A stretch of DNA of 64,000 nt from Macrostomum lignano. Its lineage: Eukaryota. Positions within the stretch are counted from its first letter, which is position 1. Each line of letters opens with the position of its first letter. Location of the stretch: assembly GCA_002269645.1 (NCBI GenBank), contig NIVC01000958.1:1-64000 (forward strand), given 5' to 3'. This document shows, one piece after another, positions 1 to 64,000 of this stretch. The notes under the pieces were generated by a model. The model had not been told where the DNA came from and searched no databases. It saw only the letters and a list, made by a program, of their open reading frames with translations. The position numbers were made by a program, and so were the translations under genes.

Positions 1-39
1 CGGGTTCGATGCTTGGGTAATGTGGCCGTCATGGTCACT

Positions 40-2380
40 TGTAGACAGCTCTTCGTTGCTGACGGCAAATTTTTCGTTGTCATGGAGTTGCTTGCCTGTC
101 ATTTGTGCGTCAGTGGAGTGCTTGTCATCATCTAACGGCACGTCTGTCACAGGCTGCTCGCAACTATCGCTGTTTTGAGGAGCTTTGCGAGCAGGTAAGT
201 CAGTGTTATCTTTGTCAGCAGCCAACATCGAGTCTTTGATCGGCTGCTTCAAAGTTTCTGACGGCGAAAGCTTCGCTTTCGGCAGGTACGCCATGGGGAT
301 CACTGTCGATTTTTGACGGTATCGGTTGATCAGCTGAGCTCTTTTTGTTTTCAGCTGAGTGTTCTTTCTCTGGTTCCCTTCCTTTTCCCTCTGAAACAGT
401 GTCGCGAGAACACTGTTCTCACTCGCTGATGTCTTTTGGCATCAGCGGTTTGATCATTTTCGTTTGATGACACATCGTCACTCTTTGTCAATGGAGTCGC
501 TGTGTCCATCAAAGTGAGATTTTCGCGCGATACAGTTTGTTCAGTCGAAGTTGTGCTTGTAAAAGAACTTTCACGGTCAGCTGATGAAGGATCGGGGATC
601 CCGCTCACTTTTCCCGATGCTGTTGCACCAGTCAAACAGTCATTATCTGTCATTGGCTCGCTTTCAGTAGTTGTGTGACTTGTAGTAGGCATGCTGGTTT
701 GATTTGACTCGCAAATCGTATTTCCGGTCTTGTCAGATGCCTCAGTAGTTGTAGGCAGCTCTTCGTTGACGGACGGCAAATTTTTCGTGTCATGGAGTTG
801 CTTGCCTGTCATTTGTGCGTCAGTGGAGTGCTTGTCATCATCTAACGGCACGTCTGTCACAGGCTGCTCGCAACTATCGCTGTTTTGAGGAGCTTTGCGA
901 GCAGGTAAGTCAGTGTTATCTTTGTCAGCAGCCAACATCGAGTCTTTGATCGGCTGCTTCAAAGTTTCTGACGGCGAAGCTTCGCTTTCGGCAGGTACGC
1001 CATGGGGATCACTGTCGATTTTTGACGGTATCGGTTGATCAGCTGAGCTCTTTTCGTTTTCAGCTGAGTGTTCTTTCTCTGGTTCCCTTCCTTTTCCCTC
1101 TGAAACAGTGTCGCGAGAACACTGTTCTTCACTCGCTGATGTCTTTTTGGCATCAGCGGTTTGATCATTTTCATTTGATGACACATCGTCACTCTTTGTC
1201 AATGGAGTCGCTGTGTCCATCGAAGTGGGATTTTCGTGCGATACAGTTCTTCCAGTCGAAGTTGTGCTTGTAAAAGAACTTTCACGGTTAGCTGATGAAG
1301 AATCCGAGAACCCGCTCGCTTTTCCTGATGCTGTTACATCAGTCAAAGAGTCCTTGTCTGTCATTGGTTCTCTTTCAGTAGTTGTGTGACTTGTAGTAGG
1401 CATGCTGGTTTGATTTGACTCGCAAATCGTATTTCCGGTCTTGTCAGATGCCTCAGTAGTTGTAGGCAGCTCTTCGTTGACGGACGGCAAATTTTTCGTG
1501 TCATGGAGTTGCTTGCCTGTTATTTGTGCGTCAGTGGAGTGCTTGTCATCATCTAACGGCACGTCTGTCACAGGCTGCTCGCAATTATCGCTGTTTTGAG
1601 GAGCTTTGCCAGTAGGTGAGTCAGTGTTATCTGAAACTAACTCAGTGGCTACTTTAGTCGTTGGGGTTACCTTTGACGTGCTGGGTTTATTTTTAGCCGG
1701 AATATTCGTAAATTTTTGCCCTGGAATATCTGTCGCATTTTCCTCTTCTCCTTGATTGCTTGACGTTTGATCACAGCTATCAGCTTGCATTGGGTCTGTG
1801 GTTGACCGATTATTATTGCTTGACAATAACGCAGTGTTAGAGTTCTCTTTGTGTTTGCTTTCGGACACCGGGTCACTGATCGGCAAATCTTTGTCAGCAG
1901 CCAACATCGGCTGCTTTGAAGTTTCAGACGGCGAAGCTTCGTTTTCGGCAGGTACGCCATGGGAATCACTGTCGATTTTTGACGGTATCGGTTGATCAGC
2001 TGAGCTCTTTTTGTTTTCAGCTGAGTGTTCTTTCTCTGGTTCCCTTCCTTTTCCCTCTGAAACAGTGTCGCGAGAACACTGTTCTTCACTCGCTGATGTC
2101 TTTTTGGCATCAGCGGTTTGATCGTTTTCATTTGATAAAACATCGTCACTCTTTGTCAACTGAATCGGTGTGTCAATCGAAGTGGGCTTTTGGCGCGATA
2201 AATTTGGCTCCGTAGAAGTTGTGTCTTTGAAGCATGTTTCACGGTCAGCTGATGAAGGATCGGGGATCCCGCTCACTTTTCCCGATGCTGTTGCACCAGT
2301 CAAACAGTCCTTATCTGTCATTGGCTCGCTTTCAGTAGTTGTGTGACTTGTAGTAGGCATGCTGGTTTGATTTGACTCGT
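40..2380. repeat. ~711-bp coding tandem repeat (about 2.5-3 near-identical copies plus partial copies)
   Basis: agctttgcgagcaggtaagtcagtg recurs at 181 and 891; ctttcagtagttgtgtgacttgtagtaggc recurs at 661, ~1372 and ~2330. Confidence 0.9.
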
Positions 2381-2852
2381 ACATCGCATGGCCGGCTTCT
2401 AGCGATTGAGCGCTAATTGTGCTAAACTGCGCTTGGCTGGCCAAAGACGAAACACTTTCGGCCGGCTCCGCTGGGCAGTTTTCGCAAAAAAAAATGAAAG
2501 TAAAGTCATCGAAACAGTCAGTACAATGCCTTTGCACAAGATCTTCACAGTCGTCTGAACAACTGCTGCACTTTCTAATCAAATCTTTCTTTTGATGAGT
2601 GCATTGTTGCCTCTGCCTCTGGCTGCCTGTGTGGCATGAGTGCTTGCACTCTAGTACCGTGTTCTCCTCTAACTTGCAAAATCGGCAACATTTGGAGAAT
2701 AGCTTTCGCGTATCAAGATTGCATTTCGAGCATCTCTTTAAGAGATTCTCGACTGGGTGGTTGCAATCGCACATCGCGTCACATTTTGAATTGATGCTGC
2801 AATTTAAACGATTATAACGATTAATACAGCGACAATGTTGGTATTTTTTCAT
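351..2852 (-). CDS. Intronless Cys-rich N-terminal / large tandem-repeat low-complexity protein (>=833 aa; probably continues to or past the window start through single-base indels)
   Basis: 833-codon ORF from ATG 2852 in an AAAAAATG context. The first ~130 aa carry many CxxC/CxH pairs (CSKC, CRFC, CSSC, CTDC, CENC), followed by acidic S/T/D/E-rich ~237-aa repeats. The stop at 351 follows 1-nt homopolymer deletions near 418 and 435 relative to the sister repeat. Confidence 0.7.
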   Translation of the reverse strand: MKKYQHCRCINRYNRLNCSINSKCDAMCDCNHPVENLLKRCSKCNLDTRKLFSKCCRFCKLEENTVLECKHSCHTGSQRQRQQCTHQKKDLIRKCSSCSDDCEDLVQRHCTDCFDDFTFIFFCENCPAEPAESVSSLASQAQFSTISAQSLEAGHAMYESNQTSMPTTSHTTTESEPMTDKDCLTGATASGKVSGIPDPSSADRETCFKDTTSTEPNLSRQKPTSIDTPIQLTKSDDVLSNENDQTADAKKTSASEEQCSRDTVSEGKGREPEKEHSAENKKSSADQPIPSKIDSDSHGVPAENEASPSETSKQPMLAADKDLPISDPVSESKHKENSNTALLSSNNNRSTTDPMQADSCDQTSSNQGEEENATDIPGQKFTNIPAKNKPSTSKVTPTTKVATELVSDNTDSPTGKAPQNSDNCEQPVTDVPLDDDKHSTDAQITGKQLHDTKNLPSVNEELPTTTEASDKTGNTICESNQTSMPTTSHTTTEREPMTDKDSLTDVTASGKASGFSDSSSANRESSFTSTTSTGRTVSHENPTSMDTATPLTKSDDVSSNENDQTADAKKTSASEEQCSRDTVSEGKGREPEKEHSAENEKSSADQPIPSKIDSDPHGVPAESEASPSETLKQPIKDSMLAADKDNTDLPARKAPQNSDSCEQPVTDVPLDDDKHSTDAQMTGKQLHDTKNLPSVNEELPTTTEASDKTGNTICESNQTSMPTTSHTTTESEPMTDNDCLTGATASGKVSGIPDPSSADRESSFTSTTSTEQTVSRENLTLMDTATPLTKSDDVSSNENDQTADAKRHQRVRTVFSRHCFRGKRKGTRERTLS

Positions 2853-2910
2853 TTTTTATCCATGCAGTTTCTTGCACAGGAAATATAGAAAAAGATTGGT
2901 CACTTCATAA

Positions 2911-4011
2911 AGGGGATGTGAACTTAAGAGTCAATATAGAGCCCAAAAATTAGGTTCCGATTTCTCTCGCCAATCTCTTCATCCGGAGCCACAAGCTCCC
3001 GTTATGCCAAAAACCCGACCACGTTAGGATTTGGGATCTCTATGGGGAAAAATGGGGAATTCATGTGAACTCAAGGCTCCAGAATGGAGTCTGAAGCATT
3101 TGGGTTCCGAGTTCTCTACGCAAGTCCCTTCAATTGGAGCTTCAACAGCTTTAAATGACGAGATGACCATGATAAATGCCATTATATTATCCCCCCACTA
3201 AGCTCTCATTGTGTTTTCCCGCCTTGATGGAGACATAAATAGCGTCAAGGGGGGTCTGTATCACACATTATAGACAGACGATATCTACCTCAACGAAGTG
3301 GAGGTTAACCCGACGTTTCGAGACGGAGGGTGGTATAAAACATCATTTTCGCAGAATTTATATCGTGGTCAAAGGTGCTAAGCTCCCTCAGACCCTCACA
3401 ACCATTTCTCCCCATAGAGATCCCAAAATGCTAAAGTGGTCAGGAGGGGTTTCTCGAAACCAACTTAGGAAAGACCATAGACGTAGGTTGCCTAAACCAG
3501 ACTTAGGGTTTGCTGGAAACGAGCGCAAAATCCCGTCTCTTAGGATATATCTTATATTTACGAGGTCGTATGTTTGCGAAGAAAGTCGTTTCTCGATCGC
3601 CTTTTAAGTCTATGGCCCATCCTACGATTGATCCTAAGTCTAAGAGTGGTCGGTACCACTCGTAAGCTGTCTTTTCTTTGCAAGCAAGGCTTGATATATT
3701 TTTTCTTCCGATTTGCTTGTATGCGCTTTCTGCTTTCTGTTTTCAAAGTTTAACCAAATGGCGTCTGCTTCCGTTAAGTTGCGCAAAAGAAAAGATGGCT
3801 TCGGGAAACGTTCTTACGAACACACTTAGGGTCTGCGCAAATTCCGGACTTACGGGGGATCTTACCATAGATCTTATGACACTTTCGAGAACCCCCCCCC
3901 CAGGTTTTTAACATAACGGGAGCGATTGGCTTCAAATGAAGAGATTGGCGTAGAGAAATCGGGACCGAATGTTTTGGGCTCTTATTTTGACTCTTATAGT
4001 TCATATCCCCT
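2911..4011. mobile_element. Non-autonomous DNA transposon with ~110-bp imperfect TIRs, Kolobok-like termini
   Basis: 2908-3017 (taaaggggatgtgaacttaagagtc...) is the reverse complement of ~3900-4014 (...gactcttatagttcatatccccttta). AGGGG...CCCCT ends with degenerate TTAA-like flanks (ataa/ttac); no transposase ORF. Confidence 0.6.
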
Positions 4012-5101
4012 TTACTCCTGCACTACTCGTTGAGACAAAAATAAATAACCATAGTTCATCTGCAGTTTCTGGTTCAATTCACAAAGTTTATTGTTACACT
4101 GCTTGTATTATCAGGGGCATCGGGCCCGATAAAAATTAAAAGGCCTTTCGGTATGCTTTTCTATCTAATGGAGACGAACGAATAAACAAAATTCGTAACA
4201 AATTTAAACTTTTAATGTTTCCTAGCTCGTAGTAAATTTTATGTTCGATGGAAAAATACGTTATGACAATACTTGAGCCAAAAATCCTACCCTAATGAAA
4301 GAAACTTTGACGAAATGCAAACTTTATAAAAATGCAAATATTTTTAAGAGCTACGCCACGCTTAACAAATCTTAAACACATGCTGCATTTCTCTTGATTG
4401 GGACTCTGGCCTGGGAGTGGAACTAAATCAAAGGAAAGTTTTTATCATGGACTAAAACCTCTGAAGCATACAATTCTTATCATCCGTAAACAGACAAAAG
4501 GTAAGAATTACATGTACATGCACAAGACTACGAGTATTCAGATTTCATTCCTATGCACTAATGCACACAGCTGCTCTTTCCTAACAGGGTGTTTTTATTG
4601 GACGCGCGTCTTTGGAGCTCTAGTGCGGGGTGACAACCAAAGACGCCCTGGCGCCATCTAGGGGGTGGCAATCTTGGTGGTGCCTGGGTGCCTGGTGGTG
4701 TTTGGGTGGCCATATTGGGTCCGTCATAAAGGAACGCTATCGTGTGACGCTATTTGAGCAGCAAGGGGTTTTATGCAGCATTAAGGATTCCCGCGGGGAT
4801 TTTAAATTTGTACATTTTAGCGGAACTAAAAAATAACTTTGGACGTACTCACGTACATGTAGTACAATACGACAGTGGACACGTCAGCAGACACACTCTC
4901 TGGAGTTGTGTGACGACTTCGATAAAAAATGAGTAATTCGTCCGCGTGGGTTTGGAATGTTGTGTGGGATGTAGCTTATTAGAGGAAAGGCTTGGCTAAA
5001 CTGTCTCATAAGCGATCTTTAACCAGGTGAGGCAATCATACGTAAAGAATTCGTATTCACATTTTATGTATGCATGAAATATGGGTGACAAGTCTGATGC
5101 G

Positions 5102-5485
5102 CAGGGGCGTCGCCATGGATTTTATCAGCACTCATTTTAGCGCCGCAGGTACTCATTTTGGCGCCGCAGGTACTCATTGTAGCGCCACAGGCACTCATTT
5201 TAGCGCCGCAGACACTCATTGTAGCGCCGCAGACACTCATTGTAGCGCCGCAGGCACTCATTTTAGCGCCGCAGACACTCATTGTAGCGCCGCAGGCACT
5301 CATTTTAGCGCCGCAGACACTCATTGTAGCGCCGCAGGCACTCATTGTAGCGCCGCAGGCACCATTTAATTTCCATAGCAGGCCACAAAAGGTGGGGTGG
5401 GGGGGCAAAGCATTGGCATGTGCCCCCCAGATCTTTTACTGGGGAGGGGGCATGTCCCCCTGTCCCCCCGTTGGCGACGCCTCTG
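5102..5485. mobile_element. hAT-type MITE containing a 21-bp minisatellite
   Basis: TIRs caggggcgtcgcca / tggcgacgcctctg; perfect 8-bp TSD ctgatgcg at 5094-5101 and 5486-5493; internal (gcactcatt(t/g)tagcgccgcag)n. Confidence 0.85.
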
Positions 5486-5596
5486 CTGATGCGTTATCGC
5501 GTTATTGCATCATACTGTTGAAAAATTTTCTTTTCATAACATTTGTAATTAATCTAAGTGGCTTTAAAAATATAAGCGCGCATGTTTGTGTCTATA

Positions 5597-5910
5597 AATA
5601 ATAATAATAATTGATTACAACCACCCTAATGGCTAGACGTGCAACCGATAGCTATTTGCGCGGCGCATCTGAAGGCTGCGTGCAGCTGTTCAATCCAAGA
5701 ACTGGGTCGCTACGCACACTCAATTAACCTCAGCTAATGCTGCAGGTGCCCAAATTTTGTAGCTGGCTGAACTGAAGCAATTAATGCAGAGAATTAAGTG
5801 TCTTGCTCAAATTGACACAAATTGTTCCAGTGGGATCGGGAATCGAACCGCCGACCTTCAAGTCGTTAGTACGACGCTCTAAAGGATGCACTAAGTCGTA
5901 CAACCCCCCT
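5597..5910 (-). mobile_element. tRNA-derived CORE-like SINE
   Basis: Minus strand shows a B-box (ggttcgattcc), a tgtgtcaatttgagcaagacactta CORE-like hairpin and an (att)n tail. It shares gcagccttcagatgcgccgcgcaa with the copy at 33608. Confidence 0.75.
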
Positions 5911-7064
5911 TAAGTAGTGTGTCTCTACATGTATATAAATGTACATTATGTACAGTACGGCCTGTAAATACAGATTTTAGATATTCATAAATCTAAGTAT
6001 TTGTCTACTAAATATAGATTACATGATTAAATACTATACTACCTCAATATATGCAAGAATTTCTAAATGTACACCGCGCAGATTCGCAACTGTAGGTTAA
6101 ATAATTAAGTATGCTATGCTAAAACGATGGACTGTATAATGCAGTACATATGCTACGCTTTATATAGTGCATCACATGCTACAATTTTTTTTTCATATTG
6201 ACCAAATACAATAACAAAAATAGACGTTAGGTTTACGTAACTGCACGAAGTCCAGATTTCTCGACAGCATGTTTTTGAATCCAAGATGAATCCAAGAAAC
6301 TCCGATCGATGGATATGACACTGCAGTATTTCGTAGGAGTAGCTTGACTAAAATCAGGTAAATATAAACCCTACTATTTGATCTAAATTTTATTATAAAT
6401 ATAGGGAGAAAAATATCGCTTTACATAGTCAATAATTTAATGGAAACAGATAATATACAATTTTTAGTACCTTGTTTTAAGGAATATTTTTAAATACACA
6501 GACTCGAAGTATCCGCAAGTTTAAAACTTAATTAAAATATCAAATACTTTTTAAGACAAGTATTCCCTATGAATTTTTTTACTCAAAGAATAAAAATAAT
6601 TTTTTTTGTATTTTTTGAGTTTTAATATTAGTTATACTTGAATTATGATTTGTTGCGAAATTTAACAACAAGAACTTTCTGAGATAAAAGCTGCAATCGA
6701 GTGTAATGATCAGCCTAGCCCAGTGCTATGACTTGCCACTGAGTAAAAAGTAAAAGTAAAAAGGTTTAAAAGCAGGTCTACTTGCTTTAAGAATCACTTA
6801 ATACTAAGAAGCTTGCCTTGGATTTTTTCACGAAGTATTTAGATTGACGAATTAATTTGCACTGTTAGAGTTAGAGAGCATCATGGACATGTCCTTAATA
6901 AGTGCAATACGCATAAGTCCCTCCGCCTAGTCCAGGTCCTGTCACTTATGCTAGAAACTTTTGGCGTACAGGATCGAAGTTATTGGGTGAGATTCGGATT
7001 CGGAATAATTTTTTTTCTGAGATTCAAGATCAGGATTGAAAATTGGAATTCACTAATTTAGGAA

Positions 7065-7593
7065 GGCAGTGCTTATCCCCACGGTACCGTAGGAATAATT
7101 TCTGTCTTATTCCAACGGTACCGTGCGAATAATTTTCTGCTTATCCGCACGGCACACTGAGGAGATAGCTGCCCTATCTTCTACATATGCCGTGTGGGAA
7201 GTTTAGTACATACGATTTGAGTGCAGTATAACAACTTTGTTGAATTATTGTTGAATAAGTATACAGAAGGGTATCAGTAAAGCAGAATAACACGCATTTA
7301 CACATGCATATACTAGTCTAGAACTGATTCGAGTTTATACATCATCAAGATCAACAGCTTCTTAGTATCCTCAGTTCAAATTCCCTTTCAATAAGCTATA
7401 AACTATTCACGCACAGCATATGTAGCAGATAAAAACCGATAGGGCAGCTAGTAAAGCAGAGGGAATAAAACAGAGGACGTGTAGGGCAGCTATCTCGTCA
7501 GTGTGCCGTGCGGATAAGCAGAAAATTATTCGCACGGTACCGTTGGAATAAGACAGAAATTATTCCTACGGTACCGTGCGGATAAGCACTGCC
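7065..7593. mobile_element. Mutator-like (MULE) MITE
   Basis: ~110-bp near-perfect TIRs (ggcagtgcttatcc... / ...ggataagcactgcc); 9-bp TSD atttaggaa at 7056-7064 and 7594-7602. Confidence 0.85.
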
Positions 7594-8019
7594 ATTTAGG
7601 AAACAGAATCAGGTCTTTTAGTTTTAGTGTACTGTAGTTTGTTGGTCCATATAGGTATAGAGTTGTAGAGAAGAGTCATATATTATACAAAATTAGCAAT
7701 GTAAGATAAAAGAATACAGCAACATGTGTCACCAAAGACAAAGTTACATGACATTATGACAATAGATGCAAAGTTTAGTAGCCTAACCAACAAAAGTAGG
7801 CCTAGGCCTAATGAGATAACATTTAATGATTACAAATAAAAACAATGTGAATGTAAATAGAGCCTAATCATTAATTCTACAAATTATGAATCAGAAGGCC
7901 TGTTCTCAATTCTTTTTTAAGGTTAGGTTCTTGATCTAGCAAGAATCCAATTTTCCTTTAGATTCCAAGACTTTGAGATAGGGATTCCATTTCCCATAGT
8001 TGGTTTCATGCTTGAATAC

Positions 8020-8765
8020 AATCCACTTTGGTAACAGCCACTTTGGTAACTGGCACTTTTGGTAACAAAAAATGACTAGTTTGATATCAGCCATTTTGGT
8101 AATAGCCAGTTTGATAACAAAGTAGATTTACAATTGTCAACTTTATATCTTTATGGTAGGTACCTGTTGCAAAAAAAGTTTAAAAATTAAAACCTCAAAT
8201 ATTTTATTACCATGTATAGTTTAATTTTCTAGTTGAACTATATTATAATTTGTTTAAATTTGCACATTAACTTCTAAAAAAATTGAAGGCAAAGAAAATT
8301 AAGCAAAGCTCACCCAGATATTAGAATTGAAAATTTGAAGCAATTAATGAAGGGAAAATGCAGATTCTATAGTTTTAAGTTGTTAACTTCGATAATCTAA
8401 TGTGTATTATATTTTATCAGTTACAGGATATCTCGGTGCATGTATTTGAGGTATCTGGAAATTAAAATAGATTGGTAAAAATATTTTTAAACAAGTTAAA
8501 CACATGCAGATATGCAGTTTTTTGCATCAATCTAAATCTCTAGAAATGTGCAAGAATGTGTCTCAATTATTTTTGTTATTCTTTTTAAAAAGTTAATTGG
8601 TGTATTATTTTAGAGCATATCAATTAATATATATATATACTGTTACTGTAATTCTCTTTTGTTACCAAAGTGGCTATATTACAAAAATGGCTATTAGCAA
8701 AGTGGTCATTTTTTGTTACCAAAGTGGCTATTACTAAAGTGGCTGTTACTGAAATGGACTGGTAC
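8020..8765. mobile_element. Degenerate inverted-repeat element (old MITE) with subterminal ccactttggtaac repeats
   Basis: Left arm (ccactttggtaacagccactttggtaac) and right arm (gttaccaaagtggctattactaaagtggctgttactg) are imperfect reverse complements; no TSD resolved. Confidence 0.5.
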
Positions 8766-9929
8766 CTTATACTTGGAGTTATGAATTTTCATCACTTATA
8801 CTAGATACCAGACTAGACTTAGGTCACAAGTCTGGCATAATAGACTATCAGGGATAGTGGCTAGATCTATAAATGCAAAACATTATTTAATTAGAATATA
8901 ATTTTTTTGTGAGAGCCAGAGTCTAGATTGTGTATTAGTATATGCCAGAATCCTATCGTAGCTAAATTTATGCTAGTATTTACCGAAAAAGTAAAATTTC
9001 CCTAAAATATGCTCTAAAAATTTCTTATAAAAAGTTTGTTTGCTTTTTATGGTTGAGTTTTCTAAGAAAGGTTTTAATAGAAAATGTTATTTAAAATATT
9101 ATAAATATTTTCAGTTTAAACAAAACTGCATATACCTCTAAAAATGATACATAATTTAAGTTTTTAATGATAAATTAGTTTTTGTCATTTTCACTAATTT
9201 CATTTAATAATAATTGTAAAAAAACTAAAGGTTGATCACTGAATTTTAAGAATATATAAAGTTTCATTTATTCTACATAACCATGTTTATTTATAATAAA
9301 TTTTTAATGTACAGCATAAATTTCTTAACCAAAATTTGTAGGCCTACAAAAACTTTGAAGGGGGTCATTTGTATGCAATGGTATAATTTAGACATGTTTA
9401 TGCCAGGTGCAAAAATGGTGAGAATGCATGAACTTTGTAGGCCTAATGCAAATCTAGTAGCATTGTTGTATAAAAATATCATTTTTGCCTTTGTAGGAGA
9501 TAGTATTTAGATAGGGTGCTATTATAAACCCTAAAAATCATAACCATGAAATTACTTTTCTATCATAAACCATGAATGTCACAGTCCCTAAATACCATAC
9601 TCTCGAAAACTTTGACAAGCCCTATCATAAACCCTAAATATCATATTCTTGAAAATCCAAAATATAGGCTGCATCATAGATCCTAAATATTACAAACCCA
9701 AAATATGACATTCTTAAACTATGACAAGCCTCCCACATATTATTGATATTCAATATAATTTTGCATGCTTTTCAAAAATATAACTTAATAGTAAAACAAC
9801 ATGCTAGCAAAAAAAATTCAACAACTTCATATCTCATCTAGATGATTCATTTCCTATGTCAGCATGCTAGAGTCAGTAGCATATTATATATTGTTGGTTG
9901 GCCTAAACAATGTTTTGGCACTATATTTA

Positions 9930-11100
9930 TCATATTTTTATGTATTCTCTAGTTAAGTCTTTCAATTCTTATGTTTGCTCCTATTGAGGGTTTCTCTATT
10001 AGTCTTGGCATTACCAAGATTAGAGAGTCACAGCTTATAGTTTGGCAGATATTCTGTCCTGAGGCAAGTTTCTTTGATTCTAAATCTTAGTTGTCCTTGC
10101 CCTTTGGTAGGTATCCTGTCTTCTAAGGCAATTTCTTATGTTAAAATCTAGAGATCTTGTTCTGAATAGTTTATTCTTCTAATCTTTTAGGCTATTCCTA
10201 TGTTGGACTATCTACTACTCAAAATCAGTAACATAAGAGTAAGCAAGCACTAGCTCTTGGGCTTATTATCAATTTAATCTTCAAATTATAATTGGAAGAA
10301 GTACCAGAAAGCTCAACTGGTTGAATAAATTAACCAAGAGAAAAACGAGTATGTTTAACTATGCCTACAACTTGCTCTTAGTTACCATATACTAAAATTT
10401 TCCTAGCTTTAATTTAAAACAAAACATATGCAGTTAGTATTTGTGGTATACATATTTTTAATATTCATACAGTATTGCAAAGTGGCAGAATTTTTAAAAT
10501 GTAAATTTCTAAAAAGGTAAAAAAGTAAACTTAAGCCTACTACATTTCTTTAGTCAGTCTCATACATAGTCTAAGAGTTGTTTTTGGGTTGTTTCTAGTA
10601 GCTTAATAAATCTAGTAACTTAGACTAACTTATATCTTTCTAGTAAAAATATATAGCATACCTTTGCATCAACTTTGGTATCTGTGTAAATGTGCCCTGG
10701 GGTCCTTATATGCATGTGAATGGCACCCTAGGATTGCCAAGCCTAGAAAGGAGCCTGCAATAGCACCCCTTAAATATAATTTTAGCAAAAATAGAGTAAA
10801 CATGGTTAAGAGAGTAATTATGGTAAAGAGATTCAATGATGTGTTCATTAGTACCAAGAATTTCTTAGCAATCAAGGAACAATCACTTCTAGCTACTGCT
10901 AGGCAACCCAGTAATCAACTGAAGGTAGTTATTACCTTGAATCCGGATTAGTCCTTCTTGAGATGAGTAGATCTCAACTGCAAGTAGTCTCTGTAGATCA
11001 GACGCCTACTTCTCTGTAGTTCTGGTCCTTTTACTTCTGCTGAAGTATCTCCGCCAGTATCTGTTGTTCGGACCAATCAGAAGCTTCGAATTAACAATGG
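9930..11100 (-). pseudogene. Decayed ORF remnant (probable retroelement or other TE gene) riddled with stop codons
   Basis: Minus-strand frames read as plausible protein if stops are taken as Gln/Arg (ASDWSEQQILAEILQQK*KDQNYREVGV*...; VVDSPT*E*PKRLEE*TIQNKISRF*). No family motif was recognised. Confidence 0.35.
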
Positions 11101-11432
11101 GGTTTCAAATAAGCCTTCTCCTAGCAGTGCTTCAATGCACTCTAGGTATAGCTACGGTAATCACTGATAGTCCTCTAAGATCTATCAGGGTAGTCCTTCT
11201 GGAGACTACAACCAATAGAGTCTCAATTAGACTCTAGAGTTTCTACAGACTCAAACACAACAATAATAATGAGTCAACTCAAACAACAGGCGCAAATAAG
11301 TAAGGCTTACTGCAAGAACTCGATCGAGTCTCGATTGACTTAGTCTTCAGGAAGTCCTCCTAAGGCTTCCTCTTTGTAGCGTCTCCTTCTAGAGGTTTGG
11401 TTGTTGGCTCCGGGTCCTCTTCGGACCACTTG

Positions 11433-11727
11433 TATTTATAGGCAAACAGACCCCTTGCAAGGTCGTCCATCACATTTTCGTAAATGTCAAAGGGTCACGC
11501 TTTAGTTGCTGTCAAGCATGACAAGGGTAGAAAGTTAAGCCACTAGTCTAGTGTAAGCGCGCGTGATTGGTTACCGTAGCTGGGTTATTTTTGGTTACCT
11601 TTGATTGGTTCATCCAGGTGCATGCCGAATGATGAATCGCAGGTGGGTTTAAACTGACAAATGTAGGTCACATGTGATTGGTCGGTTGCTAAAAATAGCA
11701 TGTTCGACTTTTCTATCTTGTGATTGG
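11433..11727 (-). promoter_or_regulatory. Pol II-type promoter (4 CCAAT boxes + TATA) pointing into the decayed ORF; LTR-like
   Basis: TGATTGG at ~11566, 11604, 11677 and 11723; TATAAATA on the minus strand at 11440-11433. Confidence 0.45.
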
Positions 11728-11873
11728 TTGATTAAAATATATCAGTGATTCAGTACTTATTATTTTACATGCTACTTATTATACTACTGAATAAAACTTA
11801 TAAGTAGCACGTTAGCACTTTTTATGATTTTCGTGGGAGGTAGAATATTATGCCCTCTTATTCTTACAACACT

Positions 11874-13130
11874 GCAATTAATTCCCCACAGCCTTGTTAT
11901 CTGAGCAATTCCCCACAGCCTTGTTATCTGAGCAATTCCCCACAGCCTTGTTATCTGAGCAATTCCACACAGCCTTGGCATCTGAGCAATTCCCCACAGC
12001 CTTGGCATCTGAGCAATTCCCCTACAGCCTTGTTATCTGAGCAATTCCCCTACAGCCTTGGCATCTGAGCAATTCCCCACAGCCTTGGCATCTGAGCAAT
12101 TCCCCACAGCCTTGGCATCTGAGCAATTCCCCCACAGCCTTGTTATCTGAGCAATTCCCCACAGCCTTGTTATCTGAGCAATTCCCCCACAGCCTTGGCA
12201 TCTGAGCAATTCCCCACAGCCTTGTTATCTGAGCAATGCCCCCCACAGCCTTGTTATCTGAGCAATTCCCCTACAGCCTTGGCATCTGAGCAATTCCCCA
12301 CAGCCTTGTTATCTGAGCAATTCCCCACAGCCTTGTTATCTGAGCAATGCCCCCACAGCCTTGTTATCTGAGCAATTCCCCTACAGCCTTGGCATCTGAG
12401 CAATTCCCCTACAGCCTTGGCATCTGAGCAATTCCCCACAGCCTTGTTATCTGAGCAATGCCCCCCACAGCCTTGTTATCTGAGCAATTCCCCACAGCCT
12501 TGTTATCTGAGCAATTCCCCTACAGCCTTGGCATCTGAGCAATTCCCCACAGCCTTGTTATCTGAGCAATGCCCCCCACAGCCTTGTTATCTGAGCAATT
12601 CCCCTACAGCCTTGGCATCTGAGCAATTCCCCACAGCCTTGTTATCTGAGCAATGCCCCCCACAGCCTTGTTATCTGAGCAATTCCCCTACAGCCTTGGC
12701 ATCTGAGCAATTCCCCTACAGCCTTGGCATCTGAGCAATTCCCCACAGCCTTGTTATCTGAGCAATGCCCCCACAGCCTTGTTATCTGAGCAATTCCCCC
12801 CACAGCCTTGTTATCTGAGCAATTCCCCCCACAGCCTTGTTATCTGAGCAATTCCCCACAGCCTTGTTATCTGAGCAATGCCCCCCACAGCCTTGTTATC
12901 TGAGCAATTCCCCACAGCCTTGTTATCTGAGCAATTCCCTACAGCCTTGTTATCTGAGCAATTCCCCTACAGCCTTGGCATCTGAGCAATTCCCCTACAG
13001 CCTTGGCATCTGAGCAATTCCCCTACAGCCTTGGCATCTGAGCAATTCCCCTACAGTCTTGTTATCTAGCAATTCCCCTACAGCCTTGTTATCTGAGCAA
13101 TTCCTCTACAGTCCTGGCATCTGAGCAATG
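11874..13130. repeat. 27-28-bp minisatellite
   Basis: (agcaattccccacagccttg[tt/gc]atctg)n, ~45 units. Confidence 0.95.
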
Positions 13131-13312
13131 TAACTGAGCATTCTCATTTGAGCAAATAGCTCTTAAAATAGCCTTTAGCAATTTGTGGCAACACAGCGCG
13201 TTTCATACCTTGTAGCAAAAATAGAACTCAGAAATTTCGCAGCATTGTGCAACTTACACTGGGACTGTGGAAAAGAGTACAGTGCAGAAATTATTGTACA
13301 TTCTACTGTGGC

Positions 13313-13320
13313 TATAAAAG
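13313..13320 (+). promoter_or_regulatory. TATA box of the NADAR gene
   Basis: TATAAAAG ~95 nt upstream of ATG 13409, with Inr-like tcatt/tcata 15-25 nt downstream. Confidence 0.45.
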
Positions 13321-13408
13321 CACTCTCATTGCTTTCATACACTCGCTGCTTTGGTCAGCTAACAAGGTATCTGAAACTTGCTAAACTCTCCAGCCACCGT
13401 GTTAAGCA

Positions 13409-13897
13409 ATGGCTACAGGAAGATTCACGTTCTTCTTCACCAAGGAGTCGCCATTTAGTCAGTTTTATCCTTGCCAGTTCAAAGTTGACGGCTGCACATT
13501 TAGCTGCGCAGAGCAGTACATGATGTACCGCAAAGCGAAGCTGTTCAACGATCACGCGACAGCCGAGGCTATCTTAGCTGCGACTAAGCCGGCAAAAATG
13601 AAAGCCCTCGGCAGGCAAGTCGACGGCTTCAATGACGACGTGTGGAAAGAGCACAGATGGGAGATTGTCCATTCGGGTAACATGGCCAAGTTCGGCCAGA
13701 ACCCGGAGCTATTGCGGACACTGTTGGACACGGAGGGCACCACGCTGGTGGAGGCGGCCCCTAACGACTGTATCTGGGGCATTGGCCTAGCCGAGTCAAA
13801 TCCTGACGCCAGGGATCAGTCAAAGTGGCGCGGTTTGAATCTGCTTGGCCAGATTCTTACTCGGGTGCGCGAGGATCTGAAACCGACTGTTGCTTAA
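13409..13897 (+). CDS. NADAR (YbiA/COG3236) family N-glycosidase, single coding exon, 162 aa
   Basis: Full family motif set: FSQFYPCQFKVDGCTFSCAEQYMMYRKA, KALGRQV, W....W, N.AKF.QNPEL...LL.T....LVEAAPND.IWGIG, W.GLNLLG.IL..VR. Confidence 0.95.
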   Translation: MATGRFTFFFTKESPFSQFYPCQFKVDGCTFSCAEQYMMYRKAKLFNDHATAEAILAATKPAKMKALGRQVDGFNDDVWKEHRWEIVHSGNMAKFGQNPELLRTLLDTEGTTLVEAAPNDCIWGIGLAESNPDARDQSKWRGLNLLGQILTRVREDLKPTVA

Positions 13898-14019
13898 ATC
13901 ACTCTGGGATACTTCATGACTCTGTGGCTGTATCACTTATCGTAACCACAGTTCCAAGGTTAGTCCTAGATCTGAGATGCTCACTTTAGTATAACAAATG
14001 GGATTTTCTAGAACCAGTT

Positions 14020-14205
14020 AAGTCTAATAATGAGATCTAATGAGATTATCAGGTTCTCAGTACAGTCTAAGGGTGAGATCTAATGAGATTCTCAGTTGAG
14101 TCTAAGGATGAAATCTATTGAGATTTTCAGTTCAGTCTAATGATAAGATCTAATGAGATTCTCAGCTTCTCAGTTCAGTCTAAGGATGAGATCTAGTGAT
14201 ACTCT
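14020..14205. repeat. Degenerate ~36-40-bp tandem repeat in the NADAR 3' region
   Basis: Recurrent gagatctaatgagatt...cagtctaag(g/t). Confidence 0.6.
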
Positions 14206-14680
14206 AGATGTGTCGATATTTAAGCATTATTATTTTGTTAAATTTTATTTTACTCGTAAAACCTTTCCTACTCTAGAATTTTGTTTATTTGCGTTAACTT
14301 TGTTTAAACACAACAGCAACACAGCTACTTTATAAAGTGAAATAAAACATTTATACTTATTTTAACTCTTGGATTGTATATCTATCTTGCAAATTTACAT
14401 TCACATTTGCTGTGATGATGACATTCCTAGCTAATAAACAATTTATCTAATCAGTTGTACAAGTTCTAAAACAGACTTCTTATTGCAATCGCATCTTAGT
14501 GTTTGCTTTTTATATTTAGTAATGCTGCAGTCAGTGTCGTTTGATAACTATTGACAGTATCCTGTTGTAAATGAAATTCTTTTTTATTTCAGCACAGTGT
14601 GTCAGTCTGACAGCTATCTGTACTTAACAGACTGTCAGGTTTTCAAAAAAATCTTTGTGCATCACATCAGTTAGGCAGTC

Positions 14681-17600
14681 ATGGGCAGCACAGTGGCTGA
14701 CACGATGCTGGCTCTGTCCAAGCACACATTCACTACAGATATTGTGACTGCCGTGCTGCCGGTGAAGAAGGTTGAGCAGAAGAAAACTATGCGACCTTCG
14801 TTGTTCTTTGTGCTTACCAGTGAGTGCCGCGATGCATTTAGTTAGCCTAGCAGCCTCCCAGATCCTCAGCTACTGGGCCAGCCTCCCAGATCCTCAGTTG
14901 CTGAGCCAACCTCCCAGCAGATCCTCAGTTGCTGGGCCAGCCTCCCAGAGTGTCAGTTGCTAGGCCAGCCTCCCAGAGTGTCAGTTGCTGGGCCAGCCTT
15001 CTAGAGTGTCAGTTGCTAGGCCTGCCTCCCAGATCCTCAGTTGCTGGGCCAGCCTCCCAGATCCTCAGTTACTGGGCCAGCCTCCCAGATCCTCAGTTAC
15101 TGGGCCAGCCTCCCAGATCCTCAGTTACTGGGCCAGCCTCCCAGATCCTCAGTTACTGGGCCAGCCTCCCAGATCCTCAGTTGCTGGGCCAGCCTCCCAG
15201 ATCCTCAGTTACTGGGCCAGCCTCCCAGATCCTCAGTTACTGGGCCAGCCTCCCAGATCCTCAGTTACTGGGCCAGCCTCCCAGATCATCAGTTGCTAAG
15301 CCAACCTCCCAGCAGACCCTCAGTTGCTGGCCCAGCCTCCCAGATCCTCAGTTGCTGGGTCACCAGCCTCTCTGATCTTCTGTTGCTAGGCCAGCCTCCC
15401 AGAGTGTCAGTTGCTGGACCAGTCTCTCAGAACTCAGCATAGTCTCACATGCCCCGGACTCACGCAGAGAGCCGCTCGCGCACCGGAGACGTGACCCTTC
15501 ACCTGGTGAAGAAGGGCGACAAAGCGGACAGCTACAAGCGCAAAAAAACTTGGGCCCTCACCGACATTCGCCACGTTGACGGCTGCTCGGCCGGCGACCT
15601 TGACCTTGAATTGACCTTCGCCGACGGCGCAAAGAAGCGCTGGACGTGTTTCAGCCATCGGGACAAGCAGGAGTACGCTGAGCGGATGCAGTCCACAGTC
15701 AGGCAGGTGCGCGGTTGCGCAATCAAATTCGCTAACTTCCCTTCGAATCTGGGCGGCGCAGCAAAGTCAGCCGGCGTTGGCGGTAGCGTCGGTAGTAGCG
15801 GCGTCGCTTCGTCTGGTGTCCAGCAGCGACGTCGGGAGCTTCAACGAGAACGCGGCGACTCATTCGCTGCTAAGGTTAGTTCGCTAGTGATGTTACTATC
15901 GACTTTTTTAGTAAGTAGTTTAGTAAGTAGTATGGTGCGAATAAGGCTCGTATTTTTTCTCTACAAAGTCCATAGCAGCTAGCTATTTTTATTTAAAATT
16001 TTTCTAATGTGCAATTTAATAGCGTATAAAATTATTTTCACTACATATCGGCAACAGGATTTCTCACGAGTAATAACGATTAATAACGATAGTTAATTCT
16101 GGTTTTTTTATTTTCTGCATGAATATTCTTTTTATTTTATCCTTATGCTTCTTATAGTAAGTGGTTAGTTTGGGAAATTTGTATTGAATGCAATTAATCT
16201 TTAACAGGTTTTGCTGACTGCTGCTGCAAAGCCGAATCAGCCTTCACATTTTGGAGTCAATTCTCAGGCAGGATTTATTATTAGACCTGTTTATTATTAT
16301 TACAGAAACATAATTTCTCATATTTCTAAGATTGCATATAAGACTGCACTGTATTTTTCAGGATGCATGAATCTATTTTTGAATTGTTCATTGCTAATCT
16401 ACTCGTACAAACCAGTTGAAAACGTTACTATGACAGGAATCTTTAAAGAGTCATTGCAAACAATCTTGTGACTTTTTCACGACTCAAACGCGTCTAATGT
16501 GACGGAGATGCGACTGTTGCGTCACGTGAGTTGTAGAGTCGTAAGAGTCGCGAAAGAGTCGTCTAAGAGTCGTGTTGGTGCTTAACGTTTGCTAGAGATG
16601 TGACAAAGTTCATCACGCGACGCAAGTGCGCTTCAAACACAACTCAGCGAGTCTAAGGCGATTCTAGCACGCCTCAAATAAGACTTTACAGCCCCATAGT
16701 CGTTATATCATTGCCCCAGAGTCGTTTCAGAGCCGCAGGTAATAAAACGCTTCAGTGATTCTTGAGTGACTCTTTGACGACTCTTTGGCGACTTGTACCG
16801 TGACATCTCGTCATTTTAGAGTCGTTTAGAGTCACTTCTTTCCAGTTTTACCTGTGTAATCTGCAACGACTCCGGGGCGATGCAATCGTGACTCTGAGAC
16901 GTTTCTTGGCCTTTAGTACCGTTTTCATCGGGAAATTTAGTTTGTAAACTGTTGTTTTAGATTTCCGTGCCGTGTCTGTACTTTTCATGTAGTTGTTTCT
17001 GCATGAAGCACTAATTCAGTCTAGATCTAAATCTACATCAGAGGAGTTGCTGGATGCCAATGCTTAAGCGGGTTGGCGAGCTGCCAAGGCTCAAAGAGGA
17101 GGCCGATATCTTAGTTGCGAATTCTGGAGACAATTATTTTTTTTTTATAATTGCCCTGACAATATGCAACAGGCCGACGACGGCACCGGCAAATCCTCGG
17201 ACGCTGGCGGCGCTTTCGACATGCTGAGCGACGCGGAATCGCGCGATCTGCAGGCCTTCCTGGACAGCAACAAAGAATCCGTGCACAATGCCGAGAATTT
17301 TGTTCGGCGACTCAACGAACAGTTAAGATCGTTGGAGCTGTCTAATATTCACGCTTTGATATCGTCTGGAGCTCAGGTTGGTTGGCTCAGTGGAATGCTA
17401 TAGTTATTTTTATAAGTAGCAGTGTACTACGATCTGTGTGATTGTCTGTTTGGTGCACTCGACCCGGAGGGTTCTCTGTGACTGGGGCGGCCTGGCTTGC
17501 GTCGTCAGCTGAGCGACCATTGCGCTAGGTGAACCTACCCGTGCAGGAAGCTGGTATATAGACCACCTGGAAGGCATCATGAGCAAAGCCCCAGAGCAGA

Positions 17601-18984
17601 AGTTGCTATCCTGCCCGTTGAAAACGTTACCGGGACAAGAATTGCCTAAAAGTTGTTGCAAACAACTCTCTAGTGACTCTAAGCGACCCTGGGGCAACTC
17701 TTTTGACTTTTTAGCGACCTGAAACGCGTCTAATGCGACGGAGAGGCGACTGTTGCATCACAAGTGCGTCACGCGAGTTGTTGAATCGTAAGAGTCGCAA
17801 AAGAGTTGTCCAAGAGTCGTTTTCTTGGCGCTTAACTTTCCCTAGAGACGTGAATCTACAGCGACTCTAGCGCGTCTCAGATACGACTCTATACGGCCCC
17901 AGAGTCACTTGCGTCGCCCCTGGGTTGTTTCAGAGTCGCAGACAACAACGCGCTTCAAAGTGACTCTTAGGTGACTCTTTTACGACTTTTTGGCGACATG
18001 TACCGTGAAATCCCGTTGTTTTAGAGTCGTCTAGAGTCGCTTCTTTCTTGTGTTACCTGCAAAGACTCTGGAACGCTTCTGGGCCTGGTTACCGTTTTCG
18101 TCGGGCTGACAGTATGACCCACCGGGATCCGAGGTCAGCGACAGGCTTTCACCTCATTGGTGGTCTGTGAGCAGACTGCGGGTCCACAAGCTGGTTGGCG
18201 GTGCCAAGTCTTGCAACTAACGACAGAGCTTCGCAGTTAGGACAATGATCGGCCATGAAAGCATCCAACCCCCGTTGTAGTTAGCCCTACATGAGGCTCC
18301 ACATAGGGACCCGAAAATTCCGGTTGCCCAAGCCTATGCTCTTGCTGGGAACTCCGTTTAACAACAACAAGTAGTAATCTGTACATTCAGAGCCAGCTAC
18401 ACGTCCGTCCGGCTTGCGATACTCGTCCATGAATTACCACCAACCCCACGCCCCGTCCCTCAGGTAACGCAGCTCACCGATCATGTCCAATCGGCTCGCG
18501 GGGTTGTTGAACAACTGGAGCACCGAGTCCAGGGCTACACTGGCCGCCTGCAGTCTGTGGCGCCGGCCATCGAGTGCCTGGCCGACCGGGACAAGCTGGC
18601 CAAGCTGTCCGCGGCCAATCAGCTACGCGCTGCCGAGGCTCTCGAACGCCTGCTAGCCGCGATTCGTTTCGACGAATCCGACAGACGACTGTTGCGAGAG
18701 CCGAACTTTAAAGATAGAGCCTGCGTGCCCGCCCTGCTGAAGGCGGCTCGCCAATGCGACTCGGTGCTGGCAGCCGATGTGCCGCCGGAGCTGCGCAAGA
18801 TGGCCGCCGTCAAGGACTCCACGGAGGGCTTGATTGAATTGAAGAGATCGTTTGCGTCTGCGCTGGTCCGGCATTTGAATGACATCTTTATTAACTATGT
18901 GAGTTGATGGTCACTTTCCTCTAGTGAGTGAGTTAGTTAGTTAGTTAGTTAGGTAGTTAGTTAGTTAGGTAGTTAGTTAGTTAA

Positions 18985-19029
<45 letters not shown>

Positions 19030-19057
19030 GAGTGAGTCAGTTTGTTAGTTAGTTAGG

Positions 19058-19101
<44 letters not shown>

Positions 19102-19129
19102 GAGTGAGTCAGTTTGTTAGTTAGTTAGG

Positions 19130-19160
<31 letters not shown>

Positions 19161-19161
19161 G

Positions 19162-19192
<31 letters not shown>

Positions 19193-19349
19193 GTAGGTAG
19201 TTAGTTAGTTAGTTAGTGAGTGAGTCAGTTTGTTAGTTAGTTAGGTAGTTAGTTAGTTAGTTAGTTAGTTAGGTAGTTAGTTAGTTAGTTAGTTAGTGAG
19301 TGAGTCAGTTTGTTAGTTAGTTAGGTAGTTAGTTAGTTAGTTAGTTAGG

Positions 19350-19380
<31 letters not shown>

Positions 19381-19385
19381 GTAGG

Positions 19386-19416
<31 letters not shown>

Positions 19417-19469
19417 GTAGTTAGTTAGTTAGTTAGTTAGTGAGTGAGTCAGTTTGTTAGTTAGTTAGG

Positions 19470-19519
<50 letters not shown>

Positions 19520-22500
19520 TAGTTAGTTAGTTGGTTAGTTAGTTAGTTAGTTAGTCAGTAAGTTAGTTAGTTAGTTAGTTAGTTAGGTAGTTAGTTATGA
19601 AGAGTTTAAGAGTGGTGATCAGTCGCTCGAAAACTCCCATTTCTAGACACTGGGGAACAAGCGCCTAGGTATGTGCAAAATCAAGTAACTCTTACTGGGG
19701 CGGATCCTCTTGTTGGTTGCAGACGTTTGAGTCTTACTTATAGGTTGTAGGGCTAGCTGGCTTTGTTGAGCGGTAGCGGTAGTGAATGGTTGTCTCCTGG
19801 AGTCCTTAACTTTATCTGTGGGTCGACCAAGAACGAGAGCGGATCAGAAGTCTTGGCGATCCTCGAGCTCGGAATCAACAATAGAACGTGCACCCTAATA
19901 AACAATTGAATTCTTTGAGTTCTGTAATAGGTCCTCCTGAAGGGCGTCTTCTTCGTTACGTCCGAGACGTAACGGATAACTCAAATTAGTCAATAAATCC
20001 TCTAGGAGTATAACCTAGGAAACAAGGACGTCTTTCTCAGAAGTGTCGACGATAAATGGCTCTCGTGAACTCAATTAATCAACTTATCAACGCTAGCAAC
20101 AAAGAACTGAATCGGGTAAACGCTTACCAATCTGTCCGGATTTCGCCCCCTCAGAGATGGGTCTTCTTTTCTTTGTCAAAGCCTTCTTTGAGACCGATCC
20201 GAGTCTGATTTTTTAACTCGGATTTTCACTTATATGTATTGCAAAATTTTGGGGAAAACCCGATTTGAGATCGGATATTTACTTAGGTCATTTATGTTTG
20301 AGCATTACCATATATGGGGTTAAGCAAATACAGCTGTTGAAAACCGGTTCCTTGATCAAACAGACGTTGGTGCTACGCACAGATACTAGAATGACTAGAT
20401 GGGCCACTCAGCACATTTCTGAGCTACTCAGCACATGTCAGCTACTTTTAGTTCAGTAGTAAGTTAAATAGAAGCATTTTATTGTATTTTTAAAGCGAGG
20501 CTCATTTATTAGCTCTTGCCCCCCAACTTCTACTAAACCCTCCAATCGCGCCTTTCCACTACCCCCCGCCCCGCCCCAATTTTATTGCCTTTCTCGGAAT
20601 TCCAGCCTAAAGCTGCCATGTACATTTCAGTTGACTGACTAATGTACATTATTGCTGAACCAATTAGCGAGTTGTTTGCGCCTGCAAGCTTGGGCTTCTA
20701 AACTTATCAAAGTCGTTTTAGCTGCCTTTATTTTTTTAAAATAGCTCATGTACTTCTTCGCTACGGAACTGAAAGTAGAAAGCTGTTTTACTAAGAGTAT
20801 ATGCCTGAGTGGGCGATCTAGTCATTTTAGTATCTGTGGTCCTACGAAGGGTTCTGAATCACTCTATTTGCGTAGCCATGACTCCTAAAAGTAAATATTA
20901 TTAAAATAAACATGACTCATTCTAAAAAATAGATGGACTTTTAGTCAATAATCCAACCTGTGTGTCCGAAAGTCGGTCCAATAAATCGCCAACCCTTTCT
21001 CCCCTTTCCGAATCCCCATAGGCCAATCGGCGCACCACTGCCCGCTCCAAGTCTCTGGCCTTCTCAGGTCACGACGAGAACAAACGCGAGCTGCTCCAGT
21101 TCAGCCAGCTGATGGCCTGGCTGAAGCTCAACAACAGGGAGATGTTCGACGAGCTAAAGGGGGTGAGGCTGGCTGTGGATTTTGCTTTTTTCTGTCACTT
21201 TTTTATGGTTCTTGTCCTTCAGAATGTGTCTTTGGCCGCCTCGTCTTTTCCTTCAGGTCCCTCAGATTCTTCCTGTTTTTGTGGCCTCTGTTAGTTCCGT
21301 CATTGGGACTCATTGAGGCTGTCTACTTTCTTGTCCATCCGGTCCTTTCTTGTCCATCCGGTCCTTTCTTGTCCATCCGGTCCTTTCTTGTGCATCCGGT
21401 CCTTTCTTGTCCATCCGGTCCTTTCTTGTCCATCCGGTCCTTTCTTGTGCATCCGGTCCTTTCTTGTCCATCCGGTCCTTTCTTGTCCATCCGGTCCTTT
21501 CTTGTCCATCCGGTCCTTTCTTGTCCATCCGGTCCTTTCTTGTGCATCCGGTCCTTTCTTGTCCATCCGGTCCTTTCTTGTGCATCCGGTCCTTTCTTGT
21601 CCATCCGGTCCTTTCTTGTGCATCCGGTCCTTTCTTGTCCATCCGGTAATTTCTTGTCCATCCGGTAATTTCTTGTCCATCCGGTCCTTTCTTGTCCATC
21701 CGGTAATTTCTTGTCCATCCGGTAATTTCTTGTCCGTCCGGTCCTTTATTGTCCATCAAACGTCTTTTCTTGTCCGTTAGAAGTGTTTTTCTTGTTTATC
21801 AGAAGCCTTTTTCTTGTCCATTAGAGGTCCTTGTCCATCAGAGGTCCTTTCTTGTCCATCAGAGATCCTTGTCCATCAGAGGTCCTTTCTTGTCCATCAG
21901 AGATCCTTGTCCATCAGAGGTCCTTTCTTGTCCATCAGAGGTCCTTGTCTATCAGAGGTCCTTTCTTTTCCATCAGAGGTCCTTTCTTGTCCATCAGAGA
22001 TCCTTGTCCATCAGAGGTCCTTTCTTGTCCATCAGAGATCCTTGTCCATCAAAGGTCCTTTCTTGTCCATCATAGATCCTTTCTTGTCCATCAGAGGTCC
22101 TTTCTTGTCCATCAGAGATCCTTGTCCATCAGAGGTCCTTGTCCATCAGGGGTCCTTTATTGTCCATCAGAGGTCCTTTCTTGTCCATCAGAGATCCTTG
22201 TCCATCAGAGGTCCTTTCTTGTCCATCAGAGATCCTTGTCCATCAGAGGTCCTTTCTTGTCCATCAGAGATCCTTGTCCATCAGAGGTCCTTTCTTGTCC
22301 ATCAAGGGTCCTTTCTTGTCCATCAGAGGTCCTTGTCCATCAGAGGTCCTTTTTTGTCCATCAGAGGTCTTTTCTTGTCCATCAGAGGTCCTTTCTTGTC
22401 CATCAAAGATCCTTGTCCATCAGAGGTCCTTTCTTGTCCATCAGAGGTCCTTTCTTGTCCATCAGAGGTCCTTTCTTGTCCAACGGAGGTCCTTTCTTTT

Positions 22501-25500
22501 TCATCAGAGGTCCTTGTTTATCAGGGGTCCTTTCTTGTCAATCAGAGGTCCTTTCTTGTCCAACGGAGGTCCTTTCTTTTTCATCAGAGGTCCTTGTCCA
22601 TCAGGGGTCCTTTCTTGTCCATCAGAGGTCCTTTCTTGTCCATCAGAGGTCTTTAACTGTCCATCACACGCATTTGAATCTGTGTCCTTGCCCACTCAGT
22701 CTATCATACTGGAGTGTCTATGGCCCAACTCTCTCAGGCTCCGATCCCTGTCGCCTGTCGCCATTCCAGCGCTACTCCCGCTCTCTCAGTAAAGTTTACG
22801 ATGCCGAATTTCGCGAAGTAATGGAAACAGTCAAAGCCATACTGCAGCCGCTGAGCAAAGACAAAGGAAAACCCGGAGCGCGTAAGTTCTGCTTATAATA
22901 ATTTATTTTAAAATGAAGGCCATTCCTTACGAAGCTTTAAAGTACCAGGCGTACTCTTACGTTTACAGTGCGTCACGCCGGCTCAAACTCGTCGCTAAAT
23001 CGCGAAGGCTCCAAGCGCAGCATCGGGGGCGGCGGCGGCGCAGACTCGAACCCGGCCGATTCCTCGTCGTCGTCGACCCTCAGTAGCATCGCCGCCACCT
23101 TGGGATCCTCCGTGGCGACGCTAGATAACGTACGTTTCTTCATCTGACATTTTTAGAGCTAATTAGCTGACGAGGAAAATTGCGAGTTATAATTCTACTC
23201 TGGCCGTTTACCTCTCAGGTGTTCGAAAAAGTTCTTGACGCCCTAGAGCCGATGGTAGACTCCGAAGAGACCTTCTGCCAGGCGTTTTTTGATCTTCAAC
23301 CGTCAGTGCAGCAGCAGATGTCCACCCTGACATCCTCGGTGATGAGCACAGTCTCAGATGACGGCACCATTCTGTCTGTGGACAGTGGCGACTCGCGTCA
23401 GTCCCTAACGCGGCAGGAGGGTAAACAGGTGCGACAGCGCTAACAGTTTGTATTCGATTGTTATTGCTAAAAATGCTCGAAATGTGCCCTAAATTACCAC
23501 AAAATCACGCCCCAACCATCGATAAAAAAATCTCCCTCAACCACCTAAAAAATCGCCCCAATCAGCATAGAAGAATCGCCACAATCAGCATAAAATAATC
23601 GCCCTCAGCCACATAGAAGAATCGCCTCAATCAGCATAGAAAAATCGCCCTCAGCCACATAGAAGAATCGCCCCAATCAGCACAGAAGAATCGCTACAAT
23701 CAGCATAGAAGAATCGCCCTCAGCCACATAGAAGAATCGCCTCAATCAGCATAGAAAAATCGCCCTCAGCCACATAGAAGAATCGCCCCAATCAGCACAG
23801 AAGAATCGCTACAATCCGCATAGAAGAATCGCTACAATCAGCATAGAAGAATCGCCCTCAGCCACATAGAATTGAAGAATCGCCCCAATCAGCACAGAAG
23901 AATCGCCACAATCAGCATAGAAGAATCGCCTCAATCAGCATAGAAAAATCGCCCCAATCAGCATAGAAGAATCGCCCTCAACCACATAGAAGAATCGCCT
24001 CAATCAGCATAGAAAAATCGCCCTCAGCCACATAGAAGAATCGCCCAATCAGCATAGAAGAATCGCCCTCAGCCACATAGAAGAATCGCTACAATCAGCA
24101 TAGAAGAATCGCCCCAATCAGCATAGAAGAATCGCTCCAATCAGCATAGAAGAATCGCCCCAATCAGCATAGAAGAATCGCCCCAATCAGCATAGAAGAA
24201 TCGCCCCAATCAGCATAGAAGAATCGCCCCAATCAGCATAGAAGAATCGCCCCAATCAGCATAGAAGAATCGCCCCAATCAGCATAGAAGAATCGCCCCA
24301 ATCAGCATAGAAGAATCGCCCCAATCAGCATAGAAGAATCGCCCCAATCAGCATAGAAGAATCGCCCCAATCAGCATAGAAGAATCGCCCCAATCAGCAC
24401 AGAGGAATCGCCCCAATCAGCATAGAAGAATCGCCCCAATCAGCATAGAAGAATCGCCCCAATCAGCACAGAGGAATCGCCCCAATCAGCATAGAAGAAT
24501 CGCCCCAATCAGCATAGAAGAATCGCCCCAATCAGCATAGAAGAATCGCCCCAATCAGCATAGAAGAATCGCCCCAATCAGCATAGAAGAATCGCCCCAA
24601 TCAGCATAGAAGAATCGCCGCCCCGCCGCCCCCAGGAGCTAGACGAGCTGCTCAAGCAGATATTCTCATCCGCTGTGAGCTTCCTAGACGCCTTGGCAAG
24701 CGCGTGCCACTTGGTGAGCGCCGAGTTCAGCATGCAGATGCTGGTCCGGTCAGCTGATCGGTCGGACAGGCAGAGCGGCCGAGGCCGCCACCTGGGCTAC
24801 CTGTACGCCCAGCTGTGCCTTCGAGCAAAACAACGATTCGACCAGTTCATCGACCAGATGTCGGCCGAATTCCTGGAATTCCGTGCCAATAAAAAGTCCC
24901 GCTGCGGCGTGGTGGCTCCGGTTCTTACCTACGAGAAATTTGCCAGCCGAGCCGGTCCGGTATTTCGGGACTCGAAACGGCTGCCGGACTTGGAGCGGGC
25001 GCACGAGAAACTGCTGGAGACGCTGGTCAATCTGGTGGAGCGGGTCGCTCAGGAGCACGGGAAAACACCGCCCGCTGTGGTGCTCATGGGTGCGCGACAC
25101 TTGGGTTGTTTTGTGGGGTGGCTTCGTCTTCGAGTATTGGGTAGTTTTAGGTGCAGATATTGGGTAGTTTTAGGTGCAGATATTGGGTAGTCTCAGTTGC
25201 AGATATTGGGTAGTTTCAGTTGCAGATATTGGGTAGTTTCAGTTGCAGATATTGGGTAGTTTCAGTTGCAGATATTAGGTAGTCTCAGTTGCAGATATTG
25301 GGTAGTCTCAAGTGCAGCTATTGGGTAGTTTCAGTTGCAGATATTGGGTAGTCTCAGGTGCAGCTATTGGGTAGTTTCAGGTGCAGATATTGGGTAGTCT
25401 CAGGTGCAGCTATTGGGTAGTTTCAGTTGCAGATATTGGGTAGTCTCAGTTGCAGATATTGGGTAGTTTCAGTTGCAGATATTGGGTAGTTTCAGTTGCA

Positions 25501-27617
25501 GATATTGGGTAGTTTCAGGTGCAGATATTGGGTAGTTTCAGTTGCAGATATTGGGTAGTTTCAGTTGCAGATATTGGGTAGTCTCAGTTGCAGATATTGG
25601 GTAGTTTCAGTTGCAGATATTGGGTAGTTTCAGTTGCAGATATTGGGTAGTTTCTGTTGCAGATATTGGGTAATTATTGGGTAGTTAGTCGGAAAGTGGG
25701 GATAGCTCAGGTGGAAAGTGGGAATAGCTTCAGGTGGGAAATGGGGATAGCTTCAGGTGGGAAGTGGGGATAGCTTCAGGTGGAAAGTGGGGATAGCTTC
25801 AGGTGGAAATTGGGGATAGCCTTAGGTGTAAAGTGGGGATAGCTTCAGGTGGGAAGTGGGGATAGCTTCAGGTGTAAAGTGGGGATAGCTTCAGGTGTAA
25901 AGTGGGGATAGCTTCAGGTGTAAAGTGGGGATAGCTTCAGGTGGAAATTGGGGATAGCCTTAGGTGTAAAGTGGGGATAGCTTCAGGTGGAAAGTGGGGA
26001 TAGCTTCAGGTGTGAAGTGGGGATAGCTTCAGGTGTAAAGTGGGGATAGCTTCAGGTGGGAAGTGGGGATAGCTTCAGGTGGGAAGTGGGGATAGCTTCA
26101 GGTGGGAAGTGGGGATAGCTTCAGGTGTAAAGTGGGGATAGCTTCAGGTGGGAAGTGGGGATAGCTTCAGGTGTGAAGTGGGGATAGCTTCAGGTGTAAA
26201 GTGGGGATAGCTTCAGGTGGGAAGTGGGGATAGCTTCAGGAAGCCCAACGCCCCCCTACTACTCAATGCTACTCTGCAGAGAACTTCCACCGCCTGGAGA
26301 GCATTGTCCGGTCGCAGCGCATGCAGCGTCTGGACCGGATGCGCCGGGATTTGAGCGACAGGCACAAACAAAATCGAACCGAATACGTGCGCAACTACAT
26401 GGGCAGGCCGTTGGAGAAGCTGAGCGTGAGTTGCACTAACAGATACTTAGCTGACACTACAATATTAACAGCCACTTGCTAAGAAACTTTTGAGCACCTT
26501 GACCCAACGCCTTCTGCGGCATTGTCACACACAGCTCCGGCGCTGAGGCAACTCTGCCAATTCCGCTGGCTCCTGAGCACATGCAAGCAGGCGCGCACTC
26601 AAACACACGCTCACACACAGCAGCCCTGACCAGGGGGCGTGGCGCGAGAGTCAGACGCGCTTAGTGCTGAGATGCTCTGTCCACCTTAGCAGGCAGATAT
26701 TTAGCAAGAGGCCAATTAGGCATAATCTTAAACAGACTCGTCATTTTTGTATAGGCTTTTTATTATTATTTTTAGTCTTAGATCTTAATCTTAGACAGAG
26801 ATTAAGACTGGCTATAAGACAGAAAAGTGTAGACAGACAGACAGACAGACACTAAAAACAGACACTCATACAGTCACTTATACAGACACCTAAGAGATTA
26901 CAGACACTCGGGCGGACAGACAGCCACCCAAAACTGACACTTGAGACAGACACCTAAGAGAGGACAGACACTCGGACAGATAGACAGACACTTTAGACAG
27001 GCACTAAGAGAGGACAGATAGACAGACACTTCAAACAGACACTTGAGACAGGCACTAAGACAGACACTCGGAAGGACAGACAGACACTTAAAACTGCCAC
27101 TTATGACAGACACTCAGACAGACACCTAAAAGAGACAGACACTTCAAACAGACACTTGAGACAGGCACTAAGACAGACACTTAAACAGACCGATATTGAG
27201 ACAAGACAGTGGCTAGACAACACGAGCTCATTAATCTCCCCCCCATCCTCAAACTGCACTGCAGGAGTTCTTCGACGGAGTAGAGCAGAACCTGTCCCGC
27301 GGCGTGACCCCAGACGAGGTTGGCTACCTGCAGCAGTACTCCCGGGCTGAGCTGAAGAAGATTATCCGAGATTACCCGGCTAAAGACGTGAAGCGCAACC
27401 TGGAGCAGCTGCGGAAGAGAGTAGAGAAGCACCTGTCTGAGGAAGGCAGCCTGCTCACGGCTGTGTGGCATGAGATGCAGCAGACTCTTCTGGCCCAGTA
27501 CAATCAGTTCAACCGGCTCATTGCCCAGTGCTATCCAATGCCAATCTGGCTTTGGAGTTCTCCGATCATGATCTGCTGCGATTCTTTAATGACATCGGCA
27601 GCAGAAGCAGTCCCTGA
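14681..27617 (+). CDS. EXOC1: Exocyst complex component 1 (Sec3), 11 coding exons
   Basis: Exons 14681-14819, 15468-15874, 17173-17376, 18464-18898, 21022-21162, 22770-22881, 22969-23129, 23219-23428, 24636-25089, 26280-26425, 27265-27617, all GT-AG and phase-consistent. Motifs match remembered human EXOC1: VKKGDKADSYKRKKTW (PH/PIP2-binding), NAENFVRRLNEQL, VFEKVLDALEP, KTPPAVVLMENFH, GRPLEKLSEFFDGVE, LIAQCYP. A 1-nt deletion at ~27537 shifts the last ~27 codons. Confidence 0.95.
14850..15420. repeat. 28-bp minisatellite in EXOC1 intron 1
   Basis: (gcctcccagatcctcagttactgggcca)n. Confidence 0.95.
16412..16932. mobile_element. Non-autonomous DNA transposon, CCC...GGG-type termini, 3-bp TSD (copy A)
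   Basis: TIR ccagttgaaaacgttac / gtaccgttttcatcggg; TSD aaa/aaa; many internal gagtc/gactc motifs; homologous to 17614-18105. Confidence 0.65.
17614..18105. mobile_element. Non-autonomous DNA transposon, CCC...GGG termini, 3-bp TSD (copy B)
   Basis: TIR cccgttgaaaacgttac / ttaccgttttcgtcggg; TSD ctg at 17611-13 and 18106-08. Confidence 0.7.
18925..19595. repeat. (TTAG)n microsatellite in EXOC1 intron 4
   Basis: ~670 bp of ttag units with periodic tgagtgagtcagtttg interruptions. Confidence 0.95.
19650..20060 (-). pseudogene. Decayed ORF fragment in EXOC1 intron 4 (probable TE remnant)
   Basis: One minus-strand frame reads ...LLEDLLTNLSYPLRLGRNEEDALQEDLLQNSKNSIVY*GARSIVDSELEDRQDF*SALVLGRPTDKV... 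with only a few TAG/TGA stops. Confidence 0.35.
21320..22660. repeat. Compound 19-bp and 17/21-bp minisatellites in EXOC1 intron 5
   Basis: (gtccatccggtcctttctt)n, then (ccatcagaggtcctttcttgt / ccatcagagatccttgt)n. Confidence 0.95.
23560..24618. repeat. 23-bp minisatellite in EXOC1 intron 8
   Basis: (aatcgccccaatcagcatagaag)n. Confidence 0.95.
25135..26240. repeat. Two abutting 23-bp minisatellites in EXOC1 intron 9
   Basis: (agtttcagttgcagatattgggt)n to ~25680, then (aagtggggatagcttcaggtgta/gg)n. Confidence 0.95.
26820..27215. repeat. Degenerate agacagacac repeat in EXOC1 intron 10
   Basis: Recurrent agacagacac(t/c) motifs. Confidence 0.8.
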
Positions 27618-27939
27618 TATGTTCAGCCTGTTGTTTTGTAACTGATTTATAAATTTATTAAAGTGACCATTGGATAAACAATATAGAAGTCGATGTTTAT
27701 AAAGCAGGATTTCTATGAGAGAGGCTGCTGCTGGCAACCATCTTTGTGTGCTGATGTCTATGGCTGAACCATCAACTTGCTTGCCTTTTCCCGTCTATGT
27801 CTATGGTCAAGACCAACTCTACTGCTGAGATGCCATAGAATAAGATTGTGTGCCACTAAAAAAAGGACACTGCGTTTAACTTGTCAACAGTATCTATAGC
27901 CATATAAGGATAGTTCCTCCGATAAAATCTAAATCCATT

Positions 27940-28250
27940 TATTGTCTCTTCATTTATCTAACAGTGGGTTGGCCATAGACAAAATCTATTTCTTGTGTTT
28001 TCATTTATCTAACAGTGGGTTGGCCATAGACAAAATCTATTTCTTGTGTTTTCATTTATCTAACAGTGGGTTGGCCATAGACAAAATCTATTTCTTGTCT
28101 CTTCATTTATCTAACAGTGGGTTGGCCATAGACGAAGTCTATTTCTTGTCTCTTCATTTATCTAACAGTGGGTTGGCCATAGACGAAGTCTATTTCTTGT
28201 CTCTTCATTTATCTAACAGTGGGTTGGCCATAGACAAAATCTATTTTGTC
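27940..28250. repeat. 51-bp tandem repeat, ~6 copies
   Basis: (ttcatttatctaacagtgggttggccatagacaaaatctatttcttgt..)n; the 110-aa ORF here is an artefact. Confidence 0.9.
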
Positions 28251-29654
28251 TTCCATAAGCTCCATTCGAAATAAATGGTTTGACGAAATCAAGCGTAGAG
28301 TGGACTAATAATTTACTAAGAATAAATTGAACCGTAGTAATTGAAATTTTGTCTATGACTCAACTCTCTTCCCATCAGCGAATCGTAAACGCAGATGTGT
28401 AACACTTGCATTAATTATAATAGATTTTGCTTTAACGCCCTATGCCTCTGTTCAACTAGCTATCAGATTATCTTGATGTCCTTCCCTATTCGGGTGCTGT
28501 TTAAAGTCTATTTATTATTTCTGTCTACCTATTATTTCAACTGATCACAATATATCATCGTTTTGAATAATTATCACCTCCCAGAATTCTCGCCCAGCCT
28601 TGCTGATGATTCTATAGTTTTTAAAAGTTCAACGAAAGTTAACAAAACCGTCATCTCGTCATCTGTCATTGTCGAAGGCCTCAGCAAAGGCCGTCCGTGT
28701 CCGTGACCCCTTCCCAGACAGTGTTCACCTGCTGCTCAGTGGGACCCAAAACCAATCATCGGGATGCCGGTCTTGGCCAAGTGGTGATTGTTCCTCCAGG
28801 ATTCACGCTATCATGCGTTGTCTTGGTTGTGGGACCCACCTTAGTAGACACGATGCCTTAGCTGATTTTTTAGTTGTGTGTCGATTTTTTTATCAAACCA
28901 GTAAAACCATTTTGTACAAGCCTCGTACAAAAATGTACACTCAAATTTACGGAGGGCGAGGCGCCTCGTTTCCTGGAAAATTGATCAATTTTTCTAAGAA
29001 AGCCGGTAACCCCGTGCTATTTCTAAATACAGTTTAAAAATTGTAATTATTGGATTATTCATCAATTTAAAAGGCGTGCTCTGATGTGATTACAAAATAA
29101 ACAGTTTCTTAATTGGTGTTTTGTTGCAAAGACTTTAATTAATCAGTCTTTCCCGCAGTCATTCCGAACTAATAAATTTTGCATGTACTTATTAGTACAA
29201 TATTTTGTTACTTAGAATACCGTTCTTGTATCATAAGAAAATGTGTTCAAAACGTTATGTACGCTAAGCAATTACGCTTTGAAATACAAATTCAATGTGC
29301 ACTGCAATTCACATTCTGGTGGCATAAAATGAATTATTTTCGTCATAATTAAATTTATTTAATTTTAAATTTACTAGGGCATGTACTATTTGTCTAGTTT
29401 AAAAACAGATTTTCGCTAGAATGTCATAATTTATAATAAACTAGTTTAGAATTCATTATTGATTTTGACAAATCACATAGTGGAACCGTTATTTTACTTA
29501 TTATTCAATTGTAAATACTCGTTAAAGCTACTTCATAGTTAGTAGCTGATAGGAGCATAATGCCATTTGTTTTATCTTATTCAATATAATAATTTATTAG
29601 ATAACAAGCTACCAATTAAGTTTCCTGTGAAAACGACAGCTTTCAAGGTTCACA

Positions 29655-30172
29655 AGGGAGTTGCTGAGATGCCAAGGTTCACAAGGGAGTTGCTGAGATG
29701 CCAAGGCTTAATGGGGGAGTTGCTGAGATGCCAAGGCTCAATGGGGATTTGCTGAGATGCCAAGGTTCACAAGGGAGTTGCTGAGATGCCAAGGCTTAAT
29801 GGGGGAGTTGCTGAGATGCCAAGGCTCAATGGGGATTTGCTGAGATGCCAAGGTTCACAAGGGAGTTGCTGAGATGCCAAGGCTTAATGGGGGAGTTGCT
29901 GAGATGCCAAGGCTCAATGGGGATTTGCTGAGATGCCAAGGTTCACAAGGGAGTTGCTGAGATGCCAAGGCTTAATGGGGGAGTTGCTGAGATGCCAAGG
30001 CTCAATGGGGATTTGCTGAGATGCCAAGGTTCACAAGGGAGTTGCTGAGATGCCAAGGCTTAATGGGGAGTTGCTGAGATGCCAAGGCTCAATGGGGATT
30101 TGCTGAGATGCCAAGGTTCACAAGGGAGTTGCTGAGATGCCAAGGCTTAATGGGGGAGTTGCTGAGATGCTA
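29655..30172. repeat. Higher-order minisatellite (three ~28-bp variants cycling), related to 11874-13130
   Basis: gttgctgagatgccaagg core with ordered ttcacaaggga / cttaatggggga / ctcaatggggat variants. Its reverse complement ccttggcatctcagcaa matches the 11874 array core. Confidence 0.9.
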
Positions 30173-30420
30173 AAGATAAAATTTTTGGTTTATTATTTTA
30201 CAGGTGCCTTTTAGATTTAGTACAAGTTTCTAAAGTAAAATGTAAAGCACATCGAATAAGGGATTTATAGTAGGCTTGTGTAAAATGGTAATTGCATAAA
30301 TTTCTGTACAATATCAGTGACAGTTTTATATTTCTCATTAAATTTTCGTATTTTTCGATTGATAATAAATATTTTAATAAAGCTAGAGATGCCCTATTAA
30401 TGGAGTCCACCAGCCAGCAT

Positions 30421-30843
30421 TCACAGCAGGCATCTGCAATAGAACTGCAATCCAAAGCAACCCGAAGCAAACAATAGAATGCCAATAACTGATTCCACTT
30501 TAATGAACAGTTGGTCAGGATGCTTAGGCAGGTAGATGCAGCTCACTATGACCATGCAGAGACCCAGCAGCAGCAGTACTATAGTTAGAAACAGCAGGCA
30601 GGCATACTGATTGGCTATTCGATAGCTGTTCGAGTCGTAGATATTTTTGATGTTCAACTCTTCGTCGTCGAACATACTACCGCCGACGAAGTAGTTTTCC
30701 AATCGCATTTTGATCTCTTTAGGCCAGAAGCACAAGTAGAATAGGATGTACTTGCGCACGCAGTCGCCTGGAGGTTGGAGTGAGCGGATTTGAGTCAAAT
30801 TCAGTTTTGGACAGAGGCTTGTGCACTTCTCGCCCCTGTGCAC
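30421..30843 (-). CDS. Uncharacterised membrane-protein exon (2-3 hydrophobic segments); either the 3' exon of the 31826 gene or a separate downstream gene
   Basis: 141-codon open frame after acceptor ctgtag (30844), with CLLFLTIVLLLLGLCMVIVSCIYL and VIGILLFASGCFGL. The splice connection is unresolved. Confidence 0.5.
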   Translation of the reverse strand: MHRGEKCTSLCPKLNLTQIRSLQPPGDCVRKYILFYLCFWPKEIKMRLENYFVGGSMFDDEELNIKNIYDSNSYRIANQYACLLFLTIVLLLLGLCMVIVSCIYLPKHPDQLFIKVESVIGILLFASGCFGLQFYCRCLL

Positions 30844-31119
30844 CTACAGCCTTAGTGTCAGCGGAACGTCACTCATCATGACTGCAAAAGGCTCCCCTTG
30901 CTAACAAACTACTTCATTTATATGGTTTGTATTCGTCAATTTTTTCTCTTCTATGGCGTAGTTATTTTTCTGGCTATTTGGTCCCCAAGGGACAGTGTAC
31001 ATCTCTGTGTAGAAGTCCAGGGTCGCTGTACACCCAGCTGTGTGTATATGATCTCGGGAGTCAGCAGAATGGGCAGAATTGCCTCAGCATTTTTGTGACA
31101 ATGTCGCAGATGGCGTTGC

Positions 31120-31826
31120 CTAAAGTTCAAAGAAGCGGTACAACTCACCAAGCCACCAGTCAAAAAAGGTAGTCCACACGCAGGAGATGCACAGATCAAG
31201 GAAGTAGGCGCACACCTTGCACAGAATGGCGCACAGCGGTATGCAGCAGCAGAGGCAGCCGAAGCACCTGCCGCAGGTCCTGCTGCACAGGCCGCCGTGC
31301 AGCAGGTACATGATTCGCTCGTTAATACGCGATGCTTCCAATCGTGCAGCGAGTTCGAGTTCTTCGTTGAGCATTTTTTCGTGGAATGGATTAACAATCC
31401 ATTTGTTGAACCACGGCACGTTGCACTGGACAGTGTGAAAGTCGAAGCCAGCTCTTTGGGGTTTTAAAATAGGTTTTTACTTTGATAATTTTCCTACTAG
31501 ATTGGGTAGTAGATTTTAAGTTGTGCTCACATGAGAAACTGATTCACAAGGTACTGCAGCACGATGCCATAGTCCTGGTACTCGGGCAAGATCCCAATTT
31601 TAATTCCTTCAATTGTGGCTTTGCGAATCTGCTTTGACGATGGGATCACCACCTTGCCGTGAGTCGCTTGCTCACTGCTCGATTCAGCTTCATCGCTGCT
31701 GCTGTCCTTTTTTGATTCGTCCGCGTATCCTTCTTCCTCGCCGCCGAGCATCAGGTCCGCTTGTTCATCAGTGTTGTGCTGCTGACCCAGCTGAGGCTGC
31801 ATATCCATGTCGATTACCCAGCTCAT
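31120..31826 (-). CDS. Uncharacterised protein with acidic N-terminus and Cys-rich hydrophobic segment (exons 31826-31531, 31453-~31149)
   Basis: ATG 31826; phase-2 intron gtgagc(31530)...cccaaag(31454) joins FL-I-AGFDFHTVQCNVPW in frame; Cys cluster CSRTCGRCFGCLCCCIPLCAILCKVC. The 3' end is uncertain. Confidence 0.65.
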
Positions 31827-33355
31827 GCCTATTAGACTTTATCTGGCAGGTGTCAATTATTTAATAATGCATAAACAATTAAAGTATTCAATAAAAAACT
31901 CTATTGCTCATTTTTTAACAAAAATTATATTATTTGAGTCGTTTTCTCTGTAGCGTGTAAACTGCCGCTAGTTTGGCCATAGACTTTGTCTTAAAATTAA
32001 TGTGTCACATCTGGTAGCTTTGATAACTTATAAATATACTCAGCAACATTGAAAGTCGCCACCCTTTGCCCCAGTGAGCTGTGTCTTTCGACCAGCGTCC
32101 AACACCTGGCCTACCATTGTAATATTAATGTTTGAATAACAATGAAAACCGGGCGGAAGATTCAATCCATCGCCCTCCGCTCTGAAATTCCCAATCCCTC
32201 CTCACCCAAGCACAAGAAATTCACAAGAAATTCAGGAATTTACTGCTCATTCTCAAAGGTGGCTTGCTATCTATATTTTAGCGGTTTGTACAAACTATAG
32301 TTAGAGTGCCGAGGCACAGATACTAAATACACTAGATGGTTCACTCAGCCATATTTAGTTAAACTACTCTCTGTTCGGTAGTACGAGTATATGAGCGTAA
32401 AAAGCAAACTTTTATTAGTTCAAATAGCACTTGAGCATCAAGTTGTCCTTGAGCACTCCACCATGTAGTGGATTTTGATCCACTGCCAGGCTTGGCCATA
32501 GATAAAATAATTAAAATCAGCAAAGTTGCGCACGTGTGACTTATCAAAGATTTTGCATATCAAAACAAAAAATAAAGCAGATATACGTTGATGCCACTAG
32601 ATATAGAGTAGTAAGTTTAGTTGACACTAAGATAAGAATCTGTGGGTAGAGGTGAGGATGCGTAGGGTGTTGCACATGCAACTTGATTCAAAACGATATT
32701 ACAGTCAGTCGCTTACACAAATCCATCAAGCTACATTTCAGTAATGCTGTCCGAGAGACCTTATGTAGTTTCTAGACTGAACTTGTATTTTGTAAAACCT
32801 TATTTAGCGTATAAATAAAAAAGAAATCTTTGCAAACAAGTTACGCCTAAAGAACACGACGAAAACAACACATATTGAGCCTATTTTTTGCAGATCTTAC
32901 CTCCAAATAGTTAAGCTTGCACGCATTGCAAGGTGTAGCGTCCTGCTTTAGTTGCACACATAGGTGTTGTAGAGCGGCCGTGACCTCTTGTTATTTTCCG
33001 GGGCTCGACCCTGGCGCGCGTTAAGTTGCGGGCCCTCGAGCCGTGACCGCAGGGTTGCTCAATAACAGTATGTGTTTTTCCTAGAATATACTGTCTGTCA
33101 ATTTGGCAGGAAAGACGTAATTACCATGAGTTGATTTGTTTGCAAGAACAGTTGAAGGTCATTTGTATTTTCCTTCGCGACAGCCCATTTTTTATCTATT
33201 CTAAGCAAGTTGCACGCATTGCTTCGTGCGCGTTGTTCTGTGCGGCGATATTACCGATTGCAGATAGCAAAACTTTGTTTATAGTTTCTCTTCTCGTAAT
33301 TTTAGTCTTTGACTTGTCGCTTTTTCAGCAGTTCTGACTAAATAGCGGCCCTGAC

Positions 33356-36300
33356 ATGGGAAAGCTGATCATTGACACCGACTGCGGCCTTGACGATGCC
33401 AATGCTATTCTGCTGGCGCTCAGCCATCCAGACACTCAGGTGCTGGCCATCACCATGGTTGATGGCAACACCTGTCTGGATAATGTGGTGCAGAATGTAC
33501 TTCGAGTTCTGCGAGCGGCTGGCAGGCAGGATGTGAGTTCGAATCTATGCTCAATTCTATTGCTGTCTGCTATGTAGCAAGAAGTTTTTGTCGCCTTTTT
33601 AGGACTTAGGGGGCTGCAGCTCGTGCTCAGAGTGTCGGACTAACCACTGAAAGGTCAGGGGTTCGATTCTCGACCCACTTGGAACAATTTGTGTCCTTGA
33701 GCAAGACACCCAATTGTAAAATGGGATAAGCCAGCATTAGATGGCGTAATTAATGGTGGGTGTGTGGCGACCCGCGACCCCCCCCCCCTTAGTCCTTGGA
33801 CTGAACAGCCGTACGCAGCCTTCAGATGCGCCGCGCAATAGCTGCGGCTGAGCTGTCGGTTGCACATCTGGCATTAAGGCAGATAAATAATAGTTATTAT
33901 TTAGGACTGAAAATAAGTGAATGTACTATTTTATATGAAAAAGTTAAGCATTAACAATAATCATTAGATAGGTGTTTATAGTGACTTACCCTGGACGGCA
34001 GGATCTTCGTTAGCAGATCAGTGCAGTATAACTGATATCATTGCTGATAGACCACGAATAAAATAAACAATTTTAATAATAAAGTTTTGTCTTTAATCTT
34101 TTGTCAGTAGAAAAACAAGTAAATTACGACTATAATTTTAAAATATATATCATAATGATTGTTATTTTGCGTATCTGGATACTAAGGTTAAAAATGTATT
34201 CCTGTTCTGTACATTTCTGAATTCTTGTCCGCGCAGATTCCCATCTACCGCGGCTCCGCCTGCAGCATGTTGAATCTGCCACGAAAATGCGCCAGCGACT
34301 ACCACGGCGAGGACGGGCTGGGCGACTTCCCGGATCATGAGCCCGTCAGCACAGAGCAGCTGCAGCAGGAGCACGCTGTGTGGGCGCTGGTGCGGCTGCT
34401 GCGGGAGCACGATGGTGGGTGTGGGTTTGGTGAGGGGTTTGGTGTGGTTTCTGGTGTGGGTTTTGGTGTGGTTTCTGGTGTGGGTTTTGGTGTGGTTTCT
34501 GGTGTGGGGTTTGGTATGGTTTCTGGTGTGGGGTTTGGTGTGGTTTCTGGTGTGGGGTTTGGTATGGTTTCTGGTGTGGGTTTTGGTGTGGTTTCTGGTG
34601 TGGGTTTTGGTGTGGTTTCTGGTGTGGGGTTTGGTGTGATTCCTGGTGGGGTTTAGTGTGGTTCCTGGTGTGGGGTTTGGTGTGGGGTTTGGTGTGGTTC
34701 CTGGTGTGGGTTCTGGTGTGGTTTCTGGTGTGGGTTTTGGTGTGGTTTCTGGTGTGGGTTTTGGTGTGGTTTCTGGTGTGGGTTTTGGTATGGTTCCTGG
34801 TGTGGGGTTTAGTGCGGTTTCTGGTGTGGGGTTTGGTGTGGGTTTTGGTGTGGTTTCTGGTGTGGGTTTGGTGTCGTTTCTGGTGTGGGTTCTGGTGTGA
34901 TTCCTGGTGTGGGGTTTAGTGTGGTTCCTGGTGTGGGGTTTGGTGTGGGGTTTGGTGTGGTTCCTGGTGTGGGTTTTGGTGTGGTTTCTGGTGTGGGTTT
35001 TGGTGTGGTTTCTGGTGTGGGTTTTGGTGTGGTTTCTGGTGTGGGTTTTGGTATGGTTCCTGGTGTGGGGTTTAGTGCGGTTTCTGGTGTGGGGTTTGGT
35101 GTGGGGTTTGGTGTGGTTCCTGGTGTTGGGTTTAGTATGATTCCTGGTGTGGGGTTTAGTGTGTTTTCTGGTGTGGGGTTTGGTGTGGGGTTTGGTGTGA
35201 TTCCTGGTGTGGGGTTTGGTGTGGTTCCTGGTGTGGGTTTTGGTGTGGTTCCTGGTGTGGGTTTTGGTGTGGTTCCTGGTGTGGGGTTTGGTGTGGTTTC
35301 TGGTGTGGGGTTTGGTGTGGTTTCTGGTGTGGGGTTTGGTGTGGTTTCTGGTGTGGGGTTTGGTGTGGTTTCTGGTGTGGGGTTTGGTGTGGTTTCTGGT
35401 GTGGGGTTTGGTGTGGTTTCTGGTGTGGGGTTTGGTGTGGTTTCTGGTGTGGGTTTTGGTGTGGTTTCTGGTGTGGGTTTTGGTGTGGTTTCTGGTGTGG
35501 GGTTTTGTGTGGTTTCTGGTGTGGGGTTTGGTGTGGTTTCTGGTGTGGGGTTTGGTGTATTGTCTGGTATGGTGTTGGGTGTGGGTTTTGTGTTAAGTGT
35601 ATGGGATCTGGTATGGGTTAGTTTGTGTAGATGCGTGGATAAGGATATGTTGGGACCCCAGTTGGGATCAGGAATAATAGGAGATCGGAAGCAGATTTAT
35701 TGAAGGTTCTCAATAAATAAACAGTCGATCAATTATTAAGAGGCTTCCGCTGATCCCGCCGCAGACGTTGACCTCGTCTGCCTTGGCCCGCTGACCAATC
35801 TGGCCCTGGCCATCCGCCTGGAGCCCGCGCTTGGCAACCGGATCCGCCGGCTCTGCATCATGGGCGGAAACTACAAAGGTAGCATATTGCGGCATTAACA
35901 CACCTAATTGCAGTCCTAAGCGAGACTAGATTACAACCCAATTAGCTACTAGATTACAACCCAATTAGCTACTTTATTAAAACTCAATTAGCCACTAGAT
36001 TACAACCCAATTAGCTACTAGATTACAACCCAATTAGCTACTAGATTACAACCCAATTAGCTACTTTATTAAAACTCAATTAGCCACTAGATTACAACCC
36101 AATTAGCTACTAGATTACAACCCAATTAGCTACTAGATTACAACCCAATTAGCCACTAGATTACAACCCAATTAGCCACTAGATTACAACCCAATTAGCC
36201 ACTAGATTACAACCCAATTAGCCACTAGATTACAACCCAATTAGCCACTAGATTACAACCCAATTAGCTACTAGATTACAACCCAATTAGCTACTAGATT

Positions 36301-37421
36301 ACAACCCAATTAGCCACTAGATTACAACCCAATTAGCTACTAGATTACAAACCAATTAGCCACTAGATTACAACCCAATTAGCCACTAGATTACAACCCA
36401 GTTAGCTACTAGATTACAACCCAGTTAGCTACTAGATTACAACCCAATTAGCCACTAGATTACAACCCAATTAGCTACTAGATTACAACCCAATTAGCCA
36501 CTAGATTACAACCCAATTAGCCTCTAGATTACAACCCAATTAGCTAAAAGCCGCCCTCATTCCGCAGGCAAAGGCAACATCACGATGACAGGCGAGTTCA
36601 ACTTTTACCGCGATCCTGAGGCCGCACACGTGGTGTTGCACGATCTGATTGGCTCCTGTCAGGTGACCATGGTCGGCTGGGAGGTCTGCGCTGAGAGCAT
36701 GGTGACCTTTGTGAGTAACGCCACATTTCACCTGCCTATCCATATTGCCATCCAGCCTTAGCTATATTTACCAGATTGCTGTCTTTATTTGTCTAAGAAT
36801 ACAGCCCCACTATTACCTGCTTACAATCCCAATACTACCAGATTACAATCCCAATGATAGCAGATTACAATCCCAATACTACCAGATTACAATCCCAATG
36901 ATACCAGATTACAATCCCAATGATAGCAGATTACAATCCCAATACTACCAGATTACAATCCCAATGATACCAGATTACAATCCCACTACTACCAGATTAC
37001 AATCCCAATACTACCAGATTACAATCCCAATACTACCAGATTACAATCCCAATACTACCTGATTACCCTGCTCCTTACCACACGTACTCAGGAGACCGCT
37101 GAGCAGCTGATGCTGCAGGGCTGCGGCCCCAAAGCCGACTTTGTCCGCAGCATCTACGCCAACGTGCTGCGCCAGCGCCTGCTGCCCGGCTTCGTCTTCT
37201 GCGACGAGCTGGCGATGGCCTGCCTGCTGTGGCCGCAGGTGGCCCGGCAGACCGAGCGGGCGCGGTTCCGGGTGGAGCTGGCCGGGCACTGGTGCCGGGG
37301 CATGGCCGTTCCCGACTGGGAGAGTCTCGACACCGGGGAGCATCAACCCATGGTTACCATGGTGACCAGTGTGGATATGACTCGGTTTTTAGATCTCATG
37401 CGAGCTTGCCTGAACGGCTGA
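33356..37421 (+). CDS. Inosine-uridine-preferring nucleoside hydrolase family protein (IUNH), 5 exons
   Basis: Exons 33356-33532, 34237-34414, 35765-35878, 36568-36710, 37092-37421, phase-consistent. Motifs [51 protein letters not shown] stands in place of the usual HD (Cys-type, group III-like). Confidence 0.95.
33608..33902 (+). mobile_element. tRNA-derived CORE-like SINE in nucleoside hydrolase intron 1
   Basis: B-box ggttcgattct; tgtgtccttgagcaagacac and tgtaaaatgggata resemble the MIR/CORE consensus; AT-rich tail; homologous to 5597-5910. Confidence 0.8.
34415..35590. repeat. 24-bp GT-rich minisatellite filling hydrolase intron 2
   Basis: (ggtgtggtttctggtgtggggttt)n starting at the donor site. 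Confidence 0.95.
35925..37062. repeat. Related 23-bp and 22-bp minisatellites in hydrolase introns 3 and 4
   Basis: (tagattacaacccaattagc[t/c]ac)n at 35925-36545; (attacaatcccaatactaccag)n at 36820-37062. Confidence 0.95.
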
Positions 37422-37519
37422 GGTTTGAAGGCTCTTCGTGTCTGCACCATGTCCCTACCATTTTCCCTTTCCTGAATTGCTGGATGCCCATTCCCGAATC
37501 CCCAGATAACAAAGCACGT

Positions 37520-38250
37520 GCATATCCTTAATCCCCTGATTCAAAACCCCAGATCCAAAATCTCAAAATCCTCAGATCCCGGATCCCCAGATCCAAAATC
37601 CCTAGATCTAAAATCCCCAGATCCAAAATCTCAAAATCCTCAGATCCCAGATCCTCAGATCCAAAATCCCCAGATCCCAAATCCCCAGATCCTTAATCAC
37701 AAAATCCTCAGATCCCGGATCCCCAGATGCAAAATCCCCAGATCCAAAATCCCTATATCTAAAATCCCCAGATCCAAATTCTCAAAATCCTCAGATCCCA
37801 GATCCCCAGATCCCAAATCCCCAGATCCCAAATCCCCAGATCCTTAATCACAAAATCCTTAGATCCCAGATCCCCAGATCCAAAATCCTTAGATCCCAGA
37901 TCCCCAGATCCAAAATCCTTAGATCCAAAATCCCCAGATCCAAAATCCCCAGATCCAACATCCCCAGATTTAACATCCCAGATCCCAAATCCCCAGATCC
38001 CAAATCCCCAGATCCTTAATCACAAAATCCTTAGATCCCAGATCCCCAGATCCAAAATCCTTAGATCCAAAATCCCCAGATCCAAAATCCCCAGATCCAA
38101 CATCCCAGATCCAACATCCCCAGATCCAAAATCCCCAGATCCAACATCCCAGATCCAACATCCCCAGATCCAAAATCCCCAGATCCAACATCCCCAGATC
38201 TAAAATCCCAAAATCCCCAGATCCCCAAATCCCAAATCCCCATATTTGAA
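37520..38250. repeat. Degenerate ccccagatcc(c)aaa(a)t repeat
   Basis: Short ~14-bp irregular units. Confidence 0.9.
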
Positions 38251-38779
38251 ATCCCACGCATTCAAAATGTCTCACATTCAAAGCTCTGAATTGTTTTGCA
38301 AGTTCACTCCCTCTTAGCTGACAACATTACGCGCTTTCAAAATCGTTTCAAAAGGAAAAGCTAGAAGTTTCGAGATCAATCTCATATTGTTGAACCGAAT
38401 GAAATATCAAACCCTTATGCTGCTAGTTCACTATAGTTCCAATGAAATAAAACTTCTTATATGATTTTACATACGAGTATGCGCATGTTTTTAACGCAAG
38501 TCAATTTTAATAAACTTAGTGTATTGCCGTGACAATATAGCGAGTTTTTAACACGTTTAATTTTAGTTTTATCTGATATTTATTGAATTTTTCGACTTGG
38601 TACTATTCGTAGTTCTATCTTATTCAGTTTATTAGTCTATTACGCTTAATATGCACGATATAGCATACATTAATCTTGATTATTTGCATTTTAAACTTTG
38701 AAAAATTTCAGAAAACTTTTTTTTCGTTACTGCTTTCTACAAGGTAAAATCTATTTTGATATTCTTGTGAATTGAGCTT

Positions 38780-39125
38780 ATGACATGGTCATGACTCACG
38801 TATAAATCATCACTGACCATGACTCACGCTCATGAACCATCACTGGCCATGACTCACGCTCATGCCATCACTGGCCATGATTCACGCTCATGCCATCACT
38901 GGCCATGATTCACACTCATAAACCATCACTGACCATGATTCACACTCATAAACCATCAGTGGCCATGATTCACACTCATAAACCATCAGTGGCCATGATT
39001 CACACTCATAAACCATCACTGACCATGATTCACACTCATAAACCATCAGTGGCCATGATTCACACTCATAAACCATCACTGGCCATGACTTACACTCACA
39101 AACCATCGCTGGCCATGACTCATGA
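38780..39125. repeat. 30-bp minisatellite
   Basis: (cacactcataaaccatcactggccatgatt)n. Confidence 0.9.
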
Positions 39126-39440
39126 ACCACCGGTGGCAGGCTTTGCATTTGAATTATGGAGTTCTCTTTTTTTCTGTTTAAAAGTCAGGCCACAGCAAGT
39201 TCTGTTTACATTAGGCATATTTAAATGGTTTAAATGTATTCAGTTTACCAAGTGCACCATGGGCTTCATAGTTAGTTGGAATTCGCTATGTAAACATTTT
39301 CAAAGTTTTTTAAGTCAGCCAGCTTTTCCAGTTAAAGATCGCAATCGAGCCACATATTGAACTAATGTAAACTTTATAGATATCAACAACTATTATAGCG
39401 TACGTACATGTATGGAAGTTAAAAGTTAATATTAAAAAGC

Positions 39441-40547
39441 TCAGTTGATTGAAGTAGCGCTTTCAGGTATCGGAATCGGCTTTGAGCTGCTGTCCTTGTA
39501 GTACTCTTTGTACTTGACAAATGTGCACCCATCCAGATCATAGTGACCCGACGCCGTCGTGAACATCAAGCTGTCACTGTTTGAATCTTCGCTATCGGAG
39601 CCACTTGATGCGTCATACTGGTCTGTCACCTGATCGATTATTTGCAACACCTTTGCGAACTCGATAGCTGGCTTGCTTGACGTCTGGAATATGAGAGGCG
39701 GTCATTGAGGTCATGAAGGGTCACTCTTGTCATGAAGGGTCACTCTTGTCATGAAGGTTCACTCTTGTCATGAAGGTTCACTCTTGTCATGTTCACTCTT
39801 GTCATGAAGGCTCACTCTTGTCATGAAGGTTCACTCTTGTCATGAAGGTTCACTCTTGTCATGAAGGTTCACCCTTGTCATGAAGGGTCACTCTTGTCAT
39901 GAAGGTTCACTCTTGTCATGAAGGTTCACTCTTGTCATGAAGGTTCACCCTTGTCATGAAGGTTCACTCTTGTCATGAAGGGTCACTCTTGTCATGAAGG
40001 TTCACTCTTGTCATGAAGGTTCACTCTTGTCATGAAGGTTCACCCTTGTCATGAAGGGTCACTCTTGTCATGAAGGCTCACTCTTGTCATGAAGGCTCAC
40101 TCTTGTCATGAAGGGTCACTCTTGTCATGAAGGTTCACCCTTGTCATGAAGGTTCACTCTTGTCATGAAGGTTCACTCTTGTCATGAAGGGTCACTCTTG
40201 TCATGAAGGTTCACTCTTGTCATGAAGGCTCACTCTTGTCATGAAGGTTCACTCTTGTCATGAAGGTTCACTCTTGTCATGAAGATTCACCCTTGTCATG
40301 AAGGTTCACTCTTGTCATGAAGGTTCACTCTTATTATGAAGGTTCATTATGGTCACACAATTTCACTCTTGTTGAGATTCACTTAGATCATGCAGGTTAC
40401 TCATGTGTTCACATGTTACTTCCTGTCACTAACTAAGTGCTAAGTCATTAACTAAGTGCACTGAAAAGCACACAAGTATCATGCCCTGGAAGCTTACTTG
40501 GCAGCGTACGGTATTTTGATGCTGTTTATTGTCGCGCGGTACAGTGT
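39441..40547 (-). CDS. Candidate cytoplasmic-tail exons (40547-40498 and 39683-39441) of the receptor locus
   Basis: Acceptor tattccag then 81 open codons TSSKPAIEFAKVLQIIDQVTDQYDAS...GHYDLDGCTFVKYKEYYKDSSSKPIPIPESATSIN*. A small upstream exon ends in gtaagc. The connection to copy 1 is not established. Confidence 0.55.
39715..40340. repeat. 19-bp minisatellite
   Basis: (gtcatgaaggttcactctt)n. Confidence 0.95.
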
Positions 40548-41054
40548 CTATTACCAGTCAATTGTTATATATAAGTTTGGTCAGGCAGGCTTCAATAATA
40601 TCTTGCTTGGCTACTTATAGAAATCTTTCAACAGCAAAAGCTGATGTGCAGTTTTGCGTCATATGCAAGCTGTTTGCATTAGAAGTTAAAATCTTCACAT
40701 GTAAACTTGGGAATCACATGCCTAACTTGTAGGGGTATTAGCAAGGGGCCGAGTAGAGCGAATTCAAGACCAATGAAAACTGAGTTTAAAGAAACATGAG
40801 GTGTACAAGCACACGCCTGACTATGAGAAAGGAAGTGCCTGTGTTAGTGTACGTATCTGCGTAAGCACTGTGCCTGCATGTAGTCCGCTAAGGGTTTAGC
40901 CAAATGAGCATGACTGCTTGTGTCCCAGCTGGCTCCGGATTGACTGTCCGTATCAGCTCAAATGAGACCAGTTCGGTCGGGAGCATGCGGCCTAAAGGAC
41001 ATCTTCTAGGAAGCTGTGAAGGTGATTGGAAAGTAACACGCAAACTACTCAGGT

Positions 41055-44000
41055 TTAATTTATTGAGGTTCCGGATGATGGGATAGTCTGTGATTGCAGC
41101 CGCTATAGTATATGGTACACGCATCATAACAGCTTCCATACAAATCTGCATATGCTTGTAAATACCTGCTGAGTACTGCAGCTCACTTGCTGCTCAGACT
41201 GGCCATCGCTGCAGTCCGCTTGCGGGATACTTCCTGCCAAGTCAGCCAGCTGGGTTTGACCAACGCTATAACTGCTAGTCGCTTGCTTTGTGGTGACGTA
41301 CAGGCAGACACCGGTGACCACCAGGATGAACACTGAAAGCAGCAGGCTAACTGCTCCAATCGCGACTGCCGCGTAGGTTCTTCTAGGAGCGTTCGGGTCG
41401 GATTCGTTGCTGGCTTCAGGTTTCAGAGTAAACGGAAACGTTTCAGAGCGGCTGATGTTGTAAGCTGTTGTTCCTCGAAAGGTCTGCCTTCCGCTACACT
41501 GGATTCTCACAGAGATGCTGCGCCGTAGCAGCGCCAGAGGAATCTTTGCGAGCTCCCACCGCTGAGTTGACGTTTGCTTCATGTTCTGCACGCTTGTGTT
41601 GCCACCAAAGTCAGCTGTGCACTGCACATCAGAAACCTTCCATCCGGAATCTGCTTTTGTGACCATGACCGACATGTTTCTGTCGTTCAACTCTGGTGCG
41701 GATATTTTTAGGCTTGTTTTGTCTAAAATGGCGGTCACACATCCATCTGACTAAAGCTTCGAAGTCATCGAGTGTAAAAAGAATCAGTGAGCTCACAGAT
41801 AACTGCAGGCAGTTGATTGGCGCTGGTCTCTACGTCTGGGTACTCGACACCTGACTGGTTGACCTGGCAGCGCACCAGCCAGCGGCTCCGGGCCATCCAC
41901 CGGCTCACCCGCAGCAGGTGCTCGCTGTTGAAGTCCGTATTCTGAGGATGGATGAGAATGAATGTTACATTTACCTTCAACTCAAGTTTAGTATTTTCAA
42001 CTACGTAACTACAGAACATTATTATGCATAACACGAAGTACAACAATACTGGTACTTCATTAAAAATAGTTGACTTTTTAGATTTCCTCTAACCAGAAAC
42101 TGAAGCTTCCCGGAAAACAGTCAGTACAACGCAAACCGAGTCATAAAGTTCACCTGAACTTTCTTGAGCAGCTGGGAGAATGGAGCTGCCGAGTCAATTA
42201 ACCAGCAGCTGTGGCTGACGGGCCAGAAGCTGCAGCTGTCTGACCTGACCCTGACTGTCCTGACCTCGTGCTCGCGCCAGAACTCGGCCTGCTCAAACTC
42301 AATCCGCGTCACGCAGGGCTCTGTAGAGAAAATACATTGGAACTTTGCACTGGATAACGTACCAGGTAATCTGTATTGTTTCTCTCATTGGCTTACCGCT
42401 AATAGCTGTGATGCTGTGACGCTTCACCACAGAGGTGACGCTTCCAGTTGTTGCAAAACTTTCTTTGCAATTAATGTAACTAGCCTTCATCCACTTCGAC
42501 ACTGTGAAGGTAAACGTCGACTTCACAGAAAAGACAGGCAGGTTTTCCGAGTTCCAAGTGATCCTCCTTTCCTGCGAATTCGATAGTGAGTGAGAGAATG
42601 TCAAACACCAGCTAATTCTGCCAAGCAGAACTTGGGTTGCTTACAATGGCTGCAGCTGTCAGAACCTCAGCCTGTGATGAAGGTGCATTCGAACTGCTAG
42701 CTCCGATCCAGCACAGGTGTCGCGGCTCCGGAGAAGAGTCTGTGGTGATGAAGCTGACGGAAGCTGTTCTTCCGGACACGAACACAGCGGGAGGCGAAAT
42801 TTCTGACTGAATTGGCGGAACTGAAAGGCGAATTTCTGGTCTCGTATTACAGAGCGGCTTTAGTGGCTCCGATAAAAACACTGTGAGCTGAACTCACTTC
42901 TCAATAGCAGCATTCGCTCAAGTCTTGTATCTCTTTGACGTCCTCGACTGCAGCTGAGCAGTGCGCCCTGATGCTCCAAGCTCGATTTGAATTCAAACAT
43001 TTGCTGACATTCTTCATGGATCGTTCGCAACTACAATGCCAGAATTTCTCTCTAATCAGAATTATACCAAATCAAAATTGATACTCATGCAAACCTACAT
43101 ATTTGACCCTGAATTGTTTTCCATTGCGGTTCCGTATGCTGCAGTTAAGCCTTGAGCTGGTGGTTTTTAAGCCACAGTCCCGCACGGAAAAGCAGATGGG
43201 ATCGCCGACAGAAGATTTTCCGATGTTGTCCAGACTGGCGCATATTTGAGTGTCAACGTCAAGCAGCTGCAGACAGGCAGGTCGACCTGAAAAAGGCGTG
43301 AGTTGAGCACAGAACTCCAGACCAGAATCAATAATTTGAGCGCATTTACCTGTCAGGTTGAGTGCAGACCACTGCAGGTCGCCTGAGCTGTTCTTCAGAA
43401 GAATGAAGGACACTGGGACCTGCCATTCAAGTTTGATAGCATTGGTCTTCTGAAGGCATTAACTAATATCTTAATGCATGCAACATAAGACAACAGGTCT
43501 GTGGTGACTACCTGGACATTGAGCTGCCTCCACCGGTCGCTGCTGCCGTAGGTCTCCCAGCTGGCGTCGCACGGATTCTCCAGCTGCATCTCCAGCGGGA
43601 GGCTCGAGGCTCCGACCGCTGACACGGACGAGCCGACTGGAGCTGCTGCGTGCCACTGGCCATCTGCAACACGAGTGCTTGGCTGCTAGCTGGTCTCACA
43701 CTGTCTCAGAGTGCTAATTAGATGCTAGCTGGTCTCACACTGTCTCAGAATGCTAATTAGATGCTAGCTGGTCTCACACTGTCTCACACTCTGTGTCCCA
43801 GACTCCCTCTGCTTCATCATGCATCATGAGAATCAGTCGGTCAGCGTCACTCACCCCAGTCTCGCACGCTAACCGTCTCCAGCATCATCGGCTGCCTCAG
43901 CTGCATCACAAGCCACCGAGGCCCGGACCGCACAACAGCAGGGAATCGGTTTGTCTCTGACTGCCGACTCTTCCACCAACGGCAGTGCGCACCGCTGGGT

Positions 44001-44225
44001 TGCCAGGTGCGCAGAACGTCAGCCCTGCTCAGCTGCACTGTCACTGCAACATGTTTGACTCAGCTTTCAGTATCTGTGGTTTTCGATTAAAGTTTTTTAA
44101 AACCTGCATATTCTGACAGAGATCATCAGCTCACCTTTATGTTTTGCGTCAGTGCATTGGGCTTCTGCGCTAGAGACCCGAAGGCTCAGCAGCGCCGGCA
44201 GAAGCAGCCAAATCTGCTGCTTCAT
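41055..44225 (-). CDS. Type I membrane receptor, copy 1 (signal peptide, discoidin-like region, Ig-like domains, TM, tail; ~730 aa)
   Basis: Exons 44225-44135 (MKQQIWLLLPALLSLRVSSAEAQ), 44043-43855, 43663-43512, 43449-43350, 43286-43099, 43030-42898, 42835-42645, 42571-42397 and 42320-42154 have consistent phases. Uncertain micro-exons ~42105-41975; then 41941-41797, 41746-41187 (TM AVAIGAVSLLLSVFILVVTGVCLYV) and 41087-41055. C2-set-like motifs FEFKSSLEHQGALLSC, VPP...SPPAV..SG....V.F.T..SSPEP...W, STFTFTVSKWMKA.YINC. Confidence 0.8.
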
Positions 44226-44722
44226 GTTAGCGAAGGAGTGTCCCAGCGACCAATGTTGTCAGAGTTAAATTTATAGCTGTAAAAATCTCAGATAATTGAC
44301 CGCAGTTCATGCCACCAGTTAGGTGCAAGGTAAACAAACTTCAAACTGATTGATGCAATTAACTGCGAAACTGTACACTTGTGTTCACGCACAGATGTTT
44401 TTACCCTGCTTTTAGGAGCGATGTTTCTAACCAGCTTTGCCTCCTTCGTTTATGATTTATCATTTAAAAATGAAAATCTCAAGTCCTAGCTGAGACATCT
44501 GCTTTTTCTATGAGGATTTATGGGTTAAAAAGCGCTTGGGACGTATGAACGTAGCACTGTGAGGGTAGAATATGTTTTCTTTGGACATGACTTACTTGAC
44601 TCGGCTGCAGGGCATTTCGGGTAGCAGGATACAGCGGGGTTGTTGTGGTTGTGCTGCTGTGTCGCGCAGGGAGATCCGGTGGTGCCGTTTACCGCATTGC
44701 GGCCCCCTTCTGGAGAGTCCAA

Positions 44723-45937
44723 CAGGGGCGTAGCCAGAGGGGGGCAAGGGGGGCCGTGGCCTCCCCAATCACCAACTCTGGCCTTGGCACCCCCCCCCCC
44801 ACTAAAAGAAACTGCCCCCTCCCCTAAAGAAACTGCATGGCGCCCCCCCCCCTATAAGAAACTGGCGCCCCCCTATAAGAAACTGGCGCCCCCCTAAAAG
44901 AAACTGGCGCCCCCCCTAAAAGAAACTGCCCCCCCGTATAAGAAACTGCCCCCCCCCCTATAAGAAACTGCCCCTCCCCTAAAAGAAACTGCATGGCGCC
45001 CCCCCCCCACTAAAAGAAACTGGCGCCCCCTTCCTAAAAGAAACTGGCGCCCCTAAAAGAAACTGGCGGCCCCCCCCTAAAAGAAACTGGCGGCCCCCTA
45101 AAAGAAACTGGCGCCCCCTATAAGAAACTGGCGCCCCCCCACTAAAAGAAACTGGCGCCCCCCTCCTAAAAGAAACTGCATGGCGCCCCCCCCCACTAAA
45201 AGAAACTGGCTCCCCCTTCCTAAAAGAAACTGGCTCCCCCTTCCTAAAAGAAACTGGCGCCCCCTATAAGAAACTGGCGCCCCCCTAAAAAAACTGGCGC
45301 ACCCCCCTATAAGAAACTGCCCCCCCCCCCTAAAGAAACTGCATGGCGCCCCCCCCACTAAAAGAAACTGGCGCCCCCTATAAGAAACTGGCGTCCCCTC
45401 CTATAAGAAACTGGCGCCCCCGCCCCCTAAAAGAAACTGGCGCCCCCCCCCTCCTAAAAGAAACTGGCGGCCCCCCCCTAAAAGAAACTGGCGCCCCCTA
45501 AAAGAAACTGGCGCCCCCCTAAAAGAAACTGGCGCCCCCTAAAAGAAACTGGCGCCCCCTAAAAGAAACTGGCGCCCCCCCTAGAAGAAGCTGGCGCCCC
45601 CCTAGAAGAAGCTGGCGCCCCCCTCCTAAAACTGGCGGCCCCCCTAAAAGAAACTGGCGCCCCCCTATAAGAAGCTGGTGCCTCCCTCCTAAAACTGGCG
45701 CCCCATAAAAGAAACTGGCGGCCCCTAAAAGAAACTGGCGCCCCCTAAAAGAAACTGGCGCCCCCTAAAAGAAACTGGCGCCCCCCCTAGAAGAAGCTGG
45801 CGCCCCCCTAGAAGAAGCTGGCGCCCCCCTCCTAAAACTGGCGGCCCCCCTAAAAGAAACTGGCGCCCCCCTATAAAAAAGCTTGCGCCCCCTAACTCAC
45901 GCCCCCCCCCCAATTAAAATTCCTGGCTACGCCCCTG
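44723..45937. mobile_element. hAT-type MITE filled with an aaagaaactggcgcccccc minisatellite (copy 1)
   Basis: Perfect 15-bp TIR caggggcgtagccag / ctggctacgcccctg; 8-bp TSD gagtccaa at 44715-44722 and 45938-45945. Confidence 0.9.
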
Positions 45938-46339
45938 GAGTCCAAGAGGTGTATTTTGGCGCCGCTGGGTTGCGTCACTTTAGATAAGCAATCTACCTAG
46001 GCGTTTCCATTGACTGAATCCATAACGGTAACGCAAAAGTAAAGTACTCATAGTTCTCGTAGTTACTGTACTCATAGTATGCACTTATTAAGATTTCGTT
46101 TTGGGCATGGCACGCTGCCTTTTACTTTGGGTTTCGTAATATAAAAATATTATGACAGAAAAACGAGTCGAGAAACTTAGCCTTACCAATTCGCCTTTGA
46201 CTCCCTACTGCGGCACGACATGGATGGTCGCTCGCCCGGTAGCCTCTCAGGTAGCAGACAAGCTGGCAGAGATTCTCGGGCCTGAAAACATCTGAAATGT
46301 TCCGGTTTCGAACAGAAGTGCGGGAACTATAAACTACCT

Positions 46340-46640
46340 ACATCAAACGGATAGGTGAGCCTGTCATGAGTAAAGGCGGGGCATTCACAGATGAAGTGCT
46401 CCGGATTCTGAACGCGGTGAGAGGCCAGAATGGGCAAACCAAACTGTAGATTTTTACCTGGAGGTAGTTATACCCGGCTAAACAGCCATGACCCGAGAGG
46501 GCCAAGGTGACCTCCCTGATGTCCGTGTGGTAGAGGCCTTGCATGTCCTTCAAAAGGGCAGGAGAGGGACATGGGACAGCCGCGTGGGATTGCTGGCAGT
46601 CGGGGGTGCGAGCCTACTTCTCTCTGTTCTTAAAAGCCAC
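46340..46640 (-). mobile_element. Degenerate non-LTR retrotransposon ORF2 C-terminus (I/Loa/R1-like zinc-knuckle region)
   Basis: [47 protein letters not shown]...CPFW / [16 protein letters not shown] resembles the W..CRQ...LTGH...CxxC...EHxxCxCPA..R pattern, with a stop and a frameshift. Confidence 0.6.
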
Positions 46641-47310
46641 CTTTGGTGCTTGGACATGGCTCTGTAAGGGTAGAAGAGGAGCTTTGGACATGGCTCTGTG
46701 GGGGTAGAAGAGGAGCTTTGAACATGGCTCTGTGGGGGGTAGAAGATGAGCTTTGAACATGGCTCTGTGGGGGTAGAAGAGGAGCTTTGGAAACTGAGAA
46801 TAGAAGAGGAGCTTTGGAAACTGAGAATAGAAGAGGAGCTTTGGAAACTGAGAATAGAAGAGGAGCTTTGGAAACTGAGAATAGAAGAGGAGCTTTGGAA
46901 ACTGAGAATAGAAGAGGAGCTTTGGACACTGAGAATAGAAGAGGAGCTTTGGAAACTGAGAATAGAAGAGGAGCTTTGGACACTGAGAATAGAAGAGGAG
47001 CTTTGGACACTGAGAATAGATGAGGATCTTTGGACACTGATAATAGAAGAGGAGCTTTGGACACTGAGAATAGAAGAGGAGCTTTGGACACTGAGAATAG
47101 AAGAGGAGCTTTGGACACTGAGAATAGAAGAGGAGCTTTGGAAACTGAGAATAGAAGAGGAGCTTTGGACACTGAGAATAGAAGAGGAGCTTTGGACACT
47201 GAGAATAGATGAGGATCTTTGGACACTGATAATAGAAGAGGAGCTTTGGACACTGAGAATAGAAGAGGAGCTTTTGATATCGCTCTGTGGGGGTAGAAGA
47301 GGTGCTTTGG
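46630..47310. repeat. 27-bp minisatellite
   Basis: (ctgagaatagaagaggagctttggaca)n. Confidence 0.95.
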
Positions 47311-48652
47311 ACGGAAACACAAGTAATTTCTGAAGAGAATTCAGCCCTCGTACTAGATGATGAGAATTGAAGCTGCTTCAATCCATTCACTTTTTGCCAG
47401 GAGAATCAATATTCAGAATTGATGAGTGATAAATCCGCAAGTTAGAAGCAGATATGGCAACTCAATTTCCTGCACAACCTTCTGTCGCTTCCACAAAGAT
47501 GAGGAAGCATCTTCCTCTTCCGCTGTACATCCTGTGTAAGTGTCTTTAGGCAGACGGATCCGTGTGCCTGCTTAGGGGTCAGCGAAGTAGGTCTGACTGC
47601 TTGTCAGCTTGCTGTCGACTTGATTTGATGTTTTTTACATTTTGTGCACCAGATCAACAATTCAATCAAATAAACCCTTTTGCAATGCTGTAATGTTTTT
47701 ACAATACGAGTGATCAAATACCAACTGAAAGGCACATTTGCAGGAATAAAAATTCGAATTTAGTAAATGAAAAAGGCGACATAATCAGGTGAAGTCGGCA
47801 TGCTCTGAAGTATACTTGAGTTCGATTAGAGCACCGAAAGTCTTGGGAGCTTATGATAAAACTATTATAGGCTGACGATATTGCGGCATTGCAGTCATGT
47901 ACTTTAAAAGTAAATGAATAATCAATACAGGCTAATATTAGTAGTGATTTTAGCCGCTTCTGGCCGTTTCACATTTCACTTTGCAGTAAAATGACAATTT
48001 CACACAGATCTATCTACACAGATCGACAAAGAATGGCTGCTACTGCAAGTCCTCTAACCTTTGAAACTTCTCACAATAGCAATCCGGCCCGCTAAGGTTT
48101 GTGTCTTTTCAAGCCCTCTTTTCTCTAGTGAGTCTAATCTCATCTCCCTTCTATTGTCTCTCCTCTCCCTTTTCTTCCTTCTCTACTCTCTCTCTCCTAT
48201 TTTATCTCTGCTCTCCTCACCTACCATTTCATCTCTTCTCCTTTATTCCTTGCCTCTGTTGTCTCCTCTCTCTTTTCTATTTCCTCTCCTCTCTCCCCTG
48301 CCTGGCCCGAAGTCATGCGCTGGGTTCTCTATCTGGCCATTGAGGTAGAAAAGGTTTGCTGACCCCTGGTACACACGAACCCATTAGAAAGCATTCCAAA
48401 TAGCATTCCCAAAATACTAAAAGGAGGCTATATAATAAAAATGGCCGGAAATTTGCTTTTCTGCGAGTCTCCCCACAGATTTCCGAGTACAATATCCTTC
48501 TACTTTACTTGACCATCTGGAGAAACATGAAATATTTCCTTTTCATCTTTTTCTGGTATTTATCGGAATATAACAAATACGATCCCCCAGAAAGAATTTC
48601 TGGAGGACCCTCTCTAACTTTAGCAGTTCTTGAAGCCACAGTCAATCGAGTT

Positions 48653-51600
48653 CTATTCAAAGTGATTCACTCGAATGGTGATCTCCCAGTACTCGTCTGG
48701 ATCTTCATAGTAGGTGTCGTCCTGGCTTGGATTTCGCAGCTGCAGGGCACGCTGGCTTTCCAGCATCAGGTCAGCCGGTGAAGTCTGCTGCACTTGAGCC
48801 TGGGCCACCACCCAAGCTGCCGTTAATTCTTTCTGGAATAATTAATTGCACAGAGAGACAAAACGAAAATTGATTTTCTATCGTGCCTGTCCTGTATTCT
48901 AGCATACTATAAATAAGAAAGTTAAACCTTCTAAACAACCGTGTAAATAGTTTTAGCAGTATAACACTTTACTGTTGTTAACTTCATTGCCAAGACTTTT
49001 TACTCAAGTCAGACAGGTAGCAAAGATACTAAACTATTTACCAAGGCTAATAAACAGACGTAGCATTTATCAAGATTTGAAATACATCGTCAGTAAATCA
49101 CTTGAGAAACTTCGCCCCACCCCTTCACCTGCACGTGAACACGGTATGACTGCACTTTCATCTGGTGACAATTTTGAATACTAAAATAAAGCTGAAGTTC
49201 ATCATTGTGATAAACTTACTGTCTGACTAAATTCGGTTTGGTACAGTATTAAGGATGCATGGCTTTCTACATAAATCTATGAGATTTTAGCATTAAGAGC
49301 CGCATCAAATAATGACAAAATACTCTTGAAAGCCATTAGAAGAGGATTCTTAGAGTCATGTCAGATAAGTTTATAAATGAACAAGACTGATTTAAACTTC
49401 TCACTGAGTGTCTTATAGGCGTTAGCGATGACAAGCCTTTACGCTTGTGCTCATTAAAACTGGCTGGCGTACCTGTCCATTGACTTGAGCCTGACCAGCA
49501 CAGCGTCCTGCTCGCGGTGTTGGCTGGCAGAAGCTTCCTGTCGAGTTTGGCACATTTCTGAACCACAGGTAGACACCGGTGGCACCCACCATGAGTACTC
49601 CGATCACCAGGGTCACAACTCGGAAAATGAACACCACTTGAGTTCGCTTAGAAGCGTTCGGGTCCGATTCGCTGCTGGCTTCAGGTTTCAGGGTCAACAG
49701 AAACGCTTCAGAGCGGCTGATGTTGTAAACTGCTGTTCCTCGAAACGTCTGCCTTCCGCTACACTGGATTCCCACAAAGATGCTGCTCCATAGCAGCGCC
49801 AGAGGAATCTTTGCGAGCTCCCACCGCTGAGTTGACTTTTGCTTCATGTTCTGCGCGCTTGTGTTGCCACCAAAGTCAGCTGTGCACTGCACTGAAACAT
49901 TCCATCCGGAATCTGCTTTTGTGACCATGACGGACATGTTTCTGTCGTTCAACTCTGGTGCAGATATTTTTAGGCTTGTTTTGTCTAAAATGGCGGTCAC
50001 ACATCCATCTGACAATGAGCTTCAAGTCATCGAATGTACATAGAATCAGTGAGCTCACAGATAACTGCAGGCAGTTGATTGGCGCTGGTCTCTACGTCTG
50101 GGTACTCGACTCCTGACTGGTTGACCTGGCAGCGCACCAGCCAGCGGCTCCGGGCCATCCACCGTCTCACCCGCAGCTGGTGCTCGCTGCTGAAGTCCAT
50201 GCTCTGAGGATGGATGAGAAAGATTGCTACATTTACCTTCAACTCAAGTTTAGTATTTTCAACTACGTAACTACAGAACATTATTATGCATAACACGAAG
50301 TACAACAATACTGGTACTTCATTAAAAATAGTTGACTTTTTAGATTTCCTCTAACCAGAAACTGCAGCTTCCGGGAAAGCAGTCAGTACAACGCAAACCG
50401 AGTCATAAAATTCACCTGAACTTTCTTGAGCAGCTGGGAGAATGGAACTGCCGAGTTGATTAACCAGCAGCTGTGGCTGACGGGCCAGAAGCTGCAACTG
50501 TCTGACCTGACCCTGACTGTCCTGACCTCGTGCTCGCGCCAGAACTCGGCCTGCTCAAACTCAATCCGCGTCACGCAGGGCTCTGTAGAGAAAATACATT
50601 GGAACTTTGCACTGGGTAACGTACCAGGTAGTCTGGATTGTTTCTCTCATTGGCTTACCGCTAATAGCTGTGATGCTGTGGCGTTTCACTACCGAGAAAA
50701 CACTTCCAGTTGTTGCAAAACTTTCTTTGCAATTAATGTAATTAGCCTTCATCCACTTCGACACTGTGAAGGTAAACGTCGACTTCACAGAAAAGACAGG
50801 CAGGTTTTCCGAGTTCAAAGTGATCTTCCTTTCCTGCGAATTCGATAGTGAGTGAGAGAATGTGAAACACAATGCAGGATAAATCTGCCAAGCAGAACTT
50901 TGGTTGCTTACAATGGCTGCAGCTGTCAGAACCTCAGCCTGTGATGAAGGTGCATTCGAACTGCTAGCTCCGATCCAGCACACGTGTCGCGGCTCCGGAG
51001 AAGATTCTGTGGTGATGAAGCTGACGGAAGCTGTTCTTCCGGACACCAACACAGCGGGAGGCGAAATGTCTGACTGAATTGGCGGAACTGAAAGGCGAAT
51101 TTCTGGTCTCGTATTACAGAGCGGCTTTAGTGGCTCCAATAAAACATTGTGAGCTGAACTCACTTCTCAATAGCAGCATTCGCTCAAGTCTTGCTTCTTG
51201 TTGATGTCCTCGACTGCAGCTGAGCAGTGCGCCCTGATGCTCCAAGCTCGATTTGAATTCAAACATTTGCTGACATTCTTCATGGATCGTTCGCAACTAC
51301 AATGCCAGAATTTCTCTCTAATCAGAATTATACCAAATCAAAATTGATACTCATGCAAACCTACATATTTGACCCTGAATTGTTTTCCATTGCGGTTCCG
51401 TATGCTGCAGTTAAGCCTTGAGCTGGTGGTTTTTAAGCCACAGTCCCGCACGGAAAAGCAGATGGGATCGCCGACAGAAGATTTTCCGATGTTGTCCAGA
51501 CTGGCGCACATGGGAGTGTCAACGTCAAGCAGCTGCAGACAGGCAAGTCGACCTGAAAAAGGTGCGATTTGACTACAGAACTCCAGACCAGAATCAATAA

Positions 51601-52686
51601 TTTGAGCGCATTTACCTGTCAGGTTGAGTGCAGACCACTGCAGGTCGCCTGAGCTGTTCTTCAGAAGAATGAAGGACACTGGGACCTGCTATTCAAGTTT
51701 GATAGCATTGGTCTTCTGAAGGCATTAACTAATATCTTAATGCATGCAAAATAAGACAACAGGTCTGTGGTGACTACCTGGACATTGAGCTGCCTCCACC
51801 GGTCGCTGCTGCCGTAGGTCTCCCAGCTGGCGTCGCACGGATTCTCCAGCTGCAGCTCCAGCGGGAGGCTCGAGGCTCCGACCGCTGACACGGGCGAGCC
51901 GACCGGAGCTGCTGCGAGCCACTGGCCATCTGCAACACGAGTGCTTGGCTGCTAGCTGGTCTCACACTGTCTCAGAGTGCTAATTAGATGCTAGCTGGTC
52001 TCACACTGTCTCAGAGTGCTAATTAGATGCTAGCTGGTCTCACACTGTCTCAGAGTGCTAATTAGAAGCTAGCTGGTCTGACACTGTCTCAGAGTGCTAA
52101 TTAGATGCTAGCTGGTCTCACACTGTCTCAGAGTGCTAATTAGATGCTAGCTGGTCTCACACTGTCTCAGAGTGCTAATTAGATGCTAGCTGGTCTCACA
52201 CTGTCTCAGAATGCTAATTAGATGCTAGCTGGTCTCACACTGTCTCACACTCTGTGTCCCAGACTCCCTCTGCCTCATCATGCTTCATGAGAATGAGTCG
52301 GTCAGCGTCACTCACCCCAGTCTCGCACGCTCACCGCCTCCAGCATCATCGGCTGCCTCAGCTGCATCACAAGCCACTGATGCCCGGACCGCACAACAGC
52401 AGGGAATCGGTTTGTCTCTGACTGCCGACTCTCCCACCAACGGCAGTGCGCACCGCTGGGTTGCCAGGTGCGCAGAACGTCAGCCCTGCTCAGCTGCACT
52501 GTCACTGCAACATGTTTGACTCAGCTTTCAGTATCTGTGGTTTTCGATTAAAGTTTTTCAAAACCTGCATATTCTGACAGAGATCATCAGCTCACCTTTA
52601 TGTTTTGCGTCAGTGCATTGGGCTTCTGCGCTAGAGACCTGAAGGCTCAGCAGCGCCGGCAGAAGCAGCCAAATCTGCTGCTTCAT
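48653..52686 (-). CDS. Type I membrane receptor, copy 2 (premature TAG at 51691-51689; possible pseudogene)
   Basis: Same exon structure; ATG 52686; TM exon from 50008 (VVFIFRVVTLVIGVLMVGATGVYLWF); candidate terminal exon 48832-48653 with DDTYYEDPDEYWEIT. The TGG(W) codon of copies 1 and 3 is TAG here. Confidence 0.75.
51952..52245. repeat. 39-bp intronic VNTR of the receptor genes (also 43685-43785 and 63442-63615)
   Basis: (gctagctggtctcacactgtctcagagtgctaattagat)n with about 2.5, 7.5 and 4.5 units in copies 1, 2 and 3. Confidence 0.9.
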
Positions 52687-53183
52687 GTTAGCGAAGGAGT
52701 GTCCCAGCGACCAATGTTGTCAGAGTTAAATTTATAGCTGTAAAAATCTCAGATAATTGACCGCAGTTCATGCCACCAGTTAGGTGCAAGGTAAACAAAC
52801 TTCAAACTGATTGATGCAATGAACTGCGAAACTGTACACTTGTGTTCACGCACAGATGTTTTTACCCTGCTTTTAGGAGCGATGTTTCTAACCAGCTTTG
52901 CCTCCTTCGTTTATGATTTATCATTTAAAAATGAAAATCTCAAGTCCTAGCTGAGACATCTGCTTTTTCTATGAGGATTTATGGGTTAAAAAGCGCTTGG
53001 GACGTATGAACGTAGCACTGTGAGGGTAGAATATGTTTTCTTTGGACATGACTTACTTGACTCGGCTGCAGGGCATTTCGGGTAGCAGGATACAGCGGGG
53101 TTGTTGTGGTTGTGCTGCTGTGTCGCGCAGGGAGATCCGGTGGTGCTGTTTTCCGCATTGCGGCCCCCTTCTGGAGAGTCCAA

Positions 53184-55390
53184 CAGGGGCTTAGCCAGAG
53201 GGGGGCAAGGGGAACCGTGGCCCCCCCAATCACCAACTCTGGCCTTGGCACCCCCCCCCCCTAAAAGAAACTGCCCCCCCCCCTATAAGAAACTGCCCCC
53301 CCCTAAAAAAACTGCCCCCCCCTATAAGAAACTGGCGTCCCCCGAAAAAGAAACTGGCGCCCCCCCCCCCTATAAGAAACTGCCCCCCCCCTAAAAGAAA
53401 CTGCATGGCGCCCCACTAAAAAAAACTGGCGCCCCCTTCCTAAAAGAAACTGGCGCCTCCTATAAGAAACTGGCGCCCCCCTAAAAGAAACTGGCGCCTC
53501 CTATAAGAAACTGGCGCCCCCTAAAAGAAACTGGCGCCCCCTCCTAAAGGAAACTGGCGCCTTCTATAAGAAACTGGCGCCCCCCCCAAAAGAAACTGGC
53601 GCCCCCCCTATAAGAAACTGCCCCCCCCAAAAGAAACTGGCGCCCCCCTAAAAGAAACTGGCGCCCCCCCCTAAAAGAAACTGCCCCCCCCTATAAGAAA
53701 CTGCCCCCCCCCCTAAAAAAAACTGCCCCCCCCCCCTATAAGAAACTGGCGTCCCCCCAAAAAGAAACTGGCGCCCCCCCCCCTATAAGAAACTGCCCCC
53801 CCCTAAAAGAAACTGCATGGCGCCCCCACTAAAAAAAACTGGCGCCCCCTTCCTAAAAGAAACTGGCGCCTCCTATAAGAAACTGGCGCCCCCCCTAAAA
53901 GAAACTGGCGCCCCCTCCTAAAGGAAACTGGCGCCTTCTATAAGAAACTGGCGCCCCCCCAAAAGAAACTGGCGCCCCCCTATAAGAAACTGCCCCCCCC
54001 AAAAGAAACTGGCGCCCCCCCCTAAAAGAAACTGGCGCCCCCCCCCTAAAAGAAACTGGCGTCCCCCCAAAAAGAAACTGGCGCCCCCCCCTATAAGAAA
54101 CTGCCCCCCCCTAAAAGAAACTGCATGGCGCCCCCACTAAAAAAAACTGGCGCCCCCTTCCTAAAAGAAACTGGCGCCTCCTATAAGAAACTGGCGCCCC
54201 CCTAAAAGAAACTGGCGCCTCCTATAAGAAACTGGCGGCCCCCTAAAAGAAACTGGCGCCCCCTCCTAAAGGAAACTGGCGCCTTCTATAAGAAACTGGC
54301 GCCCCCCCCAAAAGAAACTGGCGCCCCCCCTATAAGAAACTGCCCCCCCCAAAAGAAACTGGCGCCCCCCCTAAAAGAAACTGGCGCCCCCCCCCCTAAA
54401 AGAAACTGCCCCCCCCCCCTATAAGAAACTGCCCCCCCCCCCTAAAAAAACTGCCCCCCCCCTATAAGAAACTGGCGTCCCCCCAAAAAGAAACTGGCGC
54501 CCCCCCTATAAGAAACTGCCCCCCCTAAAAGAAACTGCATGGCGCCCCCACTAAAAAAAACTGGCGCCCCCTTCCTAAAAGAAACTGGCGCCTCCTATAA
54601 GAAACTGGCGCCCCCCTAAAAGAAACTGGCGCCCCCTCCTAAAGGAAACTGGCGCCTTCTATAAGAAACTGGCGCCCCCCCCAAAAGAAACTGGCGCCCC
54701 CCCTATAAGAAACTGCCCCCCCCCCCTAAAAGAAACTGGCGCCCCCCCCTAAAAGAAACTGGCGCCCCCCCCTTTAAGAAACTGGCACCCCCCCAAAAGA
54801 AACTGGCGCCCCCCCCCCTATAAGAAACTCTCCCCCCTAAAGAAACTGCATAGCGCCCCCCCACTAAAAGAAACTGGCGCCCCCCCCCCTATAAGAAACT
54901 GGCGCCCCCCCCCCAAAAGAAACTGGCGCCCCCCTAAAAGAAACTGGCGCCCCCCCTATAAAAACTGCCCCCCCCCTAAAAGAAACTGGCGCCCTCTTCC
55001 TAAAAGAAACTGGCGCCCCCACCCCCCTATAAGAAACTGCCCCCCCCTAAAAGAAACTGCATGGCGCCCCCCACTAAAAGAAACTGACGCCCCCTTCCTA
55101 AAAGAAACTGGCGCCCCCCTATAAGAAGCTGGTGCCTCCCTCCTAAAACTGGCGCCCCATAAAAGAAACTGGCGGCCCCTAAAAGAAACTGGCGCCCCCT
55201 AAAAGAAACTGGCGCCCCCTAAAAGAAACTGGCGCCCCCCCTAGAAGAAGCTGGCGCCCCCCTAGAAGAAGCTGGCGCCCCCCTCCTAAAACTGGCGGCC
55301 CCCCTAAAAGAAACTGGCGCCCCCCTATAAAAAAGCTTGCGCCCCCTAACTCACGCCCCCCCCCAATTAAAATTCCTGGCTACGCCCCTG
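53184..55390. mobile_element. hAT-type MITE (duplicated copy 2, longer internal array)
   Basis: TIR caggggcttagccag / ctggctacgcccctg; same TSD gagtccaa at 53176-53183 and 55391-55398. Confidence 0.9.
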
Positions 55391-55789
55391 GAGTCCAAGA
55401 GGTGTATTTTGGCGCCGCTGGGTTGCGTCACTTTAGATAAGCAATCTACCTAGGCGTTTCCATTGACTGAATCCATAACGGTAACGCAAAAGTAAAGTAC
55501 TCATAGTTCTCGTAGTTACTGTACTCATAGTATGCACTTATTAAGATTTCGTTTTGGGCATGGCACGCTGCCTTTTACTTTGGGTTTCGTAATATAAAAA
55601 TATTATGACAGAAAAACGAGTCGAGAAACTTAGCCTTACCAATTCGCCTTTGACTCCCTACTGCGGCACGACATGGATGGTCGCTCGCCCGGTAGCCTCT
55701 CAGGTAGCAGACAAGCTGGCAGAGATTCTCGGGCCTGAAAACATCTGAAATGTTCCGGTTTCGAACAGAAGTGCGGGAACTATAAACTA

Positions 55790-56095
55790 CCTACATCAAA
55801 CGGATAGGTGAGCCTGTCATGAGTAAAGGCGGGGCATTCACAGATGAAGTGCTCCGGATTCTGAACGCGGTGAGAGGCCAGAATGGGCAAACCAAACTGT
55901 AGATTTTTACCTGGAGGTAGTTATACCCGGCTAAACAGCCATGACCCGAGAGGGCCAAGGTGACCTCCCTGATGTCCGTGTGGTAGAGGCCTTGCATGTC
56001 CTTCAAAAGGGCAGGAGAGGGACATGGGACAGCCGCGTGGGATTGCTGGCAGTCGGGGGTGCGAGCCTACTTCTCTCTGTTCTTAAAAGCCACCT
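55790..56095 (-). mobile_element. Duplicate of the non-LTR retrotransposon fragment
   Basis: Essentially identical to 46340-46640. Confidence 0.6.
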
Positions 56096-57345
56096 TTGGT
56101 GCTTGGACATGGCTCTGTAAGGGTAGAAGAGGAGCTTTGGACATGGCTCTGTGGGGGTAGAAGAGGAGCTTTGAACATGGCTCTGTGGGGGGTAGAAGAT
56201 GAGCTTTGAACATGGCTCTGTGGGGGTAGAAGAGGAGCTTTGGACATGGCTCTGTGGGGGTAGAAGATGACCTTTGGACATGGCCCTGTGGGGGTAGAAG
56301 AGGAGCTTTGGACACTGAGAATAGAAGAGGAGCTTTGGACATTGAGAATAGAAAAGGAGCTTCGGACACTGAGAATAGAAGAGGAGCTTTGGACACTGAG
56401 AATAGAAGAGGAGCTTTGGACACTGAGAATAGAAGAGGAGCTTTGGACACTGAGAATAGAAGAGGAGCTTTGGACATTGAGAATAGAAAAGGAGCTTCGG
56501 ACACTGAGAATAGAAGAGGAGCTTTGGACACTGAGAATAGAAGAGGAGCTTTGGACACTGAGAATAGAAAAGGAGCTTCGGACACTGAGAATAGAAGAGG
56601 AGCTTTGGACACCGAGAATAGAAAAGGAGCTTTGGACACTGAGAATAGAAGAGGAGCTTTGGACACTGAGAATAGAAGAGGAGCTTTGGAAACTGATAAT
56701 AGAAGAGGAGCTTTGGACACTGAGAATAGAAGAGGAGCTTTGGACACTGAGAATAGAAGAGGAGCTTTGGACACTGAGAATAGAAAAGGAGCTTCGGACA
56801 CTGAGAATAGAAGAGGAGCTTTGGACACCGAGAATAGAAGAGGTGCTTCGGACTCTGAGAATAGAAGAGGATCTTTGGACACTGAGAATAGAAGAGGACC
56901 TTTGGACACTGAGAATAGAAGAGGAGCTTTGGACACTGAGAATAGATGAAGATCTTTGGACACTGAGAATAGAAGAGGACCTTTGGACACTGAGAATAGA
57001 AGAGGAGCTTTGGACTCTGAGAATAGAAGAGGATCTTTGGACACTGAGAATAGAAGAGGAGCTTTGGACACTGAGAATAGATGAGGATCTTTGGACACTG
57101 AGAATAGAAGAGGAGCTTCGGACACTGAGAATAGAAGAGGAGCTTTGGACACTGAGAATAGAAGAGGAGCTTTGGACACTGAGAATAGATGAGGATCTTT
57201 GGACACTGAGAATAGAAGAGGAGCTTTGGACACTGAGAATAGATGAGGATCTTTGGACACTGAGAATAGAAGAGGAGCTTTGGACACTGAGAATAGAAGA
57301 GGAGCTTTTGATATCGCTCTGTGGGGGTAGAAGAGGTGCTTTGGA
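56095..57345. repeat. 27-bp minisatellite (expanded paralog of 46630-47310)
   Basis: Same unit, roughly twice as long. Confidence 0.95.
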
Positions 57346-59067
57346 CGGAAACACAAGTAATTTCTGAAGAGAATTCAGCCCTCGTACTAGCTGATGAGAA
57401 TTGAAGCTGCTTCAATCCATTCACTTTTTGCCAGGAGAATCAATATTCAGAATTGATGAGTGAGAAATCCGCAAGTAAGAAGCAGATATGGCAACTCAAT
57501 TTCCTGCACAACCTTCTGTTGCTTCCACAAAGATGAGGCAAGCATCTTCCTCTTCCGCTGTACATCCTGTGTAAGTGTCTTTAGGCAGACGGATCCGTGT
57601 GCCTGCTTAGGGGTCAGCGAAGTAGGTCTGACTGCTTGTCAGCTTGCTGTCGACTTGATTTGATGTTTTTTACATTTTGTGCACCAGATCCCCAATTCAA
57701 TCAAAAAACCCTTTTGCAATGCTGTAATGTATTTATAATACGAGTGATCAAATACCAACTGAGAGGCACATTTGCAGGAATAAAAATTCGAATTTAGTAA
57801 ATGAAAAAGGCGACATAATCAGGTGAAGTCGGCATGCTCTGAAGTATACTTGAGTTCGATTAGAGCACCGAAAGTCTTGTGAGCCTATGATGAAACTATT
57901 ATACGGTGACGATATAGCGACATAACAATCATGTACTTTAAAAATAAATGAGTAATCAATACAGGCTAATATTAGTAGTGATTTTAGCCGCTTTTATCCG
58001 TTTAAAATTTTTTACCTGCAAAATAATGCTGATGGGGAACTGCGCTTAACAAGGATCACGGTTAACAAGGACCACGGTTAACAAGGACCACTAGAAGCAG
58101 AAATAACAGACGCTTTGTTGTTTGGAAGATTTTATAAAGGCTAACAATTCCGAAAAAGCACATAAGAAATGCAAAAGTACAATATAAATATATATACTTT
58201 GCCATTTCCTATTATTTACCTTGTTTTAAGCATGAAAAGATAAGGATTCTGCACACGCGATAGAATCACACACGGCGTAAAAGCCAGAGCTTTTGACTCG
58301 CTACGTGACTCGCTAATCGCGAACTAAATCACTTCATTTGCGAAATTCATTATTGAGATATTGAGTTTTTCGCACTAAAGAGGAACGATGTCACACTTTC
58401 TGAGTTCTTGGTGAACAGATTTTTCTACACAGATTGAAAAAGAATGGCTGTTACTGCAAGTCCTCTAACCTTTGAACTTCTCACAATAGCAATCCGGCCG
58501 GCTCAAGATTTGTGTCTTTTCAAGCTCTGTATTCTCTAATGACTCTAATCTCATCTCTCTTCTAGTCTCTCATCTCTCTACACTCCCTTCTTTTCTTCCT
58601 TTTCTTCTCTCTCTACTCTCTCTCCTATTTTATCTCTGCTCTGCTTCTTTCCATCTCATCTCATCTCTTTTATTCCTCGCCTCTCCTCTCTCCCCTACTC
58701 TGGCTTGCAGTCATGCGCTGGGTTCTCTATGTGGCCACTGAGGTAAAAACAGTTTGCTGACCCCTATTGCAGACAAACCCTTTTGAAAGCATTCCAAATA
58801 GCAAATGTAATTTTGAAAAATAATTACTAAAGAGACGCTATATAATAAAATTAGCCGGAAAATTTGCTTTTCTGCGAGTCTCCCCACAGATTTCCGAGTA
58901 CAATATCCTTCTACTTTACTTGACCATCTGGAGAAACATGAAATATTTCCTTTTCATCTTTTTCTGGCATTTATCGGAATATAACAAATACGATCCTCCA
59001 AAAAGGATTCCTGGAGGACCCTCTCTAACTTTAGCAGTTCTTGAAGCCACAGTCAATCGATTTCTGT

Positions 59068-62000
59068 TCAGTGATTCACTCGAATGGTGATCTCCCAGTA
59101 TTCGTCTGGATCCTCATAGTAGGTGCCGTCCTGGCTTGGAGTTCGCAGCTGCAGGGCATGCGGAGTTTCCAGCGTCGGCAGGTCAGCCGGTGAAGTCTGC
59201 TGCACTTGAGCCTGGGCCACCACCCAAGCTGCCGTTAATTCTTTCTAGAATAATTGGACAGGGAGACAAACAAAAATTGAATTGAATTGTGTTTCTGTCG
59301 TGCATGTCTTGCAATTCTAGCATTGCTTATTCAACTGCATAAAGTTGAAAATCAGAAAGTTCCACCTTGCCAAACCATCCTGTATAAATAACTATATGCA
59401 TAGCTAGCCTTAACTAAAACTGAACTGTCGATAAGATAAATGCCGAGATTTTTACTCAACCCAAACAGGTAGTTAGGACACTAAACATAGTAAGCAGAGG
59501 CTAATATAATAAACAGACAGAATTGATCAAGATTAGAACCATATCGTCATTAAATCACTTGTAGAACTTCGCCCACCACTCCTTCCCCTGCACGTGTACA
59601 AAGCATGACTTTATCGGGTGGCGATTCGGAATACTAAGATAAAGCTGAAGTTCATCATTGTGATTAACTTTGTGTCAAACTAAACTCGGTTTAACAGAGT
59701 AATAAGAGTGCAGAACAGGTAAGCATGGCCTTCAAAGTAATTCCATGACAGTTCAGCAATAGAAGCTGGCATGCGTCCAATAATGATGGCTCGTATTGAA
59801 GGCCATCCATCAAATCAGAGAGGGGTCGCTTTCAATAGCTCGAATTATCACATCGAAAGTTTATGCAGTCCATTTCATAATACCGCATTTTCACCAACCC
59901 AAAATTTCATTAACCCTTAAAGGGCTTGGAAAGTCTCCTGTCCCTCATTGTATTTCGACATAGTGAAAATATGGGTTTGTGAAATTTCGGCGTTGTGCGA
60001 TTTCTGGTCCGTGAAATTTCGAGCTAATGAAAGACAGTATCTTTCGACATTGTGAAGATTTGAGTTGGTGAAACAAAGAGTGGGTTAGCATAGTTTCCCA
60101 ATCGAACATGACTTATTTAAACTTCTCACTAAGTGTGTTGCTGACGTCACAAGCCTTTACAGAGGTGCTCATTAAAACTGACTCGCCTACCTGTCTCTTG
60201 ACTCGAGCCTGACCAGTACAGCATCCAGCTCCCAGTGCTCTCTGCCAGAAGTTCCCTGTTGAGTTTGACACCTTATTGACGCATAGGTAGACACCGGTGG
60301 AACCCACCATGAGCGCTGCGATCGCCAGGGTCACCACTCCGAAGAAGAACAACGCTTGAGTTTGCTTAGGACAGTCTGGATCGGATTCGCTGCTGGCTTG
60401 GGGTTTCAGAGTAAACGGAAACGTTGCAGAGCTGCTGATGTTGTAAACTGTCGTTCCTCGAAACGCCTGCCTTCCGCTGCAATGGATTCTCACAAAGATG
60501 CTGCTCCAACATACAGCCAGAGGAATCTTTGCGAGCTCCCACAGCTGAGCTGACGTTTGCTTCATGTTCTGCACGCTTGTGTTGCCACCAAAGTCAGCTG
60601 TGCACCGAACATCAGAAACATTCCATATGGAATCTGCTGCGTTGACCATGACGGACATGCTTCTGCCGTTCAACTTTGGTGGGGATATTTTCAAGCTTGT
60701 TTTGTCTGAAATGGAGATCACACATCCAGCTGACTAAAGCTTCAAATTTATCGAGTGTACACAAAATCAGTGAGGTCACAGAAAACTGCAGGCATTTGAC
60801 CTGCGCTGGTCTCTACGTCTGGGTACTCGACTCCTGACTGGTTGACCTGGCAGCGCACCAGCCAGCGGCTCCGGGCCATCCACCGGCTCACTGGCAGCTG
60901 GTGCTCGCTGCTGAAGTCCGCGCTCTGAGGATGGTTGAGGATGATTGCTGACCATGATAAAAATGACCTGATTCTAGTTCTGGAAGTGTGAAGCCGTGAA
61001 ATCGAAGCAAAGTCCAAGGAATTGATGATGTAGTGGAGAAGTTGGTAGTTGGAGAAAAACTGTAAAGTGGAGACTTCAATAGTAAAGTAGCATTAGGTTA
61101 TTTAGATTTTTCCGTCAACTTGTAAACCAATGCTCTCGACATTGGTTGCCACGATGAGGCTGAGCTGAAAAAATCCTGTAGCTCGTATATCAACTTGCTG
61201 CGCTTCTGTAAATCAACGAAGCTTAGTTAAAGCTGCGCATTGCCTTCTTCCTCATTCTCGCATCTCAGCTTGTATTCAAGATTTCTACTCTTGCTTTTAT
61301 TCCTACCTTATGCGAATGCATTCTGGGCGAAGTTGATAACGGAACTTTTCATGCTTCCAAACGCCTGCGACCTGACCAATATAGACAAAACTAGAAAGTA
61401 GAAGACAAAACAGCCGTGCAGGGCGAGCAGAAGACTTCTCCAAATTTTTTATTAACTAATTTGGTATGATCAATAATACAAATGGAAGGACGAAAAAACA
61501 TACGAGATACAACTAAAGTGAACTGCTGTATTCTTCGGCTCCGCTATTACATGCACATGTAGTTGACAGAAGTCCACCGTGAACGATGAGGAGGAGACGA
61601 TTGTCTGCACGTTTTGTATTTCCTTTGTAGAGCATTTAAAAGCGGCGATATTACTGACCAGGGAGTCTTTCTGGGTGAAAGAGCTTCTGCATCTACCTGC
61701 GTGTGTCGAATACTGCTCACTAAAAGGCATGAAGTGCTACAAATAAACTGTGAAGGACTTTTAAAAGGCTGTCTGTTGCTACTGTAGTTAACAATGCTGA
61801 TTAATAGTTTATGTGTTAGCTTATACTTCTATTAATACTGGTAAATAGATGCATAAAAACACAAGGACTCGATTAATTATTACATTCAGATTGTCTTCAC
61901 CTGCACTTTCTTGAGCAGCTGGGAGAATGGAGTTGCCGAGTCGATTAACCAGCAGCTGTGGCTGACGGGCCAGAAGCTGCAACTGTCTGACCTGACCCTG

Positions 62001-64000
62001 ACTGTCCTGACCTCGTGCTCGCGCCAGAACTCGGCCTGCTCAAGCTCAATCCGCGTCACGCAGGGCTCTGTAGAGAAAATACATTGGAACTTTGCACTGG
62101 ATAACGTACCAGGTACTCTGGATTGTTTCTCTCATTGGCTTACCGCTAATAGCTGTGATACTGTGACGCTTCACTACCGAGGTGACACTTCCAGTTGTTG
62201 CAAAACTTTCTTTGCAATTAATGTAATTAGCCTTCATCCACTTCGACACTGTGAAGGTAAACGTCGACTTCACAGAAAAGACAGGCAGGTTTTCCGAGTT
62301 CCAAGTGATCTTCCTTTCCTGTGAATTCGATAGTGAGTGAGAGAATGTGAAACACAATGCAGGATAAATCTGCCAAGCAGAACTTTGGTTGCTTACAATG
62401 GCTGCAGCTGTCAGAACCTCAGCCTGTGATGAAGGTGCATTCGAACTGCTAGCTCCGATCCAGCACAGGTGTCGCGGCTCCGGAGAAGAGTCTGCGGTGA
62501 TGAAGCTGACGGAAGCTGTTCTTCCGGACACCAACACAGCGGGAGGCGAAATGTCTGACTGATTTGGCGGAACTGAAAAGCGAATTTCTTGTCTCGTATT
62601 ACAGAGCGGCTTTAGTGGCTCCAATAAAAACATTGTGAGCTGAACTCACTTCGCAATAGCAGCATTCGCTCAAGTCTTGTATCTCTTTGACGTCCTCGAC
62701 TGCAGCTGAGCAGTGCGCCCTGATGCTCCAAGCTCGATGTGAATTCAAAAATTTGCTGACATTCTTCGTGGATCGTTCGCAACTGCAATGCCAGAATTTC
62801 TCTCTAATCGGAATTATACCGAATGAAAATTGATGTTCATGAAAACCTACATGATTGACCCTGAATTGTTTTCCATTGCGGTTCCGTATGCTGCAGTTAA
62901 GCCTTGAGCTGGTGGTTTTTAAGCCACAGTCCCGCACGGAAAAGCAGATGGGATCGCCGACAGAAGATTTTCCGATGTTGTCCAGACTGGCGCATATTTG
63001 AGTGTCAACGTCAAGCAGCTGCAGACAGGCGGGTCGACCTGAAAAAGGCGCGAGTTGACTACAGAACTCCAGACCAGAATCAATAATTTGAGCGCATTTA
63101 CCTGTCAGGTTGAGTGCAGACCACTGCAGGTCGCCTGAGCTGTTCTTCAGAAGAATGAAGGACACTGGGACCTGCCATTCAAGTTTGATAGCATTGGTCT
63201 TCTGAAGGCATTAACTAATATCTTAATGCATGCAAAATAAGACAACAGGTCTGTAGTGACAACCTGGACATTGAGCTGCCTCCACCGGACTCTGCTGCTG
63301 CCGAAGGCCTCCCAGCTGGCGCGGCACGGATCCTCCAGCTGCAGCTCCAGCGGAAGGCTCGAGGCTCCGACCGCTGACACGGGCGAGCCGACTGGAGCTG
63401 CTGCGAGCCACTGGCCATCTGCAACACGAGTGCTTGGCTGCTAGCTGGTCTCACACTGTCTCGAGTGCTAATTAGATGCTAGCTGGTCTCACACTGTCTC
63501 AGAGTGCTAATTAGATGCTAGCTGGTCTCACACTGTCTCAGAGTGCTAATTAGATGCTAGCTGGTCTCACACTGTCTCAGAGTGCTAATTGGATGCTAGC
63601 TAGCTGGTCTCATACTATCTCACATTGTGTCCCAGACTCCGTCTGCCTCATCATGCATCATGAGAATGAGTCGGTCAGCGTCACTCACCCCAGTCTCGCA
63701 CGCTCACCGCCTCCAGCATCATCGGCTGCCTCAGCTGCATCACAAGCCACCGAGGCCCGGACCGCACAGCAGCAGGGAATCGGTTTGTCTCTGACTGCCG
63801 ACTCTCCCACCAACGGCAGTGCGCACCGCTGGGTTGCCAGGTGCGCAGAACGTCAGCCCTGCTCAGCTGCACTGTGACTGAAGCATTTTGATTCAGCTGT
63901 CAGTATCTGTGGTTTTCGATTAAAGTTTTTCAAAACCTGCATATTCCTACAAAGATTATCAGCTCACCTTTTTGTTTTGTGGCAGTGCATTGAGCTTCTG
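59068..64000 (-). CDS. Type I membrane receptor, copy 3 (5' end beyond window)
   Basis: Signal-peptide exon truncated at 64000 (...EAQCTATKQK, donor at 63967); homologous exons; TM ALFFFGVVTLAIAALMVGSTGVYLCV; candidate terminal exon 59244-59068 with DGTYYEDPDEYWEIT; extra ~0.85-kb segment at 61000-61850. Confidence 0.75.

Follow-up and report, generated by a model that had tools for sequence, protein, structure and literature searches.

A tandem array of candidate immunoglobulin-like receptors in Macrostomum lignano, with near-identical ectodomains, divergent tails and an exon cassette apparently homogenised across the family

The stretch of Macrostomum lignano DNA analysed here (64,000 nucleotides, hereafter the window) carries on its minus strand three intact paralogs, c1, c2 and c3, arranged head to tail (39.4-64.0 kb). 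The reading that we favor, and consider reasonably probable, is that these genes form a Macrostomum-restricted array of Ig receptors with two nested layers of concerted evolution, in which a common head would be combined with differing outputs. A receptor function of the family is what we infer. The first layer is confined to the array and the second concerns a short exon cassette; homogenisation of this cassette is a new finding, absent from the initial annotation of the sequence.

Self-BLAST of the window delineates a tandem repeat unit of ~8.3-10.7 kb, with gene bodies (41.4-43.8, 49.6-52.1 and 61.9-63.6 kb) that are ~96% identical. The intergenic minisatellites, located with Tandem Repeats Finder and self-BLAST, are part of the duplicated unit.

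39441..44225, minus strand: c1, spliced model, 12 exons, 754 aa, tail A; exons 1-6 at 44225-44135, 44043-43855, 43663-43512, 43419-43350, 43286-43099 and 43030-42898; exons 7-12 at 42820-42645, 42571-42397, 42320-42154, 41941-41797, 41722-41187 and 39683-39441
48653..52686, minus strand: c2, spliced model, 12 exons, 725 aa, tail B; exons 1-6 at 52686-52596, 52504-52316, 51929-51778, 51685-51616, 51552-51365 and 51296-51164; exons 7-12 at 51087-50912, 50833-50659, 50582-50416, 50203-50059, 49984-49473 and 48832-48653
59068..64000, minus strand: c3, spliced model, at least 696 aa (a lower bound, as exon 1 is interrupted by the window end), tail B; exons 2-7 at 63877-63689, 63418-63264, 63171-63102, 63038-62851, 62782-62650 and 62572-62397; exons 8-12 at 62318-62144, 62067-61901, 60924-60780, 60705-60191 and 59244-59068
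44845-45892 and 46774-47274, no strand: minisatellites between c1 and c2, with a 21-bp C-rich unit and a 27-bp unit, respectively
53254-55346 and 56103-57308: the same minisatellite pair between c2 and c3

The frames of all three genes are open, all introns are canonical GT-AG, and splice sites and phases are conserved across the copies (in c2, exons 1-11 end in phases 1,1,0,1,0,1,0,1,0,1,0). Frame and splice phase are conserved in three copies, and also at the syntenic locus in an independently made assembly, to a degree well beyond chance. Transcript-based M. lignano models and the alignment of distant paralogs brought out two elements of c2: at 51296-51164 an additional exon for half an Ig domain, and at 50911-50834 an in-frame intron of 78 nt. 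The initial annotation had described a ~730-aa type I membrane protein in three tandem copies, as the spliced models and self-BLAST bear out, and nine phase-consistent exons, of which the phases are indeed conserved but the coding exons number 12; the cluster does not start at 41055, where it had been placed, the last exon of c1 lying outside that limit. One BLASTP alignment covering all of the transcript-based model P0002 matches c1 with 92% identity over 668 aa, and the last exon of c1 matches the P0002 tail at 100% identity. The BOX15_Mlig gene models are RNA-seq genome-guided (PMC5730564), and the transcript support for the window copies derives from a duplicated locus ~95% identical to the window.

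The products of c1-c3 are predicted single-pass type I membrane glycoproteins. They begin with a signal peptide, followed by an N-terminal module of ~140 aa encoded by exons 2-4; next come four predicted Ig-like domains (exons 5-6, 7-8, 9-10 and 11), a TM helix and a tail. In c2, phase-1 introns flank the units formed by exons 5-6, 7-8 and 9-10, and domains D2-D4 contain the cysteine pairs C311-C368, C421-C472 and C529-C570, spaced 41-57 residues apart. The Ig-like fold of the immunoglobulin superfamily is predicted by AlphaFold2 models of two family members, P0009 and P0002, each with four confident beta-sandwich domains (pLDDT 70-93 across ~400 residues), and Foldseek matched the two models to the multi-Ig ectodomains of SYG-2, KIT, ICAM-5, nectin, SIRP, CD22 and PirB/LILRB3 (probability 1.00, E = 6e-14 to 1e-8), with SYG-2 (4ofy_D) at the top (E = 1e-12 and 6e-14). 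A Pfam search of c2 returned no matches, and across the family Pfam yields nothing but a weak, sub-threshold match to C2-set_2 (CD80-like) in 2 of 19 members (best E = 0.0024). Of the CD80-like C2-set folds proposed initially, the Ig-like fold is thus retained, and the C2-set_2 assignment has that weak match in its favor. The family profile also matches frog VCAM-1 (E = 6e-6).

The N-terminal module has no detectable homolog. Its AlphaFold2 pLDDT is ~30, and the alignment in this region is nearly invariant, so that the prediction is uninformative. A discoidin (F5/8 type C) domain, as suggested by the initial annotation, was considered here and is not supported: PF00754 gave no Pfam match even at E <= 10, a PDB sequence search with the N-terminal region found no match, and hhalign against the discoidin domain of DDR1 yielded a probability of 0.3%. 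The Cys-to-Cys span is ~100 aa in the module versus ~150 aa in discoidin domains, and the likeness is confined to the motif level, WLVMQL...AVSV loosely resembling the strand pair WLQVDL...VTGV. Structure prediction, which had been recommended as a check, spoke for the Ig folds and left the N-terminal module unfolded. A 93-aa family fragment, P0041, bears the automatic UniProt name 'F5/8 type C domain-containing'. Exon 4, which completes the module, shows ordinary divergence (46% identity to P0009), and because it has diverged normally, the module appears to be ancestral to the family rather than a recent gain.

The similarity among the array copies is distributed as a mosaic of shared ectodomains and differing membrane-proximal and cytoplasmic parts, for which the following features are relevant.

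49649..49652, minus strand: c1/c2 homology breakpoint within exon 11 (c1 equivalent ~41384), from self-BLAST and sliding windows
49560..49637, minus strand: TM-coding segment of c2 (VVFIFRVVTLVIGVLMVGATGVYLWF); equivalents at 41295-41372 in c1 and 60278-60355 in c3
48653..48832, minus strand: terminal tail-B exon of c2, motif DDTYYEDPDEYWEI; c3 equivalent at 59068-59244
39441-39683, minus strand: tail-A exon of c1, unrelated to tail B, motif GHYDLDGCTFVKYKEYY

Starting 240 bp before the ATG and ending at position ~49,650 of c2, the identity of c1 and c2 is 0.92-1.00 per 150-nt window (self-BLAST, 41384-43786 versus 49649-52052, 95.9% identical); at the breakpoint, which precedes the TM-coding segment by ~10 codons, sliding-window identity falls from 0.91 to 0.44, and the sequences beyond, encoding tail A and tail B, are unalignable. 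The c2/c3 comparison gives identities of 0.91-0.99 up to and including exon 9, and of 0.75-0.88 for the remainder, beginning at exon 10. Ectodomain differences among the copies amount to 1-8% per 150-nt window, mostly 3-6%. The near-identical ectodomains with divergent TM and tail regions, and the distinct tail of c1, had been noticed in the initial annotation and are upheld by these comparisons. Unequal crossing-over or gene conversion would be expected to produce such a mosaic, and the first layer of concerted evolution is this homogenisation, within the array, of the promoter together with the entire ectodomain. Among the array copies dN is approximately equal to dS, a figure underlain by few substitutions that could reflect relaxed constraint as readily as diversifying selection.

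Each protein has one hydrophobic peak (Kyte-Doolittle score 2.3-2.8), and the AlphaFold2-modelled homologs also have a predicted TM helix; in c2, an Arg lies within the TM or at its margin (VVFIFRVVTLV), alongside a tail of ~90 aa. The cytoplasmic tails (~90-120 aa) are tyrosine-rich with tyrosine motifs, and in every copy the distal tail is encoded by its own last exon. Four tail classes occur in the family: A, GHY[D/E]LDG, also found on the distant paralogs P0007, P0008 and P0013; B, YEDPDxYxxI, also on the distant paralogs P0012, P0014 and P0036; C, the ITIM-like SVYLVL, restricted to family members other than the window copies (P0011, P0015, P0019 and P0020); and D, DEDGGYINW. The same tail class can be joined to unrelated ectodomains. 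In the tails of c1-c3 we found no canonical ITIM ([SIVL]xYxx[IVL]), and the window copies contain no canonical ITAM. Tyrosine motifs as short as these could arise by chance.

The second layer was detected in comparisons with paralogs on other contigs (L002 and L003).

51805..52504, minus strand: cassette in c2, comprising exon 2, intron 2 and the first ~125 nt of exon 3
~43540-44043 and ~63295-63877, minus strand: equivalents of the cassette in c1 and c3, respectively
51950-52247: 39-bp minisatellite in intron 2 of c2

The cassette codes for aa 31-130, an invariant head. Nucleotide identity to these paralogs is 93-98% for exon 2, 88-95% for exon 3 and ~92-98% for stretches that extend across intron 2; outside the cassette, the same paralogs show 30-40% protein identity and essentially no nucleotide similarity. 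Because dS within the cassette is low (0.013-0.07) with dN approximately equal to dS, and because a near-identical intron is set between diverged flanks, the sequences indicate concerted evolution of the cassette across the family, beyond the array. At least 12 copies were present in the four loci examined. The cassette exons are the most GC-rich (GC 0.63-0.69, GC3 0.75-0.84), as expected under GC-biased conversion. The homogenisation could also be a by-product of minisatellite-driven recombination without selective meaning. An unrelated gene carries the 39-bp minisatellite alone in one of its introns (L002:4510-5578).

A profile search against 1.84e9 representative proteins yielded 40 matches and, outside M. 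lignano, no relatives beyond marginal generic Ig matches; a sample of 10 weaker matches consisted of eight M. lignano proteins, a frog VCAM-1 and an unnamed ENA protein aligned over a generic Ig stretch. This exhaustive search revealed neither cnidarian or tunicate relatives nor homology, in the sense of common descent, with vertebrate KIR, LILR, SIRP, Siglec or CEACAM, and we found no literature on the receptor family. The evidence supports an undescribed family, as had been surmised at the outset, and one that is lineage-restricted.

Under the preferred reading of a two-layered receptor array, the cassette would be a common membrane-distal binding head, kept uniform in all family members by ectopic gene conversion that would be anchored in the two constrained exons, with the intronic minisatellite as a possible promoting factor. 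The same ligand or partner would then be seen by receptors whose Ig stalks and tyrosine tails differ, and the outputs would differ too. The assignment of the N-terminal module as a binding head is a conjecture.

Two alternatives concern the nature of the copies and of the cassette. That the three copies are an assembly artefact, through collapsed or expanded haplotypes, or else non-functional pseudogenes, is extremely improbable. The M. lignano genome is highly repetitive and partly duplicated, with duplicated blocks known in the DV1 genome (PMC5730564), and large minisatellites flank the genes. Against this, the intact frames and splice sites, the ectodomain differences and unrelated c1 tail described above are joined by minisatellite copy numbers that differ among the copies and a c3 intron 9 that is longer by ~765 bp. 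Furthermore, NIVC01000712.1, from an independent assembly, has a matching tandem layout and the same nucleoside-hydrolase neighbor at ~95% identity, with at least two tandem copies in the order seen in the window; since the layout is repeated there, the array is not a misassembly. Alternatively, the cassette might have spread recently as a mobile or exon-carrying element, or be an exon pair that was gained recently, instead of an ancestral converted domain. Its 5' boundary coincides exactly with the exon 2 acceptor, and such sharpness, together with the solitary occurrence of the minisatellite and the dN/dS pattern inside the cassette, would suit this proposal. However, the 3' boundary is a gradual decay across the last ~25 nt of exon 3 rather than a sharp end, and the position of the cassette is constant and in-frame, preceded by a family-conserved Cys in exon 1 and followed by the diverged, homologous exon 4; this fixed site implies that the module predates paralog divergence, and we consider recent spread improbable.

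The other two alternatives accept the array and differ as to its role. The proteins may be cell-adhesion molecules of the SYG/nectin/ICAM kind, not immune-type signalling receptors. The invariant head would then provide a shared contact, whether homophilic or heterophilic, in settings such as epithelia, the nervous system or gametes, and the tails would attach to the cytoskeleton or to trafficking machinery. An identical head across paralogs suits a shared adhesion interface, the best structural matches include SYG-2, ICAM-5, nectin-1, nectin-like 4 and contactin, and tail A includes a serine-rich, acidic segment of the sort that characterises trafficking or CK2 motifs. Nevertheless, at ~10% identity Foldseek identifies the Ig fold alone, SIRP, CD22, LILRB3/PirB and KIT scoring similarly, and tandem arrays with swapped TM segments and tails and several tyrosine-tail classes, SVYLVL included, are more typical of signalling-receptor clusters; overall, an adhesive role seems rather unlikely. 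A self/non-self allorecognition locus of the Hydractinia Alr or Botryllus FuHC type, with specificity in a polymorphic distal domain, is very improbable. An IgSF family that is clustered, lineage-specific and variable in its tails would fit, as would the fact that the window and the syntenic locus L001 differ by ~5%, but variation within the family is lowest in the membrane-distal module. M. lignano is solitary, and we know of no fusion or rejection biology described for it. The profile search offered no cnidarian or tunicate link, and the ~95% identity to L001 fits the known duplicated blocks of DV1 (PMC5730564) and not hyperpolymorphism. Of the paired-receptor or allorecognition-like locus proposed initially, a putative paired-receptor-like organisation is supported by the sequence, and allorecognition is not.

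Among known systems, the ectodomains of SYG-2/nephrin-like proteins, nectins and ICAMs are the best Foldseek matches to the four-domain Ig stalk, at ~9-14% identity and with TM-scores of 0.2-0.4 that are low because relative domain orientations differ; the M. lignano proteins share no Pfam or sequence-level membership with them, and their N-terminal module and tails are different. Hydractinia Alr and Botryllus FuHC are likewise lineage-specific, clustered invertebrate IgSF-like membrane proteins, with hypervariable distal domains, whereas the distal module of M. lignano is invariant among paralogs. The layout of the window most resembles that of paired-receptor clusters (Siglec-5/14, Siglec-11/16, CEACAM N-domain, KIR/LILR and SIRP), which also consist of tandem type I IgSF receptors whose ligand-binding exons and flanking intron are near-identical by gene conversion and whose TM and cytoplasmic parts differ, a pattern matched by the drop in c1/c2 identity just before the TM. 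The Siglec and KIR clusters are examples of domain-restricted gene conversion. Concerted evolution of the CEA family is reported in PMC7042247. Unlike vertebrate paired receptors, the window copies lack canonical ITIM/ITAM motifs and show no clear short-tail/charged-TM pairing, and their similarity to those receptors stops at the Ig fold, with no sequence homology. The homogenised head of the M. lignano family is an orphan module that is not recognizably Ig, and its homogenisation extends over a whole dispersed family, whereas in vertebrate paired receptors it affects receptor pairs.

The family genes of the window, which is eukaryotic and minisatellite-rich, form a tandem array with a repeat unit of ~8.3-10.7 kb in self-BLAST comparison; identity between gene-body segments is ~96% (41384-43786 versus 49649-52052, and 42149-43786 versus 61896-63540). 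This repeat unit and the intact spliced models bear out the three head-to-tail copies described in the initial annotation. The exon count, strand and limits proposed there were corrected to 12 exons, the minus strand, which is the coding strand of the array, and an extent of c1 down to 39441. The final models correct nine exons spliced by eye, on the basis of the family alignment and of database proteins from M. lignano.

44225 to 39441, minus strand: c1, spliced model of 12 exons, 754 aa
52686 to 48653, minus strand: c2, spliced model of 12 exons, 725 aa
64000 to 59068, minus strand: c3, spliced model, at least 696 aa; the window end truncates exon 1

All introns in these models are GT-AG, most are 63-92 nt long, and the splice sites are kept in all copies. 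A first model of 9 exons and 673 aa was discarded, a 78-nt in-frame segment inside its "exon 6" being an intron in all M. lignano models, and so was the treatment of c2 51296-51164 as an intron, given that this segment is a real exon, alignable to coding sequence in distant paralogs. Exons 1-11 end in phases 1,1,0,1,0,1,0,1,0,1,0, so that the N-module (the ~140-aa N-terminal part, exons 2-4) and the Ig units (exons 5-6, 7-8 and 9-10) are flanked by phase-1 introns. Phase-1 intron borders are the classic arrangement of IgSF modules.

Three segments could give in-frame isoforms: the 78-nt intron at c2 50834-50911, which stays open if retained; an alternative donor at c1 41166-41186 that adds VSCSTQQ and is used in the database protein P0002, not in P0001 or P0005; and an alternative acceptor at c2 49985-50008 that adds GCVTAILD. 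Intron 9 of c3 (60925-61900) has 976 nt, versus 212 nt in c1 and c2, owing to an insertion. Most of the last intron of c1 (1.5 kb), which separates the transmembrane (TM) exon from the exon for tail A, is taken up by a 19-bp minisatellite (39710-40346, ~34 copies).

A tblastn search found no further family member in positions 1-39 kb of the window, which hold three other annotated genes.

13406-13894, plus strand: NADAR-domain gene
15443-27642, plus strand: homolog of exocyst Sec3/EXOC1, with minisatellite-filled introns
34192-37418, plus strand: inosine-uridine nucleoside hydrolase (IU_nuc_hydro), with a ~1.2-kb 24-bp minisatellite (34418-35584) in an intron

An 834-aa Cys-rich open frame lies on the minus strand at 354-2855; it has no Pfam match and contains ~0.9-kb direct repeats (39-921 versus 749-1632, 96% identical). 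Between the array genes, minisatellites at 44845-45892, 46774-47274, 53254-55346 and 56103-57308, with a 21-bp C-rich unit (CCCCCCCCTAAAAGAAACTGG) and a 27-bp unit (TAGAAGAGGAGCTTTGGACACTGAGAA), were duplicated together with the gene unit, differ in length from unit to unit and produce long spurious ORFs in several frames.

All 23 first-pass homologs came from Macrostomum lignano, and this first search returned no cluster at ≥90% identity to the window proteins. In a single BLASTP alignment, c1 is 92% identical to P0002 (BOX15_Mlig028913g1) across all 668 P0002 residues, and its terminal exon matches the C-terminus of that protein at 100% identity. The source of the BOX15 models is a genome-guided RNA-seq transcriptome, and the DV1 genome contains ~180 Mb of duplicated blocks at ≥95% identity (PMC5730564). 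The splice pattern of the array thereby has indirect transcript support through the P0002 locus. Synteny between that locus (L001, contig NIVC01000712.1) and the window, at ~95% identity, extends to the order of at least two tandem family genes and to the neighbouring inosine-uridine nucleoside hydrolase gene. The array is therefore not a misassembly, the possibility for which the initial annotation had left room, and we reject an assembly artefact as the source of the three copies.

Many public models of genes in this family contain errors, being fused or truncated. The P0001 model (UniProt A0A1I8J8U2) joins c2-like and c1-like neighbours into one 926-aa protein, and that of P0012 spans ~77 kb (L003:10001-87216, on another contig) that actually holds at least six family genes. 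The UniProt names SRCR, RHD, PLAT, VWFD and protein kinase on several members probably reflect fusions with neighbouring genes.

The family profile, searched exhaustively with HMMER against 1.84 billion representative proteins, yielded 40 matches at E ≤ 1e-3. Among ten weaker matches sampled, eight were M. lignano proteins and two, an unnamed ENA protein and a frog VCAM-1, matched over a generic Ig stretch. Full-text literature searches found nothing on the family, its gene identifiers or gene conversion in Macrostomum. The family thus appears, as had been proposed, to be undescribed; it is Macrostomum-restricted and consists of type I IgSF-like membrane proteins, of which the window contains three intact tandem members.

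Each of the c1-c3 proteins begins with a hydrophobic signal sequence (MKQQIWLLLPALLSLQVSSAEA, followed by QC), carries 8-10 N-glycosylation sequons and has one strong TM peak followed by a ~90-120-aa cytoplasmic tail. An Arg lies inside or at the edge of the c2 TM segment (aa 612-637, window 49560-49637; VVFIFRVVTLV) and recurs in the c2-like part of P0001; c3 has Gly at this position, and the c1 TM segment is unrelated.

The Ig folds predicted in the initial annotation have a weak sequence signal. Sequence searches of the PDB gave no match, c2 is without any Pfam match, and a Pfam scan of 19 family members gave weak C2-set_2 hits only, in two members (best E = 0.0024); the family profile matches frog VCAM-1 (E = 6e-6). 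AlphaFold2 was run with family alignments on two homologs, P0009 at full length and P0002, which corresponds to c1. In each model a TM helix follows four beta-sandwich domains predicted with confidence (pLDDT 70-93), and in Foldseek both match multi-Ig ectodomains at ~10% identity, best of all SYG-2 D1-D4 (E = 1e-12 and 6e-14), with further matches to KIT, ICAM-5, nectin-1, SIRP alpha and gamma, CD22, PirB/LILRB3 and RAGE. Ig-like folds in this family are thus supported by predicted structures and weakly by sequence.

The N-module is a different matter. AlphaFold2 gives it a pLDDT of ~30, Pfam returned nothing even at E ≤ 10, and its profile had no match among PDB sequences. The discoidin/F5-8C reading initially given to this region is unsupported by these Pfam and PDB searches and by an hhalign comparison with a DDR1 discoidin domain, which gave a probability of 0.3%; the sole pointer to discoidin is an automatic UniProt name on one 93-aa fragment. 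Homology searches with the N-module alone recovered short fragment models only and no usable family census. This orphan module is a candidate new fold or binding domain.

The mosaic structure of the array emerged from per-exon and sliding-window comparison of the three copies. Identity between c1 and c2 is 92-100% down to c2 ~49,650, introns and 240 bp of upstream sequence included, and breaks off ~10 codons before the TM segment, beyond which the two are unalignable. Between c2 and c3, identity is 91-99% through exon 9 and just 75-88% from exon 10 on. Given these profiles, c2 is a chimera with a c1-like 5' end and a c3-like 3' end. A separate last exon of c1 encodes tail A (containing GHYDLDGCTFVKYKEYY), whereas that of c2 and c3 encodes tail B (containing DDTYYEDPDEYWEI). 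The ectodomain has therefore been homogenised within the array while TM segment and tail were swapped, and the paired-receptor-like layout seen at the outset holds. In most ectodomain exons of the array copies dS is 0.0-0.07 with dN ~ dS, at low power, as substitutions are few.

The same tails recur on distant paralogs: tail A on P0007, P0008, P0013, P0016 and P0026, and tail B on P0012, P0014 and P0036. Two further classes are tail C, with a C-terminal ITIM-like SVYLVL (P0011, P0015, P0019, P0020), and tail D, with DEDGGYINW (P0009). The recurrence of tail classes indicates exon-level shuffling of tails.

Residues ~31-130 hardly vary across the aligned proteins, including paralogs whose identity is 30-40% outside this stretch. 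We compared the window copies at the DNA level with the unlinked P0009 locus (L002) and P0012 locus (L003, a cluster with six exon-2 copies in ~80 kb). Exon 2 is 93-98% and exon 3 88-95% identical, stretches crossing intron 2 and its 39-bp minisatellite are ~92-98% identical, and beyond this cassette there is essentially no nucleotide similarity. The 5' boundary falls exactly at the exon 2 acceptor, intron 1 being unrelated among paralogs; the 3' boundary is a decay across the final ~25 nt of exon 3. For all pairs, cassette dS is 0.013-0.07 and dN ~ dS, and the identity therefore reflects recent shared DNA ancestry, not only protein-level constraint. The two-exon head cassette has evolved in concert across the family. 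Its exons are the most GC-rich of the gene (GC 0.63-0.69; GC3 0.75-0.84), a composition that fits GC-biased conversion. We rejected an embedded RNA gene as the cause of the conservation: Rfam gave zero hits in the whole window at gathering thresholds, and near the cassette a chance-level mir-981 match only (E = 0.49).

The minisatellite, whose unit on the plus strand is TGCTAGCTGGTCTCACACTGTCTCAGAGTGCTAATTAGA, lies in intron 2 of every family member examined.

~43690-43790: 39-bp minisatellite in intron 2 of c1, 2 copies
51950-52247: 39-bp minisatellite in intron 2 of c2, 7 copies
63439-63601: 39-bp minisatellite in intron 2 of c3, ~2-4 copies

One L003 copy has ~30 units. The repeat also occurs alone, at L002:4510-5578, where it forms an array of ~1 kb within an intron of an unrelated gene lying upstream, and is thus a dispersed repeat, not unique to the cassette.

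We propose that the cassette encodes a putative common binding head kept uniform by ectopic gene conversion. Conversion would be anchored in two constrained exons, which would explain why intron 2 is carried along and why the tract stops at the 5' edge of exon 2. Receptors with different stalks and tyrosine-motif tails might then read the same ligand or partner and differ in output. A mobile cassette is unlikely, considering the fuzzy 3' boundary and the ancestry of the module's remainder: exon 4, which completes the N-module, shows the divergence seen in the rest of the gene, and the otherwise divergent exon 1 retains an invariant Cys, so that the N-module is ancestral to the family, not recently acquired. 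The allorecognition locus suggested in the initial annotation is likewise unlikely, the membrane-distal module being invariant among paralogs. A role in adhesion instead is plausible.

Little is known of innate immune and recognition receptors in flatworms, and M. lignano is a transgenic-tractable model. The locus is a concrete, testable candidate for a lineage-specific IgSF receptor family laid out like a paired-receptor cluster. On the boldest reading, which we regard as doubtful, it would belong to the first immune-type paired-like receptor system of flatworms: a Macrostomum-specific IgSF family in which a novel-fold, two-exon constant head is kept identical across dozens of dispersed genes by ectopic conversion tied to an intronic minisatellite, while Ig stalks and interchangeable tyrosine-motif tails (ITIM-like, hemITAM-like and others) diversify outputs. 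If so, its constant part would be distal and its variable part proximal, the reverse of the layout in vertebrate antigen receptors. The cassette itself would be a clean natural case of exon-anchored ectopic gene conversion with an intronic minisatellite carried along, useful for studying conversion-tract limits and a possible role of selection in holding a ligand-binding head constant among receptors that signal differently.

The array is of a known kind, IgSF receptor clusters that gene conversion has shaped, with concerted evolution in the CEA family (PMC7042247) as a documented case; what is new here is the family, the head module and homogenisation across a whole dispersed family. The logic of one shared head with different outputs has been proposed for the Siglec-5/14, Siglec-11/16 and CEACAM N-domain conversions, which the Macrostomum genes would resemble, by analogy, in a shared head kept by conversion and in differing outputs.
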